Program-made: the position numbers and the translations under genes
The notes under the pieces: generated by a model
Database searches by the model: none
Seen by the model: the letters and a program-made list of their open reading frames with translations, nothing else
What the model was told of the DNA's origin: nothing
Part shown: positions 1 to 64,000 of the stretch, in pieces
How the letters are laid out: the number at the start of each line of letters is the position of its first letter
Position numbering within the stretch: the first letter of the stretch is position 1
Source of the DNA: Rebecca billardiae RCC1528
Taxonomy: Eukaryota > Protista > Haptophyta
Reading direction: 5' to 3'
NCBI GenBank assembly: GCA_965240325.2
Contig: OZ251234.1
Location: 2,170,001-2,234,000, forward strand
DNA length: 64,000 nt

Positions 1-1139
1 GTCTCCTCCTTCTGCTGGGGCGTGGTGCTGCTCGGGCAGGCGCTCGCGCTGCGGCTGCTCTGGCTGCCGTACGTCGAGGACAAGGTGGGCCAGTTCGTCG
101 ACCTGCTCAGCGTCGCCAACATCTCCGCCCTCATCCTGCCGGAGCAGCAGTGCGGCTACTACTTGCACGGCCGCTCGGTGCACGCGCACGCGGACGCCTC
201 CATGCTCGAGCTCAACCGCCAGCTGCGCGCGGAGGAGGACGGCGTGACGAGCGGGCGCGGGCTCTCGCCCGTCTCGGACGTGCAGACGTTCGAGGTCTTC
301 CTCACGCGCGGGCTGCGCGAGCTGTACGACCAGAAGTTCTTGCAGGCCGCCGCGTCGGCCGCGGCGGGCGCGGCGGTGCGCGCGCGCGGCGCGCGCGCGC
401 ACCGCGATGCGCGCGCGCGCGCGGCGCGCGCGCCGCCTCCGCCGCGCGCCGCCTCTGAGCAGGCCGCGCCTCCTCCCTCCCGGCCTCCCCCCCTCCCTCG
501 CTCGCTCGCTCGTCGCGCTGCGGCGACCAGGCGGGCGGCGACCCGACGGGCACCGGCGGCCTCCGCCGCGCCGGGCGCGGCGGCGGGGCGAACCCGACCA
601 ACCTGCAGCTGCGCGGCCTCACGCTCGAGCGCGCGCGGCGCGCGGGCGACGGCTTCCGCGCCAACCCGGAGGGCGCCGTGCTGCGGTACGTGGAGATGAA
701 CGCGCTGCTCAAGGACTTCATCGACGCCAACCTGGGGCACCACGAGTACCAGATCCGCGAGAAGCTCTACGTCGAGCGCCTCTTCGGCCTGCCCCCCGAC
801 ATGACGTTTGCGCGCGACTCGCTCTTTCTGTACGACGGCGCGGGCGGCTGGACGCGCGCGCTGCTGTACGGGCGCGAGTACGACCTCGCGCTCTTCGAGG
901 TGCGCGGCGCGCGCTCGGTGCGGGTGGCGCGGCGCGCGCGCGCGCTCACGCCGCCGCCGCGCGCGCGTGCGAGCGCGCAGGTGCTCGTCTTCTCGGTCGC
1001 CGACCTCTCGATGCGCTCCGCCTTCCTCGCCGCGGCCATCACCTACCTCGTGAGCGTCGCGCTCGGCGCGCTGCGCTCCGCGCTCGGCCAGGGCAACCTC
1101 GCCAGGAAGACGCTCATCGACGATCGGTTCCTCATCTAG
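1..1139 (+). CDS. TMEM67: Meckelin (TMEM67/MKS3), C-terminal part; gene begins upstream of the window. Exons <1-375, 531-899, 981-1139
   Basis: The translation has meckelin C-terminal motifs: QFVDLLSVANIS, GYYLHGRSVHAHAD, QTFEVFL, and terminal LGQGNLARKTLIDDRFLI*. Introns 376-530 (GTGCGC..CCAG) and 900-980 (GTGCGC..GCAG) are both phase 0 and join ORFs 22..699 and 678..1139 in frame. Confidence 0.9.
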
Positions 1140-1650
1140 CCCGTAGGCTCGAGCGGCGTCAGCAAGGTCGTTGTCGTGCGACGCGCAGACGACCTTGTCC
1201 GCGATCCCGCCACCGCGGGCGCCACGCCCACCGCGAGCGCAAATCGACCAGCTGGCACAGTCCGGTCAGCGGATCAACGATCGAACTCGGCTGGTGTTAT
1301 ACTGTTATTTTGACGATAATACTTGAGAATCATGAAGTATCAGCATCATCACTAGGTTGTTCGGCCCCGCTCGTCCCGGGCGGGCGCGGCCGGCCCATCG
1401 AGCAAAGGATCATTGCGGGCACCACCGCATTGACAAGGACACGTCGCGGAGCCCCGCTCGCCTGGCAGTCGTGCCCGGGGCCGCCGGCTCACATTGACCG
1501 GCTGTGAGGCGGCTTGGAAGAGTGCTGCAAAGTGTTGTTCGGCCCCGCGCGACCATGCGCTCGAGGTCGGCGCGTTGTCATAGATAATGCAGCTGGCAGC
1601 AAGGCCAACGCCGGTCATGGCACGCGGTTGGCAAGCCACCCGCGCGCCCT

Positions 1651-1947
1651 GCACGTGCTCGAGCTGCGGCGTCATCGTCATCTCATGCTGAGCTGCCATC
1701 GTCCCTGTCTTGCCGGCAGCGGAAGGGCGAGCTCGAGCGGCGGCGCGCGGCCGCATCCGAGGCGAACGTCGGCGGATGTGCAGCGAGACGGTTCGATGCC
1801 AGCACGTGCTCGAGCTGCGGCGTCGTCATCTCACGCAGCCGCCATCGTCCCTGTCTTGCCGACAGCCGAAGGGCGAGCACGACGGCGGCGCGCGGCCCGC
1901 ATCCGAGGCGAACATCAGCGGATGTGCAGCGAGACGGTTCGATGCCG
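1651..1947. repeat. Imperfect tandem duplication, ~151-bp unit x2
   Basis: GCACGTGCTCGAGCTGCGGCGTC...GATGTGCAGCGAGACGGTTCGATGCC starts at 1651 and again at 1802. Confidence 0.8.
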
Positions 1948-2825
1948 GCTGGACGCTCGTGGAGCAGTGCATGTCCCTGCAGAGCTGGCCGTGCTCTGCG
2001 GCGGGCCGGCCGCTGCCGACGCCGACGGACGACGACGCGCCGCGGCGCTGGGACGAGCGCTGGCCGGACCATCCGAACGCCCGCGGCCGCGTCGCGCGAG
2101 CGAACGCTCGTCGACTTCGACGGCCTCCCTGCGCCCGCCGGCTCGACCGCCCCGACGACGCCGACGTCGCGAGCACGCCATCACCCAAAGGCCGAGCGCG
2201 CGGGGCGCAAGGCACGCCCGCCATCGCTTTGCGCTCGCCGCGCCCAACCACAGTCCGGACGCGGGCCGTCCGGGGAGCGCGGCAGATGTCGATCTGGCAG
2301 ATGTCGATCTGGTGCTTAGTCCCGAAAAAGTCTGAAAGAGTCTGAAAGATGCAGATTTCGGCAGATTTTTTGGCAGTCCGGGTCACTTTTGCGCACTTCG
2401 GCCCGAGCGAGCGAGTCGCGCTTCAGTAGACTGCAGATCAGCATCATTCGTGCAAGTCGTGCCGTTAAAAATAGCGCACGCGCGTAACGGTCATCTAAAA
2501 AAAGCCGACGTCGAGTCGACGCGTCAAAAATCATCTGCTATGAGAAGTGTTTCAGATTCGGCAAGGGTGCGGGTACCCCGCACATTCATTAGCCGTGTGA
2601 GTACGAATTTCCCCACTTTGTGATATGGCGTCCGAGCCCCGACCATGATTATGCCGTGCCGATTGGGTCGCCGCGTGACGTTCGCTCGCGGCTCGACGCT
2701 CGGCGGGAACGACCGAACAAGGCTCCCAGCGCGGGCGAGCGACCCGACAAGAAGACTTCCCCTCGCCGAGGGGAGGGGACCTCATTCGAGGGTAGCAAGC
2801 CGCGCATCGAGCCACGACGGTGACG

Positions 2826-5800
2826 ATGAGCGGCACGCGCGCGCCCAAGGCGCCGAGGTGCTGGCTGGCTCTCGCCGTGCTCATCATCGTGAGCATCCTC
2901 CTCCCGTTGGCTTGTGCAGACACGAGCGGTGCTGCTCGCGCGGCGTCCGGGCCGAACCGGGCGCATGAGGCAGCGGCAAGGTGCGCGCATTGCGCGCGGC
3001 TCCGTGCTGTGCGCGTGCTGCCCTGCCCGGATGCGCGTGTGGCGTGAGGCGCGGTGTGCGTGCCAGACCAGTGCACGTACCCATGCCACGCTCGTGATGG
3101 GCTGCGTACCTCACAATGTGCCCCGCGCCCGCGCCGCTCGTTGTGCTCTGCTTCTTGTGACATGCATCGGTCCGTCATCAGCTGGTCTGACGAGGGCAAG
3201 GGTGCGCAGAGGCGCCGGCTGGCTGGTGCTCCGCCAATGATGGGTGCTCCGCCGATGATGGACGTGCCGCCGTCGCCGCCACCTTCGCCGCCGCCATCCA
3301 CTGCCGCCCCGCCGACGGGCGGTGCGCCGCCGACGACATCGACGCCGTTGCCGCCGCCCTCTCCGCCGCCATCCCCGCCGCCTTCGCCGCCGCCGTCCCC
3401 ACCGCCTTCGCCGCCGCCATCCACTGCCGCGCCGCCAACAGGCGGGGCGCCGCCGACGACATCGACACCGGTGCCGCCGCCCTCTCCGCCGCCGTCCCCT
3501 CCGCCTTCCCCGCCGCCGTCGGGCGGGTCGCCTCCTGCGTCCACGCCACCGCCGCCCAAGAGCGGGTCGCCTCCTGCGTCCACGCCACCGCCGCCGTCGG
3601 GCGGGTCGCCTCCTGCTTCCACGCCTCCGCCGCCGTCGGGCGGGTCGCCTCCTGCGTCCACGCCACCGCCGCCGTCGGGCGGGTCGCCTCCTGTGTCCAC
3701 GCCACCGCCGCCGTCGGGCGGGTCGCCTCCTGCGTCCACGCCACCGCCGCCGTCGGGCGGGTCGCCTCCTGCTTCCACGCCTCCGCCGCCGTCGGGCGGG
3801 TCGCCTCCTGCGTCCACGCCTCCGCCGCCGTCGGGCGGGTCGCCTCCTGCTTCCACGCCTCCGCCGCCCAAGAGCGGGTCGCCTCCTGCGTCCACGCCAC
3901 CGCCGCCGTCGGGCGGGTCGCCTCCTGTGTCCACGCCACCGCCGCCGTCGGGCGGGTCGCCTCCTGCGTCCACGCCTCCGCCGCCCAAGAGCGGGTCGCC
4001 TCCTGCGTCCACGCCTCCGCCGCCGTCGGGCGGGTCGCCTCCTGCGTCCACGCCTCCGCCGCCGTCGGGCGGGTCGCCTCCTGCGTCCACGCCACCGCCG
4101 CCGTCGGGCGGGTCGCCTCCTGCGTCCACGCCTCCGCCGCCCAAGAGCGGGTCGCCTCCTGCTTCCACGCCTCCGCCGCCGTCGGGCGGGTCGCCTCCTG
4201 TGTCCACGCCACCGCCGCCGTCGGGCGGGTCGCCTCCTGCGTCCACGCCTCCGCCGCCCAAGAGCGGGTCGCCTCCTGCTTCCACGCCTCCGCCGCCGTC
4301 GGGCGGGTCGCCTCCTGCGTCCACGCCTCCGCCGCCGTCGGGCGGGTCGCCTCCTGCGTCCACGCCACCGCCGCCGTCGGGCGGGTCGCCTCCTGCTTCC
4401 ACGCCTCCGCCGCCGTCGGGCGGGTCGCCTCCTGTGTCCACGCCACCGCCGCCGTCGGGCGGGTCGCCTCCTGCGTCCACGCCTCCGCCGCCCAAGAGCG
4501 GGTCGCCTCCTGCGTCCACGCCTCCGCCGCCCAAGAGCGGGTCGCCTCCTGCGTCCACGCCTCCGCCGCCGTCGGGCGGGTCGCCTCCTGCTTCCACGCC
4601 TCCGCCGCCCAAGAGCGGGTCGCCTCCTGCGTCCACGCCACCGCCGCCGTCGGGCGGGTCGCCTCCTGTGTCCACGCCACCGCCGCCGTCGGGCGGGTCG
4701 CCTCCTGCGTCCACGCCTCCGCCGCCCAAGAGCGGGTCGCCTCCTGCTTCCACGCCTCCGCCGCCGTCGGGCGGGTCGCCTCCTGCTTCCACGCCTCCGC
4801 CGCCCAAGAGCGGGTCGCCTCCTGCGTCCACGCCACCGCCGCCGTCGGGCGGGTCGCCTCCTGTGTCCACGCCACCGCCGCCGTCGGGCGGGTCGCCTCC
4901 TGCTTCCACGCCTCCGCCGCCCAAGAGCGGGTCGCCTCCTGCGTCCACGCCACCGCCGCCGTCGGGCGGGTCGCCTCCTGTGTCCACGCCACCGCCGCCG
5001 TCGGGCGGGTCGCCTCCTGCGTCCACGCCTCCGCCGCCCAAGAGCGGGTCGCCTCCTGCTTCCACGCCTCCGCCGCCGTCGGGCGGGTCGCCTCCTGCGT
5101 CCACGCCACCGCCGCCGTCGGGCGGGTCGCCTCCTGCGTCCACGCCTCCGCCGCCGTCGGGCGGGTCGCCTCCTGCTTCCACGCCTCCGCCGCCGTCGGG
5201 CGGGTCGCCTCCTGCTTCCACGCCACCGCCGCCGTCGGGCGGGTCGCCTCCTGCGTCCACGCCACCGCCGCCGTCGGGCGGGTCGCCTCCTGCGTCCACG
5301 CCTCCGCCGCCGTCGGGCGGGTCGCCTCCTGCTTCCACGCCTCCGCCGCCGTCGGGCGGGTCGCCTCCTGCGTCCACGCCTCCGCCGCCGTCGGGCGGGT
5401 CGCCTCCTGCTTCCACGCCTCCGCCGCCCAAGAGCGGGTCGCCTCCTGCGTCCACGCCACCGCCGCCGTCGGGCGGGTCGCCTCCTGTGTCCACGCCACC
5501 GCCGCCGTCGGGCGGGTCGCCTCCTGCGTCCACGCCTCCGCCGCCCAAGAGCGGGTCGCCTCCTGCTTCCACGCCTCCGCCGCCGTCGGGCGGGTCGCCT
5601 CCTGCGTCCACGCCACCGCCGCCGTCGGGCGGGTCGCCTCCTGCGTCCACGCCACCGCCGCCGTCGGGCGGGTCGCCTCCTGCTTCCACGCCTCCGCCGC
5701 CCAAGAGCGGGTCGCCTCCTGCGTCCACGCCTCCGCCGCCCAAGAGCGGGTCGCCTCCTGCTTCCACGCCACCGCCGCCGTCGGGCGGGTCGCCTCCTGC

Positions 5801-8800
5801 GTCCACGCCACCGCCGCCGTCGGGCGGGTCGCCTCCTGCGTCCACGCCTCCGCCGCCCAAGAGCGGGTCGCCTCCTGCTTCCACGCCTCCGCCGCCGTCG
5901 GGCGGGTCGCCTCCTGCGTCCACGCCACCACCGCCGTCGGGCGGGTCGCCTCCTGCTTCCACGCCACCGCCGCCGTCGGGCGGGTCGCCTCCTGCTTCCA
6001 CGCCTCCGCCGCCGTCGGGCGGGTCGCCTCCTGCGTCCACGCCACCGCCGCCGTCGGGCGGGTCGCCTCCTGCTTCCACGCCACCGCCGCCGTCGGGCGG
6101 GTCGCCTCCTGCTTCCACGCCACCGCCGCCGTCGGGCGGGTCGCCTCCTGCGTCCACGCCTCCGCCGCCGTCGGGCGGGTCGCCTCCTGCGTCCACGCCT
6201 CCGCCGCCCAAGAGCGGGTCGCCTCCTGCGTCCACGCCTCCGCCGCCGTCGGGCGGGTCGCCTCCTGCGTCCACGCCTCCGCCGCCGTCGGGCGGGTCGC
6301 CTCCTGCGTCCACGCCTCCGCCGCCGTCGGGCGGGTCGCCTCCTGCTTCCACGCCTCCGCCGCCGTCGGGCATTGCACCGCCTATTGCCCCGGAGGCAAC
6401 TCCTCCGGGGCTGCCGCCGAGCAATCCACCGCCAAGCCCATCCCCTTCGAGCCCGCCGCCGCCGAGCCCACTGCCGCCCAGCCCGCCGCCGCCCAGCCCG
6501 CCACCACCGAGCCCGCCGCCGGAGGAATCTCCGCCGCCCCCACCGCCACCCAACTCGCCGCCCCGCGCGCCTCCGCCCAGCTCACCGCCGCCGAGCCCGC
6601 CGCCTCCGAGCCCGCCGCCGCCAGCCTCGCCGCCCCCACCGCCGCCCACGCCGCCACCCAGCCCACCACCGACCCCGCCGCCGCCCAGCCCGCCGCCGCC
6701 GAGCCCGCCGCCGCCCAGCCCGCCGCCGCCGAGCCCGCCTCCGCCAGGCTCACCGCTGCCGCCGAGCAAGCCACCGCCAAGCCCATTCCCGTCGAGCCCA
6801 CCGAGCCCGCTGCCGCCGAGTCCGCCGCCGCCCAGCCCGCCGCCACCGAGCCCGCCGCCGGAGGAATCTCCGCCGCCCCCACCGCCACCCAACTCGCCGC
6901 CCCGCGCGCCGCCGCCCAGTTCACCGCCGCCGAGCCCGCCGCCGCCAAGCCCGCCGCCGCCAAGCCCGCCGCCGCCAGCCTCGCCGCCGCCACCGCCGCC
7001 CACGCCGCCGCCCAGCCCACCACCGACCCCGCCGCCGCCCAGCCCAAAACCGCCGAGCCCGCCGCCGCCGAGCCCACTGCCGCCGAGCCCGCCGCCGCCC
7101 AGCCCGCCGCCGCCGAGCCCGCCGCCGGAGGACTCCTCACCGCCCCCACCGCCACCCAACTCGCCGCCCCGCGCGCCGCCGCCCAGCTCACCGCCGCCGA
7201 GCCCGCCGCCGCCAAGCCCGCCGCCGCCAGCCTCGCCGCCGCCACCGCCGCCCACGCCGCCGCCCAGCCCACCACCGACCCCGCCGCCGCCCAGCCCAAA
7301 ACCGCCGAGCCCGCCGCCGCCGAGCCCACTGCCGCCGAGCCCGCCGCCGCCCAGCCCGCCGCCGCCGAGCCCGCCGCCGGAGGACTCCTCACCGCCCCCA
7401 CCGCCACCCAACTCGCCGCCCCGCGCGCCGCCGCCCAGCTCACCGCCGCCGAGCCCGCCGCCGCCGAGCCCGCCTCCGCCAGCCTCGCCTCCGCCACCGC
7501 CGCCCACGCCGCCGCCCAGCCCACCACCGACGCCGCCGCCGCCCAGCCCACAGCCGCCGAGCCCGCCGCCGCCGAGCCCACTGCCGCCCAGCCCGCCGCC
7601 GCCCAGCCCACCACCACCGAGCCCGCCGCCGGAGGGCTCACCGCCACCGCCACCGCCACCCAACTCGCCGCCCCGCTCGCCGCCGCCCAGCTCACCGCCG
7701 CCGAGCCCGCCGCCGCCGAGCCCGCCGCCGCCAGCCTCGCCGCCGCCACCGCCGCCCACGCCGCCGCCCAGCCCACCACCGACGCCGCCGCCGCCCAGCC
7801 CACAACCGCCGAGCCCGCCGCCGCCGAGCCCACTGCCGCCCAGCCCGCCGCCACCCAGCCCGCCGCCGCCGAGCCCGCCGCCGGAGGGCTCACCGCCGCC
7901 TCCACCGCCACCCAACTCGCCGCCCCGCTCGCCGCCGCCCAGCTCACCGCCGCCGAGCCCGCCGCCGCCGAGCCCGCCGCCGCCAGCCTCGCCGCCGCCA
8001 CCGCCGCCCACGCCGCCGCCCAGCCCACCACCGACGCCGCCGCCGCCCAGCCCACAGCCGCCGAGCCCGCCGCCGCCGAGCCCACTGCCGCCCAGCCCGC
8101 CGCCGCCCAGCCCACCACCACCGAGCCCGCCGCCGGAGGGCTCACCGCCACCGCCACCGCCACCCAACTCGCCGCCCCGCTCGCCGCCGCCCAGCTCACC
8201 GCCGCCGAGCCCGCCGCCGCCGAGCCCGCCGCCGCCAGCCTCGCCGCCGCCACCGCCGCCCACGCCACCGCCCAGGAGCCCGCCGCCGCCCAGCCCACTG
8301 CCGCCGAGCCCACCGCCGCCACCGCCGCCCGCACCGCCACCCAACCCACCACCGGCCCCGCCGCCGCCGAGCCCACTGCCGCCGAGCCCGCCGCCGCCCA
8401 GCCCGCCGCCGCCGAGCCCGCCGCCGGAGGGCTCACCGCCACCGCCACCGCCACCCAACTCGCCGCCCCGCGCGCCGCCGCCCAGCTCACCGCCGCCGAG
8501 CCCGCCGCCGCCGAGCCCGCCGCCGCCAGCCTCGCCGCCGCCACCGCCGCCCACGCCGCCGCCCAGCCCACCACCGACCCCGCCGCCGCCTAGCCCGCCA
8601 CCGCCGAGCCCACTGCCGCCACCACCACCCATGCCGCCGCCCAATCCACCACCGACCCCGCCGCCGCCGAGCCCACAGCCGCCGAGCCCGCCGCCGCCGA
8701 GCCCACTGCCGCCGAGCCCGCCGCCGCCCAGCCCGCCGCCACCGAGCCCGCCGCCGGAGGGCTCACCGCCACCGCCACCGCCACCCAACTCGCCGCCCCG

Positions 8801-11800
8801 CGCGCCGCCGCCCAGCTCACCGCCGCCGAGCCCGCCGCCGCCGAGCCCGCCGCCGCCAGCCTCGCCGCCGCCACCGCCGCCCACGCCGCCGCCCAGCCCA
8901 CCACCGACCCCGCCGCCGCCTAGCCCGCCACCGCCGAGCCCACTGCCGCCACCACCACCCATGCCGCCGCCCAATCCACCACCGACCCCGCCGCCGCCGA
9001 GCCCACAGCCGCCGAGCCCGCCGCCGCCGAGCCCACTGCCGCCGAGCCCGCCGCCGCCCAGCCCGCCGCCACCGAGCCCGCCGCCGGAGGGCTCGCCGCC
9101 ACCGCCACCGCCACCCAACTCGCCGCCCCGCGCGCCGCCGCCCAGCTCACCGCCGCCGAGCCCGCCGCCGCCGAGCCCGCCGCCGCCAGCCTCGCCGCCG
9201 CCACCGCCGCCCACGCCGCCGCCCAGCCCACCACCGACCCCGCCGCCGCCTAGCCCGCCACCGCCGAGCCCACTGCCGCCACCACCACCCATGCCGCCGC
9301 CCAATCCACCACCGACCCCGCCGCCGCCGAGCCCACAGCCGCCGAGCCCGCCGCCGCCGAGCCCACTGCCGCCGAGCCCGCCGCCGCCCAGCCCGCCGCC
9401 ACCGAGCCCGCCGCCGGAGGGCTCGCCGCCACCGCCACCGCCACCCAACTCACCGCCCCGCGCGCCGCCGCCCAGCTCACCGCCGCCGAGCTCGCCGCCG
9501 CCGAGCCCGCCGCCGCCAGCCTCGCCGCCGCCGAGCTCGCCACCGCCGCCGCCCCCGAGCCCGCCGCCAAGCCCGCCGCCATCAAGCTCACCGCCGCCGC
9601 CGCCGCCGCCCACACCGCCGCCCAGCCCGCCGCCGAGCCCACTGCCGCCGAGCCCGCCGCCTCCCAGCCCACCACCGCCGAGCCCGCCGCCGCCGAGCTT
9701 GCCGCCGCCAAGCTCGCCACCGCCACCGCTCCCGAGCCCGCCGCCGAGCCCGCCGCCAGCAAGTCCACCGCCGCCACCGCCACCTGCGCCGCCGCCCAGC
9801 CCGCCACCGAGCCCGCCGCCTCCCAGCCCGCCGCCTCCCAGCCCGCCGCCGCCGAGCCCACTGCCGCCGAGCCCCCCGCCGCCGAGCTCGCCACCGCCGC
9901 CGCCCCCGAGCCCGCCGCCACGCCCGCCACCGCGCCCGCCGCCGCCCCCGCCGCCAAGCCCGCCGCCAAGCCCGCCACCGCGCCCGCCGCCGCCCCCGCC
10001 GCCAAGCCCGCCGCCAAGCCCGCCGCCGCCGAGCTCGCCTCCCCCGCCGCCTCCGCCCGCCCCGCCCCCGAGCCCGCCGCCGCCGCCTCGCACCGAGCCG
10101 CTGCCGCCGCCGAGCCCGCCGAGCCCGCCGCCGAGCCCGCCGCCACCCAGCCCTCCGCCGCCGCCGCCACCGTCGAAGCCGCCCTCCCCGCCACCGAGCC
10201 CGCCGCCACCAAGCCCTCCCCCACCGAGCCCGCCGCCGCCGAGCCCGCCGCCGCCCAGCCTGCCGCCGCCGAGCTCGCCGCCGCCGCCGCCGCCAACACC
10301 GCCACCGAGCCCGCCGCCAAGCCCACCGCCGCCACCACCGCCCAGCCCACCGCCCTCGCCGCCACCCTTGCCACCGCCGTCGCTGCCACCGCCGCCGCCG
10401 CCGTCGCCGCCTCCTTCGCCGCCGCCGCCCTACCCGCCGCCACCCTCGCCACCGCCTTCGCCGCCGCCGCCGCCGCCGCCGTCGCCGCCTCCTTCGCCGC
10501 CGCCGCCCTACCCGCCGCCCCCCTCGCCGCCCCCGCCAAGCCCGCCGCCCTTGCCGCAGCCGACGCCCCCGCCCACGCCGCCTCCAAGCCTGCCGCCACC
10601 GTCCTCGCCACCGCCGCCACCGCCGAGCCCCCCACCCTCGCCCCCGCCACGGCCGCCGCCGCCGCCTCCGAGCCCGCCGCCGAGCCCGCCGCCGAGCCCG
10701 CCGCCGCCGAACTCGCCACCGCCGCCGCCTCCGAACCCGCCGCCGAGCCCGCCGCCGTCATCGCCGCCGGCCCCCCCGCCGTCGTCACCGCCGTCGCCGC
10801 CGCCGAGCCCGCCGCCGTCGCCACCGCCGTCGCCACCGCCGAGCCCGCCGCCGAGCCCGCCGCCCTCGCCACCGCCCTCGCCACCGCCGAGCTCACCGCC
10901 TCCACCGCCTCCGGCGCCGCCCCCGAGTCCGCCGCCGCCGCCGCGCACCGAGCCCTTCCCACCTCCGAGCCCGCCGAGTTCGCCGCCCCCTCCGCCACCG
11001 CCGAGCCCGCCGCCCTCGCCACCGCCGCCGCCGCCGCCATCGGCGCCGCCCTCGCCGCCGAGCCCGCCGCCGCCGCCGCCGCCGACGCCACCACCGAGCC
11101 CACCCCCACCGAGTCCGCCGCCACCCAGCCCGCCGCCGCCAAGCCCGCCGCCGCCGAGGCCGCCGCCGCCGAGCTCGCCGCCGCCGCCACCGCCGACGCC
11201 ACCGCCGAGCCCGCCTCCGAGCCCGCCGCCGCCACCGCCGCCGAACCCGCCGCCGAGCCCACCTCCCTCGCAGCCGCCGTCGCCGCCGCCAAGCCAGCCG
11301 CCGCCGCCGCCACCGTCGCCGCCGCCGAGCCCGCCGCCGCCGCCCCCGCCGACGCCGCCGCCGAGCCCGCCTCCGAGCTCGCCGCCGCCACCGCCACCGA
11401 ACCCGCCGCCGAGCCCACCTCCGGCGCAGCCGCCGTCGCCGCCGCCAAGCCAGCCGCCGCCGCCACCACCGTCGCCGCCGCCGAGCCCGCCCCCGCCGCC
11501 ACCGCCGACGCCACCGCCGAGCCCGCCTCCGAGCCCGCCGCCGCCACCGCCACCGAACCCGCCGCCGAGCCCACCTCCGGCGCAGCCGCCGTCGCCGCCG
11601 CCAAGCCAGCCGCCGCCGCCGCCACCGTCGCCGCCGCCGAGCCCGCCGCCGCCGCCGCCACCGTTGCCTCCGCCTTCGCCTCCGCCGAGTCCGCCGCCGC
11701 TGCCGCCACCGTCGCCGCCGCCGAGCCCGCCGCCGCCGCCACCGCCGACGCCACTGCCGAGCCCGCCTCCGAGCCCGCCGCCGCCACCGCCACCGAACCC

Positions 11801-14488
11801 GCCGCCGAGCCCACCTCCCTCGCAGCCGCCGTCGCCGCCGCCATCGTCACCGCCGTCCCTGCCGCCACCGCCTCCGCCAAGCCCGCTGCCGTCGCCGCCG
11901 CCGGCGGCGCCGCCGCCGCCGCCGCCGAGCCCACCGCCGAGCCCGCCTCCCTCGCAGCCGCCGCCTGCGCCGCCGCCGCCGCCGCCACCAAACCCGCCGC
12001 CATCGTTGCCGCCGGCTGCGCCGCCGTCCCTGCCACCGCCGCCGCCGCCGAGCCCGCCGCCGAGCCCACCGCCGAGCCCGCCCGTGCGGTACTGGTACTC
12101 GGACTGCCTCGACGACACGACGGTGTGCACCGAGCTCGTGGCCTCGGCAAGCGGGCTCACTGGCCCGATCCCCACGGAGGTGGGGCTGATGACGCGGCTG
12201 ACCCGATTCGAGCTGCACGACAACTCGCTGAGCGGCACGATGCCCACCGAGTTTGGCAGGCTGACCAGCCTCGAGCGCAGCACGCTCTACCGAAACTCGC
12301 TCGACGGCCAGATCCCGACCGAGCTGGGCGAGCAGGCGAGTCTCGTCGAGTTGCAGCTGTTTGGCAACTCGCTGAGCGGCGCGCTGCCCACGGAGATGGG
12401 CATGCTGACGACCTTCACCAAGCTCGTGCTCGAGGACAACTCGATCTCTGGCAGCTTGCCCACCGAGATGGGCCAGATGGGTCGGTTTGAGCAAATGTGC
12501 GTGCAGCGCGCGAGGGCGCGCGCGCTCCCGACGGCACCCCACGCGCGCCGCGTGCTGCCGCTCACGCGCGCGCGGCGGTACGCGCGCGCGCACGCCTGGC
12601 GCGCAGGCTGCTGCGCGCGAACTCGCTCGTCGGCAGTATCCCGACGGAGGTGGGCGGCCTGAGCAGCCTGGCGCTGATGCAGCTGAACGACAACTCGCTC
12701 GACGGGAGCATCCCCACGCAGGTGGGCGGCATGACGAGCCTCACGGTGATGGCGCTGTACCGCAACTCGCTCGTCGGCGCGCTCCCGACGGAGGTGGGCG
12801 AGATGACGAGCCTGATCGAGCTGGAGGGCTTCCGAAACTCGCTGAGCGGCCCCGTGCCGACGGAGGTCGGCGCTCTGACAAGCCTCACCAACCTGCTCTT
12901 TGACCGCAACTCGTTTGACAGCCTGCCGACTGAGCTCGGCTTGCTCTCGAGCCTGTGGCTGATGGGCTGCGACCTGAACTCGCTGGCGAGCAGCATCCCG
13001 ACCGAGCTCGGCGGCATCACCACGCTCGCGCTCATGTACCTGTACGACAACTCGCTCGTCGGCACGATCCCGACCGAGGTTGGCGAGCTGACGAGCCTCT
13101 CGTGGCTGCGGCTGTACCGCAACTCTCTGTCGGGCACGATTCCGACGGAGGTGGGCGCGCTCACGATCGGCACTGCGCTGAGTCTGTTCGGCAACTCGCT
13201 CGACGGCAGTGTGCCCACGGAGCTCGGCGCGATGGCGAGCCTCACCTCCATCTCGCTGGACGACAACCCGATCGTGAGCGTCATTCCGACCGAGATTGGC
13301 GCGATGACGAGTCTCACGGCGATGAGCGTCGCCGACACGCTCATGTGTGGCGGCGAGCACGGCTTCTCGGTGGTGGCGCCCGCGGTGCTGCCGGCGTGCC
13401 CGCCGTCGCCTCCGCCGAGCCCGCCACCCTCTTTGCCGCCGCCGCCGCCGCCGAGTCCATCGCCATCGCTGCCGCCGCCGCCTCCGCCGAGTCCATCGCC
13501 ATCGCTGCCGCCGCCGCCCCCGCCGAGTCCATCGCCATCGCTGCCGCCGCCGCCCCCGCCGAGTCCATCGCCATCGCTGCCGCCGCCGCCTCCGCCGAGT
13601 CCATCGCCATCGCTGCCGCCGCCGCCTCCGCCGGGCCCGCCACCCTCTCTGCCGCCGCCACCACCGCCGAGTCCATCGCCATCGCTGCCGCCGCCTCCTC
13701 CGCCGACTCCTCCGCCATCGCTGCCGCCGCCGCCACCGCCGACTCCACCGCCATCGATGCCACCGCCGCCGCCGCCGGGCCCGCCACCATCGATGCCGCC
13801 GCCGCCGCCGCCGACTCCGCCGCCCTCGCTGCCACCGCCGCCTCCGCCGGGCCCGCCACCCTCGCTGCCGCCGCCACCACCGCCGAGTCCATCGCCATCG
13901 CTGCCGCCGCCGCCGCCGCCGACTCCGCCGCCCTCGCTGCCGCCGCCGCCGCCGCCGAGTCCGCCGCCCTCGCTGCCGCCGCCGCCGCCGCCGACTCCGC
14001 CGCCATCGCTGCCGCCGCCGCCGCCGCCGACTCCACCGCCATCGCTGCCGCCGCCGCCTCCGCCGACTCCACCGCCAACGCTGCCGCCGCCGCCTCCGCC
14101 GAGTCCACCGCCCTCGCCGCCACCGCCCTCGCCGCCACCGCCGGCCCCGCCTGCGCCGCCACCGTTGTCGCCGCCGCTGCCGTTCCCTCCGCCAAGCCCA
14201 CCGCCGCCGCCGCCGCCGAGGCCGCCTCCGAGCCCGCCGCCATCGGCCCCGCCACCGTCTCTGCCTCCGCCTCCGCCGCCGAGCCCGCCGCCGTCACCGC
14301 CGCCGCCGCCTTCGAGCCCGCCGCCGAGCCCGCCGCCGAGCCCGCCGCCGAGCCCGCCGCCGCCGCCGCCGCCGCCCGCGCCGCCCCCGAGCCCGCCGCC
14401 GCCGCCTCGCACCGAGCCGCTGCCGCCGCCGAGCCCGCCGAGCCCGCCGCCGAGCCCGCCGCCCTCGCCGCCGCCGAGCCCGCCGCCC

Positions 14489-14521
<33 letters not shown>

Positions 14522-14817
14522 CCGCCCAGCCCGCCGCCCAGCCCGCCGCCGCCGAGCCCGCCGCCTCCGCCGCCGCCCAGCCCGCCGCCGAGCCCGCCGC
14601 CCGGCCCGCCGCCCTCGCCGCCGCCCTCGCCGCCGCCGCTGCCGCCGCCGTCGCCTCCGCCGAGCCCGCCGCCGTCGCCGCCGCCCTCGCCGCCGCCGCC
14701 CTCGCCGCCGCCGAGCCCGCCGCCCTCTCCGCCGCCGAGCCCGCCGCCCTCGCCGCCGCCGCCCTCGCCGCCGCCCGCGCCGCCGCCCGCGCCGCCGCCG
14801 AGCCCGCCGCCCTCGCC

Positions 14818-14851
<34 letters not shown>

Positions 14852-17800
14852 TCCCCGCCGCCGCCGTCCCCGCCGCCGCCCAGCCCGCCGCCGCCAGTGC
14901 GCGAGAACGCCACCACCTTCACCGCGGTCGTGGCCGTGCCGCAGCAGCTCGCGCTCGGCCCGCAGTGGTGGCTGCCGGAAGGCGCGCGCCTCAAGTGGCT
15001 GCCCGCCGCGGAGGGCGGCGGCGGCGTGAACTGCTCCGCGCCCGCGCTCGACGCGTACGGCGGCGAGCAGACGCTCGTCGGCGGCAACGCGACGTTCACC
15101 GTCACCGAGCCCGCGTGGGCGCTGCGCTTCTGCTACTGGGCGGCCGGCAGCCCGAGCAGTCCGGGCGCGGCCGGCTGGACGGAGGACGTGACGTACTACC
15201 TGGACGCGCAGGAGGTGCTCGGCAGCTCGCGCGCGTTCGTGGTCGAGGGCGTGCGCACGCGCCTCACCTTTGCCGGCATCGGCGTCGCCACGGGCGACGC
15301 CGCCAAGTTTGTGGCCGCCGCCGACGCCGCGGCGCTCGGCTGCGCGGACGCGCCGTCCGCGCACGACGGCGGCGCCGCGCTCTCGCTCGTCGGCTCGCGC
15401 GTACAGCCGACGTTCCCCGCCGCCGCGTCGGGGCTGGTGCTGTGCTACCGCTTCCGCACGCACGCGTACAAGCTGTACGCCGCGCTCACGCTCGACGTGT
15501 ACGGCCTCGACGCCGCGCCGCCCGCCACGTTCGTCGCGGGCGTGCCCGAGGCGTACGCGCTGAGTGGCCTCGGGCTGGGCGCGGCCGACGCGCTCAAGTG
15601 GGTGCGGCCGGGCGCGACGAGCTGCGCGGCCGCGGCCGACGCGTCGCTGGGCGGGCTGGTCGGCACGCCCGCCGCGGGCGTGTCGGCGCCGTTCAGCGTG
15701 AGCGCGGGCGCGCTCGGGCTGGCCCTGTGCTACCGCTTTGGCGCCGAGCCGTTCGCGCTGTACGCCAACCTGACGCTCGACGTCCTGCAGGCGACCGCGC
15801 CCGGCGCGACGTACGCCGTGCGCGGCGTGGCGGAGCGCGTGGCGTTCGAGGGCGTGGGGCTCGCGCAGGGCGACGGCGCGTTCTGGATCGCGCAGCCGTC
15901 GGACGGCTCCACCCTCGCCGCCGCGTGCGCGGCGGGCGTCGACAGCGCCGCGCGCGTGTCGAACGCGGCCGCGCTCGACGCCAGCCTGACGGCCGTCTTC
16001 GAGGTGGAGGCGCTCGGCGCGTTCTCCCTGTGCTACCTGCACCGGGACACCGAGCCGCCCGCGCTGTACGAGGGGCTCGTGCTCGAGGTGTACGCGGTGA
16101 CCGAGCCCGCGCTCTCGCACGCCGTGGTGGGCGTGCGCGAGGCCGTCGTGCTGGGCGGCGAGGGCGTGGGCAGGCACGCGGGCCAGGCTTTCTTCTGGGC
16201 GCTCGGCGAGCAGAGCTGCCTCGCCGGCGTTGCGGACGGGCGGTACGGCGGGCAGCGCAACGTGTCCGGCTCCACGGCGACGTCCGAGCTGCTCGTGCCG
16301 CCGCCCACCGACGCGCCGCTCTCGCTCTGCTTCCGCTTCCACCCCGCCGAGCCGTGGGCGCACTTCCCCGAGATTGGTCTCTCGGCGCTGCACGTCGCCG
16401 GGCCGCTGCGCTCGGCCGTGGTGGCGGGCGTGCCCAAGGCGCTCACGTTCGAGGGGTACGGCGTGGGCGGCGGGGACGTGGCGCGCTGGGTGAGCGCCGG
16501 CGCGGCGGGCTGCGACGAGGCGGCCACCGCCGCCACGCAGCCCGTCGGCGCCGACGGCACCGCCACCTTCTCGCAGTTCGACGCGGCGAGCGCCGGGCTC
16601 GGCCTCGAGCTGTGCTACGCGTTTGCGGGCAAGCCCGAGCGGCTGTACGGCGCGGCGACGGGCGCGCCGCGGCTGCTCGACGTGCTCGAGGTGCGCTCGC
16701 CGGCGGAGACCATCGCCGTCGTCGGCGTGCCCGAGGCGGTGCCCTTCGTCGGCCTCGGCCTCGGCGAGGGCGACGCCGCGTACTGGGCGCCCGCGCGCAC
16801 GGCGTCGTGCGCCGACGCGCCGCCCTCGTCCGCGTACGGCGGCGCGCAGAACGTGAGCGCGGCGGGCGTGGCGAGCTTCACGTTCGCGCAGACGACCGCG
16901 TCCGAGCCGGACGGGCTCGTGCTGTGCTACGCCTTCGCGGGCGAGCCGTACGCGCTCTTCGCCGCCGTCACGCTGCGCGCGTACGACGTGGACGGCCCGG
17001 CGTTCACGCGCGTCGTCGTCGGCGTGCCCGAGGCCGTCGCCTTCTCCGGGTACGGCGTGGGCGCGGGCGACGCGGCCAAGTGGGTGGAGTCGAGCGCGGC
17101 GGACTGCTCGGGCACGAACAAGCGCTTCGGCGGCGGCGCGCGCACCGTCGACGCCGCCTCGAGCGTCTCCGTGAGCTTCAGCGCCACCGGGCTGGGCCTG
17201 GCGCTGTGCTACGCGTTTGCGGGCGAGCCGTACAAGCTGTACGCGGGCCTCGCGCTCGACGCGGTGCAGGCGCAGACGCCCGCGGCCACGCTCGGCGTGG
17301 CCGGCACGGTCGCGTCGGTGGTGTTCGGCGGCGTCGGGCTGAGCGCGGGCGACCAGGCCTTCTGGGCGCCGTACAACGGCACGGCGATCGACTGCGCGGC
17401 CGAGCTCAGCGCGGCCGACGCGCTGCCGGGCGGCGCGTACGGCGGCGTGCAGACGCTCGACAGCGGCCTGCGCGCCAACTACTCGCTCGGCGCGGCGCAC
17501 GCGGACCTGCGGCTGTGCTACAAGCACGCGGACGAGGCGTACGCGTACCGCGCCGGGCTGCGCCTCGTCGCCGCCGAGGTGCAGGGCCCCGCCGCCACCG
17601 CGGCCGTCGCGGGCGTCGCCGAGCCGTTCAGCGTGGCCGGCGTGGGCGTGGCCGCGGGCGACCGCGCGTACTGGGTGCGCGACGCGGCCGAGTGCCCCGC
17701 GGCGGGCGGCGGCGCGTCGGCCGAGCTCGGCGGCGTGTTCGTGCTCGACGCGGGCGGCGGCGGCACCTTCACGCCCACCGCCGCCGCCTCCGGCCTCAGC

Positions 17801-20800
17801 CTCTGCTACCGCTTCGGCTCGGAGCCGTGGGCGCACTACCCGGCCGTCGGGCTGCGCGTGCACGCGCTCTACTCGTACGCGGGCGGCGGCCGCGCGGTCG
17901 TGGGCGGCGCCAAGGGCGTGACGTTCGACGGGTTCGGCGTGAGCGGCGCGGACCGCGCGTACTGGGTGCCCGCGGGCACGCCCGCGTGCGCGTCGCAGCC
18001 CTCGCTCGTGCAGTGGGGCGGCACGCAGCCCGTGTCCGCCGGCGGCCTCGGCGCGTCGTTCACCTTCCTGCGCGGCACGGGCGCGCTCGGGTACGCGCTC
18101 TGCTACGCGTTCGGCGCCGAGCCGTTCGCGCTGTACGCCAACCTGACGCTGGACGTGCTGCAGATCTCGGGGCCGGCCGTGGTGCTCGCGGTGGTCACCG
18201 TCGAGGAGTCGATCACCTTCCAGGGCGTCGGCCTCGGCGAGGGCGACGAGGCGTACTTTGTGCCGATGGGCGCGGGCGCGGCCGGCTGCGCCGAGGCGAA
18301 CCGGATCTCGGGCGACGCGAACGCGCTGATCAGCGGCGGCGTGGGCGCGTTCACGTTCCCCGCGGTGGCGACGGGCCACCGGCTGTGCTACCGCTTCGGC
18401 CCCGCCTCCGAGGGCCTGCCCTGGCGCCAGTTCTCCGCGACCACCCTCTCGGTCACGCTGCCCGACGACCCGTTCGCGCTCGCCGCCTTCAGCGGGCTCG
18501 CGCCCACCGCCGCGCCGATCGGCGTCGCGTACGGCGCGACCAGCGTGACCGTGTTCGGCTCGGGCTTCGAGCTGGGCGCGCAGAGCAAGGCGGGCATCAT
18601 CTACTGCGTCTTCGGCGACGGCGCCACCGAGGTGCGCGTCCGCGTCGACGCGATCACGCCGACGGCGATCAACTGCACCGCGCCCGCGCTCGACGCGGCC
18701 GGCGTGGCCGCGCTCTCGCTCGTCGCGGACGAGACCGACGCCTCGAGCGGAGAGCCGCGCGAGCCGGTGGCGATCACGAACGACTTCACGTTCTTCGAGA
18801 TGGGCTCGGTGCGCGTGGCCGAGCTCGCGCCGCCCGGCGCGCCGCAGGGCACGCAGGGCGCGACGCTCGCCGTGCGCGGCGCCAACTTCTCCGACCACGG
18901 CGGGCTGGCGTGCGCGTTTGTGGGCGACAACTTTGAGGGCGGGCGCGTCGAGGTGGCGGCGACGCTGCCCGACGCGGGCACGGCGGAGCTGCTCTGCGCC
19001 GCGCCGTACGTCTCGCCCACCGTCGCGCCGGGCGACATCGCCGTCGAGGTCTCGCTCAACGGCCAGGCCTTCACCGACGACGGCGCGCAGTTCACGCTGT
19101 ACACGGCGCTCGTCTCCGCGGCCGAGCCGAGCGGCGCGCCCGTCGGCGGCGCCGACCCCGCGCTCACGCTCTACGGCTCGGGCTTCGTCGACCTCGGCGC
19201 GACGACGTGCTCGTTCGCGCCCGCGGCGGGCGGCGCGGCGGTGCAGGTGGCCGGCGAGGTGCGCGACGCGACCACCGCCACGTGCGCCTCGCCCGGCGCC
19301 GCCGCCCCCGCCGGCTCGTACGTCGTCTCGCTCTCGCTCAACGGCGGCGTGCACGCGGTGTCCGTCCTCTTTGACGCGATCGGCTTCGAGCTGTACGACA
19401 TGGCGGACGTGGCGGTGACGAGGCTGGTGCCGCCGGGCGGGCCGGTGGCGGGCGGCACGCGCGTCACCGTGTTCGGCACCGGCTTCGACGAGTACGGCGA
19501 CGGCGCGACCGACCGCGCCCGCCGGCTGTGCTGCGTGCTCGGCGCCGCGGGCGCGTGCACGGCGCGCGCGACGCTGCTCGGCGCCGCGGCCGACGGCTCG
19601 TCGCGCGCGCTGTGCACGGTGCCGCCGGCGGGGCTCGCGGGCAACGTGACGCTCGACATCTCGCTGAACAACGGCACGCTCGCCTCCACCACCGACTCCG
19701 CCGTCCGCTTCGTGTACCACGACGAGCCGACGCTGCTGAGCGTCAGCCCGGCCGTCGGCGACGCGATCGGCGGCACGACCGTCACGCTCGTGGGCTCGGG
19801 CTTTGCCGCGCTCGCCGACTCGGGCGTCGAGTACGGCGCGGACCCGGCGTCGTTCCTGCGCGTGCGCTTCGGCCCGACGACCGCCGCGGCGCCGCTCTCG
19901 TTCAACGACACGCACATCGTGCAGCTGTCCAGCTGGGGCGCGGAGGGCGGCGCGGCCGTGCGCGTGAGCCTCAACGGGCGGCAGTACGCGCCCGCGGACG
20001 GCGCGGCCGCGCCCGCCTTCACCTTCAGCGGGCTGCACGCGCCCGAGCTCTCGCAGGCGCTCTTCAGCGACGAGGGCACCGCGCTCAAGGTCGTGCTCGA
20101 CGGGCAGGACACGAACCGCGGCGGCATGGTCGGGCTCGGCGGCTGCTCCGCCGTGCTCGACGACGCGACCGTCTCGCTCATCCAGGGCGACGCGGGCGCC
20201 GAGCCACTCTGCTTCTGGCAAGACGACTCGACGATCGTCGCGCAGCTCAACGCGCTCACGGCGCTGCGGCCGGGCGACAGCGTCGCGCTGCGGGCCGACG
20301 TGATCACGCCGCGGCTGTACACGGGCGCGTGCCCCGGCACGCGCGGGCTGTGCGCGTCGGGCGCCGCCGAGATCGACGCCGACTTCCCGTGCGCCTCGTG
20401 CCCCACGCCCGTCGCGGACATCTCCGGCCCGAGCCAGATCTCGCAGTGCCCGAACGAGGTGCTGCGCCTCGACGGCACCGCGTCGTCCGGCGGCGGCGCC
20501 GTGCCGCTCACGTACACGTGGCGCGTGGACCCGAGCCGCTCGGACTTTGCGGACGCGATCAACGCGCAGCTCGCGACGCAGACCGGCCCGGTCGTCGAGC
20601 TCAGCGCGCTGCAGGGCGACAGCTACGTCTTCCTGCTGCGCGTCTCGTCCTTCCTCGGCGTGCAGAGCGCGCTCGTCGAGTGGCCCGTCTCGCGCGGCGG
20701 CGGCGCGTCGCCCTCGCTCGCCATCGACGGCCCGAGCGTGCAGCTCGCGCGGCCGTCGGAGGCGCTGCTGCTGCAGGGCGTCGCGACGCTCGCCGACTGC

Positions 20801-23800
20801 TGGCCCGTGGCGCAGGCCTCCGACATCGTCTTCTCGTGGAGCTACCTCGGCTCGAGCGTGAGCGCGAGCGGCGCGGCCGCGGCGCTCGCGCTGCCGCTCG
20901 ACGAGCCGGACAAGTCCGGGCTGCTCATCCCCGCGTTCACGCTGCTCTCGGGCTACTCGTACGAGCTGCAGCTCGACGCGTACATGCTCGCCGAGCCGAG
21001 CGCGGCGACGAGCGCGACCGTCACGGTGTCCGTCGAGGCGCAGGCGCTGCAGGTCATCGTCGCGGGCAGCGACCGGCAGAGCGCGGCGGACGCGGCCGTC
21101 TCGATCGACGCGTCCAGCTCGTACGACCCCAACGTGCCCACGCTCGAGGCCAAGTCGAGCCTCGCGTTCGCGTGGGAGCTCGCGCTCGACGCGAACGGCA
21201 CGGCGGGCGAGCCGGTCTCGCTCGACCCCGGCCTCGGCGTCGACCTCGGCGCGTCGGTGCTCAGCCTGCCGCCGGGCGCGCTCGAGGCGGGCGCGTACGT
21301 CGTGACGGTGCGCGTGTCCGCGCCCGACCTCGCGCCCGCGTCGGCGTCGCTCGCGCTCGACGTGATCGCCGCGGCCGACGTGCCGATCATCACGTTCGAG
21401 CCGCTCACCAAGGTGAAGTACAACCCGACGTGGGACCTGCCCACCGAGCGCGTCACCCTCGTCGCGAGCGTCGCCGGCCGCGGGCGGTACAGCTTTGGGT
21501 GGCGCGCGTTTGTGGACGTGGGCGGGCAGCGCAGCGCCGCCGACCTCGACCTCGGCGACGGCGCGGTGACGACGACGGGCGACGACAAGCGCACGCTCGC
21601 GTTCCGCAGCGGCGTGCTCACGCCGGGCGCGCTGTACAGCTTCCAGCTCACCGTCAGCGGCGGCTCGGTCGACGCGCTCGGCTCGGTGCAGGTGCAGATG
21701 AACCGGCCGCCGTACGGCGGCGCGCTCACCGTGCAGCCCGCGTCGGGCGGGCGCGCGCTCGAGACGCTCTTCACGCTGCAGGCGCTGGGCTGGACCGACG
21801 ACGTGGCCGACCAGCCGCTCGAGTACGCGTTCTCGCACACGTTCGACGCGGACGGCGCGGCCGCGCGCTCCAAGGCGCTCTCGGAGCGCGTGCGCTCGCC
21901 CACGCTCCTCGACACGTACCTGCCCGAGGGCGGCCTCACGCTGCGCGTGCGTGTCTTCGACTACTACGGCTCGGCGGTCGACGCGACGGTGGGCACGACG
22001 GTGCTCGCGCCGTCCTCCGTGGACTGCGCCGCGCTGATCGCGCAGGCCGAGGCGGAGGTCGCGACGGGCAACATTGCGCGCTCGATGCAGCTGCTCGCCG
22101 CGCTCTCCAGCGACGGCAGCTGCGTGGCGCAGGACGCGCGCGGCCGCCGGCTCGGCGCCGCGCCGCGGCCGCGGCCGCGCCGCCGCGCGCTGCAGGACGG
22201 CGGCGGCGCGGGCGCGAACGCGACGAACGGCAGCGCCGCCGCCCTCTCGTGCGACGGCGCCGCCGGCTCGACCGTCGAGGAGATGCTCGACATCGTGGGC
22301 AGCGCGGGCAACGCCTCCGTCTCGACCGCCGCGAGCCGCACGCAGCTGGCGGGCGCGGTCGCAGACATCCTGCTCAGCGCCAACGCGTCCGAGCTGAGCG
22401 CGTGCGCGCAGCTCGACGCGCTCTCGCTCACGCTCGGGCTCGTGCTCGACTCGGCCGCCTCGGGCGTCGACGAGGACGCCGCCACCTCGCTCTTCGCCGC
22501 GCTGCTCGCCGTGCTCGGCGCCAACGTGACGCGCCTCGAGCCGGCCGTGGCCGCGGCGATCAACGCGCTCGCGACCGAGACCGCGGCCGGCCTGGCGCTC
22601 GCCTTCCTGACGGGCAAGGTGGCGGACGAGGAGTACGCGCAGATCAGCGGCGCCGGGCTCAGCCTCTCGGCGGGGCGCTCGTCCGACGTCGCCAACTCGA
22701 CCATCGCCGCGCCCGGCGGCGTGGGCGGCCTCGCCGTGCCGCTGGGCGCGCTCGACGGCCTGCCCAACGCGTCGGTGGTGGACGTGGTGCAGTTCCTGTA
22801 CGCGCGCAACACGAACGGCGACCCGACGGCGCAGCCCGGGCTGGGCGAGCTGCAGACGCCGGTGTACTCGGTCACCTTCGCCTCCGCGTCCACCGGCGCG
22901 CAGCTCGCCGTCGCCGGCCTCGACGAGCCCATCGTGATCGCGATCCCGCTCAGCGCGTCGCACGAGCTGCAGTACGGCGCGTCGGGCGTGTGCGCCGAGT
23001 TTGGCGGCTGCAACGGCCGCGGCGCGTGCGTGCTCGAGCCGCACAACGCGAGCGCGCTCGGCGTCGACCCGAACGCGAGCGCGCCCGGCGGCGCGTGCGC
23101 GTGCGACGCGCCGTGGTACGGCCCGAGCTGCCTGCAGCGCGCGCTGTGCCACTTCTGGGACGTGGCGGAGGGCGCGTGGTCGACCGACGGCTGCGAGACC
23201 GTGCCCACGCCGCCGGGCGGCGACAACGGCACGCTGTACTGCGCGTGCACGCACCTCACCGACTTTGGCGGCGTCTCCGTCACGACGCCCCCCGACGAGC
23301 CGGACGGCGGCGGCGGCGGCGGCGGCGGCCGCGGCCGCGGCCGCGGCGGCGGCGGCGGCGGCGGCGGCTCGTCCGGCCCCGCCGCGGCGTCCGTGCGGCC
23401 GGCGTCGCTCGGGCCGAACCCGGCCGTGCTCGGGCTGGTGCTCGGCACGGTGGGGTGCGCGCTGCTGCTCGCCGCGCTCGGCGCGGCGAAGGACTGGGCG
23501 GACGGCCGGCGCGAGGCGACCAAGGTCGCCGTCGACGCGGACGCGGACGCGGCGCGCGGCGGCGGCGGCGCGGCCGCGGGCGGCGCGCTCGCGCTCGCGC
23601 TGCGCGCGCTCCGCGCCGCGCTCGCGTCCGAGCACACGCTGCTCGGCCTCGCGCTGGGGACGGACGCGCACGTGCGCCGGCCGGCGCGCGCGGCCACGCT
23701 CGGCGTGCTGCTCAGCCTCGAGATCGCGATCTGCTGCGCGCTGCTCGCGCCGGCGGGCGCCTCCGACGCGCCGGCGCCGCTCGGCGCCTCGGCCGTGGCG

Positions 23801-24636
23801 GCCGTCGGCTTTCTGGCGGCCGGGCTGAGCGCGCCGGCGCTGCTGGCGCTCAAGGGGCTGTGGCGCTGGGCGCACAAGGGGCCGCCGCCCGCGCTGCTGC
23901 GCGCGCTCGCGCGCGCCGCGGCGGGCGGCGTGCGCGCGCGCCGCCGCGCCATGCTCGCCTCGGAGGCGGGCGTGAGCGCGCTCGGCGCCGCGCCGCGCTC
24001 GCGGCCGGCCGCAGACCGCGTGCGGCCGACCGCGGCCGCGCCGCGCCCGCCGCCGCCGCCGCCGACGGCCGGCGCGGACGGCGTGGACGGCGTGTCGCGC
24101 CCGTCGCCGCAGGACGCGTCGCCGCCGCCCTCGCCCGCGCGCCCCTCGCCGCCGCGCTCGGTCGGCGCCGACTCGGACATCGAGCAGATCTCGCTCTCGC
24201 CGCCGCGGCAGCCGTCAGCGCTGCCCTCGCCGCCGGGGCGCGCGCCGCCGGGCGGCGCGGCGCCCTTCGTCGGCGCCGACGGCTCGTCGCCGCCCTCGCC
24301 GGCCGGCGTGCGCGTCGTGCGCGCGCAGCGCGAGTCGGGCGACGCGCTCGCGCGCCGAGGCAGCGAGTCGGCCGCCGCTGGCGGCGGCGGCGGCGGCGGC
24401 GCCTCCTCCGGCGCCGCGGCTGTGATCACGCCCGACGCGTCGCCGGCGCGACGGCTGGCTCAGCCGAGCCGCGCGGGCGCGCGCGCGGGCTGGCAGGACG
24501 GCGGCTCGCCGCTGCCGCCCGCGTCGCCCGCCAAGCCGAGCACGCCGGGCGACGCGGAGGAGGGCGCCGGCGCGGCCTCGGACTGGGCGCGCGAGCGCAC
24601 GCGCACCTCCTCGCCGCAGGAGCCGAGCGAGCCCAC

Positions 24637-24672
<36 letters not shown>

Positions 24673-25631
24673 GTCCGCCGGCGCGTCCGCCGCCGGCGCG
24701 GCGGCGGACGCCTCGCTCGACTCGCTGCCGGCCTCGCAGCGCGAGCGCGTGCTCGGCATCGCCGACGCGTCTCGCGAGCGCGCGGCCGCCGCGGCCGCGC
24801 ACGGCTCGCGCTCGCACGCGCTGGGCGGGCGCGAGCTGCGCGCCCTCTGGCGCGCCTTTGACGCGCGCGGCCGCGGCGGCGCGCCGGGCGAGCTGGCCGC
24901 GTCCGAGCTGGGCGCGCTGATGGCGAGCCTCGGCATGCAGCTCTCCGCCGAGCAGGCGCAGACGTGCGCGCGCGCCCTCGCGCCCGCGCGCCAGTGCGCC
25001 CGCGCGCCGCCCTCGCCGCCGCGCGCTCAGCCGCCCGCCCGCCTGTGCCCATGCTGCCGTGCACGCGTGTGTGCGCGCGCGTGTGCGCGCGTGTGCGCGT
25101 GTGTGTGCGCGTGCGCGCGCGTGTGTGTGCGCAGGCTGCGCGCCCGGCTGGACACGCGCGGCACCGGCAGTGTCGAGTTCGCAGCGTGGCTCGAGTGGTA
25201 CGCCGAGCGCATGGCGGTGAGCGCGCACGCGCACGCGGCCCACGCCGCGCGCGCCGCGAGCGGCTGCCGGAGCGTGCGCACTCGCTCACACGCCGTGCGC
25301 TCACACGGCCGCCCGCCCGCTGCCGCTGCGCCCGCTGCCGCTGCGCCCGCTGCCGCTGCGCCAGGCGTTCGAGGAGGCGGAGGCGGAGCGCGAGGCGCAC
25401 CGCCCCTCGCCGCCACCGCGCGCTGCCCGGCTGCTCCTCGCGTGGGCGCTCTCGCTCGCCGCCCTCGGCGTGTGCGCGTGGGCGGCCGTCAGCGTGGGCG
25501 GCGCGTTTGGGGCCGCGCGCTTCGACGCGCTGTGCGCCGCGTGGGCCGTGGCGCTCTGCCAGACGTTTGTCGTGATCGAGCCCGTCCTGATCGGAGTGGG
25601 CGTGCTCGTGCCCATCCTCTTCCTCCACTGA
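2826..25631 (+). CDS. Giant polycystin-1/REJ-like cell-surface protein (~7,391 aa). Exons 2826-2980, 3182-12496, 12607-24963, 25135-25216, 25365-25631
   Basis: ATG 2826 gives a signal peptide (CWLALAVLIIVSILLPLACA). Four GT-AG introns (2981-3181, 12497-12606, 24964-25134, 25217-25364) are phase-compatible and give a 22,176-nt ORF. Domains read from the translation: Pro/Ser repeats; LRRs; IPT/TIG (PPGGPVAGGTRVTVFGTGF); REJ-like (SIDASSSYDP, NRPPYGGALTVQPASGGRALETLFTL...GWTDD..PLEYAF); GPS (CHFWD..WSTDGC..YCACTHLTDF); TM helices; an EF-hand pair; final TMs ending FVVIEPVL. Confidence 0.8.
3519..6370 (+). repeat. Coding minisatellite, 39-bp unit (SGGSPPASTPPPP / KSGSPPASTPPPP), ~73 copies
   Basis: Unit TCGGGCGGGTCGCCTCCTGCGTCCACGCCACCGCCGCCG repeats with few variants; span 2,852 bp / 39 = ~73. 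Confidence 0.95.
6400..12083 (+). repeat. Extensin-like Ser-Pro(3-4) coding region with higher-order repeats (e.g. 330-bp units near 8590/8920/9250)
   Basis: SPPP/SPPPP runs with recurring EGSPPPPPPPNSPPRAPPPSS blocks; identical CCTAGCCC landmarks are exactly 330 bp apart. Confidence 0.9.
12130..13350 (+). other. Plant-type leucine-rich repeat domain (~15-16 x 24 aa) of the giant protein, split by intron 12497-12606
   Basis: Repeating LxxLxLxxNSLxGxIPTEVG consensus; 15 PTE/PTQ motifs; Cys-containing caps (YWYSDC..VC; LMCGG..LPAC). Confidence 0.9.
14900..18460 (+). repeat. 12 tandem ~100-aa Cys-containing beta-rich repeats (GD.A.W...C...L.LCY.F..EP..LY)
   Basis: LCY/LCF motifs near 15125, 15440, 15725, 16030, 16325, 16610, 16920, 17205, 17515, 17800, 18100 and 18385, spaced ~290-310 bp. 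Confidence 0.85.
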
Positions 25632-26149
25632 GCCCGATGCACGCCGCGCGGCGCGCGTGTACACTACTACTGCTACGGCGTGTATACATCGTCCGCCGGC
25701 TGATGACTCAGCGTCAGCAGCCGCCGCGCGCGATGCATGCCGGCTGCGTGCATCATCGTCATGCTCTGATGGCGAGCCGCGCCAGCGAGCGCGCTAGCTA
25801 ATATGCTGTGTATATATATATATATATATATCGTAGTCGTACGTCCGGCCGGTGGATTTGCAGTTGGCGGCACACCTGTCTCTCCCTAAGCCAGCATCAC
25901 TACCAGCCAACTTCTTTATAGCACTCGCTTAGAGCCCATCGTCAGCATCATACGAATGTACCCCCAGCGCATATGCCGCGCCGAAAAAGACTGCTTGATG
26001 ATGATGACTTTTTGATGAGCTAAGCGTGATGCTGAAAATCATCACGACTGCACAAAAAAAACTAGCAGCCAAAGAATAATAAACCTTCGGCCAACCGCCG
26101 TCTCGCCGCGCGCGAGATGCTTGGCACGCGGGCGCGACCACCCTCGATC

Positions 26150-26572
26150 GATGGCGGCGACGACGCGCGCGCGCGCGCCACGGCGCGCTGCTCGGCAGCG
26201 GCGGCCGTGCGGCTGGCCGACGTGCCACCCGAGCTCGTCGCGCTCATCGGAATTCGGATCGATCCGAGGCCTCGCTCTCTTGGGGGCGCGATGGGGTTGC
26301 TCACGACGAAGGCGCCGAGCTGAGCCGAGGGGGATCGCCTGCAAGTCCGGGGCACTGCCGGGTGCACTCTCCGCTTGGCAGGAGCAGTGCACCGCAGTCG
26401 CCGCAGCCCCTCTGCTCGTTAAGGTCGCTGGCTGTCTGTGTGGCCCGGCTCCCCGCCGGATCGTTCGGCGGCGCGACGACATGATGATCTGTCCTCGGCC
26501 GCGTCGCCCCTCATGCAATAATGGCCTCTACTGCTTGCTCTCGCCGCTGTCACGTCAACCCGCACGCTTCAT
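26150..26572 (-). mobile_element. Diverged inverted copy of the internal part of the 48262-49820 element family
   Basis: CGTCAACCCGCACGCTTCAT, GGTCGCTGGCTGTCTGTGTGGCCCGGCTCCCCGCC and GCTCACGACGAAGGCGCCGAGCTG are reverse complements of sequence at ~48488-48760. Confidence 0.8.
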
Positions 26573-28621
26573 GGTTGTATAACCGCTCGGTTATGCGGGT
26601 ATAACTCACCGGTAGCCCTCATGAGGGCGGGCTGGCAGCCAGGGTCCGGCTGCCTGGAGGTTTTCCGGTCATCAAGCAGAGCCAGGCCCGGACTGGTGGG
26701 CGCGGGTCTGGATTCGCTCAGCAGCTCGGCAAGCGATGCGCGTCTGGGACTGGGTGCGGCCGCGCTCGCTGGCTGCACCCGCTGCGCGGCGGCCGGCGTG
26801 GCTGCTCTGGTCACCGCTGCGCTGGTGGCTGCCCCTCCTCTGGGAGTTGTTTCTTCCAGGTGCGTGTGCGTCGGCGGTAGGCCGCCCTCAGCCCTCGCTC
26901 TCCCCACTCGTGCACCTGCCCTGCTTGCTGCCAACGCGCGATCGGGCTGTCTGTCGCTTCTCTCTGCGAGGGCACCTCGGACCCCTCCGGGTGCTCTCTG
27001 CTTTCGATGGGGGCGCCTCGGAGCCGCTTCGAGGCGTCCCCGTCTGCAATCTCCTCCTGCTCTATCTGCTTTCGATGGGGGCGCCTCGGAACCGCTTCGA
27101 GGCGTCCCCGTCTGCAATCTATCTTCTCATGCTCTGCTTTCGATGGGGGCGCCTCGGAACCGCTTCGAGGCGTCCCCGTCTGCAATCTTCTCATGCTCTG
27201 CTTTCGACGGGGGCGCCTCGGAACCGCTTCGAGGCGTCCCCGTCTGCAATCTTCTCATGCTCTGCTTTCGATGGGGGCGCCTCGGAACCGCTCCCAGGCG
27301 TCCCCGTCTGCAATCTTCTCACGTTTCGCAGTCTCGCTTGCCTTCATCGCCTGGCGGGTGGGTGCTGCTCTCTCCTTCTCTGCCGCCTCCTCTGCAGTCT
27401 GCCGTGCACTGCTGTGTGTGGGATGCGACCTGCTACCTTATCTGACGCTACGCGTGCGTGTCTCGCGCCTGCTTCCCGCCTGCGCCGCCGCCGCCGCGCA
27501 TGTCTTCGTGCCCACTGTCGCATGCCGTCTGGATCGTCCTTACTCATACAACCCTGCAGGGAGCCCCTCTGGGCCTCTGCCGCCTTCGGTCCTCGCGCTA
27601 CCCCTTCGGCGGCCTCGGCCTCTTCGGGCCCCCGGCCACCACCCCTGCGGGGTGTGGCATTCCACACCTCCTTCTGGGTGGAGGCCCTCGAGGCCTCTGC
27701 CTCCTGCGGCGCCGCGCTCTGCCCAAACTTGCGTTGGGGGGGGGGGGCGTCGGCTGCCAGCGCCTGCGGTCTACGTGCTCCATCGAGTACTTCCTCTTCG
27801 GCGTCTAGGCGGTCATCGGCTTCTGTCGGCGTAGTTGCTCGTATGCATCGGCGAGTCCTTCCTGGTCGGCGTCGCATCCTGGACGGCTTCGGGGGTGTGA
27901 CCTAGTCACCTCACGCGTTTATCAACGCGGCCCCCACCTCAGTCTACTCTCATGTGGGTCTACCGAGTGAGTTATGGTTGTATAACCGCTCGGTTATGCG
28001 GGTATAACTCACCGGTAGCCCTCATGAGGGCGGGCTGGCAGCCAGGGTCCGGCTGCCTGGAGGTTTTCCGGTCGTCAAGCAGAGCCAGGCCCGGACTGGT
28101 GGGCGCGGGTCTGGATTCGCTCAGCAGCTCGGCAAGCGATGCGCGTCTGGGTGCGGCCGCGCTCGCTGGCTGCACCCGCTGCGCGGCGGCCGGCGTGGCT
28201 GCTCTGGTCACCGCTGCGCTGGTGGCTGCCCCTCCTCTGGGAGTTGTTTCTCCCTGCCCTCCCACCCTGCTGGTTGCTGGGTGGGCATGGCCTTGGGTGC
28301 GCGCGGTGTCGGGGGGGGTGGAGGCCCTCGAGGCCTCTGCCTCCTGCGGCGCCGCGCTCTGCCCAAACTTGCGTTGGGGGGGGGGGGGGGGGGCGTCGGC
28401 TGCCAGCGCCTGCGGTCTACGTGCTCCATCGAGTACTTCCTCTTCGGCGTCTAGGCGGTCATCGGCTTCTGTCGGCGTAGTTGCTCGTATGCATCGGCGA
28501 GTCCTTCCTGGTCGGCGTCGCATCCTGGACGGCTTCGGGGGTGTGACCTAGTCACCTCACGCGTTTATCAACGCGGCCCCCACCTCAGTCTACTCTCATG
28601 TGGGTCTACCGAGTGAGTTAT
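26573..28621. mobile_element. Head-to-tail dimer of a non-autonomous element with subterminal inverted repeats and a terminal hairpin (Helentron/HINE- or Replitron-like); units 26573-27975 and 27976-28621
   Basis: Both units start GGTTGTATAACCGCTCGGTTATGC and end CTCATGTGGGTCTACCGAGTGAGTTAT. The arrangement is AT-unit-AT-unit-AT. Subterminal IR at 26601-26625 pairs with 27949-27975; hairpin at 26577-26596. Unit 2 lacks the central ~800 bp. Confidence 0.75.
26998..27321 (+). repeat. Five tandem 64-68-bp units, each with a 14-bp hairpin
   Basis: Units start at 26998, 27066, 27134, 27198 and 27262; core GGGGGCGCCTCGGA-ACCGC-TTCGAGGCGTCCCC. Confidence 0.9.
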
Positions 28622-29411
28622 CGTCATCGTTTGCCCGCCCGCGCCCACCCTCGGCCTCTGAGTCTGGCATATATGCGCGGAATGGGATCCATACATACGT
28701 GCACTGCAGTGTCTGAGCGAGCATATATATATATCATCAGTGTCTGAGCGAGCATATCGATCGGACAAGCGTCAGGCTTCTAGTGTGACAACAGACACAT
28801 AGAATGCGTCCACGCCTTCCGTCCAGGTCAGACAGTGCGCCACCCGCAGCCCTGCCCCCCCTACGGCGGAGCGGGGCCGGGATCGGGAGCACCGCCTCGG
28901 CCTGGGGCACGTGGCGGCGACGGCCCGGAGATGCCGCCGCGGCCCGGAGCGCCTTCCGGAGCACTTGGATGAGGGCGAGGTCGTAGTCGATGTCGCCGCC
29001 CGCCGACCTAGCGGCGAGCAGCTCCGGCAAGCGGCAGCCGCGGCTGTCGCCCCCGTGCGCCCGAGTGGGCGCCTGGATGAGGATCAGGATGAGGTCGTAT
29101 TGTACGCGTCGCCGCGTGCCGGCCAAGCCGCAAGCGGCGCGGCGCGCAGCTGACTGATGCATTGAAGAGGCGGCGGGGCTTGGAGAGTGAGCGCGCCGCC
29201 TAGCGCGCTCTGGGCGATGAAGCAGATGAGGTGGTAGTCGATGTCGCAGCCCGGCCCGCCGGCGGGCTGCTGCAGATGCAGTGCTTGATGCTGGGGAACC
29301 TGGCCCCTGGGCTCGTCACACCCCATTATGATGACTATATACATGTATATACCGTTACGCGAGATATATCGATCTGCAATACCATCCGGCGCACAGCAGT
29401 CGCCAGCGTCA

Positions 29412-30008
29412 TCACGGATCATCATCGTGGGTTGTGTGCGGTGCGCGCGGCCAGAGCCTCGGCAGCGAGAACAAGCCGGCCGCCGCCTTGGCCGCCGCCT
29501 TGCTCGTCGCACCGCCGAGCCACGCCGCGCCGGGCAGCAGCGGCCCGACGCCGTCGTCGATCTGCTCGACGCCGCCGCCAAGCCCCTCGTCCGCGCGCAG
29601 CGCGCGCGCGGACGCGCGCAGCGGGTCGGCGGGCGGCGCGTGCGCCGTGAGCTCCTTGAGCAGCCGGAGCTGCGCGCCGTACCACACGCCCAGCGGCGCG
29701 CCCGGCTCGAGCGCGGCGCGCGCCTCGTGGTCGAGGTGCACGCTCGCGCAGTACGGCGCGTCGGGCGGCGCGTCGGCGCCGCGCGCGCGCGCGCGCGCGC
29801 GCGCGCGCGCCGCCCTTCGCGCCGCGCGCGGCCGCCGTCGCCGCGCGCAGCTCCGAGAGCGTGCAGACGAGGCGGCGCGCGCCTCGCTCGGGCGGCAGCG
29901 CCGCGTCCCAGCGCGCGACCTGCACGGGCGCGGCGCGCGCGCACTTGGGCGAGAGGCGCAGCGCGGGGCCGGCGCGCGGCTTGGCGCGCAGCCGCGCGCC
30001 CATCCCCG

Positions 30009-30040
<32 letters not shown>

Positions 30041-31101
30041 GCCGGCAGCCTGAGCGGCGCCAGCGCGCCCGGCCTGCGGCGCACCTCCCAGTAGGGCGCG
30101 CGCGTGTACGCGCTCTCGAGCAGCAGGGGAGCGCCGCCCCACGTGCCGTTGGCGTAGCAGCGCGCCTCGACGAGGGTCTGCACGATGGCGTCCCAGAGCG
30201 CGGGCTGGTCCTTCTCGCCGCACCGCTTCTGCAGCCACAGCCGCAGGAAGTGCCGCGCGTGCGCGTCCGCGCGCGCGCTCAGCTGGCAGCCGCACGCCAG
30301 CCACGGGCGCGCGTGCGCGTGCCACGGCTCCGCGACCGCGGCGAGCGGCCGGCCGAGCAGGACGGAGGCGGCGCGCGGCGGGAGCAGCGTGGCGAGCGCG
30401 TCGTCGTGCGGGAGCGCGCGCGAGAACGCCGAGTCCGCGTCCACCCACACCGCCGCGCTCACCCGCGCCTCCGCCAGCGCGAGCAGCATGGCCGCCACCT
30501 TGGCGTAGTGGGACGAGGGCGCGCGCGCGCCGCGCTCCAGGTGGGCGGCGGGCACGCACGCGCACGCGGGCGGCGTGCGCTGCAGCGCCAGGGGCAGCTC
30601 GCCGACCCAGACGTACTGCGACCACCCCGCCGCGCGCGCGAACAGCGCGTGGTTCAGCACGTGCGGGTACCACCGCGCCGCGTACGCGGGCGAGGAGAGC
30701 GCGCTCACGACCGCGGGCGCGCGCGGCCGCGGCGTGCCGACGGCGCGCGCGAAGACGGGGTGCTCGAGCGGCGGCGCGGCGGGGGCGATGCCGAGCTCGA
30801 TCGTCCGCGGCGGCGCACCCGCCGCGCCGCCGTGCAGCCGCAGCCGCATCACCGCGCGCGAGAGCGCGAGCTCGCCGAGCGGCAGCTCGAGCTCGGCGCG
30901 CGCGATCCCGGCCGCAATCTCGAGCCAGCGCGCTTCGTCAAAGGGCGGCGCGAGGAGCGAGCGGATGGTGCCGTTCCAGCCGCGGCGCGGGCACGCGGCG
31001 CCGCCCTCGCCCGGCCGCGGCGCCGCCGCGACGCGCACGCACGCGAGGCAGCACAGCGCGAGGCGCGCGCAGAGATTCATGCATGCGCGCCGGGGCGCCA
31101 T
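29412..31101 (-). CDS. Putative GT34/nucleotide-diphospho-sugar glycosyltransferase (GT-A fold), with an apparent frameshift at a (GC)15 run
   Basis: N-terminal signal/anchor (LALCCLACVRVAAA); HYAKVAAM..AVWVDADS (DxD motif); FLRLW..KDQPALW. The protein-like C-terminus continues in another frame (ORF 29412..29741) beyond 29781-29810. Confidence 0.6.
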
Positions 31102-31430
31102 GGTTGCGGGTATGGGTATGAGTGGGGCGCGCGGGTGTCCTCCCGTCAAGAACTCCTGTCCTGTGCGCAGTCTGGGGCGCTGGCTGCATCTTGGTGGGGC
31201 AAGAGTCCGGGAACTGGCCGAGCCCGAGAGCGATCGCCCGGACTCCGCTTGGGGCGGCCGCGCACCTGTTCAGCCGCGCCCCGTGCGAGGTGCTCGCGAG
31301 CTCGGCTGTCGCCTGTCCTTGGCCTGTCGTCGGCAGCTGCTCTGACCAGGAGTTCACTCGGGCCGCCGGCCACTCGGCCACCGAGCAGCAGCGCAGCAGC
31401 AGCAGCGGCGCCAGTGCAGCTGGTGCGGCG

Positions 31431-32636
31431 ATGAAGCAGCGCGCCTCGCCGCCCTCGCCGCCGCACGCGCGCACGCCGGAGGCGCGGCGCAAGGCGGGCG
31501 GCTGCCTCGACCTCCCCGGCTCGCCCGACCTCCCGCACGCGTACAACTCGCGCACGCGGCACGCGCGCGCCGATCTCTCGGCCAACGGCGTCTCGCCCGG
31601 CGCGCACGCCGCTGCCGGCTCGCCCGCGCGCGCGCCCTCGCCGCGCTCGCCCTTCTCGCCCTTCTCGCCGGGCGCGCCGGGCGCGGCGCTGCGCGCGGCG
31701 GCGCGCGACGGCGCGCTCGCCGCCGGCGCCCTCCTCCTCCTCGCCTCCGCCATCGCCGCCGCGCTCTTCGTGGCGCTGCACCCGGCGGTGGCGCGCGAGT
31801 CGCTCGCGCTGCTCGCCGCCGTGCGCGCGCGGCACGCGGTGGCGCTGGACGAGGCGGCGCGCGCGCACGTGGAGGGCGCGGTGGCCTCCGCGCTCGCCTC
31901 CGCGCGCGACTCCGCCGACGCCGCGTGCGCCGCCTCTGCCGACGCCGCGCTCCGCGCCACCCTCGAGCCCCGGCTGCTGAGCCTGTGGGAGCGCAGCCTG
32001 GCGCCGCGCGTGGACGAGCGGCTGGCGGCGGAGCTCGCGCCCGCGGCGGAGCGGGTGGGCGCGCTGGGGGCGGCGCTCGAGCGGGTGGAGCGGGCGTTTG
32101 CCGAGGAGCGCCTCGCCGCCGACGGCGCGCGAGCCGAGCTCCGCCGAGCAGCCGACGCGGCCGTGCGTGACGCGGCCGCGGCGCTGGCCATCGCCTCCGC
32201 CTCCGCCGCTGCCGCCGCCGCGCCGCCCGCCGCCGCCGCCGAAGGCGAGGGCGAAGGCGAGGCGCGCGCGGCCGTGGACGCGGCGCCGGCGAGCGCGCAC
32301 GCACGGGCGGCGCCCGACGCGTCCGCGGCGCTCTCCGCACGCCTCGCCGCCCTCGAGGGCTCGGTGGGCGCGCACGCGGCGGCGATCGAGGCGGCGGCGG
32401 CGGACGCGGCCGCGGCGCGCGCGGCCGCGGCCGACGGCGGCGCGGCCGCGGCCGCCGCGGCGGAGGAGGCGGCGGCGGCGATGGCGGCGACGGAGGCGTG
32501 CGGTGCGACGGCCGATGCCGCCGCGGCGGACGCCGCGGCGGCGCGCGCGGCCGCGTCCAACTGCACGCGCACCGCCGACGCGTCCGCCGCCACCGCCGCC
32601 GCGGCGGACGCGGCCGCCGCGTCCGCCGCCGCGTCG

Positions 32637-32680
<44 letters not shown>

Positions 32681-35600
32681 GGCGGAGGCGCCGTCGGCTG
32701 ACGGGGCAGGCGGCGCGGAGGCGCGGGTGGTGCAGCAGCAGCAGCAGCAGCAGCACGCCGCGGCGCAGCTGCTCGAGCGCGCCGCCGCGGCCGAGGCCGC
32801 CGTCGCCTCGGCCGCGGCGGAGGCGGAGGCGGCGGTGGCGGCGGCGGCGCGCCGCGCCGAGGCGGCGGCGGCCGACTCGGCCGCGGCCGCGGCGCGCGCG
32901 GCGGCGGCGGAGTGGGCGTCGGCGGCGGAGGCGTCGGCCGGCAAGGCGGAGGCCGCGCGCGCCGCCGCGCACGACGCCGCCTCCGCCGCCGCCTCCGCCG
33001 ACGCCGCCACCGCCGCCGCTGCCGCCAACGCCACCGCCTCGGCGCGCGCCGCCGCCGCCTTTGCCGCCGAGGCGGAGGCGGCGGTGGACGCGCGCGTGGC
33101 CGGCCTGCGCGCCGCGCTGCGCTCAGAGGCCGCGGCGCAGGCGGAGGCGGCGGCGCGGCAGCAGCGGGGCGCGGCGAGCGAGGCGGCCGCGAGCGCGCCC
33201 GCCGACGGCGCCGAGCCCGCCGCCGCCGCCGCGCTCGCGCAGCTCGAGCGCCGACTGGCGGCGGCGGAGGCGGCGGCCGCGGCCGCGCGCGCGGACGGCG
33301 GCGCGGCCTCGGACGAGGCCGCGGCGCGCGTGGCGGCCGCGGAGCGCGCGGCGAAGGCGGCGGCGGAGGCGGCGGGGCGCGCGACGGCGGAGGCGGCCGA
33401 GACGGCGTCGCGCGGCGGGGAGCGCCTCGCCGCCGCCCAGACGGCCGCCGCCTCCGCCGCCGACGCGGCGGCGGGCGCGGCGGCGCGCGCGGCCGCGGCC
33501 GAGGCCGCGGCGGACGCGGCGCGCGCCGCCGCGGCCGGCGCGGAGCAGGGCGCGGCGCGCGGCGCCGAGCGCGCGGCGGCGGCGGAGGCGGCGGCGGCGG
33601 CGACGTCCGAGGCGGCGGCGCGCGCGGCGGCGAACGCGACCGACGCCGCGGCGCGCCACGCCGAGCGCGTCGCCGCCGCCGAGGCCGCCGCCGAGGCGGC
33701 GGCCGCCGCCGGCGCGTCGGCGGCCGAGCGCGCCACCGCGGCCGCGGCCAGCGCGGCTGGTGCCGCCGACGCTGCCGCCGACGCGGAGGCGTCGGCGGCG
33801 ACGGCGGCGGAGGCGGCGAGCGGCGCGCTGGCCGGAGCGCACGACGCCGCCGCGCGGGACGCGGAGAGCCGCTCCGCCGCGGAGGCCGCCGCGGAGGCGG
33901 CGGCGACGGCGGCGGTCGAGGCGGCGGAGGCGGCGGCGGGCGCGATCGCGCGCGCCGCCGCGGCCGAGGCGGCGGCGGAGGCGACGGCGGCGGCGGCGGC
34001 GCGCGCGGCGGCGGACGCGGCGGAGGCGGCGGCGGAGGAAGCCGAGCGCGTGGACGCCGCCGAGACCGCCGCGCAGGCCGCCGCGGACGCCGTCGCCGCC
34101 GCCGCCTCGCGCGCCGCTGCGGCCGCGGCCAGCGCGGCCGCCGCCGCCGACGCTGCGGCCGACGCGGAGGCGTCGGCGGCGACGGCGGCGGAGGCGGCGA
34201 GCGGCGCGCTGGCCGGAGCGCACGACGCCGCCGCGCGGGACGCGGAGAGCCGCTCCGCCGCGGAGGCCGCCGCGGAGGCGGCGGCGACGGCGGCAGTCGA
34301 GGCGGCGGAGGCGGCGGCGGGCGCGATCGCGCGCGCCGCCGAGGCCGAGGCGGCGGCGGAGGCGACGGCGGAGGCGGCGGCGCGCGGCGCCGCGGCCGCG
34401 GCTTCGCAGGCGGCGGCCGCGGCGGCTGTGGCGGCTGAGGGCGCGGAGCGCGTGGCGGCGGCGGAGGCGGCGGCGTCGGCGGCGGCGGGCGCGGCGGCGG
34501 CGTCCTCCGAGCGCGTGGACGCGGTCGCCGCCACCGCCGCCGCCGCCACCGAGCGCGCCGCCGCAGCGGAGGCCGCGGCCGCCGCCGCGAGCGCCGCCGC
34601 CGAGCGCGCCGCCGCCGCCGCCGCCGCCGACGCGCGGCGCGGCGCGGAGGCCGAGGCGGCGGCGGCGGTGGCGGCGGCGTCGTCGGCGGAGGCGGTGGCG
34701 GGCGCGGGCGCGGCGGTGCGCGACGCGCGCGCCGCCGCCGAGCACGCCGCCGACGCGCGCGAGACCGCGAGCGCCGCCGCGGCCGCCGCGCAGCGCAGCG
34801 CCGCGGCGGGCGCGGCGGCGCCGCGCCAGCCGCCGGCCGCTGCTGAGGTGGCCGCCGCGGCCGCGGACGGCGGCGCGGCCGCGGCCGAGGCCGAAGAAGG
34901 GGCCGGGCTGCGCGAGCTGCGCGCGCAGCTGGGCGAGGCGGCGGGGCGCGTGCGCGAGGTGCAGGCCGAGCTGGGCGAGCTGCGCGCACAGCTGCGTGCC
35001 GCCAACGCCGCGCCGCCCTCCGGCGCGGATGGCGGCGCGCACGCGGCGGCGCACTCGGCGGGCGCCGCCGCCGCCGCTGCTGCGCCGCCGCCGCCAGAGC
35101 CGCCGGGCGCGCAGCCCGAGGCGGGCGGGAGCGGGGCCGGCGGCTGGCTGTGGGCGTGGGCGCGCCCCGACACCGCCGCCTCCGGCCCGACCGCCGCCAG
35201 CCCCACGGCCGCCGAGGCGGCGGCGGAGGCCGCGCCGCGCGCGCCCGCGGCCGGCGCGCGCGGCGGGTGCGCGGACGCGGACGCGGTGCAGGCGTGCGCC
35301 GCCGCGCTGGCCAACGCGAGCTGCGCGCGCGCGGTCGCCGCGGCGGAGGTGGCGGCGGCAGCGGCCGCGATCGCCGTGTCGGGCGCCGCGCGCGCGCCCG
35401 CACCGGCGGACGCCGCCGCCGCGCCCACCGCACACACCTACTGCGCCGGCGGCGCCCGAAGCGGCGACGCGGCCGGCGCCGCCGGTTCGGGCGCCGCCCT
35501 GTCCGAGGCTGCCGTGCGCGCGCTCGTCTCGGCCGAGCTGGACGTCTTCGCGGCGGACGGCGTGGCGATGCGCGACTGGGCGGCCGCCGCGCTCGGCGGG

Positions 35601-36596
35601 CGCGTCCTCGCGCACTCGCCCGCGTACGCGCCGCGCGCCGCCGCGCGGCTGCGCGGCTGGGCGCGCCGCGGCGGCGACGGCGGCGGCGCGTGGGGCGGCG
35701 CGTGGGTGCTCGGGCCGCGCGGCGGCGCCCGCGCGCTGAGCAGCGGCAACGGCACCGCCGCCGCCGCCGCCGCCGCCGCCTCCGCTGCCGAGCCCACGTG
35801 GGCGGAGAGCGTGGTGGGCGCGGCCGCGCGCTCGCGCGCGTGGCTCCGCGCGTCCTGGCGCGCCGCCACCGCCGCGCTGCTCCCGCCCGCCGCCGCGCCC
35901 GCCGCGGGCGCCGCCCCGCTGCCGCTGCCGGACGGCTCGCTGCAGCTGGGCCGCGCGCCCGCGCTGCTGCTCACGCCCGGCCGGCTGCCGGGCGAGTGCT
36001 GGCCCGCGGCGGGCCCGCGCGCGCGCGTGCTGCTCAAGCTCGCGCGGCGCGTGGTGCCCACCGCGTTCACGCTCGACCACGCGCCCGCCGCGCTGCTGCT
36101 GCCCGAGGACGCCTCGGCCGCGCCCGCCAACCTGAGCGTGTGGGGCGTGCGCGCGGGGCCGGCCGAGGGCGTGCGCGGCTGGCGCGCCGACCCCTCGCCC
36201 GCCGACGCCGCGCGCCTCTTTGGCGGCGAGAGCGGCGCGCGCGTGCTGCTCGCGCGCGCGCACATGCGCACGCCGCCCGCGCGCGGCACCTTCACCTTCG
36301 CCGCGACCGCCGCGACCGCCGCCGCCGCCGCCGCGCACGCGCCGGGCGGCAGCGCCGCGCCCCCGCCCTCCGCCGCCGCCGAGGGCTTCGAGCTGCTCGA
36401 GCTGCGCGTGGACGCCAACGGCGGCCACCCGGCGTACACGTGCCTCTACCGCTTCCGCGTGCACGGCACGCCCGCGCAGCCGCGCGGGCACGGGGCCGAC
36501 GGCGCACACGGCGGCATCGCGGAGGCGGCGGCGGGTGACGATGCTGCGGCTGCTGATGCGCCCACCGTCAACGATGAGGATGAGCGCTCAGCGTGA
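31431..36596 (+). CDS. SUN-domain (Sad1/UNC-84) nuclear-envelope protein, ~1,721 aa, with a very long Ala/Glu-rich coiled coil
   Basis: ATG 31431; one TM segment (GALLLLASAIAAALFVAL); C-terminal SUN motifs ADGVAMRDWAAAALGGRV, PGECW, PTAFTLDH, SAAP, NGGHPAYTCLYRFRVHG. Confidence 0.85.
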
Positions 36597-36940
36597 CCGA
36601 CGACGACGACGTCTGACGAGCGCTGTGCGGCCAGCAGCCCTCGGCAGCGCTGCAGCGCTGCGACTGCTATCACGGTCATGCGCGCCACGCCGCTCAGTCG
36701 GCGACGGGCCGCCGGCCGGGCACTGCACGGGTCACGTGTACTGCCGGACGACTGCGCGTCACGTCTGTGACCGGGTGTGGCGCGCGACTTGCTCACTTGG
36801 TCGACTGCGCGCGCACGCTGCCAACCGTCAGCGAGTTCCGTCATCAGTCCGTCCCCCGAACCAAGCCGGCCGGATTGGATGCCCTTGACATTCTGTGTTA
36901 ACCGCCAAGTGTGCATCACGTTAAATCATAGTAAACTGTA

Positions 36941-37924
36941 TCTCTTTGTTGGCCGCGGGGAAGAATACGCTAGCGTATCTTCGATGGCGCCCCGGCGCGC
37001 GTGAGCTCTGACGGCGCGTAGGAGGCGCGCGCGAGGGCGGCCGCGGGCGCGATTGATGCCTGGGACCTCAACGACAACTCACATGACGAGACATTCTCTT
37101 CTGATGCCGATGACGGCCCTCCAGAGGCGACCGCGCTCGACGACGGTCGTGATTTGGACGACTGCGGCGCTGCGCGGCGTGAGGCGGAGGAAAGCGGCGC
37201 GGCGCAGGGCTTCGAGCGGGCTGTGGCGATGGAGCAACTTATCATCGTCAACGCCATCGCCCCGAGTGCCACCGCGCTGCCGCACGCCACGCCAGTTGCG
37301 CCAGTGCAAGCTACGCGCGGCCGCTGCGGCACGAGCCGGGGGCGTGGCCAGCAGCGCGGTGGCCGCGGTGCCTGAGCAGGGCGTTGCAGGTGCGACCAGC
37401 GCGCCGCTGCCACCGCGCGCTCGTCAACAGTTGATGGAGTCGCGAATGCCGTACGTCCCGCCGACTAGCCCGCCCTGTGTGCTGTCGCCGTGACCCCTCA
37501 ATGCTGTTGGTCGTCCGACGACGAGCTGCCGAGCGCGTCGCTGAGCGTGTCGCTCAAAACGTCAGTCGTGGAGCTCTCTGACGTGCGCGGCGCTTGCTGC
37601 CCATTAAGTCAATCATGTTGGGCACCTCCTGGGGCACCTCTGGCTGAAGTCTTAGCCTCTGAGGTCTCGAACATAGCCGGCGCTAGCGTACTACCGGCAC
37701 CCTCAAAAGGAAGATACGCTAGCGTCCTTCGACTTTTGGACGGTTCCGGCGGTCGGACGGTCGCCTTGCGGCACCTGACGCCCAAACCCGAGCGGGTCCC
37801 AAGGTTTTCGAGGTCGCTGAACGCATTTGCCGCTGGGGCCGAGGTCTGAAAACCAAGCGATTGCGGCGTTTCTCGCGATTTTGTGGTCGGAAGGACGCTA
37901 GCGTATCTTCGGCCAACAAAGAGA
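36941..37924. mobile_element. ~1-kb non-autonomous TIR element with TA target duplication
   Basis: TA|TCTCTTTGTTGGCCG ... CGGCCAACAAAGAGA|TA. The palindrome GAAGATACGCTAGCGTATCTTC (variants) occurs at ~36961, ~37710 and ~37890. Confidence 0.85.
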
Positions 37925-37926
37925 TA

Positions 37927-39780
37927 CTACGCGTCGGCTTCTCCAATTCGCCTCGGGGTCGCGGCCGAAAAAAATCCGGCCTGCGCCCGCGACGGCGCGC
38001 GGCCGAGCTCGGGCCGACTCGGGAGGTCGGCGCGCGGCGCCACAACGCGTGGTGGCGCGCGTGCGTCCCGGAGCGCGATCTAGACTACGCGCGCGCGCTC
38101 ACGTGCCCTCGGGGGTACAGAGGGCCTGCAACCGCCCCCGCGTAGTGCGGCATGCCGCCTGCACCGCGTTCGCGTCCAGTCGTCGCCGAGCACCCAGATC
38201 CATCGGTGCACGCAAGCGTGGCCGGCCTGAGGGCCGGTCGGCGAAGCCGCTGAGCGCGGATCTGATGCATGCCATTCTGTGCATGCATGTGTACAGCACA
38301 GCGCCCACCGCGCTGACCACGACCGTCGTCATGACGTTCAGCGCGGGCATCACGCACTGCTGCTGCCGGCTGATGGGCGCGCGGCAAGCAGTGATGGCAA
38401 GCTGCCCCACCGCCCAGCAGCCGAGCTGGGGGGCTTAGCAGCCGCAGTACGCGTAGCTGGGTCCTGCAGCTGGGCGGCGGGGCAGTTACGAGTACTGCTG
38501 GGCGCTCGGAGTACATCAGCGCCACAGCGTTGCGGGCCGGCGGCGCGGCCAGACGGCCGGCGGCGCGGCCGACGGCCGGCCGGCAGACGGCAGCCGGCCA
38601 GTGGCAGTAGCCGGACAGGCGGAGCGATTCGAGCTGTGTTCTGAGGTGGGCAGGCTCCGCACTGATGACAGCAGATGACATATATGTGATACGCTTTAGT
38701 CGTAGTAGCAGACAAAGATGATGTGGCATGTGCTTGTGCAATGTGCCTGCGGCCGCCGCGCGGGTCACGCCGCTGCGGTGAACCGCCGCGCAACCATAAG
38801 CCGCGAGTTCATCACGCGCTGTTCCGCGTGTACCCGAGCTGCGCGCGAGGAGATCTTCGCCACCGCGGTCGCACTCGCCATGCTCAGGAGACGACACAGC
38901 AGGTGGCGGGACTTCTGAAGGGTGGCACGCTGATCCACCTCGCGCTCTGTATCTGGTGGCTCGCCGTCGCCCGAAAGGCAGGGCGTATTGGCGGCACGAC
39001 GACACTGACGGATATCCTGAACACCGATTACACTGTCATCAGTGCGGAGCCTGCCCACCTCAGAACACAGCTCGAATCGCTCCGCCTGTCCGGCTACTGC
39101 CACTGGCCGGCTGCCGTCTGCCGGCCGGCTGTCGGCCGCGCCGCCGGCCGTCGGCCGCGCCGCCGGCCCGCAACGCTGTGGCGCTGATGTACTCCGAGCG
39201 CCCAGCAGTACTCGTAACTGCCCCGCCGCCCAGCTGCAGGACCCAGCTACGCGTACTGCGGCTGCTAAGCCCCCCAGCTCGGCTGCTGGGCGGTGGGGCA
39301 GCTTGCCATCACTGCTTGCCGCGCGCCCTGATCCGAGCCGGCAGCAGCAGTGCGTGATGCCCGCGCTGAACGTCATGACGACGGTCGTGGTCAGCGCGGT
39401 GGGCGCTGTGCTGTACACATGCATGCACAGAATGTCATGCATCAGATCCGCGCTCAGCGGCTTCGCCGACCGGCCCTCAGGCCGGTCACGCTTGCGTGCA
39501 CCGATGGATCTGGGTGCTCGGCGATGACTGGACGCGAACGCGGTGCAGGCGGCATGCCGCACTACGCGGGGGCGGTTGCAGGCCCTCTGTACCCCCGAGG
39601 GCACGTGAGCGCGCGCGCGTAGTCTAGATCGCGCTCCGGGACGCACGCGCGCCACCACGCGTTGTGGCGCCGCGCGCCGACCTCCCGAGTCGGCCCGAGC
39701 TCGGCCGCGCGCCGTCGCGGGCGCAGGCCGGATTTTTTTCGGCCGCGACCCCGAGGCGAATTGGAGAAGCCGACGCGTAG
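37927..39780. mobile_element. Foldback element: ~745-bp near-perfect inverted arms (37927-38671, 39033-39780), ~360-bp spacer, TA flanks
   Basis: TA|CTACGCGTCGGCTTCTCCAATTCG... and ...CGAATTGGAGAAGCCGACGCGTAG|TA. Mirror-image ORFs (38049+ and 38765-) confirm the long inverted identity. Confidence 0.92.
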
Positions 39781-40144
39781 TAGTAATGATTCATCCCATG
39801 CTCAGTCAAGCCGATGAGATCATAGGGAGGTCGAGATGTCGTTGAAATTATGCTCAGTCAATGATCAATTACCTCGCCGCGATCTCGGCGTTGTTGCGGT
39901 AACCAAGTGAGTCTGGCACAAGTTAAATCTACCGAGGTTTTTAACCTTCATAGCAATCTCGCGGCTTCAAATGGTAATGCATTAACGCTGCTGATGCCCC
40001 TCCAGGTGCGCATCTCCGCTGCGAACCCCGCCGAACGGCCTTCTTGTTGAACCGGATACCGTACCGGCACGGCCGAGCAGGCGAGCACGCCCTTCTTCCA
40101 ACGGGACGACCTGCTTCGCGTACAGTTCGCACGTGGACTTCCGC

Positions 40145-41482
40145 ATGTCGTCCCTGGTGGCTATCCTCGGCACCGGCGAGCACCTCCGACTCGTGATCGA
40201 CGAGCTGGACGAGGACGACGCCCTCTGCGTGGCGCTCTGCTGCAAGGCGACGCACGACGCCACGCTCGCTCGATTCCCCGCGGGCATCTGCACGCGCACG
40301 GAGGCGGCTTGCAAATCGACGGCGCATGCAGCCTGGGCTATGGGCCTCGGCGAGGGGCACTCGCCGGCGGGCGCTCGCGTCTGGGCGGCGGCGGCGCGCC
40401 TCAACCGAGTCCACATCATGCGCGTGCTCGTCAAGCTCGGCATCGACGCCGACGGCAGCGCGCTGTGCGAGGCCGCACGGCACGGCTCTCTCTTCAGCGT
40501 CGAGTGGCTGCTCGTGCACCACGGGCTGATCCCGGGCCCGCGCGAGGTCGAGGCGGCGGCGGCGGGCGGTCAGCCACGTATCCTCGAGCGCTTCCTCACC
40601 CTCAGCGGCGTCCGCTGGGACTCCGACGCGTACGTCGCCGCGGCGCGCAGCGGCTGCACCGTGTGCATCCGGCTGCTGATGGAGCACGAGACGGACGCCT
40701 TCGACCTCGACCTCGACGTGTACACCAACTACACCGACCCGTCTGTCCCGCACGAGCTGGCGGCGGAGGCAGCGCCGCCGGCGGAGCTGGGGCGGCTCGA
40801 GACTCCCACGCTCGCCCCGCGCGACCAGCCCATCCCCGCGCCGGACTCGGCCGCGCGCCTCGCCTCACCGGCCTCGTCGCGGCCGGCGCCGCCCCAGCAG
40901 CAGGAGCCAGCCGGCCCGTTGCGGAGGTGGCTGCGGCGCGTGCTCGGCCTGGCGGCATCCTCGCCCGAGCGGCAGCGGCGAAGCACGCCGACGACGGCTT
41001 CGCCGCCGCCGCCTGGCCCCAGCCCGCTGCCGCCGCCATCGCCCTCCGCCACGCAGCCGGCGCAGGAGGACACCCCGTGGTACGAGCAGCAGGGCCGACC
41101 GCCGACGGCACCGCCGCCGCCGGTCGTGCGCAGGCGGTGGGACGAGCGCGCGTGCGAAGCGGCGGCGGCCGCGCGACAGTTGGAGGCGCTCGAGGTCCTG
41201 CTCGTCCACGGCGCGCCGTGCACGACGCGGGCGCGCCAGTATGTCACGCCCCACGCCGCCGTGCCCATAGCCGACGGCTTGACGAGCTCGTATCATCATC
41301 ACTCACATCAGCTGCAGCAGTGGGCGCCGGGCGGCTCCGATGAGGCGCGCTCGCACGCCACAGACACGGATGATCAGATGGCAGCCGCGGTCGCGACGGT
41401 GGCGAGTGGCGATGGCGATGACTCGGCACCGGGCGACGCCGACAGCTGGATGCGGGCCGTGAGCGCTGGCGGCGGCGGATGA
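40145..41482 (+). CDS. Intronless ankyrin-repeat protein with an F-box-like N-terminus (WD...AA..G type repeats)
   Basis: N-terminus LRLVIDELDEDDALCVALCCK; repeats ALCEAARHGSLFSVEWLLVHHG, WDSDAYVAAARSGCTVCIRLL, WDERACEAAAAARQLEALEVLLVHGAPC. Confidence 0.7.
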   Translation: MSSLVAILGTGEHLRLVIDELDEDDALCVALCCKATHDATLARFPAGICTRTEAACKSTAHAAWAMGLGEGHSPAGARVWAAAARLNRVHIMRVLVKLGIDADGSALCEAARHGSLFSVEWLLVHHGLIPGPREVEAAAAGGQPRILERFLTLSGVRWDSDAYVAAARSGCTVCIRLLMEHETDAFDLDLDVYTNYTDPSVPHELAAEAAPPAELGRLETPTLAPRDQPIPAPDSAARLASPASSRPAPPQQQEPAGPLRRWLRRVLGLAASSPERQRRSTPTTASPPPPGPSPLPPPSPSATQPAQEDTPWYEQQGRPPTAPPPPVVRRRWDERACEAAAAARQLEALEVLLVHGAPCTTRARQYVTPHAAVPIADGLTSSYHHHSHQLQQWAPGGSDEARSHATDTDDQMAAAVATVASGDGDDSAPGDADSWMRAVSAGGGG

Positions 41483-43177
41483 CCGCGCCGCATTATCGTC
41501 ACGCTACTACTTACTATCTGATGGCCTCGCGCGCGGACATGCACGGCATCAGTGCGACATATATATATATATCGTAGTATCTAACAGTGACGCTGATGAC
41601 GAGCAGTGACTGACTGAGTGACGACGACGACCCGCGCCGTAGACTCACGCGGTAGAGGGCGGGTCAGAGCCCCACTGGGGGGTGCGTGGCCCAAAATCCA
41701 ACTTCCTGTCGTCTTGAGATGAGGCTCTCAAACTTCGGGATGTCAATGTTCGCCTGAAATGAGCTGGGGTCACGCTGACAAGTTTTGCGGAAAAATGCCT
41801 CACATACTGGAGATATACGACCTCAATCTCGACGCGATCTCGGCAACATTAGTGAGGGGAGATCTATACACGACGATCTCCAAGGTGATCTCGCTATTTG
41901 CATCAGGCCAGAATCGCACCGTCTAGATCACATTTTGGCAGTCTGAAATTGGCACGGGCGGATTCTACACCCTGGAATTAAGCCTTAACGCCTACTAACT
42001 AGTTCGTCCAAGTAAATACTACGACCCGTGTGATAGCTAGTTCATGCTAATAAGAGATTTCGGGAGATTGTGGCACCCGAGAGTGTAACGGTCGGAGCTC
42101 TCGGACCCCACTACCGGGGTAAATTATTACCGGCGGGCCGCGCCGCGCCGCCGGAACGCCCTGCCCCCGTTGCGGCTGCGATGATGATTTCGATCGTCGT
42201 ATAGTCATCTGCTGATCAGATGATGATATATATATATATGCATCGCGTCGTCTGCATATCATCATCAGGCCGCCTGCTGCTGATTATGGCCCGCGGTGCA
42301 GGGCGGAGCGCGCAGCGTGGAGCCCGCACCAGCGGGCCCGAACCACGTTTCAAAAAGATCTTTGATCAAGAAAAAAGGGACGGGGGGCGGCGGAAAAAAG
42401 GGACGGGGGGCGATTTTTAGGGCTGGCGGAGACCGAGTTTCGAGTTTTTGAGATCGCATTGAGAGGTCTATCAGGCCAAAAAAAAGCGCGCCCAGCTGAT
42501 TCCCTTAAGTAAAGTGCGATCTGGACGTCAGCTGGACGTGACATTAGTGTAACGGTTCGTTACGAGCGAATCGTACTCGTCTTCCCGGATCGCGTGACGT
42601 CCGGACTGGGCCACATCCGGATCGTCGGAGGTGACGTGCCCCGGCACCGGATCGATGGGCGATGGCGGATATGCGGGACGGCGCCTGCACGTGCCTCCGG
42701 ACCCGCCTCCCGCTTGCTGCTCACGCAGTCAGCTGCGACCGTGGCGCATGATCGCAGAAGCAGTGCCGGCAGTACGGCCTGCATCAGCTAGTGCCGCGCC
42801 GTCGTGGCGCGCGCGGTACGGTTGCGCGTTTGCAGCGCTCGCCGCTCGGCGGCGACGGCACGCGCGTGCGGCTCAGGTGTGTCAAATGCGGTCTCGTCGG
42901 CGCGCTTTCGCCTGCCACCTCGTGCACCCGTGCCGCCAGTTTCATCGTCTTCATGAGGACTGCTGCTGCTGTCGCCATCCGCTCTCCATCACCCCGAGTC
43001 GCCGGTCGCGCGGCGCGCGCGGTAGGCACTAGGCAGGGCGTACGGTCACTCACCCGTGCAACGGGTCAAGTGGCCAGAGTACGTCTGGTCGTTGGCTGGC
43101 ACGGGCCGCAGCGCTAAAGCACCCTGCTGTCACACCCGACTCCTTCAGTACTCCGAGCTCCGCGGCACGACTCACTC

Positions 43178-43305
43178 GGCACGATCGCGGACGGGTCGGA
43201 TCCGAGCTGATCAGCCAGAGTTGGACACAGTTTGGCAGCTACTAGTAGTAATTCCGATGCCGATGGCACGATCGCGGACGGGTCGGATCCGAGCTGATCA
43301 GCCAG
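43178..43305. repeat. 41-bp direct duplication
   Basis: GGCACGATCGCGGACGGGTCGGATCCGAGCTGATCAGCCAG at ~43178 and ~43265. Confidence 0.85.
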
Positions 43306-43595
43306 TTGGACATTTGGCAGCTAGTTGTCAGACGGACGTCCGATTTGACGACCGGTGCCGGGTGCGGTCTCAGGTCCGCTGCTGTGATTGTGTGAAGTGT
43401 GAATGAGTCTCGCGGTCGCGCAGGCAGGGCGACGGTCGGACTAATATAGCTTCAGTCATCTCAGAACCGACTTCAACTGGCGAACTGCCACTACGGCGGA
43501 GAGCCGCGATTGCACGGCCACCGCGGGCCCCCAACTGCGTTGATTCTATGCAGAAAAGGACCGCGGAACGCGGTCCTTATTATATATATATATAT

Positions 43596-46575
<2,980 letters not shown>

Positions 46576-46582
46576 ATATATA

Positions 46583-47579
46583 TCCCCTTACCGCAGGTTG
46601 CTTCTATACGAAGCAAAGATGGGTTCGCCCCCGCGGGTGCGTGCTCGACGGGCAGGTGGACGCCGCGAGAGGGCGCGCGATGGCTGAGAGGCATCTTCGT
46701 GAGCATCTTCGTGGGCCACCCGAGCCTCATCGCCGCCGCCCTCCCCCTCACTCCGGTGCCACGGCGTCCAAACGGAGTGCCAAACGAGTGTTCGAGCACG
46801 CCCAGAAGCAAAGTTTTGAGGGGTGCTCAGTTCGCCTCTGAGGTGCTCGTATCGCTACGGTATGGTGCCGCACGCGGTACCGCATCAGGCGGGGTGAAGG
46901 ACGTCATCCGCCGGTCGGCTCTCGGGCTGCCAGTCAGTGCCTGTGGTGCTCGGACGCTGCTCTCCGAGCTCGAGATCCATCATGCGGCTTCCTGTGTGAC
47001 GTCGGCAATGAGGAGGGTGTACTTGCGCAGCGGGGCGCGCGCGTCGCGCATGCGATCGAAACCGAAACAGACGAAGAAACCTGACCGCCCATCCCGCCGA
47101 GCTCCTGGCTGACTTGCACTCGGCAATCACGCCGCGCGCGCGGCCTGCGGCTGCTGCGTGCGGCAAGCCGCCGAGCGTGTCACGCGCGACTAGCAGGTGA
47201 GTGAGTTCAGCGCGACGAGTCAGGTGAACGCGCGCAGACCAGCGCGTGCAGTACGTACACCGCCTACAGCCATCTCGACCGATCGCCTACCTGCCTGAAG
47301 CAGCTGCAAGGCGTGCAGCCGGGTGTCGCGGGCACACGGCCAGCCTGGCGGGCACGACACGCCCGTACGGCAGCTCGGCGCGCTGCCGCGCGATGCCATC
47401 GTGGAGGCATTGTAGCTGGAGGGACCAGTCTGGCGGCTGTCTGAGGGTAGCTAGACCATGCCTGCACAGTATCATGCGGCGTTCAGCGCCCAAATGCGCC
47501 CTGACTGGCCGCAAGGCGCCCTCAGCGGACGCCGTCAACTTTGCTTCCATACGAAGCAAAGTGAACTGCGGTAAGGGGA
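46583..47579. mobile_element. ~1-kb non-autonomous TIR element with TA target duplication and subterminal palindromes
   Basis: TA|TCCCCTTACCGCAG ... CTGCGGTAAGGGGA|TA; hairpin TTGCTTC-(T/C)ATAC-GAAGCAA at 46598-46616 and 47538-47562. Confidence 0.88.
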
Positions 47580-47581
47580 TA

Positions 47582-48243
47582 GCTACAGGGTGAGCGACGG
47601 CCGCAACGGTGCGGTGCGCCACCGCGCGGAACTCGTCCCGCGCGAGCGGCGCAAGCAGCTGCAGCTCCTCGACCGCGAGGTCTATGGCACGCTTGAGGGC
47701 CAGGTGGGCCCATACGAGGCGCGGCTCGACACCTTCCCCGCGATCGTCCCGATTGTCGTGGGGGCGTTCGGCGAGTGGAGCGCGGAGGTGGACCTCACCC
47801 TCAAGAAGATCGCCAAGATGGGGCGGGACACGTGGCGCGCGCGCCTCAGCGCGCCCTCGCGCCCCGCCGCCGAGCGCGCGCTGCTCGGCACCATGCGGCG
47901 CGAGCTGGGCATGCGCTGCCTGCGTGGCCAGGCCAAGATGCTCATCGCCCGCGCGCGCATGGCGCACGTGCGCCCGGGGGCACGCGCCCGCGGGGGCACT
48001 GCGTACGACGACTGCTTCGAGACGACGGCTGACGACGCGTGGCACCGCGACCACCGCGGTGGCGCGCGCGCGTCGACGCCAGACGGTGCGTCGAGCTTCC
48101 GCTCGGCGATGGAGTGATGGGCGACTACGAGGGGGGGGGACGACGGCGAGGAGCGCTGATCCTGGTGTTTGTCTCTGCTGCTCGATCTGCCGCTACAGCT
48201 TGCTGACTCTTCGGACGCCTGCCCGTTGCATACCACGTCGTTA
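47582..48243 (+). mobile_element. 5'-truncated non-LTR retrotransposon fragment (C-terminus of an RLE/CRE-like endonuclease plus 3' UTR), ending at (AT)n
   Basis: ORF 47590..48117 reads IVPIVVGAFGEWS..LKKIA...RRELGMRCLRGQAKML, resembling the 'F.P...E..G.W....L..LA...S..LQRGNA' tail of RLE-type elements. No RT domain remains. Confidence 0.55.
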
Positions 48244-48261
48244 ATATATATATATATATAT

Positions 48262-49820
48262 GTCTAGCCACTCCGCCATGCCCGGCTCGTACAAGGCGTC
48301 GGGTACGAATGGACTCTGGAGCTGGATGGTCGCGGCGCGCGGCGTCGTGGAGTAGACAGACCACAATGATCAATCATGGAACGATCAGGTTAGCTATGTT
48401 GGGATTTGAGCAACGAACGACAGCGGGCGCTGGCAGCGGCGTGGCGGTTGAGCTGCTGCCCGAGGTCGAGAGGGCGCCCGCGAGAACGATGAAGCGTGCG
48501 GGTTGACGCGACAGCGGCGAGAGCAAGAGACCATTGCATGAGGGGCGACGCGGCGAAGACAGATGATGACGTCGCGCCGCCGAACGATCAGGCGGGGAGC
48601 CGGGCCACACAGACAGCCAGCGACCTTACCGAGCAGAGGGGCTGCGGCGACTGCGGTGCACCTCCTGCAGCGGAGCGTGCACCCGGCAGTGCCCGATGCA
48701 GGCGATTCCCTTGCCCAGCTCGGCGCCTTCGTCGTGAGCAGCCCCATGGCGCCCCCGAGAGCGAAGCCTGATCGATCCGATGTGAGCGGTAACCAACCGA
48801 GTCCTGCAGGTGCGCCGCTGTGGGCCAGATTGGCAGCGCACCAGGACTCCTGCGCGCGGCGGTGCGCACAGGACAACGCAGGAATGCCGTGCGAGCCGGA
48901 TTCTTGGCGTCGCTCATAGACACTCAGTTATAGGTTCCCTATAACGCCACGTCTAGCCACTCCGCCATGCCCGGCTCGTACAAGGCGTCGGGTACGAATG
49001 GACTCTGGAGCTGGATGGTCGCGGCGCGCGGCGTCGTGGAGTAGACAGACCACAATGATCAATCATGGAACGATCAGGTTAGCTATGTTGGGATTTGAGC
49101 AACGAACGACAGCGGGCGCTGGCAGCGGCGTGGCGGTTGAGCTGCTGCCCGAGGTCGAGAGGGCGCCCGCGAGTCCCGTTTATAAGTTGGAGCGGGCGTC
49201 CAAGTAGTCGTTGATGAATCCCGTTTAGAAATAGAAGAGACGAGGACTGCGCGGCCGCGCGCGCACGATCGATCGCGACGCGCGGCGAGCAGACACGCGT
49301 CAGAGTGCGCCGCACCCGCGCGACGCACGGGCGCGAGGCGAGCGCGTATCTCAAACGATGAAGCGTGCGGGTTGACGCGACAGCGGCGAGAGCAAGAGAC
49401 CATTGCATGAGGGGCGACGCGGCGAAGACAGATGATGACGTCGCGCCGCCGAACGATCAGGCGGGGAGCCGGGCCACACAGACAGCCAGCGACCTTACCG
49501 AGCAGAGGGGCTGCGGCGACTGCGGTGCACCTCCTGCAGCGGAGCGTGCACCCGGCAGTGCCCGATGCAGGCGATTCCCTTGCCCAGCTCGGCGCCTTCG
49601 TCGTGAGCAGCCCCATGGCGCCCCCGAGAGCGAAGCCTGATCGATCCGATGTGAGCGGTCAACCAACCGAGTCCTGCAGGTGCGCCGCTGTGGGCCAGAT
49701 TGGCAGCGCACCAGGACTCCTGCGCGCGGCGGTGCGCACAGGACAACGCAGGAATGCCGTGCGAGCCGGATTCTTGGCGTCGCTCATAGACACTCAGTTA
49801 TAGGTTCCCTATAACGCCAC
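48262..49820. mobile_element. Head-to-tail dimer of a GT...AC-ended hairpin element inserted at T^A in (AT)n; units 48262-48950 and 48951-49820
   Basis: TAT|GTCTAGCCAC...GTTATAGG-TTC-CCTATAAC-GCCAC|GTCTAGCCAC...GCCAC|ATAT. The units are nearly identical except for an extra 180 bp (49174-49353) in unit 2. Confidence 0.85.
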
Positions 49821-50262
49821 ATATATTATTACTCCTTCGCGCGTCAGCGCGCGCGCAGAGCAGCGGCAGACGGCGGCGGAGCCGCATCGGCGCATCAATG
49901 CGTCTGCTCACACATCGGTCCGAATGGTCCGTCGCCGAGACCGGCCACCGGGCCTGCCGGAATGGTCGTCATCGTCAGCGCGCGGCCGCTCGGCCACGCG
50001 CACTGCGCAGCTGGGCGGGACGGGTAAGCCCACCGGGCAGCAGCGCGTTCGTCGCCATGTCCTCTCCTCCCTGCGATGGCGCGTGCGCGCGGGACACGGC
50101 GTGCGCGTGGGCACGTGGGCGCGGTGCGCGGTGCGCGGTGCGCGGTGGGCGCGCTCGACCGAGCGGTGCGGGGCTAGGGGAGGGCGGGCGGCAGGGCAGG
50201 TCCGGGCTGCGCGCGGTGGCGCGCGCTCGCACGCGCACGCACCCGCCTCGCCCCCGGCCTCG

Positions 50263-50696
50263 TCACTCCTCCTCCTCCGCCTCGCTGCTGTCCGCCTCAG
50301 CGGCGGCGGCGCGGCCGCGGCCGCGGCCGGCGCGGCCGAGCCCACGGCCACGGCCACGGCCGCGGCCGCGGCCGCGGCCGGCGCCGCGCGACGCGACGAG
50401 CAGGACGTAGGCGGGGTGGCTCGCGGCGGTCTGGCGGCGCGCGCGCGTCTGCGCGAGCGAGGTGGACGCGTCGAGCGGCGCCGGCCGCGGCGACGCGGGC
50501 GCGGAGGACAGCGGCCGCTCGGACGGTGCGGAGGGCGAGGGCGGTGTCGCAGTGGGCGCGGACGGGGCCGGCCGCTCGCCTCCGCCGTCTGACGAGCGCG
50601 CGGGCACGGCGGCGGCGGCGGCTGCGGCGGTGGCGGCGGCGGCGGCGGCGGCGGTGGCGGCGTCGGCCGCCGCGGCCGCCGCGGCGGCCGCCGGCG

Positions 50697-50727
<31 letters not shown>

Positions 50728-53251
50728 ACGCCCGCGCCCACGGCCGCGGCCGCGGCCCGTCGTGGAGACGGAGGCGATGGAGCCCACGCCCACGCCCGCG
50801 CCCGCGGCCGGCGCGGCCGGCGCGGCGGCGGCGGCGGGCTCCGATTCGCTCGAGCCCGCGGCGGCGGCGGCGGCGGCGGCGTCGGCGGCGGCGTCGGCAG
50901 CGCTGCGCCGTCGCTTGCGCGACGGCGCCGCGGCCGCCGGCTGCGGCGCGGGCGCGGGCGGCGGCGGCGGCGCGCCCGGCGCCGCCAGCCCCCAGAGCGC
51001 CAGCATGGGCGCAGGCAGCGCCTCTGTGCGGCAGCGGCGGCAGCAGCGGCGGCAGCAGCGGGGGCGGAGGGGCGGGGCGGCAGCGGGCGCAGGGGACAGG
51101 GGGTCAGCCCGCGTACCGTGCGCCGGGCCGCTGGCGCGGGGCGAACGAGGCGGCGCGGGCTCCCCCCCAGGGATAGGGTTCGGGTTGCTCCCCCCCAGGG
51201 GCGGCAGCAGCCGCAGCAGCGCCGCACAGCCCGCGCGCGGCACGGCGCCAGACAAAGGCCAAGGCGGCCGCCGCGCTGCGCCGCGCGCCCCAGGCCCCCG
51301 GGCCGGGCGCGGGTTGGGGGTCAGGGTTCGGGTTGGCGCGCCGTGCAGGAGGCGGAGGCGCACCGAGAGGGTGGCACACGCGGCCGTGGTACAGCACCAA
51401 GTTCATGTGCTCGCGGCAGGAGGCGTGCAGGATCACTGCGACAAGGGCGCCGTACTCGCCGCCGATCGAGCCGGGGGCGGGCGCCGCGGCGGCGTCGGCG
51501 GCGTCGGGCTCGGGGGCGCACGCGGGCGGCGCGGGCGCGGACGCGCCCGCGGCGCCGACGGCCGACGGCCCCACGGCCGGCGGCGGCAGCGCGAGCGCGG
51601 GCGGCCCGCCCGCCGGCAGCGGCGGCAGCGCGGCGGCGGCCGCGGCGCCGCGGCCGCCGCCGCGGCCGCGGCCGCGGCCGCGGCCGCGGCCCGCCGACAC
51701 GGCCGCGGCCGCGGCTGAGGGCCAGCCACCGCCGCGGCCGCGCGCCGCCGCCTCGTAAGCCGTGCGCGCGGCGGCGGCGGCGGCGGCCGAGGCGGCGGCG
51801 GCCGCGGCCGCCGCCATGTTGGCCGCGGCCGCCGCGTTCGCCGCCGCGGCCGTGGGCGAGGACGGCTCGATCGGCTGCGGGGGCGGGCAGGGAGGCGGGC
51901 GGGCGGGCGGGCGGGCGCGTGTCGCGCTGAGCGCGGCGCACTCTCCCCGTCCCCAGCTCAGGCGCCAGCCATCGGGCCGGGGCCCGCCGCCGGCCGCGCG
52001 AGCGCGCGTCCGAGGCGGCAGCTGCTGGCCCCGCCGCGTGCGCGCGCGCACCGCCCGGCCCGACCGGTCCGGCCGGGACGCACCGGGCCACTTTGCGCGC
52101 GCGCCCGCCCGCCCGTGCGCGCCCGCCCGTGCGCGCGCGTGCGTGCGCCCTGGCTGTGCCGTGCCGCGCCTGTGTTCGGGCGAGGTGTTCGGCTGAGGTG
52201 TTCGGGCGAGTGGCGCGCGCGCGGGGCTGGCTCACCTTGGGCATGATGCGCGTGAAGCGCTGCGAGGACGGCATGCGCTCGTCCACAATCAGCAGGCAGA
52301 GGCGGAAGTGCGAGGCGATGGTCTCCATCGCGAAGCCGTCGGCCCAGACGCAGTTGCGCCCGCCCACCTTGCGCCCCATCAGCCGCACCTTGTCCCGCAG
52401 CTGCTGCAGACTCTCCACGCCGGCCATGAAGCCAAAGCCCTCCGCGCGCTGCCCGTGCAGCAGCCGGTACATCGAGAACGTCTCGACCGACATGGACTCG
52501 GCGACGACGTTGCGCAGCATGTCCACGCTGCGGGGGCGGGGGGCGGGGGGGCGGCGAGGGGAGGGGCGGGTCGGGGGCGCAGCGGACGCGCCGTCCGCCC
52601 GCCCGCCCGGCGCGCGCCCATCCATCCGCACACACACCCCGCGCGCGGCGCCCGCGGGCGCCCCGCCCTCCGGTGCGCGCGCGCCGTGCGCGCTGCGGGT
52701 CCGGCGGCGCACCCGCGCGCGCGCGCGTGCACCCCAGCGGCGTGCAGTGCGCCCCGCCTGCAGCGCGTGTGCACCCCCGTGCCGTGCCCCCGCGCCTGCC
52801 CCTGCGCCCGCCCCTGTGCCCGCGGCTGGGTGGCCCACCTGATGAAGTAGTACCCAAGCTCCTTGAGCGCGAGCTGCACGGCCTCGTAGAAGCAGTCGCC
52901 CGAGGCCTCGGTGTACCGCACCGACACGCCCGGGTCGTTGCCCAGCCGCGCGCGCACCGCCGACGTGCGGCTCATCAGCATGTCCGTCGAGCCCGACGGC
53001 GGCGCGGTCGCGGACGCCGACGCGGCGGCCGCGACGATCGGCCGTGGCTCCGAGTCGTCGTCGTACTCGTCGTCGTCGTCGGGCTGGGCGGCGCGCGCGG
53101 CGGTGGAGATGGAGCGGCTCCCGCCGCCCTCGGCCGCGCCCACGCCCGAGCCCGCCTCCGCCGCCGACACGGCGCGCGGCCTGCCCTTGGCGGCGGCGGC
53201 GCCGCCCGCCGCGCGCGGCGCGCGCGCCGACGTCGCGGCCGCGGCGGGCAT
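50263..53251 (-). CDS. OTU-like cysteine protease/deubiquitinase with RG-rich low-complexity regions. Exons (minus) 53251-52839, 52527-52236, 51874-51364, 51023-50263; start codon uncertain
   Basis: Cys loop EASGDCFYEAV, LRNVVAE, WADGFAME, His loop VILHASCREHMNLV. Three phase-compatible GT-AG introns: 52528-52838, 51875-52235, 51024-51363. Confidence 0.72.
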
Positions 53252-53765
53252 CGCGGGCACGGCGGCGCGTGCGCGCGGTATGGTGGCGGCCGTGCGGAGC
53301 GCGGCGCGAGCGCCACGCAGCCTCTCGTCCGCCGCCCGCCCCTCGCCGCCCTCGCGACGCGCGGACGCTCGCGCCCGCCGGCCGCGGGGTGTGTGTGGCG
53401 CGGCGTGGGGTCGGCCGCAGCCCCAGCCACAAAGCTCACGCCCGCAAAGGGCCCTGGCCGGGTGGCGGCCAGACTTGCCCGTGTGCCGTCGTCGGGCGCC
53501 GGCTGCCGCTCGGACGACGCCGTTTCGGAACATCATCGTCGCCGCGCGATGATCGCCAATAATAGCGCGCACGGACGCCGGACCGAATGTCCGGATGACC
53601 ATATATCGGCGATTGATGTGCCAGCCAATCATTGATGGTCCTTTGCCCGACCGTCCGGACCCGCGTCAGCCTCACTCAGCCTCCAATCACCGGACTCTGG
53701 GCGCCCGCCAGGGCCGGACTTTTGGGCATGGCTCAGTCCTCACCCAGCACGGCGATGGCGGCCGA

Positions 53766-54941
53766 ATGCTCGTGCGCCCCGAGGATGTGCGTGTGCGCGA
53801 GCAGATCGGCGAGGGCGCGTACGCGCAGGTGGTCGCGTGCACCCTCGCCGGCGCGCCTGAACGCCTCGCGCTCAAGGCCGTGCGCCTCGTCGACGCCGCC
53901 GCGCGCGACGCGCTGCGCGCCGAGCGCGAGGCGCTGCGCGCGTGCGCGGCGCCGCCGTGCGCGCACGTCGTGCGGCTGCACGCGGCGTTCGTCGACGGCG
54001 AGCTGGGCTGCCTCGTGCTCGAGCTGTGCGCGCGCGGCGACCTCCGCGCCGCCATCCGCGCCGCGCCGCGCGGCCACCTCGGCCTGCGCTGCGCGCGCAC
54101 GCTGTGCGCCGAGCTGTGCGCCGCGCTCGCACACGTGCACCGCGCGCGCTGGGCGCACGGCGACGTGAAGCCGGCCAACGTGGGCCTGCGCGCGAGCGGG
54201 CACGCCGTGCTCCTCGACTTTGGCAGCGCCGCGCCGCTCGACGCGGGCGACGCCCGCCCGTGCCGCCGCCGCCACCTGCCCGGCACCGCCGCGTTCGCGC
54301 CGCCCGAGCTGTGCGCCGCTGAGAGCGCGGCCGCGCACGGCGGGCGCGCGGGCGACGTGTGGGGCGCGGGGTGCGCGCTGTACGCCATGCTGGCCGGCGC
54401 GGGTGGCGCCTCGCCCTTCGAAGGCGCGGCGCGCGCGGTGGATGGCGGTGGTGCCGACGCCGCCGACGCCGCCGACGCCGACGCCGCCGACGGCGGCCGC
54501 GCGGCGGAGGCGCGCGTGCTCGCGCGCGCGGCGCGCGGCGCGTACGCGTGGCCTGCCGGCGCGGAGGCGCGCGTCGGCGCCGCGGCGGTCGACTGCGTGC
54601 GGCGCATGCTCGCGGTCGACCCGGCCGCGCGGCTGGGCGCGCTCGGAGGCGACCGCGAGGAGCCGAGCGCGCCGGGCCCACGCGGGGCTGGCCCGCGCGA
54701 CACCCCGGCGCGGCCGGCCGCCGTTCCCGCGGCCGCGCCGCCGGCCGCCGAGCAGCGGCCGCGTCCTGGTCGGCCCGAGTCCGCTGAGCCGCACGGCGGC
54801 GCGGCGGACGGCCTCGGGCGCGGGCGCGACGACCCGGGCGCGTGGGTGGAGGCGCTGGGCGCGCACGCCTTCTTCGCACCGCTGCCCGCGCCGTTCGCGC
54901 AGCTGCACGCGCTGCGGGCGCCCGAGCTGGACGAGGCGTAG
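53766..54941 (+). CDS. Ser/Thr protein kinase (intronless, non-RD, loosely AGC/PDK1-like)
   Basis: IGEGAYAQV, ALK, HGDVKPAN, DFG, GTAAFAPPE, DVWGAG, PAARLG, HAFF. Confidence 0.88.
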   Translation: MLVRPEDVRVREQIGEGAYAQVVACTLAGAPERLALKAVRLVDAAARDALRAEREALRACAAPPCAHVVRLHAAFVDGELGCLVLELCARGDLRAAIRAAPRGHLGLRCARTLCAELCAALAHVHRARWAHGDVKPANVGLRASGHAVLLDFGSAAPLDAGDARPCRRRHLPGTAAFAPPELCAAESAAAHGGRAGDVWGAGCALYAMLAGAGGASPFEGAARAVDGGGADAADAADADAADGGRAAEARVLARAARGAYAWPAGAEARVGAAAVDCVRRMLAVDPAARLGALGGDREEPSAPGPRGAGPRDTPARPAAVPAAAPPAAEQRPRPGRPESAEPHGGAADGLGRGRDDPGAWVEALGAHAFFAPLPAPFAQLHALRAPELDEA

Positions 54942-55329
54942 CGTACCGGTAGCGCAGCGGGTTGGGAATCGGTGAATCGCCGTTGTGCGGGTAGCTTCTC
55001 CTTCTGGTCAGTGCGTCGATATTGGACTGACACCCTCATTTACCGCTATCATAAACCGCCACGTCAATAATGGGTCGCAAGCGCCCAACAGGTTTTCGAC
55101 GGGCTGGCCAATTATGGGAAAGAGAACTTGAGACGTTGAGGCCGTACGGGTACCTTGTTGAGACGTGGTCAGACTTTCGACTGACGAGCGGCGTCCGGTA
55201 CCCGCACATAGACTGACGGAGAGCACCCGCGCGCGCGCCGTCGCAGAGGGTTATTCTTAGCTCGCCCTTCTTCGCACGGGGCCACAACGCGCGATGCTCG
55301 CCCCGCGCCACCGAGGGCGCGAGCGAGCC

Positions 55330-58300
55330 ATGGCGCGGGCCGCGGCGTCCGCCGCGGTGCTGATCCTTGCCGCTTGCGTGCCCGACCTGCGCTCCCTCAC
55401 CTTCCCGCCGCCGCCGTCCCGCGCCTCCTGCGCGGGGACGGCTGCCGCCGGTGCGGAGGCCCTGCCCGCGCCTTTCGGCCGCGCGCTGCGTGCAGGCGGG
55501 CTGAGCGGCGCCGTGTGGCGTGTGCCGTTGGCGCTGACGGTCGCTATGGGGCCTACGCGCCAGACGCCCGCCGCGGGTGCGCTGCTCAGCCTCGCCGCGT
55601 CGGCGGTCATTGGCGCAGCGCCTGCAAGCGCGCAGACGATCAGCCCACCGCCGTTCCCGCCGCCGAGCCCGCCGCCGGGCCCGCCGCCGAGCTCACCGCC
55701 GAGCCCGCCGCCGAGCCCGCCGCCATCACCGCCACCGCCACCCCCCCCGGGCCCGCCGCCGAGCCCGCCGCCGAGCCCGCCGCCGGACCCGCCGCCGAGC
55801 TCACCGCCGAGCCCGCCGCCGAGCCCGCCGCCAAACCCGCCGCCGCCGCCGCAGCCGAGCCCGCCGCCGAGCCCGCCGCCGGACCCGCCGCCGAGCTCAC
55901 CGCCGAGCCCGCCGCCGAGCCCGCCGCCAAACCCGCCGCCGCCGCCGCCGCCGAGCCCGCCGCCGAGCCCGCCGCCGGACCCGCCGCCGAGCTCACCGCC
56001 GAGCCCGCCGCCGAGCCCGCCGCCAAACCCGCCGCCGCCGCCGCAGCCGAGCCCGCCGCCAAGCCCGCCGCCGGACCCGCCGCCGAGCTCACCGCCGAGC
56101 CCGCCGCCGAGCCCGCCGCCAAACCCGCCGCCGCCGCCTCCGCCGAGCCCGCCGCCGAGCCCGCCGCCGGACCCGCCGCCGAGCTCACCGCCGAGCCCGC
56201 CGCCGAGCCCGCCGCCAAACTCGCCGCCGCCGCCGCAGCCGAGCCCACCGCCAAGCCCGCCGCCGGACCCGCCGCCGAGCTCACCGCCGAGCCCGCCGCC
56301 GAGCCCGCCGCCAACACCGCCGCCGCCGCCGCAGCCGAGCCCGCCGCCAAGCCCGCCGCCGGACCCGCCGCCGAGCTCACCGCCGAGCCCGCCGCCGAGC
56401 CCGCCGCCAAACCCGCCGCCGCCTCCGCAGCCGAGCCCGCCGCCAAGCCCGCCGCCAAGCCCGCCGCCGAGCCCGCCGCCCAGCCCGCCGCCAAGCCCGC
56501 CGCCAAGCCCGCCGCCGAGCCCGCCGCCGAGCTCGCCGCCGAGCCCTCCGCCGGACCCGCCGCCGAACCCACCCCCGAGCCCGCCGCCAAGCTCACCGCC
56601 GAGCCCGCCGCCGAGCCCGCCGCCGCCGCCGCCGCCCCCGCCGCCCCCGCCGCCGCCCCCGCCGCCCCCCCCGCCGCCGCCCCCGCCGCCCCCCCCGCCG
56701 CCGCCGCCGAGCCCGCCGCCGAGCCCACCACCGTCGCCACCACCACTGCCGCCACCACCGAGCCCACCGCCGCCAAGTCCGCCGCCGCCAAGCCCACCGC
56801 CACCGAGCCCGCCGCCGCCGAGCCCGCCGCCACCGAGCCCGCCGCCGCCGAGCCCGCCGCCGCCGAGCCCGCCGCCGCCGAGCCCGCCACCGCCGGTGCC
56901 GCCGCCGCCCAGCCCGCCGCCGCCGAGCCCGCCGCCGCCGAGCCCACCGCCGCCCAGCCCGCCGCCGCCCAGCCCGCCGCCACCAGTGCCGCCGCCGCCG
57001 AGCCCGCCGCCGCCGAGCCCTCCGCCACCGAGCCCGCCGCCGCCGAGCCCGCCGCCGCCGGTCCCGCCGCCGCCGAGCCCGCCGCCGCCGAGCCCGCCGC
57101 CGCCGAGCCCACCGCCGCCGAGCCCGCCGCCGCCGGTGCCGCCGCCACCGAGCCCACCGCCGCCGGTGCCGCCGCCGCCGAGCCCGCCGCCACCGAGCCC
57201 GCCGCCGCCGAGCCCACCGCCGCCGGTGCCGCCGCCGCCGAGCCCGCCGCCGCCGGTGCCGCCGCCGCCGAGCCCGCCGCCGCCGAGCCCGCCACCGCCG
57301 GTGCCGCCGCCGCCCAGCCCGCCGCCGCCGAGCCCGCCGCCGCCGAGCCCACCGCCGCCCAGCCCGCCGCCGCCCAGCCCGCCGCCACCAGTGCCGCCGC
57401 CGCCGAGCCCGCCGCCGCCGAGCCCTCCGCCACCGAGCCCGCCGCCGCCGAGCCCGCCACCGCCGGTGCCGCCGCCGCCCAGCCCGCCGCCGCCGAGCCC
57501 GCCGCCGCCGAGCCCACCGCCGCCCAGCCCGCCGCCGCCCAGCCCGCCGCCACCAGTGCCGCCGCCGCCGAGCCCGCCGCCGCCGAGCCCTCCGCCACCG
57601 AGCCCGCCGCCGCCGAGCCCGCCGCCGCCGGTCCCGCCGCCGCCGAGCCCGCCGCCGCCGGTGCCGCCGCCGCCCAGCCCGCCGCCGCCGAGCCCGCCGC
57701 CGCCGAGCCCACCGCCGCCCAGCCCGCCGCCGCCCAGCCCGCCGCCACCAGTGCCGCCGCCGCCGAGCCCGCCGCCGCCGAGCCCTCCGCCACCGAGCCC
57801 GCCGCCGCCGAGCCCGCCGCCGCCGGTCCCGCCGCCGCCGAGCCCGCCGCCGCCGAGCCCGCCGCCGCCGGTGCCGCCGCCACCGAGCCCACCGCCGCCG
57901 GTGCCGCCGCCGCCGAGTCCGCCGCCGCCGAGCCCGCCGCCGCCAAGCCCACCGCCGCCCAGCCCGCCACCGCCCAGCCCGCCGCCGCCGAGCCCACCGC
58001 CACCATCATCGCCACCTCTGCCGCCGCCGCCAAGTCCGCCACCGCCAAGCCCTCCGCCACCCAGTCCACCACCGCCGAGCCCGCCGCCGCCGAGCCCACC
58101 GCCACCGCTGCCGCCCCCAAGCCCGCCACCGCCGAGCCCGCCGCCGCCGAGCCCGCCGCCGCCGAGCCCACCGCCGCCGAGCCCTCCGCCGCCGAGCCCA
58201 CCGCCACCGATGCCCCCACCGAGCCCGCCGCCGCCCAGTCCGCCGCCGCCAAGCCCGCCGCCGCCGAGCCCGCCGCCACCGAGCCCGCCGCCACCGAGCC

Positions 58301-61300
58301 CGCCGCCGCCCAGCCCGCCACCGCCGAGCCCGCCACCGCCGTTGCCACCGCCGAGCCCGCCGCCTCCAAGCCCGCCGCCTCCTAGCCCGCCGCCGCCCAG
58401 CCCGCCACCACCCAGCCCGCCTCCGCCCAGCCCACCACCGCCGTTGCCGCCGCCGAGCCCGCCGCCTCCGAGCCCGCCGCCGCCTAGCCCACCGCCGCCG
58501 AGCCCACCGCCACCGAGCCCGCCGCCGCCCAGCCCGCCACCGCCGTTGCCACCGCCGAGCCCGCCGCCTCCGAGCCCGCCGCCACCGAGCCCGCCACCAC
58601 CGAGCCCGCCGCCGCCCAGCCCGCCACCGCCGAGCCCGCCACCGCCGTTGCCACCGCCGAGCCCGCCGCCTCCGAGCCCGCCGCCGCCGAGCCCGCCGCC
58701 ACCGAGCCCGCCGCCGCCCAGCCCGCCACCGCCGAGCCCGCCACCGCCGTTGCCACCGCCGAGCCCGCCGCCTCCGAGCCCGCCGCCGCCGAGCCCGCCA
58801 CCGCCGAGCCCGCCGCCGCCGAGCCCGCCGCCGCCGAGCCCACCGCCGCCGAGCCCTCCGCCGCCGAGCCCACCGCCACCGATGCCCCCACCGAGCCCGC
58901 CGCCGCCCAGTCCGCCGCCGCCAAGCCCGCCGCCGCCGAGCCCGCCGCCACCGAGCCCGCCGCCACCGAGCCCGCCGCCGCCCAGCCCGCCACCGCCGAG
59001 CCCGCCACCGCCGTTGCCACCGCCGAGCCCGCCGCCTCCAAGCCCGCCGCCTCCTAGCCCGCCGCCGCCCAGCCCGCCACCACCCAGCCCGCCTCCGCCC
59101 AGCCCACCACCGCCGTTGCCGCCGCCGAGCCCGCCGCCTCCGAGCCCGCCGCCGCCTAGCCCACCGCCGCCGAGCCCACCGCCACCGAGCCCGCCGCCGC
59201 CCAGCCCGCCACCGCCGTTGCCACCGCCGAGCCCGCCGCCTCCGAGCCCGCCGCCACCGAGCCCGCCACCACCGAGCCCGCCGCCGCCCAGCCCGCCACC
59301 GCCGAGCCCGCCACCGCCGTTGCCACCGCCGAGCCCGCCGCCTCCGAGCCCGCCGCCGCCGAGCCCGCCGCCACCGAGCCCGCCGCCGCCCAGCCCGCCA
59401 CCGCCGAGCCCGCCACCGCCGTTGCCACCGCCGAGCCCGCCGCCTCCAAGCCCGCCGCCGCCGAGCCCGCCGCCACCGAGCCCGCCGCCGCCCAGCCCGC
59501 CACCGCCGAGCCCGCCACCGCCGTTGCCACCGCCGAGCCCGCCGCCTCCGAGCCCGCCGCCACCGAGCCCGCCGCCACCGAGCCCGCCGCCGCCCAGCCC
59601 GCCACCGCCGAGCCCGCCACCGCCGTTGCCACCGCCGAGCCCGCCGCCTCCGAGCCCGCCGCCACCGAGCCCGCCGCCACCGAGCCCGCCGCCGCCCAGC
59701 CCGCCACCGCCCAGCCCGCCACCGCCGTTGCCACCGCCGAGCCCGCCGCCTCCGAGCCCGCCGCCTCCTAGCCCACCGCCGCCGAGCCCACCGCCACCGA
59801 GCCCGCCGCCGCCGAGCCCACCGCCACCGCTGCCGCCGCCCAGCCCGCCGCCGCCCAGCCCGCCTCCGCCCAGCCCGCCACCACCGAGCCCACCGCCGCC
59901 GCTGCCGCCGCCCAGCCCGCCGCCGCCCAGCCCGCCGCCACCAAGCCCGCCACCGCCGAGCCCACCGCCACCGCTGCCGCCGCCCAGCCCGCCGCCACCC
60001 AGCCCGCCGCCGCCCAGCCCGCCGCCGCCCAGCCCGCCTCCGCCCAGCCCGCCACCGCCGAGCCCACCGCCGCCGCTGCCGCCGCCTAGCCCGCCGCCGC
60101 CCAGCCCGCCGCCACCAAGCCCGCCACCGCCGAGCCCACCGCCGCCGCTGCCGCCGCCCAGCCCGCCGCCACCCAGCCCGCCGCCGCCCAGCCCGCCGCC
60201 GCCAAGCCCACCGCCACCGCTGCCGCCGCCCAGCCCGCCGCCACCCAGCCCCCCGCCGCCCAGCCCGCCACCGCCGAGCCCGCCACCGCCGCTGCCGCCT
60301 CCGCCGCCGCCGTCGCCGCCGCCCAGCCCGCCGCCCAGCCCGCCGCCCAGCCCGCCGCCGCCGAGCCCGCCGCCGCCAAGCCCGCCGCCACCGAGCCCGC
60401 CGCCTCCCAGCCCGCCGCCACCGAGCTCGCCGCCACCGCCACCTCCGTCGCCGCCGCCGAGCCCGCCTCCGAGCGCGCCGCCGAGCCCGCCGCCCAGCCC
60501 GCCGCCGCCGAGCCCGCCGCCACCCAGCCCACCGCCGCCGAGTCCGCCGCCACCCAGCCCACCGCCGCCGAGTCCGCCGCCGCCGCCCCCGCCGTCGCCG
60601 CCGCCCAGCCCACCTCCGAGCCCGCCTCCGAGCCCGCCGCCCAGCCCACCGCCCAGCCCGCCGCCGCCCAGCCCGCCGCCACCCAGCCCACCGCCGCCGA
60701 GTCCGCCGCCACCCAGCCCACCGCCGCCGAGTCCGCCGCCGCCGCCCCCGCCGTCGCCGCCGCCCAGCCCACCTCCGAGCCCGCCGCCCAGCCCACCGCC
60801 CAGCCCGCCGCCACCCAGCCCGCCGCCACCAAGCCCGCCGCCGCCGAGCCCACCGCCACCGCTGCCGCCGCCGAGCCCGCCGCCGCCCAGCCCGCCGCCA
60901 CCCAGCCCGCCACCGCCGAGCCCGCCACCGCCGCTGCCGCCTCCGCCGCCGCCGTCGCCGCCGCCCAGTCCGCCGCCCAGCCCGCCGCCCAGCCCGCCGC
61001 CGCCGAGCCCGCCGCCGCCCAGCCCGCCGCCACCGAGCCCGCCGCCTCCCAGCCCGCCGCCACCGAGCCCGCCGCCACCGCCACCTCCGTCGCCGCCGCC
61101 GAGCCCGCCTCCGAGCGCGCCGCCGAGCCCGCCGCCCAGCCCGCCGCCGCCGAGCCCGCCGCCACCCATCCCACCGCCGCCGAGTCCGCCGCCACCCAGC
61201 CCGCCGCCGCCGAGTCCGCCGCCGCCGCCCCCGCCGTCGCCGCCGCCCAGCCCACCTCCGGGCCCACCTCCGAGCCCGCCGCCCAGCCCACCGCCCAGCC

Positions 61301-61567
61301 CGCCGCCGCCCAGCCCGCCGCCACCCAGCCCACCGCCGCCGAGTCCGCCGCCACCCAGCCCGCCGCCGCCGAGCTCGCCGCCACCGCCTCCGCCGTCGCC
61401 GCCGCCCAGCCCACCTCCGAGCCCGCCGCCGCCGAGCCCGCCGCCACCGAGCCCTCCACCGCCCAGCCCGCCGCCGCCGAGCTCGCCGCCGCCGCCGCCG
61501 CCCTCGCCGCCGCCGAGCCCGCCGCCGAGCCCGCCGCCGAGCCCACCGCCGCCGAGCCCACCGCCGC

Positions 61568-61599
<32 letters not shown>

Positions 61600-62370
61600 A
61601 GCTCGCCGCCGCCACCACCGCCGTCCCCACCACCAAGCCCGCCGCCTTCGCCGCCGCCACCGCCGCCGCCATCCCCGCCGCCGAGTCCGCCGCCAAGCCC
61701 GCCGCCAAGCCCTCCGCCGCCGAGCCCACCGCCGCCAAGCCCACCGCCGCCGAGCCCGCCGCCGCCAAGCCCGCCGCCGCCGAGCTCGCCGCCACCGCCA
61801 CCGCCGTCTCCACCGCCATCCCCGCCGCCCAGCCCGCCGCCGCCTCATCCGCCGCCGCCGCCGCCTCCCACGCCCCCACCCAGCCCGCCGCCGAGCCCGC
61901 CGCCGCCGAGCCCGCCCCCGCCGAGCCCGCCGCCGCCGAGCCCGCCGCCGCCGAGTCCGCCGCCGCCGAGCTCGCCGCCGCCACCACCGCCGTCCCCACC
62001 GCCAAGCCCGCCGCCGTCGCCGCCGCCACCGCCGCCGCCATCCCCGCCGCCGAGTCCGCCGCCACGCCCGCCGCCAAGCCCTCCGCCGCCGAGCCCACCG
62101 CCGCCGAGCCCGCCGCCGCCGAGCCCGCCGCCGCCAAGCCCGCCGCCGCCGAGCTCGCCGCCACCGCCACCGCCGTCTCCACCGCCATCCCCGCCGCCCA
62201 GCCCGCCACCGCCTCATCCGCCGCCGCCGCCGCCTCCCACGCCCCCACCCAGCCCGCCGCCGAGCCCGCCGCCGCCAAGCCCACCGCCGCCGAGCCCGCC
62301 GCCGCCGAGCCCGCCGCCGCCGAGCTCGCCGCCGCCGCCGCCACCGAGCCCGCCGCCGAGCCCGCCGCCG

Positions 62371-62403
<33 letters not shown>

Positions 62404-62541
62404 CCACCCACGCCGCCCCCCAGCCCGCCGCCGAGCCCGCCGCCGCCAAGCCCACCGCCGCCGAGCCCGCCGCCGCCGAGCCCGCCGCCGCCGAGCTCGC
62501 CGCCGCCGCCGCCACCGAGCCCGCCGCCGAGCCCGCCGCCG

Positions 62542-62573
<32 letters not shown>

Positions 62574-62712
62574 ACCTCCAACGCCGCCCCCCAGCCCGCC
62601 GCCGAGCCCGCCGCCGCCAAGCCCACCGCCGCCGAGCCCGCCGCCGCCGAGCCCGCCGCCGCCGAGCTCGCCGCCGCCGCCGCCACCGAGCCCGCCGCCG
62701 AGCCCGCCGCCG

Positions 62713-62745
<33 letters not shown>

Positions 62746-62884
62746 CCACCCACGCCGCCTCCGAGCCCGCCGCCGAGCCCGCCGCCGCCGAGGCCGCCGC
62801 CGCCGAGCCCACCGCCGCCGAGCCCGCCGCCGCCGAGCTCGCCGCCGCCGCCGCCGCCTTCGCCGCCGCCGAGCCCGCCGCCGC

Positions 62885-62916
<32 letters not shown>

Positions 62917-64000
62917 CCTCCCACGCCGCCGCCGAGCCCGCCGCCAAGCCCTCCGCCGCCGAGCCCGCCGCCGCCGAGCCCTCCGCCGCCGCGCCCGCCG
63001 CCGCCGAGCTCGCCGCCGCCGCCGCCACCATCCCCGCCACCGAGCCCGCCGCCGAGCTCGCCGCCGCCGCCGCCGCCTTCGCCGCCGCCGAGCCCGCCGC
63101 CGCGCCCGCCGCCGCCGAGCCCGCCGCCGCCCCCGCCCCCCACGCCGCCGCCGAGCCCGCCGCCGAGCCCGCCGCCGCCGAGCCCACCGCCGCCGAGCCC
63201 TCCGCCGCCGAGCCCGCCGCCGCCGAGCTCGCCGCCGCCGCCGCCACCATCCCCGCCGCCGAGCCCGCCGCCGAGCCCGCCGCCGAGCCCGCCGCCGCCG
63301 AGCTCGCCGCCGCCGCCACCTCCCACGCCGCCCCCCAGCCCGCCGCCGAGTCCACCGCCGCCTCTCCCGCCGCCGCCGAGCCCGCCGCCGCCCAGCCCGC
63401 CACCACCCAGCTCGCCGCCGCCCCCTCCGCCCTCGCCGCCGCCCAGCCCCCCGCCAAGCTTGCCGCCGCCACCGCCGCCCTCACCGCCGCCGAGCCCGCC
63501 GCCGAGCTCGCCGCCGCCACCGCCGCCCTCACCGCCGCCGAGCCCGCCGCCGAGCTCGCCGCCGCCGCGCCCGCCGCCGCCGCCACCACCGACGCCGCCG
63601 CCCAGCCCACCACCGAGCCCTCCGCCGCCCAACCCGCCGCCACCCAGCCCACCGCCGCCGAGCCCGCCGCCGCCGAGCGCGCCGCCGCCGCCGCCGCCCT
63701 CGCCGCCGCCGAGCCCGCCACCGCGCCCTCCGCCGCGCTCGCCGCCGCCGCCACCGCCCTCGCCGCCGCCCTCGCCGCCGCCCTCATCGCCGCCGAGCTT
63801 GCCGCCGCCGCCGCCGCCCTCGCCGCCGCCCAGCCCGCCGCCGAGCCCTCCGCCGCCGAGCCCGCCGCCGCCGAGTCCGCCGCCACCCAGCCCGCCGCCG
63901 CCGAGCTCGCCGCCTCCGCCGCCTCCCCCAATCCCGCCGCCTTCTCCGCCGCCATCTCCACCGCCGCCCCGCGCGCCGCCGCCCCCGCCGCCCAGCCCGC
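55330..64000 (+). CDS. Second giant secreted/surface Ser-Pro-rich (extensin-like) protein, N-terminal part; continues beyond the window
   Basis: ATG 55330 gives a hydrophobic leader (MARAAASAAVLILAAC...; LLSLAASAVIGAAPASAQT), followed by ~8.3 kb of SPPP/SPPPP codons. It is missing from the ORF track, consistent with no stop codon in the window. An early intron cannot be excluded. Confidence 0.7.

What the first reader, a model, noticed from the sequence alone, without database searches (positions are those of the whole stretch)
2826..25631. ~7,400-aa polycystin-1-like receptor with an extensin stalk and plant-type LRRs, truncated after TM5 and carrying EF-hands
Seen in sequence: a single spliceable ORF with signal peptide, ~2,950 aa of Pro/Ser repeats, ~16 LRRs, a second Pro stalk, 12 Cys repeats, 5 IPT/TIG, REJ, GAIN/GPS, TM1-3, a long loop with an EF-hand pair, and two last TMs ending FVVIEPVL. 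Established: polycystin-1 has REJ-GAIN-TM1-PLAT-TM2-5 followed by a 6-TM TRP-like unit. Here PLAT is not recognisable and the channel unit is absent. Inference: a channel-less, Ca2+-responsive adhesion or mechanosensory receptor that combines polycystin and LRR-extensin/agglutinin-like designs, possibly on a flagellum or haptonema.
Basis: partly seen in the sequence, partly recalled or inferred. Interest (0 to 1): 0.8.

Follow-up and report, generated by a model that had tools for sequence, protein, structure and literature searches.

The report
Giant stalked polycystin-1-like surface receptor
A very GC-rich Pavlova-like alga encodes a 7,391-residue surface protein (micron-long proline rods, a leucine-rich-repeat module and twelve Ig-like domains on the self-cleaving, channel-less front half of a polycystin-1-type receptor); it is one of about 100 such genes in this genome, and its calcium-sensing motifs are decayed.

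Summary
ATG 2826 to TGA 25631 with four GT-AG introns gives 7,391 codons with no internal stop. Confirmed parts:
- Signal peptide, a 2,953-aa Pro/Ser rod, 15-16 plant-type 24-aa LRRs, and a 501-aa second rod.
- Twelve two-Cys repeats (AlphaFold: Ig-like sandwich, pLDDT 92) and TIG domains.
- REJ (E 1.5e-38), GPS (CACTHL/TDF) and five hydrophobic helices.

- The gene is not a truncated oddity. The genome holds at least 95 REJ loci, and every relative examined lacks PLAT and a channel half and stops after TM5.
- A paralogue's base, folded, has polycystin-1 TM1-5 as its best match among 48,161 solved chains (Z 13.8).
- Relatives exist in Diacronema lutheri, annotated only as hypothetical proteins.
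- The "EF-hands" here are decayed. Paralogues carry two canonical loops plus an IQ motif. This gene and its sister on C23 lack the IQ, the Ca2+ ligands and the C-terminal tail, and their membrane base has diverged far faster than the ectodomain.
- The LRR cassette, intron included, is 97-98.5% identical to that of a paralogue whose REJ region is only 50% identical, so heads are exchanged.

The scan met this family before on other DNA of this genome. No RNA evidence could be obtained.

The parts
2826..2980 (+). Exon 1: start codon and signal peptide (hydrophobic core WLALAVLIIVSILLPLA)
   Evidence: hydropathy maximum 2.73. Donor AG|GTGCGC at 2981.
2981..3181 (+). Intron 1 (201 nt, GT..CAG; contains an in-frame stop)
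3225..12083 (+). Rod 1: 2,953 aa, 63% Pro and 19% Ser. It holds 73 copies of GSPP[AV]STPPPP (39-nt period, 3510-6371), then Ser-Pro3-4 extensin-like repeats with 156/252-nt super-periods.
12084..13393 (+). LRR cassette with Cys caps at both ends and 15-16 repeats of 24 aa (NSLxGxIPTExGxLxSLxxLxLxx), interrupted by intron 2
   Evidence: Pfam LRR_14, LRR_1 and LRR_8. 24-aa spacing. 97-98.5% DNA identity to the C27 paralogue and 91-92% to the C1 tandem array.
12497..12606 (+). Intron 2 (110 nt; AT|GTGCGT ... GCGCAG|G)
13394..14896 (+). Rod 2: 501 aa, 74% Pro (36-nt period)
14897..18457 (+). Twelve ~97-aa two-Cys repeats, predicted to be Ig-like beta-sandwiches
   Evidence: Alignment A1 has two invariant Cys. 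AlphaFold pLDDT 92. The best solved matches are only generic Ig-like folds. At least 150 copies lie in about 20 paralogues.
18458..20023 (+). IPT/TIG domains (four pass on their own; there is room for five)
   Evidence: Pfam TIG E 9.6e-29.
20405..20650 (+). Weak PKD-type Ig domain ahead of REJ
   Evidence: K319L-like_PKD E 3.1e-5 and PKD_4 E 2.7e-4. KIAA0319L in the PDB, E 0.0067.
20924..22025 (+). REJ domain
   Evidence: PF02010 E 1.5e-38, profile positions 44-415 of 452.
22026..23281 (+). GAIN-like region ending in the GPS motif CACTHL|TDF. The predicted cleavage lies between 23257 and 23258.
   Evidence: PF01825 E 9.3e-8. Weak matches to adhesion-GPCR GAIN chains. The motif is the same in all 29 related loci read.
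23408..23494 (+). TM1. It is preceded by a Gly/Arg low-complexity stretch where paralogues have a conserved stalk.
23582..23944 (+). TM2-TM3 module (SEHTLLGL ... PALLALKGLWRW). It keeps the family's invariant R, H, L, R, P, R columns.
   Evidence: Alignment A2. Own-genome hits. 166 database relatives. Hydropathy.
23945..24826 (+). Low-complexity cytosolic loop (Pro/Ala/Gly/Ser-rich)
   Evidence: no Pfam match.
24827..24963 (+). Degenerate EF-hand 1 (loop RGGAPGELAASE: ligand positions 1, 3, 5 lost, Glu12 kept)
   Evidence: no Pfam hit at E<=1.
24964..25134 (+). Intron 3 (171 nt, in frame, AC|GTGCGC ... GCGCAG|G)
25135..25216 (+). Exon 4: degenerate EF-hand 2 (loop DTRGTGSVEFAA: Arg at position 3, Ala at position 12)
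25217..25364 (+). Intron 4 (148 nt, GTGAGC ... GCCAG)
   Evidence: Paralogues read into an intron at the same position.
25365..25631 (+). Exon 5: TM4 (25419-25517), TM5 with the family E-P motif (25521-25628) and stop TGA. The conserved ~35-aa tail of paralogues is missing.

Best explanation
This is one member of a haptophyte (Pavlovales) family of about 100 giant modular surface proteins that share one membrane base.

Shown:
- The base consists of REJ, a GAIN/GPS self-cleavage module and a five-helix core. It has no PLAT domain and no channel half.
- A paralogue's base, when folded, resembles TM1-5 of polycystin-1.
- On this base the gene carries, from the membrane outward: TIG domains, twelve Ig-like domains, a 501-aa proline rod, a plant-type LRR cassette and a 2,953-aa headless proline/serine rod.

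Inferred:
- The rods add up to about 1.07 micrometres if they adopt a polyproline-II helix.
- The protein is a glycosylated, hair-like adhesion or recognition filament. Its LRR joint binds a ligand or neighbouring filaments.
- Pull on the filament is passed to the GAIN module, which is held together non-covalently after cleavage at HL|T.
- In many paralogues the cytosolic side reads this out through an IQ motif in the TM1-TM2 loop and an EF-hand pair in the TM3-TM4 loop.
- In this gene and its C23 sister that read-out has decayed: there is no IQ, no Ca2+ ligands and no C-terminal tail. This member therefore most likely acts as a Ca2+-independent anchor or adhesin, or signals only together with intact paralogues.

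Also shown: head cassettes move between paralogues by recent DNA exchange.
For: Domains: Pfam.

Gene model.

Family size and shared ending:
- At least 103 REJ matches at about 95 loci.
- 55 loci match the last exon.
- All loci read carry CxCxHLTDF, and most stop 52-54 aa after the E-P motif.

No PLAT and no channel.

Base fold: AlphaFold of the paralogue in L037 gave pLDDT 85-95 over the helices. Its best match among 48,161 chains was polycystin-1 8z6b_A, residues 3063-3610: Z 13.8, 193 residues aligned.

EF-hand and IQ state:
- Paralogues have two PROSITE-type loops and an IQ motif.
- The EF pair of L022 matches calmodulin at E 5e-11.
- This gene's loops are degenerate, and its TM1-TM2 loop is about 47 aa with no IQ.
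- No tail exon was found.

Uneven divergence: the ectodomain is 77% identical to the C23 and C19 sisters. The TM2-3 module is only 41-45% identical, while the C19 and C17 copies keep 68%.

Cassette exchange.

Relatives outside this genome: Diacronema lutheri KAG8462819.1 and KAG8459354.1, and a Chrysochromulina parva cluster, all unnamed. They carry REJ, GPS and EF-hand but never PLAT or PKD_channel.
Against:
- The polycystin-1 fold match rests on a paralogue, not on this gene. Z 13.8 is in the range that helical bundles can reach by chance according to the tool's own note.
- Foldseek did not find polycystin-1.
- Sequence and profile searches of the PDB did not find it either.
- Loss of Ca2+ binding is inferred from loop residues only.
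- Adhesion, glycosylation, cleavage and force transmission are inferences from known families.
- dN/dS of 0.6-0.8 is uninformative at GC3 0.99.
Confidence: 0.6

Rival explanations
1. The gene is a decaying copy. After duplication its membrane and cytosolic base came under relaxed constraint, so the protein is non-functional or not made. The long frame stays open only because 80% GC leaves few stop codons.
For: - Other frames and the antisense strand also hold frames of 2,500-3,200 aa.
- The base is 41-45% identical to the sisters against 77% for the ectodomain.
- The IQ motif, the EF ligands and the tail are lost.
- A Gly/Arg low-complexity stretch replaces the conserved post-GPS stalk.
- dN/dS is 0.6-0.8.
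Against: - 7,391 codons cross four canonical splice sites without a stop.
- GC3 is 0.99 against GC2 0.58 in the correct frame.
- All six invariant columns of the TM2-3 module are kept.
- The GPS motif is intact.
- The LRR cassette was renewed recently.
- The C23 sister shows the same reduced design, which suggests a maintained variant.
Confidence: 0.2
2. One reading: a Ca2+-responsive mechanosensor that works with separately encoded PKD2-like channels.
For: - The genome has 39 PKD_channel matches.
- Paralogues have canonical EF-hand pairs and IQ motifs.
- The base resembles polycystin-1 TM1-5.
Against: - Both EF loops of this gene lack key ligands, and the IQ is absent.
- By established knowledge of the PKD1-PKD2 complex, polycystin-1 joins the channel through its TM6-11 half and its C-terminal coiled coil. 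Neither exists here.
- No channel gene lies beside any REJ locus.
Confidence: 0.12
3. The stretch holds two or more separate genes, for example a secreted rod-plus-LRR protein and a separate receptor.
For: - No RNA evidence is available.
- LRR cassettes also occur in a tandem array without a REJ domain on C1.
Against: - The first frame would end inside an LRR, and the second has no start codon or signal peptide.
- The splice restores the exact 24-aa period.
- The C27 paralogue is collinear over rod, LRR with intron, and rod 2.
Confidence: 0.05

Closest known systems
Polycystin-1 / REJ family (human PKD1, PKDREJ; sea urchin SpREJ1-10)
   Same: - A REJ domain followed by a GPS cleavage motif and membrane helices, with Ig-like (PKD/TIG) and LRR modules upstream.
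- A paralogue's five-helix core superposes best on PKD1 residues 3063-3610.
- SpREJ proteins have 1-11 TM segments, so members without a channel half are known (PMC1934368).
   Different: - There is no PLAT domain between TM1 and TM2, no TM6-11 or TOP half and no coiled-coil tail.
- The family instead has an IQ motif and an EF-hand pair, both decayed in this gene.
- It carries micron-scale proline rods.
- The family has about 100 members in one genome, against 5 in humans and 10 in sea urchins.
Ectocarpus Esi0130_0068 (REJ + GPS + 6-7 TM, male-gamete specific)
   Same: An algal REJ-GPS membrane protein on a flagellate cell, proposed to be a recognition receptor (PMC4700764).
   Different: It has 1,427 aa, no rods, LRR or Ig arrays, and a reported channel-like hit. 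It comes from a stramenopile, not a haptophyte, and no direct comparison was run here.
Plant LRR-extensins (LRX) and Chlamydomonas sexual agglutinins (hydroxyproline-rich fibrous shafts)
   Same: Ser-Pro3-5 rods combined with a plant-type 24-aa LRR module, and a fibrous surface glycoprotein design. This comparison rests on my own knowledge of these families; the sequence features are.
   Different: Those proteins are secreted or wall-bound and have no REJ/GAIN/TM anchor. Here the LRR sits between two rods, and the protein is an integral membrane protein.
Adhesion GPCRs
   Same: A GAIN/GPS autoproteolysis module at the base of a long adhesive ectodomain, with weak GAIN matches to ADGRE5 and ADGRG3. 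Such a module offers a possible tethered-peptide or force-sensing mechanism.
   Different: There are five helices rather than seven, and no 7TM family hit.
Unnamed Diacronema lutheri proteins KAG8462819.1 and KAG8459354.1 ('hypothetical' / 'EF-hand domain-containing protein')
   Same: They share the TM2-3 module (E 2e-34 and 3e-27 for their clusters) and the REJ, TIG and EF-hand_7 content. They are the true family of this gene.
   Different: They keep canonical EF-hand pairs. The annotated models are shorter (2,088 and 3,751 aa), and no function has been described.

Membership tests
PKD1/REJ family (broad sense, defined by the REJ domain; PMC1934368) | REJ domain | tested here: met
   PF02010 E 1.5e-38, 133 bits against a cut-off of 25.
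PKD1/REJ family | GPS motif just before TM1 | tested here: met
   PF01825 E 9.3e-8. The motif is CACTHLTDF, and TM1 follows 59 residues later.
Polycystin-1 proper | PLAT domain between TM1 and TM2 | tested here: not met
   The loop has about 47 residues and no Pfam hit. PF01477 has only two loci in the genome, neither near a REJ gene.
Polycystin-1 proper | TM6-11 channel-like half with a TOP/polycystin domain | tested here: not met
   No PF08016 match in the window. The frame stops 13 residues after the E-P motif of TM5, and no downstream exon was found.
Polycystin-1 proper | Fold of the TM1-5 N-terminal membrane domain | tested here: inconclusive
   Tested on the paralogue in L037 only. The best of 48,161 chains was 8z6b_A residues 3063-3610 (Z 13.8, rmsd 4.6, 193 aligned). 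This is within the chance range for helical bundles, and neither Foldseek nor sequence profiles found it.
Haptophyte REJ-GAIN-5TM family (unnamed) | TM2-3 signature (xHxLLGx ... PAL ... WGY) and the TM4-5 exon with the E-P motif | tested here: met
   The invariant columns R8, H18, L21, R33, P85 and R107 of A2 include the window row. There are 23 and 55 own-genome matches and 166 database relatives.
Haptophyte REJ-GAIN-5TM family (unnamed) | IQ motif in the TM1-TM2 loop (present in about half of the members read) | tested here: not met
   No IQ or IQ-like string is present. L018-L020 keep an IQ-like motif, and L022-26, L031-32, L037 and L039-42 a canonical one.
EF-hand Ca2+-binding pair | 12-residue loops with ligands at positions 1, 3, 5 and 12 (PROSITE PS00018) | tested here: not met
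   Loop 1 is R-G-G-A-P-G-E-L-A-A-S-E and loop 2 is D-T-R-G-T-G-S-V-E-F-A-A. There is no PS00018 match and no Pfam hit exon by exon. The helices and spacing are homologous to the canonical pairs of paralogues. The joined pair was not scanned.
Plant-specific-type LRR | 24-residue repeat LxxLxLxxNxLxGxIPxxLGxL with Cys-pair caps | tested here: met
   LRR_14 E 3e-17, LRR_1 and LRR_8. Fifteen motifs at 24-aa spacing. Cys pairs are visible at both ends.
Extensin-like hydroxyproline-rich glycoprotein | Ser-Pro3-5 repeats; hydroxylation and arabinosylation | not testable with these tools
   The sequence part is met: 233 SPPP and 131 SPPPP motifs in rod 1. The modifications cannot be tested.
Adhesion GPCR | Seven-helix domain after GAIN | tested here: not met
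   Five hydrophobic segments and no 7TM Pfam hit.

The most novel reading that the evidence does not exclude
The roughly 100 giant genes form a cassette-swapping repertoire of surface receptors. A conserved polycystin-1-like self-cleaving base carries interchangeable heads (LRR, Ig-like arrays and, according to the scan's other notes, propellers and lectins). These heads are moved between paralogues by recent gene conversion, as shown here by an LRR cassette that is 98% identical, intron included, on bases that are only 50% identical. The result would be a diversified recognition system for mates, prey, bacteria or viruses in a unicellular alga. Some members, like this one, would have shed the Ca2+/IQ read-out and serve as pure anchors or decoys.
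Probability: 0.3. Interest if true: 0.8.

Novelty: new variant of a known kind. Interest (0 to 1): 0.58.

Why it matters
- Polycystin-1 is a major human disease protein. What its N-terminal five-helix domain does apart from the channel half is still unclear.
- Here that half occurs naturally on its own, about a hundred times in one genome, wired either to an IQ/EF-hand module or, as in this gene, to nothing recognisable. This offers natural separation-of-function variants.
- For algal biology, roughly 3% of a 72-Mb genome may encode micron-long surface filaments whose role is unknown. They may serve as coat, flagellar hairs, or adhesion and recognition structures.
- The recent exchange of an LRR cassette between distant paralogues gives a concrete, testable case of domain shuffling in a protist receptor family.

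Tried and rejected
- Sequence search of the PDB with the window's REJ-to-TM3 part found no polycystin-1, only weak GAIN and KIAA0319L matches.
- A profile of the TM2-3 module against the PDB gave nothing significant.
- Foldseek on the base model found only calmodulin-like lobes.
- Foldseek on the two-Cys repeat found no match at E<=0.001, only generic Ig-like folds.
- The word-based protein search with a paralogue's C-terminal module found nothing. With the window's REJ-TM region it found one unnamed Logan protein.
- The ESM Atlas feature search on TM1-3 gave no score of 0.9 or above.
- A search for a missing C-terminal tail exon in 25.4-32 kb matched only TM5 itself.
- dN/dS between paralogues was 0.61-0.84. 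I judged it uninformative because GC3 is about 0.99.
- Literature: no paper links REJ or polycystin to haptophytes. The Diacronema lutheri genome paper does not mention the family.
- Rejected: 'truncated polycystin-1' as a description, because the ending is family-wide.
- Rejected: reading the long antisense and off-frame ORFs as genes. They are a by-product of GC content.
- The joined (spliced) protein was never sent to any search or fold. All searches used single exons or intron-free paralogues by reference. The join was made only inside a local script, to count length, stops and motif spacing.

Full report
**What is there**

The window is G000:C17:2170001-2234000 of a 72-Mb, 41-contig genome. 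Local GC content is 70-88%. Two giant plus-strand frames, 3054-12662 and 12497-25801, cover the finding.

Reading the DNA at the frame breaks gives four GT-AG introns:
- Intron 1, 2981-3181.
- Intron 2, 12497-12606.
- Intron 3, 24964-25134.
- Intron 4, 25217-25364.
- The start codon is at 2826 and the stop (TGA) at 25629-31.

A local script counted the joined model only. It has 22,176 nt, 7,391 codons and no internal stop. The joined protein was never sent to a search or a fold. Every search used single exons or intron-free paralogues by reference.

The splice model has indirect support:
- Fifteen xPTExG motifs keep an exact 24-aa spacing across intron 2.
- Intron 3 is 171 nt. That is exactly what is needed to restore the 36-residue spacing of the two EF loops seen in paralogues without an intron there.
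- Paralogues run into a GT at the position of intron 4.
- In a related cassette array the intron 2 stretch is 85% identical while the flanking exons are 92-97% identical.
- The coding frame shows GC3 0.99 against GC2 0.58.

**Domains, from the N-terminus**
- A signal peptide.
- Rod 1: 2,953 aa, 63% Pro and 19% Ser. It starts with 73 copies of a 13-aa unit and continues as Ser-Pro3-4 repeats.
- A Cys-capped LRR module of 15-16 plant-type 24-aa repeats: LRR_14 E 3e-17, LRR_1 and LRR_8.
- Rod 2: 501 aa.
- Twelve ~97-aa two-Cys repeats with no Pfam match. AlphaFold, using the repeats as its alignment, gives a confident beta-sandwich with pLDDT 92. Its solved-structure matches are only generic Ig-like folds.
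- TIG domains, E 9.6e-29.
- A weak PKD-type domain.
- REJ, E 1.5e-38.
- GPS, E 9.3e-8, with the cleavage motif CACTHL|TDF.
- Three hydrophobic helices.
- A ~330-aa low-complexity loop.
- Two EF-hand-like helix-loop-helix units split by intron 3.
- After intron 4, two more helices ending ...FVVIEPVLIGVGVLVPILFLH-stop.

If the two rods adopt a polyproline-II helix (about 0.31 nm per residue; my inference) they span about 0.9 and 0.15 micrometres. The LRR module lies between the rods, not at the tip.

**It is a family, not an oddity**

A six-frame search of the whole genome with the REJ model gives at least 103 matches at about 95 loci. They lie in open frames of up to 21,132 aa. One locus is a tandem neighbour whose signal peptide and rod begin at about 55,330 in this window.
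- The last exon (TM4-5) matches 55 loci.
- The TM1-3 unit matches 23 loci.
- In the 29 related loci that I fetched, all carry CxCxHLTDF.
- Those with a continuous frame stop 52-54 residues after a conserved E-P motif in TM5.
- PKD_channel has 39 matches in the genome, but none in the window and none beside a REJ locus.
- PLAT has two loci, both elsewhere.

'Truncated after TM5' thus describes the normal design of the family.

**Is the base polycystin-1-like?**

By the published definition, the REJ domain places a protein in the PKD1/REJ family, whose sea urchin members have 1-11 TM segments (PMC1934368).

Sequence methods do not link the helices to polycystin-1. I therefore folded the base of an intron-free paralogue (L037, from GPS to stop, 816 aa) with an alignment of 21 natural relatives. 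The helices and the EF pair reach pLDDT 85-95, and the loops are disordered.
- Foldseek found only calmodulin-like lobes.
- The exhaustive aligner ranked the polycystin-1 chain of the PC1/PC2 complex first of 48,161 chains.
- That match is 8z6b_A, Z 13.8, rmsd 4.6, with 193 residues aligned. It covers chain residues 3063-3610, the TM1-TM5 region and not the channel half.
- The tool warns that helical bundles can reach such Z values by chance.
- I take this as supportive, not conclusive, and it was obtained on a paralogue.

**The calcium module and its decay here**
- About half of the paralogues read have an IQ motif in the TM1-TM2 loop, where polycystin-1 has PLAT. An example is MQKYARGRKAR.
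- Those paralogues also have two PROSITE-type EF loops in the TM3-TM4 loop.
- One such EF pair matches calmodulin at E 5e-11.
- With the N-terminus outside the cell, both loops are cytosolic.
- In this gene loop 1 reads R-G-G-A-P-G-E-L-A-A-S-E, so positions 1, 3 and 5 are lost.
- Loop 2 reads D-T-R-G-T-G-S-V-E-F-A-A, with Arg at position 3 and Ala at the bidentate position 12.
- Pfam gives no EF hit on either exon.
- The TM1-TM2 loop is cut down to about 47 residues with no IQ, whereas its relatives L018-L020 keep an IQ-like string.
- The conserved ~35-aa C-terminal tail (…GGATGEAINELLATTV…) is missing, and no exon for it lies within 6 kb downstream.
- The closest paralogue (C23, L017) shows the same reductions.

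Identities tell the same story:

| Pair | TIG-REJ-GAIN ectodomain | TM2-3 module |
|---|---|---|
| This gene vs C23 copy (L017) | 77% | 45% |
| This gene vs C19 copy (L018) | 77% | 41% |
| C19 copy (L018) vs C17 neighbour (L019) | 52% | 68% |

The base of this gene and of its C23 sister has evolved much faster than the rest. 'Ca2+-responsive' is therefore not supported for this member. dN/dS of 0.6-0.8 cannot separate relaxed from diversifying selection, because GC3 near 0.99 depresses dS.

**Head exchange**
- The LRR module has 96% protein identity to the C27 paralogue.
- It has 93-95% protein identity to about ten tandem cassettes at C1:2693133-2708341.
- At DNA level, window 12100-13342 is 97.4-98.5% identical to C27, and the intron itself is 98.1% identical.
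- The C1 units are 91-92% identical over 12008-13491.
- The C27 gene is nonetheless only 50% identical over TIG-REJ-GAIN.
- The 77%-identical sisters C23 and C19 show no such LRR match.

The gene is thus a mosaic. Its front resembles C27 and its back resembles C19 and C23. Recent gene conversion or cassette transfer is the simplest explanation.

**Relatives elsewhere**

An exhaustive HMM search with the TM2-3 profile found 166 proteins at E<=0.001 among 1.84 billion representatives. I scanned eighteen of them with Pfam.
- The closer hits carry REJ, GPS and an EF-hand pair.
- The more distant hits carry GPS only.
- None carries PLAT or PKD_channel.
- The named members are Diacronema lutheri hypothetical proteins.
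- One distant cluster includes Chrysochromulina parva.
- This fits a Pavlovales-like source. D. lutheri itself has 43.5 Mb and 73% GC (PMC8379373).
- I found no paper describing the family.
- An algal REJ-GPS protein specific to male gametes is known in Ectocarpus (PMC4700764).

**Earlier notes of this scan**

The scan has met this family many times on other DNA of the same genome, including members with IQ and EF-hand motifs. I reached the family size, the IQ/EF module and the Pavlovales link from my own searches, and they agree with those notes.

Specific to this report are the worked-out intron model, the decayed Ca2+/IQ/tail module shared with the C23 sister, the uneven divergence of base and ectodomain, and the near-identical LRR cassette shared with C27 and the C1 array.

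**Verdict**

The most likely function is a glycosylated, hair-like adhesion or recognition filament anchored by a self-cleaving, channel-less polycystin-1-like base that in this member no longer senses Ca2+.

Shown:
- The domain content.
- The family context.
- The absence of PLAT and of a channel half.
- The degenerate EF loops.
- The cassette identity.

Inferred:
- The rod geometry.
- Glycosylation.
- GPS cleavage.
- Force transmission.
- The surface location.

Noticed in passing
window 55330-64000 and beyond (G000:C17:2225330-2250390): A tandem neighbour of the same family on the same strand. It has a signal-peptide-like start at about 55330, then a Pro/Ser rod (75% Pro) that runs off the window. 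Its Ig-like repeats, REJ (C17:2243861), TM1-3 and TM4-5 follow outside the window. Its ectodomain is 96% identical to the C27 paralogue, but no LRR match was seen for it.
   Followed up: partly
L047 (G000:C1:2692000-2701999; array extends to about C1:2708341): About ten head-to-tail copies (period about 1.43 kb) of the same LRR cassette, including its intron. They are 91-92% identical to window 12008-13491, and no REJ locus lies nearby. This may be a multi-LRR rod protein or a reservoir of cassettes.
   Followed up: partly
window 2552-23875, minus strand and other frames: Open frames of 2,500-3,200 aa on the antisense strand and in off-frames across the gene. They translate to Arg/Ala/Gly-rich nonsense and are a by-product of 80% GC, not genes.
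   Followed up: partly
window 30938-36596: A stretch of GC 0.88 with long open frames on both strands that are 45-48% alanine. I did not work out what it encodes, if anything.
   Followed up: no
window 26570-28620: The 3' flank of the gene drops to GC 0.66 and holds two near-identical repeat units (similar ORFs at 26621-27445 and 27952-28551). It marks the end of the gene.
   Followed up: no
L027 (Logan SRR30664515 contig, 9,839 bp; protein P0001): A genomic contig from another, related organism encodes two-Cys repeats, TIG, REJ, GPS, an IQ motif and a canonical EF pair. It is 41% identical to the window gene and reads into an intron at the same position after EF-hand 2.
   Followed up: partly
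window 23282-23410: Directly after the GPS motif, a Gly/Arg low-complexity run (GGGGGGGGRGRGRGGGGGGGG) replaces the conserved stalk that paralogues have between GPS and TM1 (VPTSPEE...FNTF...NP). If that stalk acts as a tethered peptide, it is altered here.
   Followed up: no
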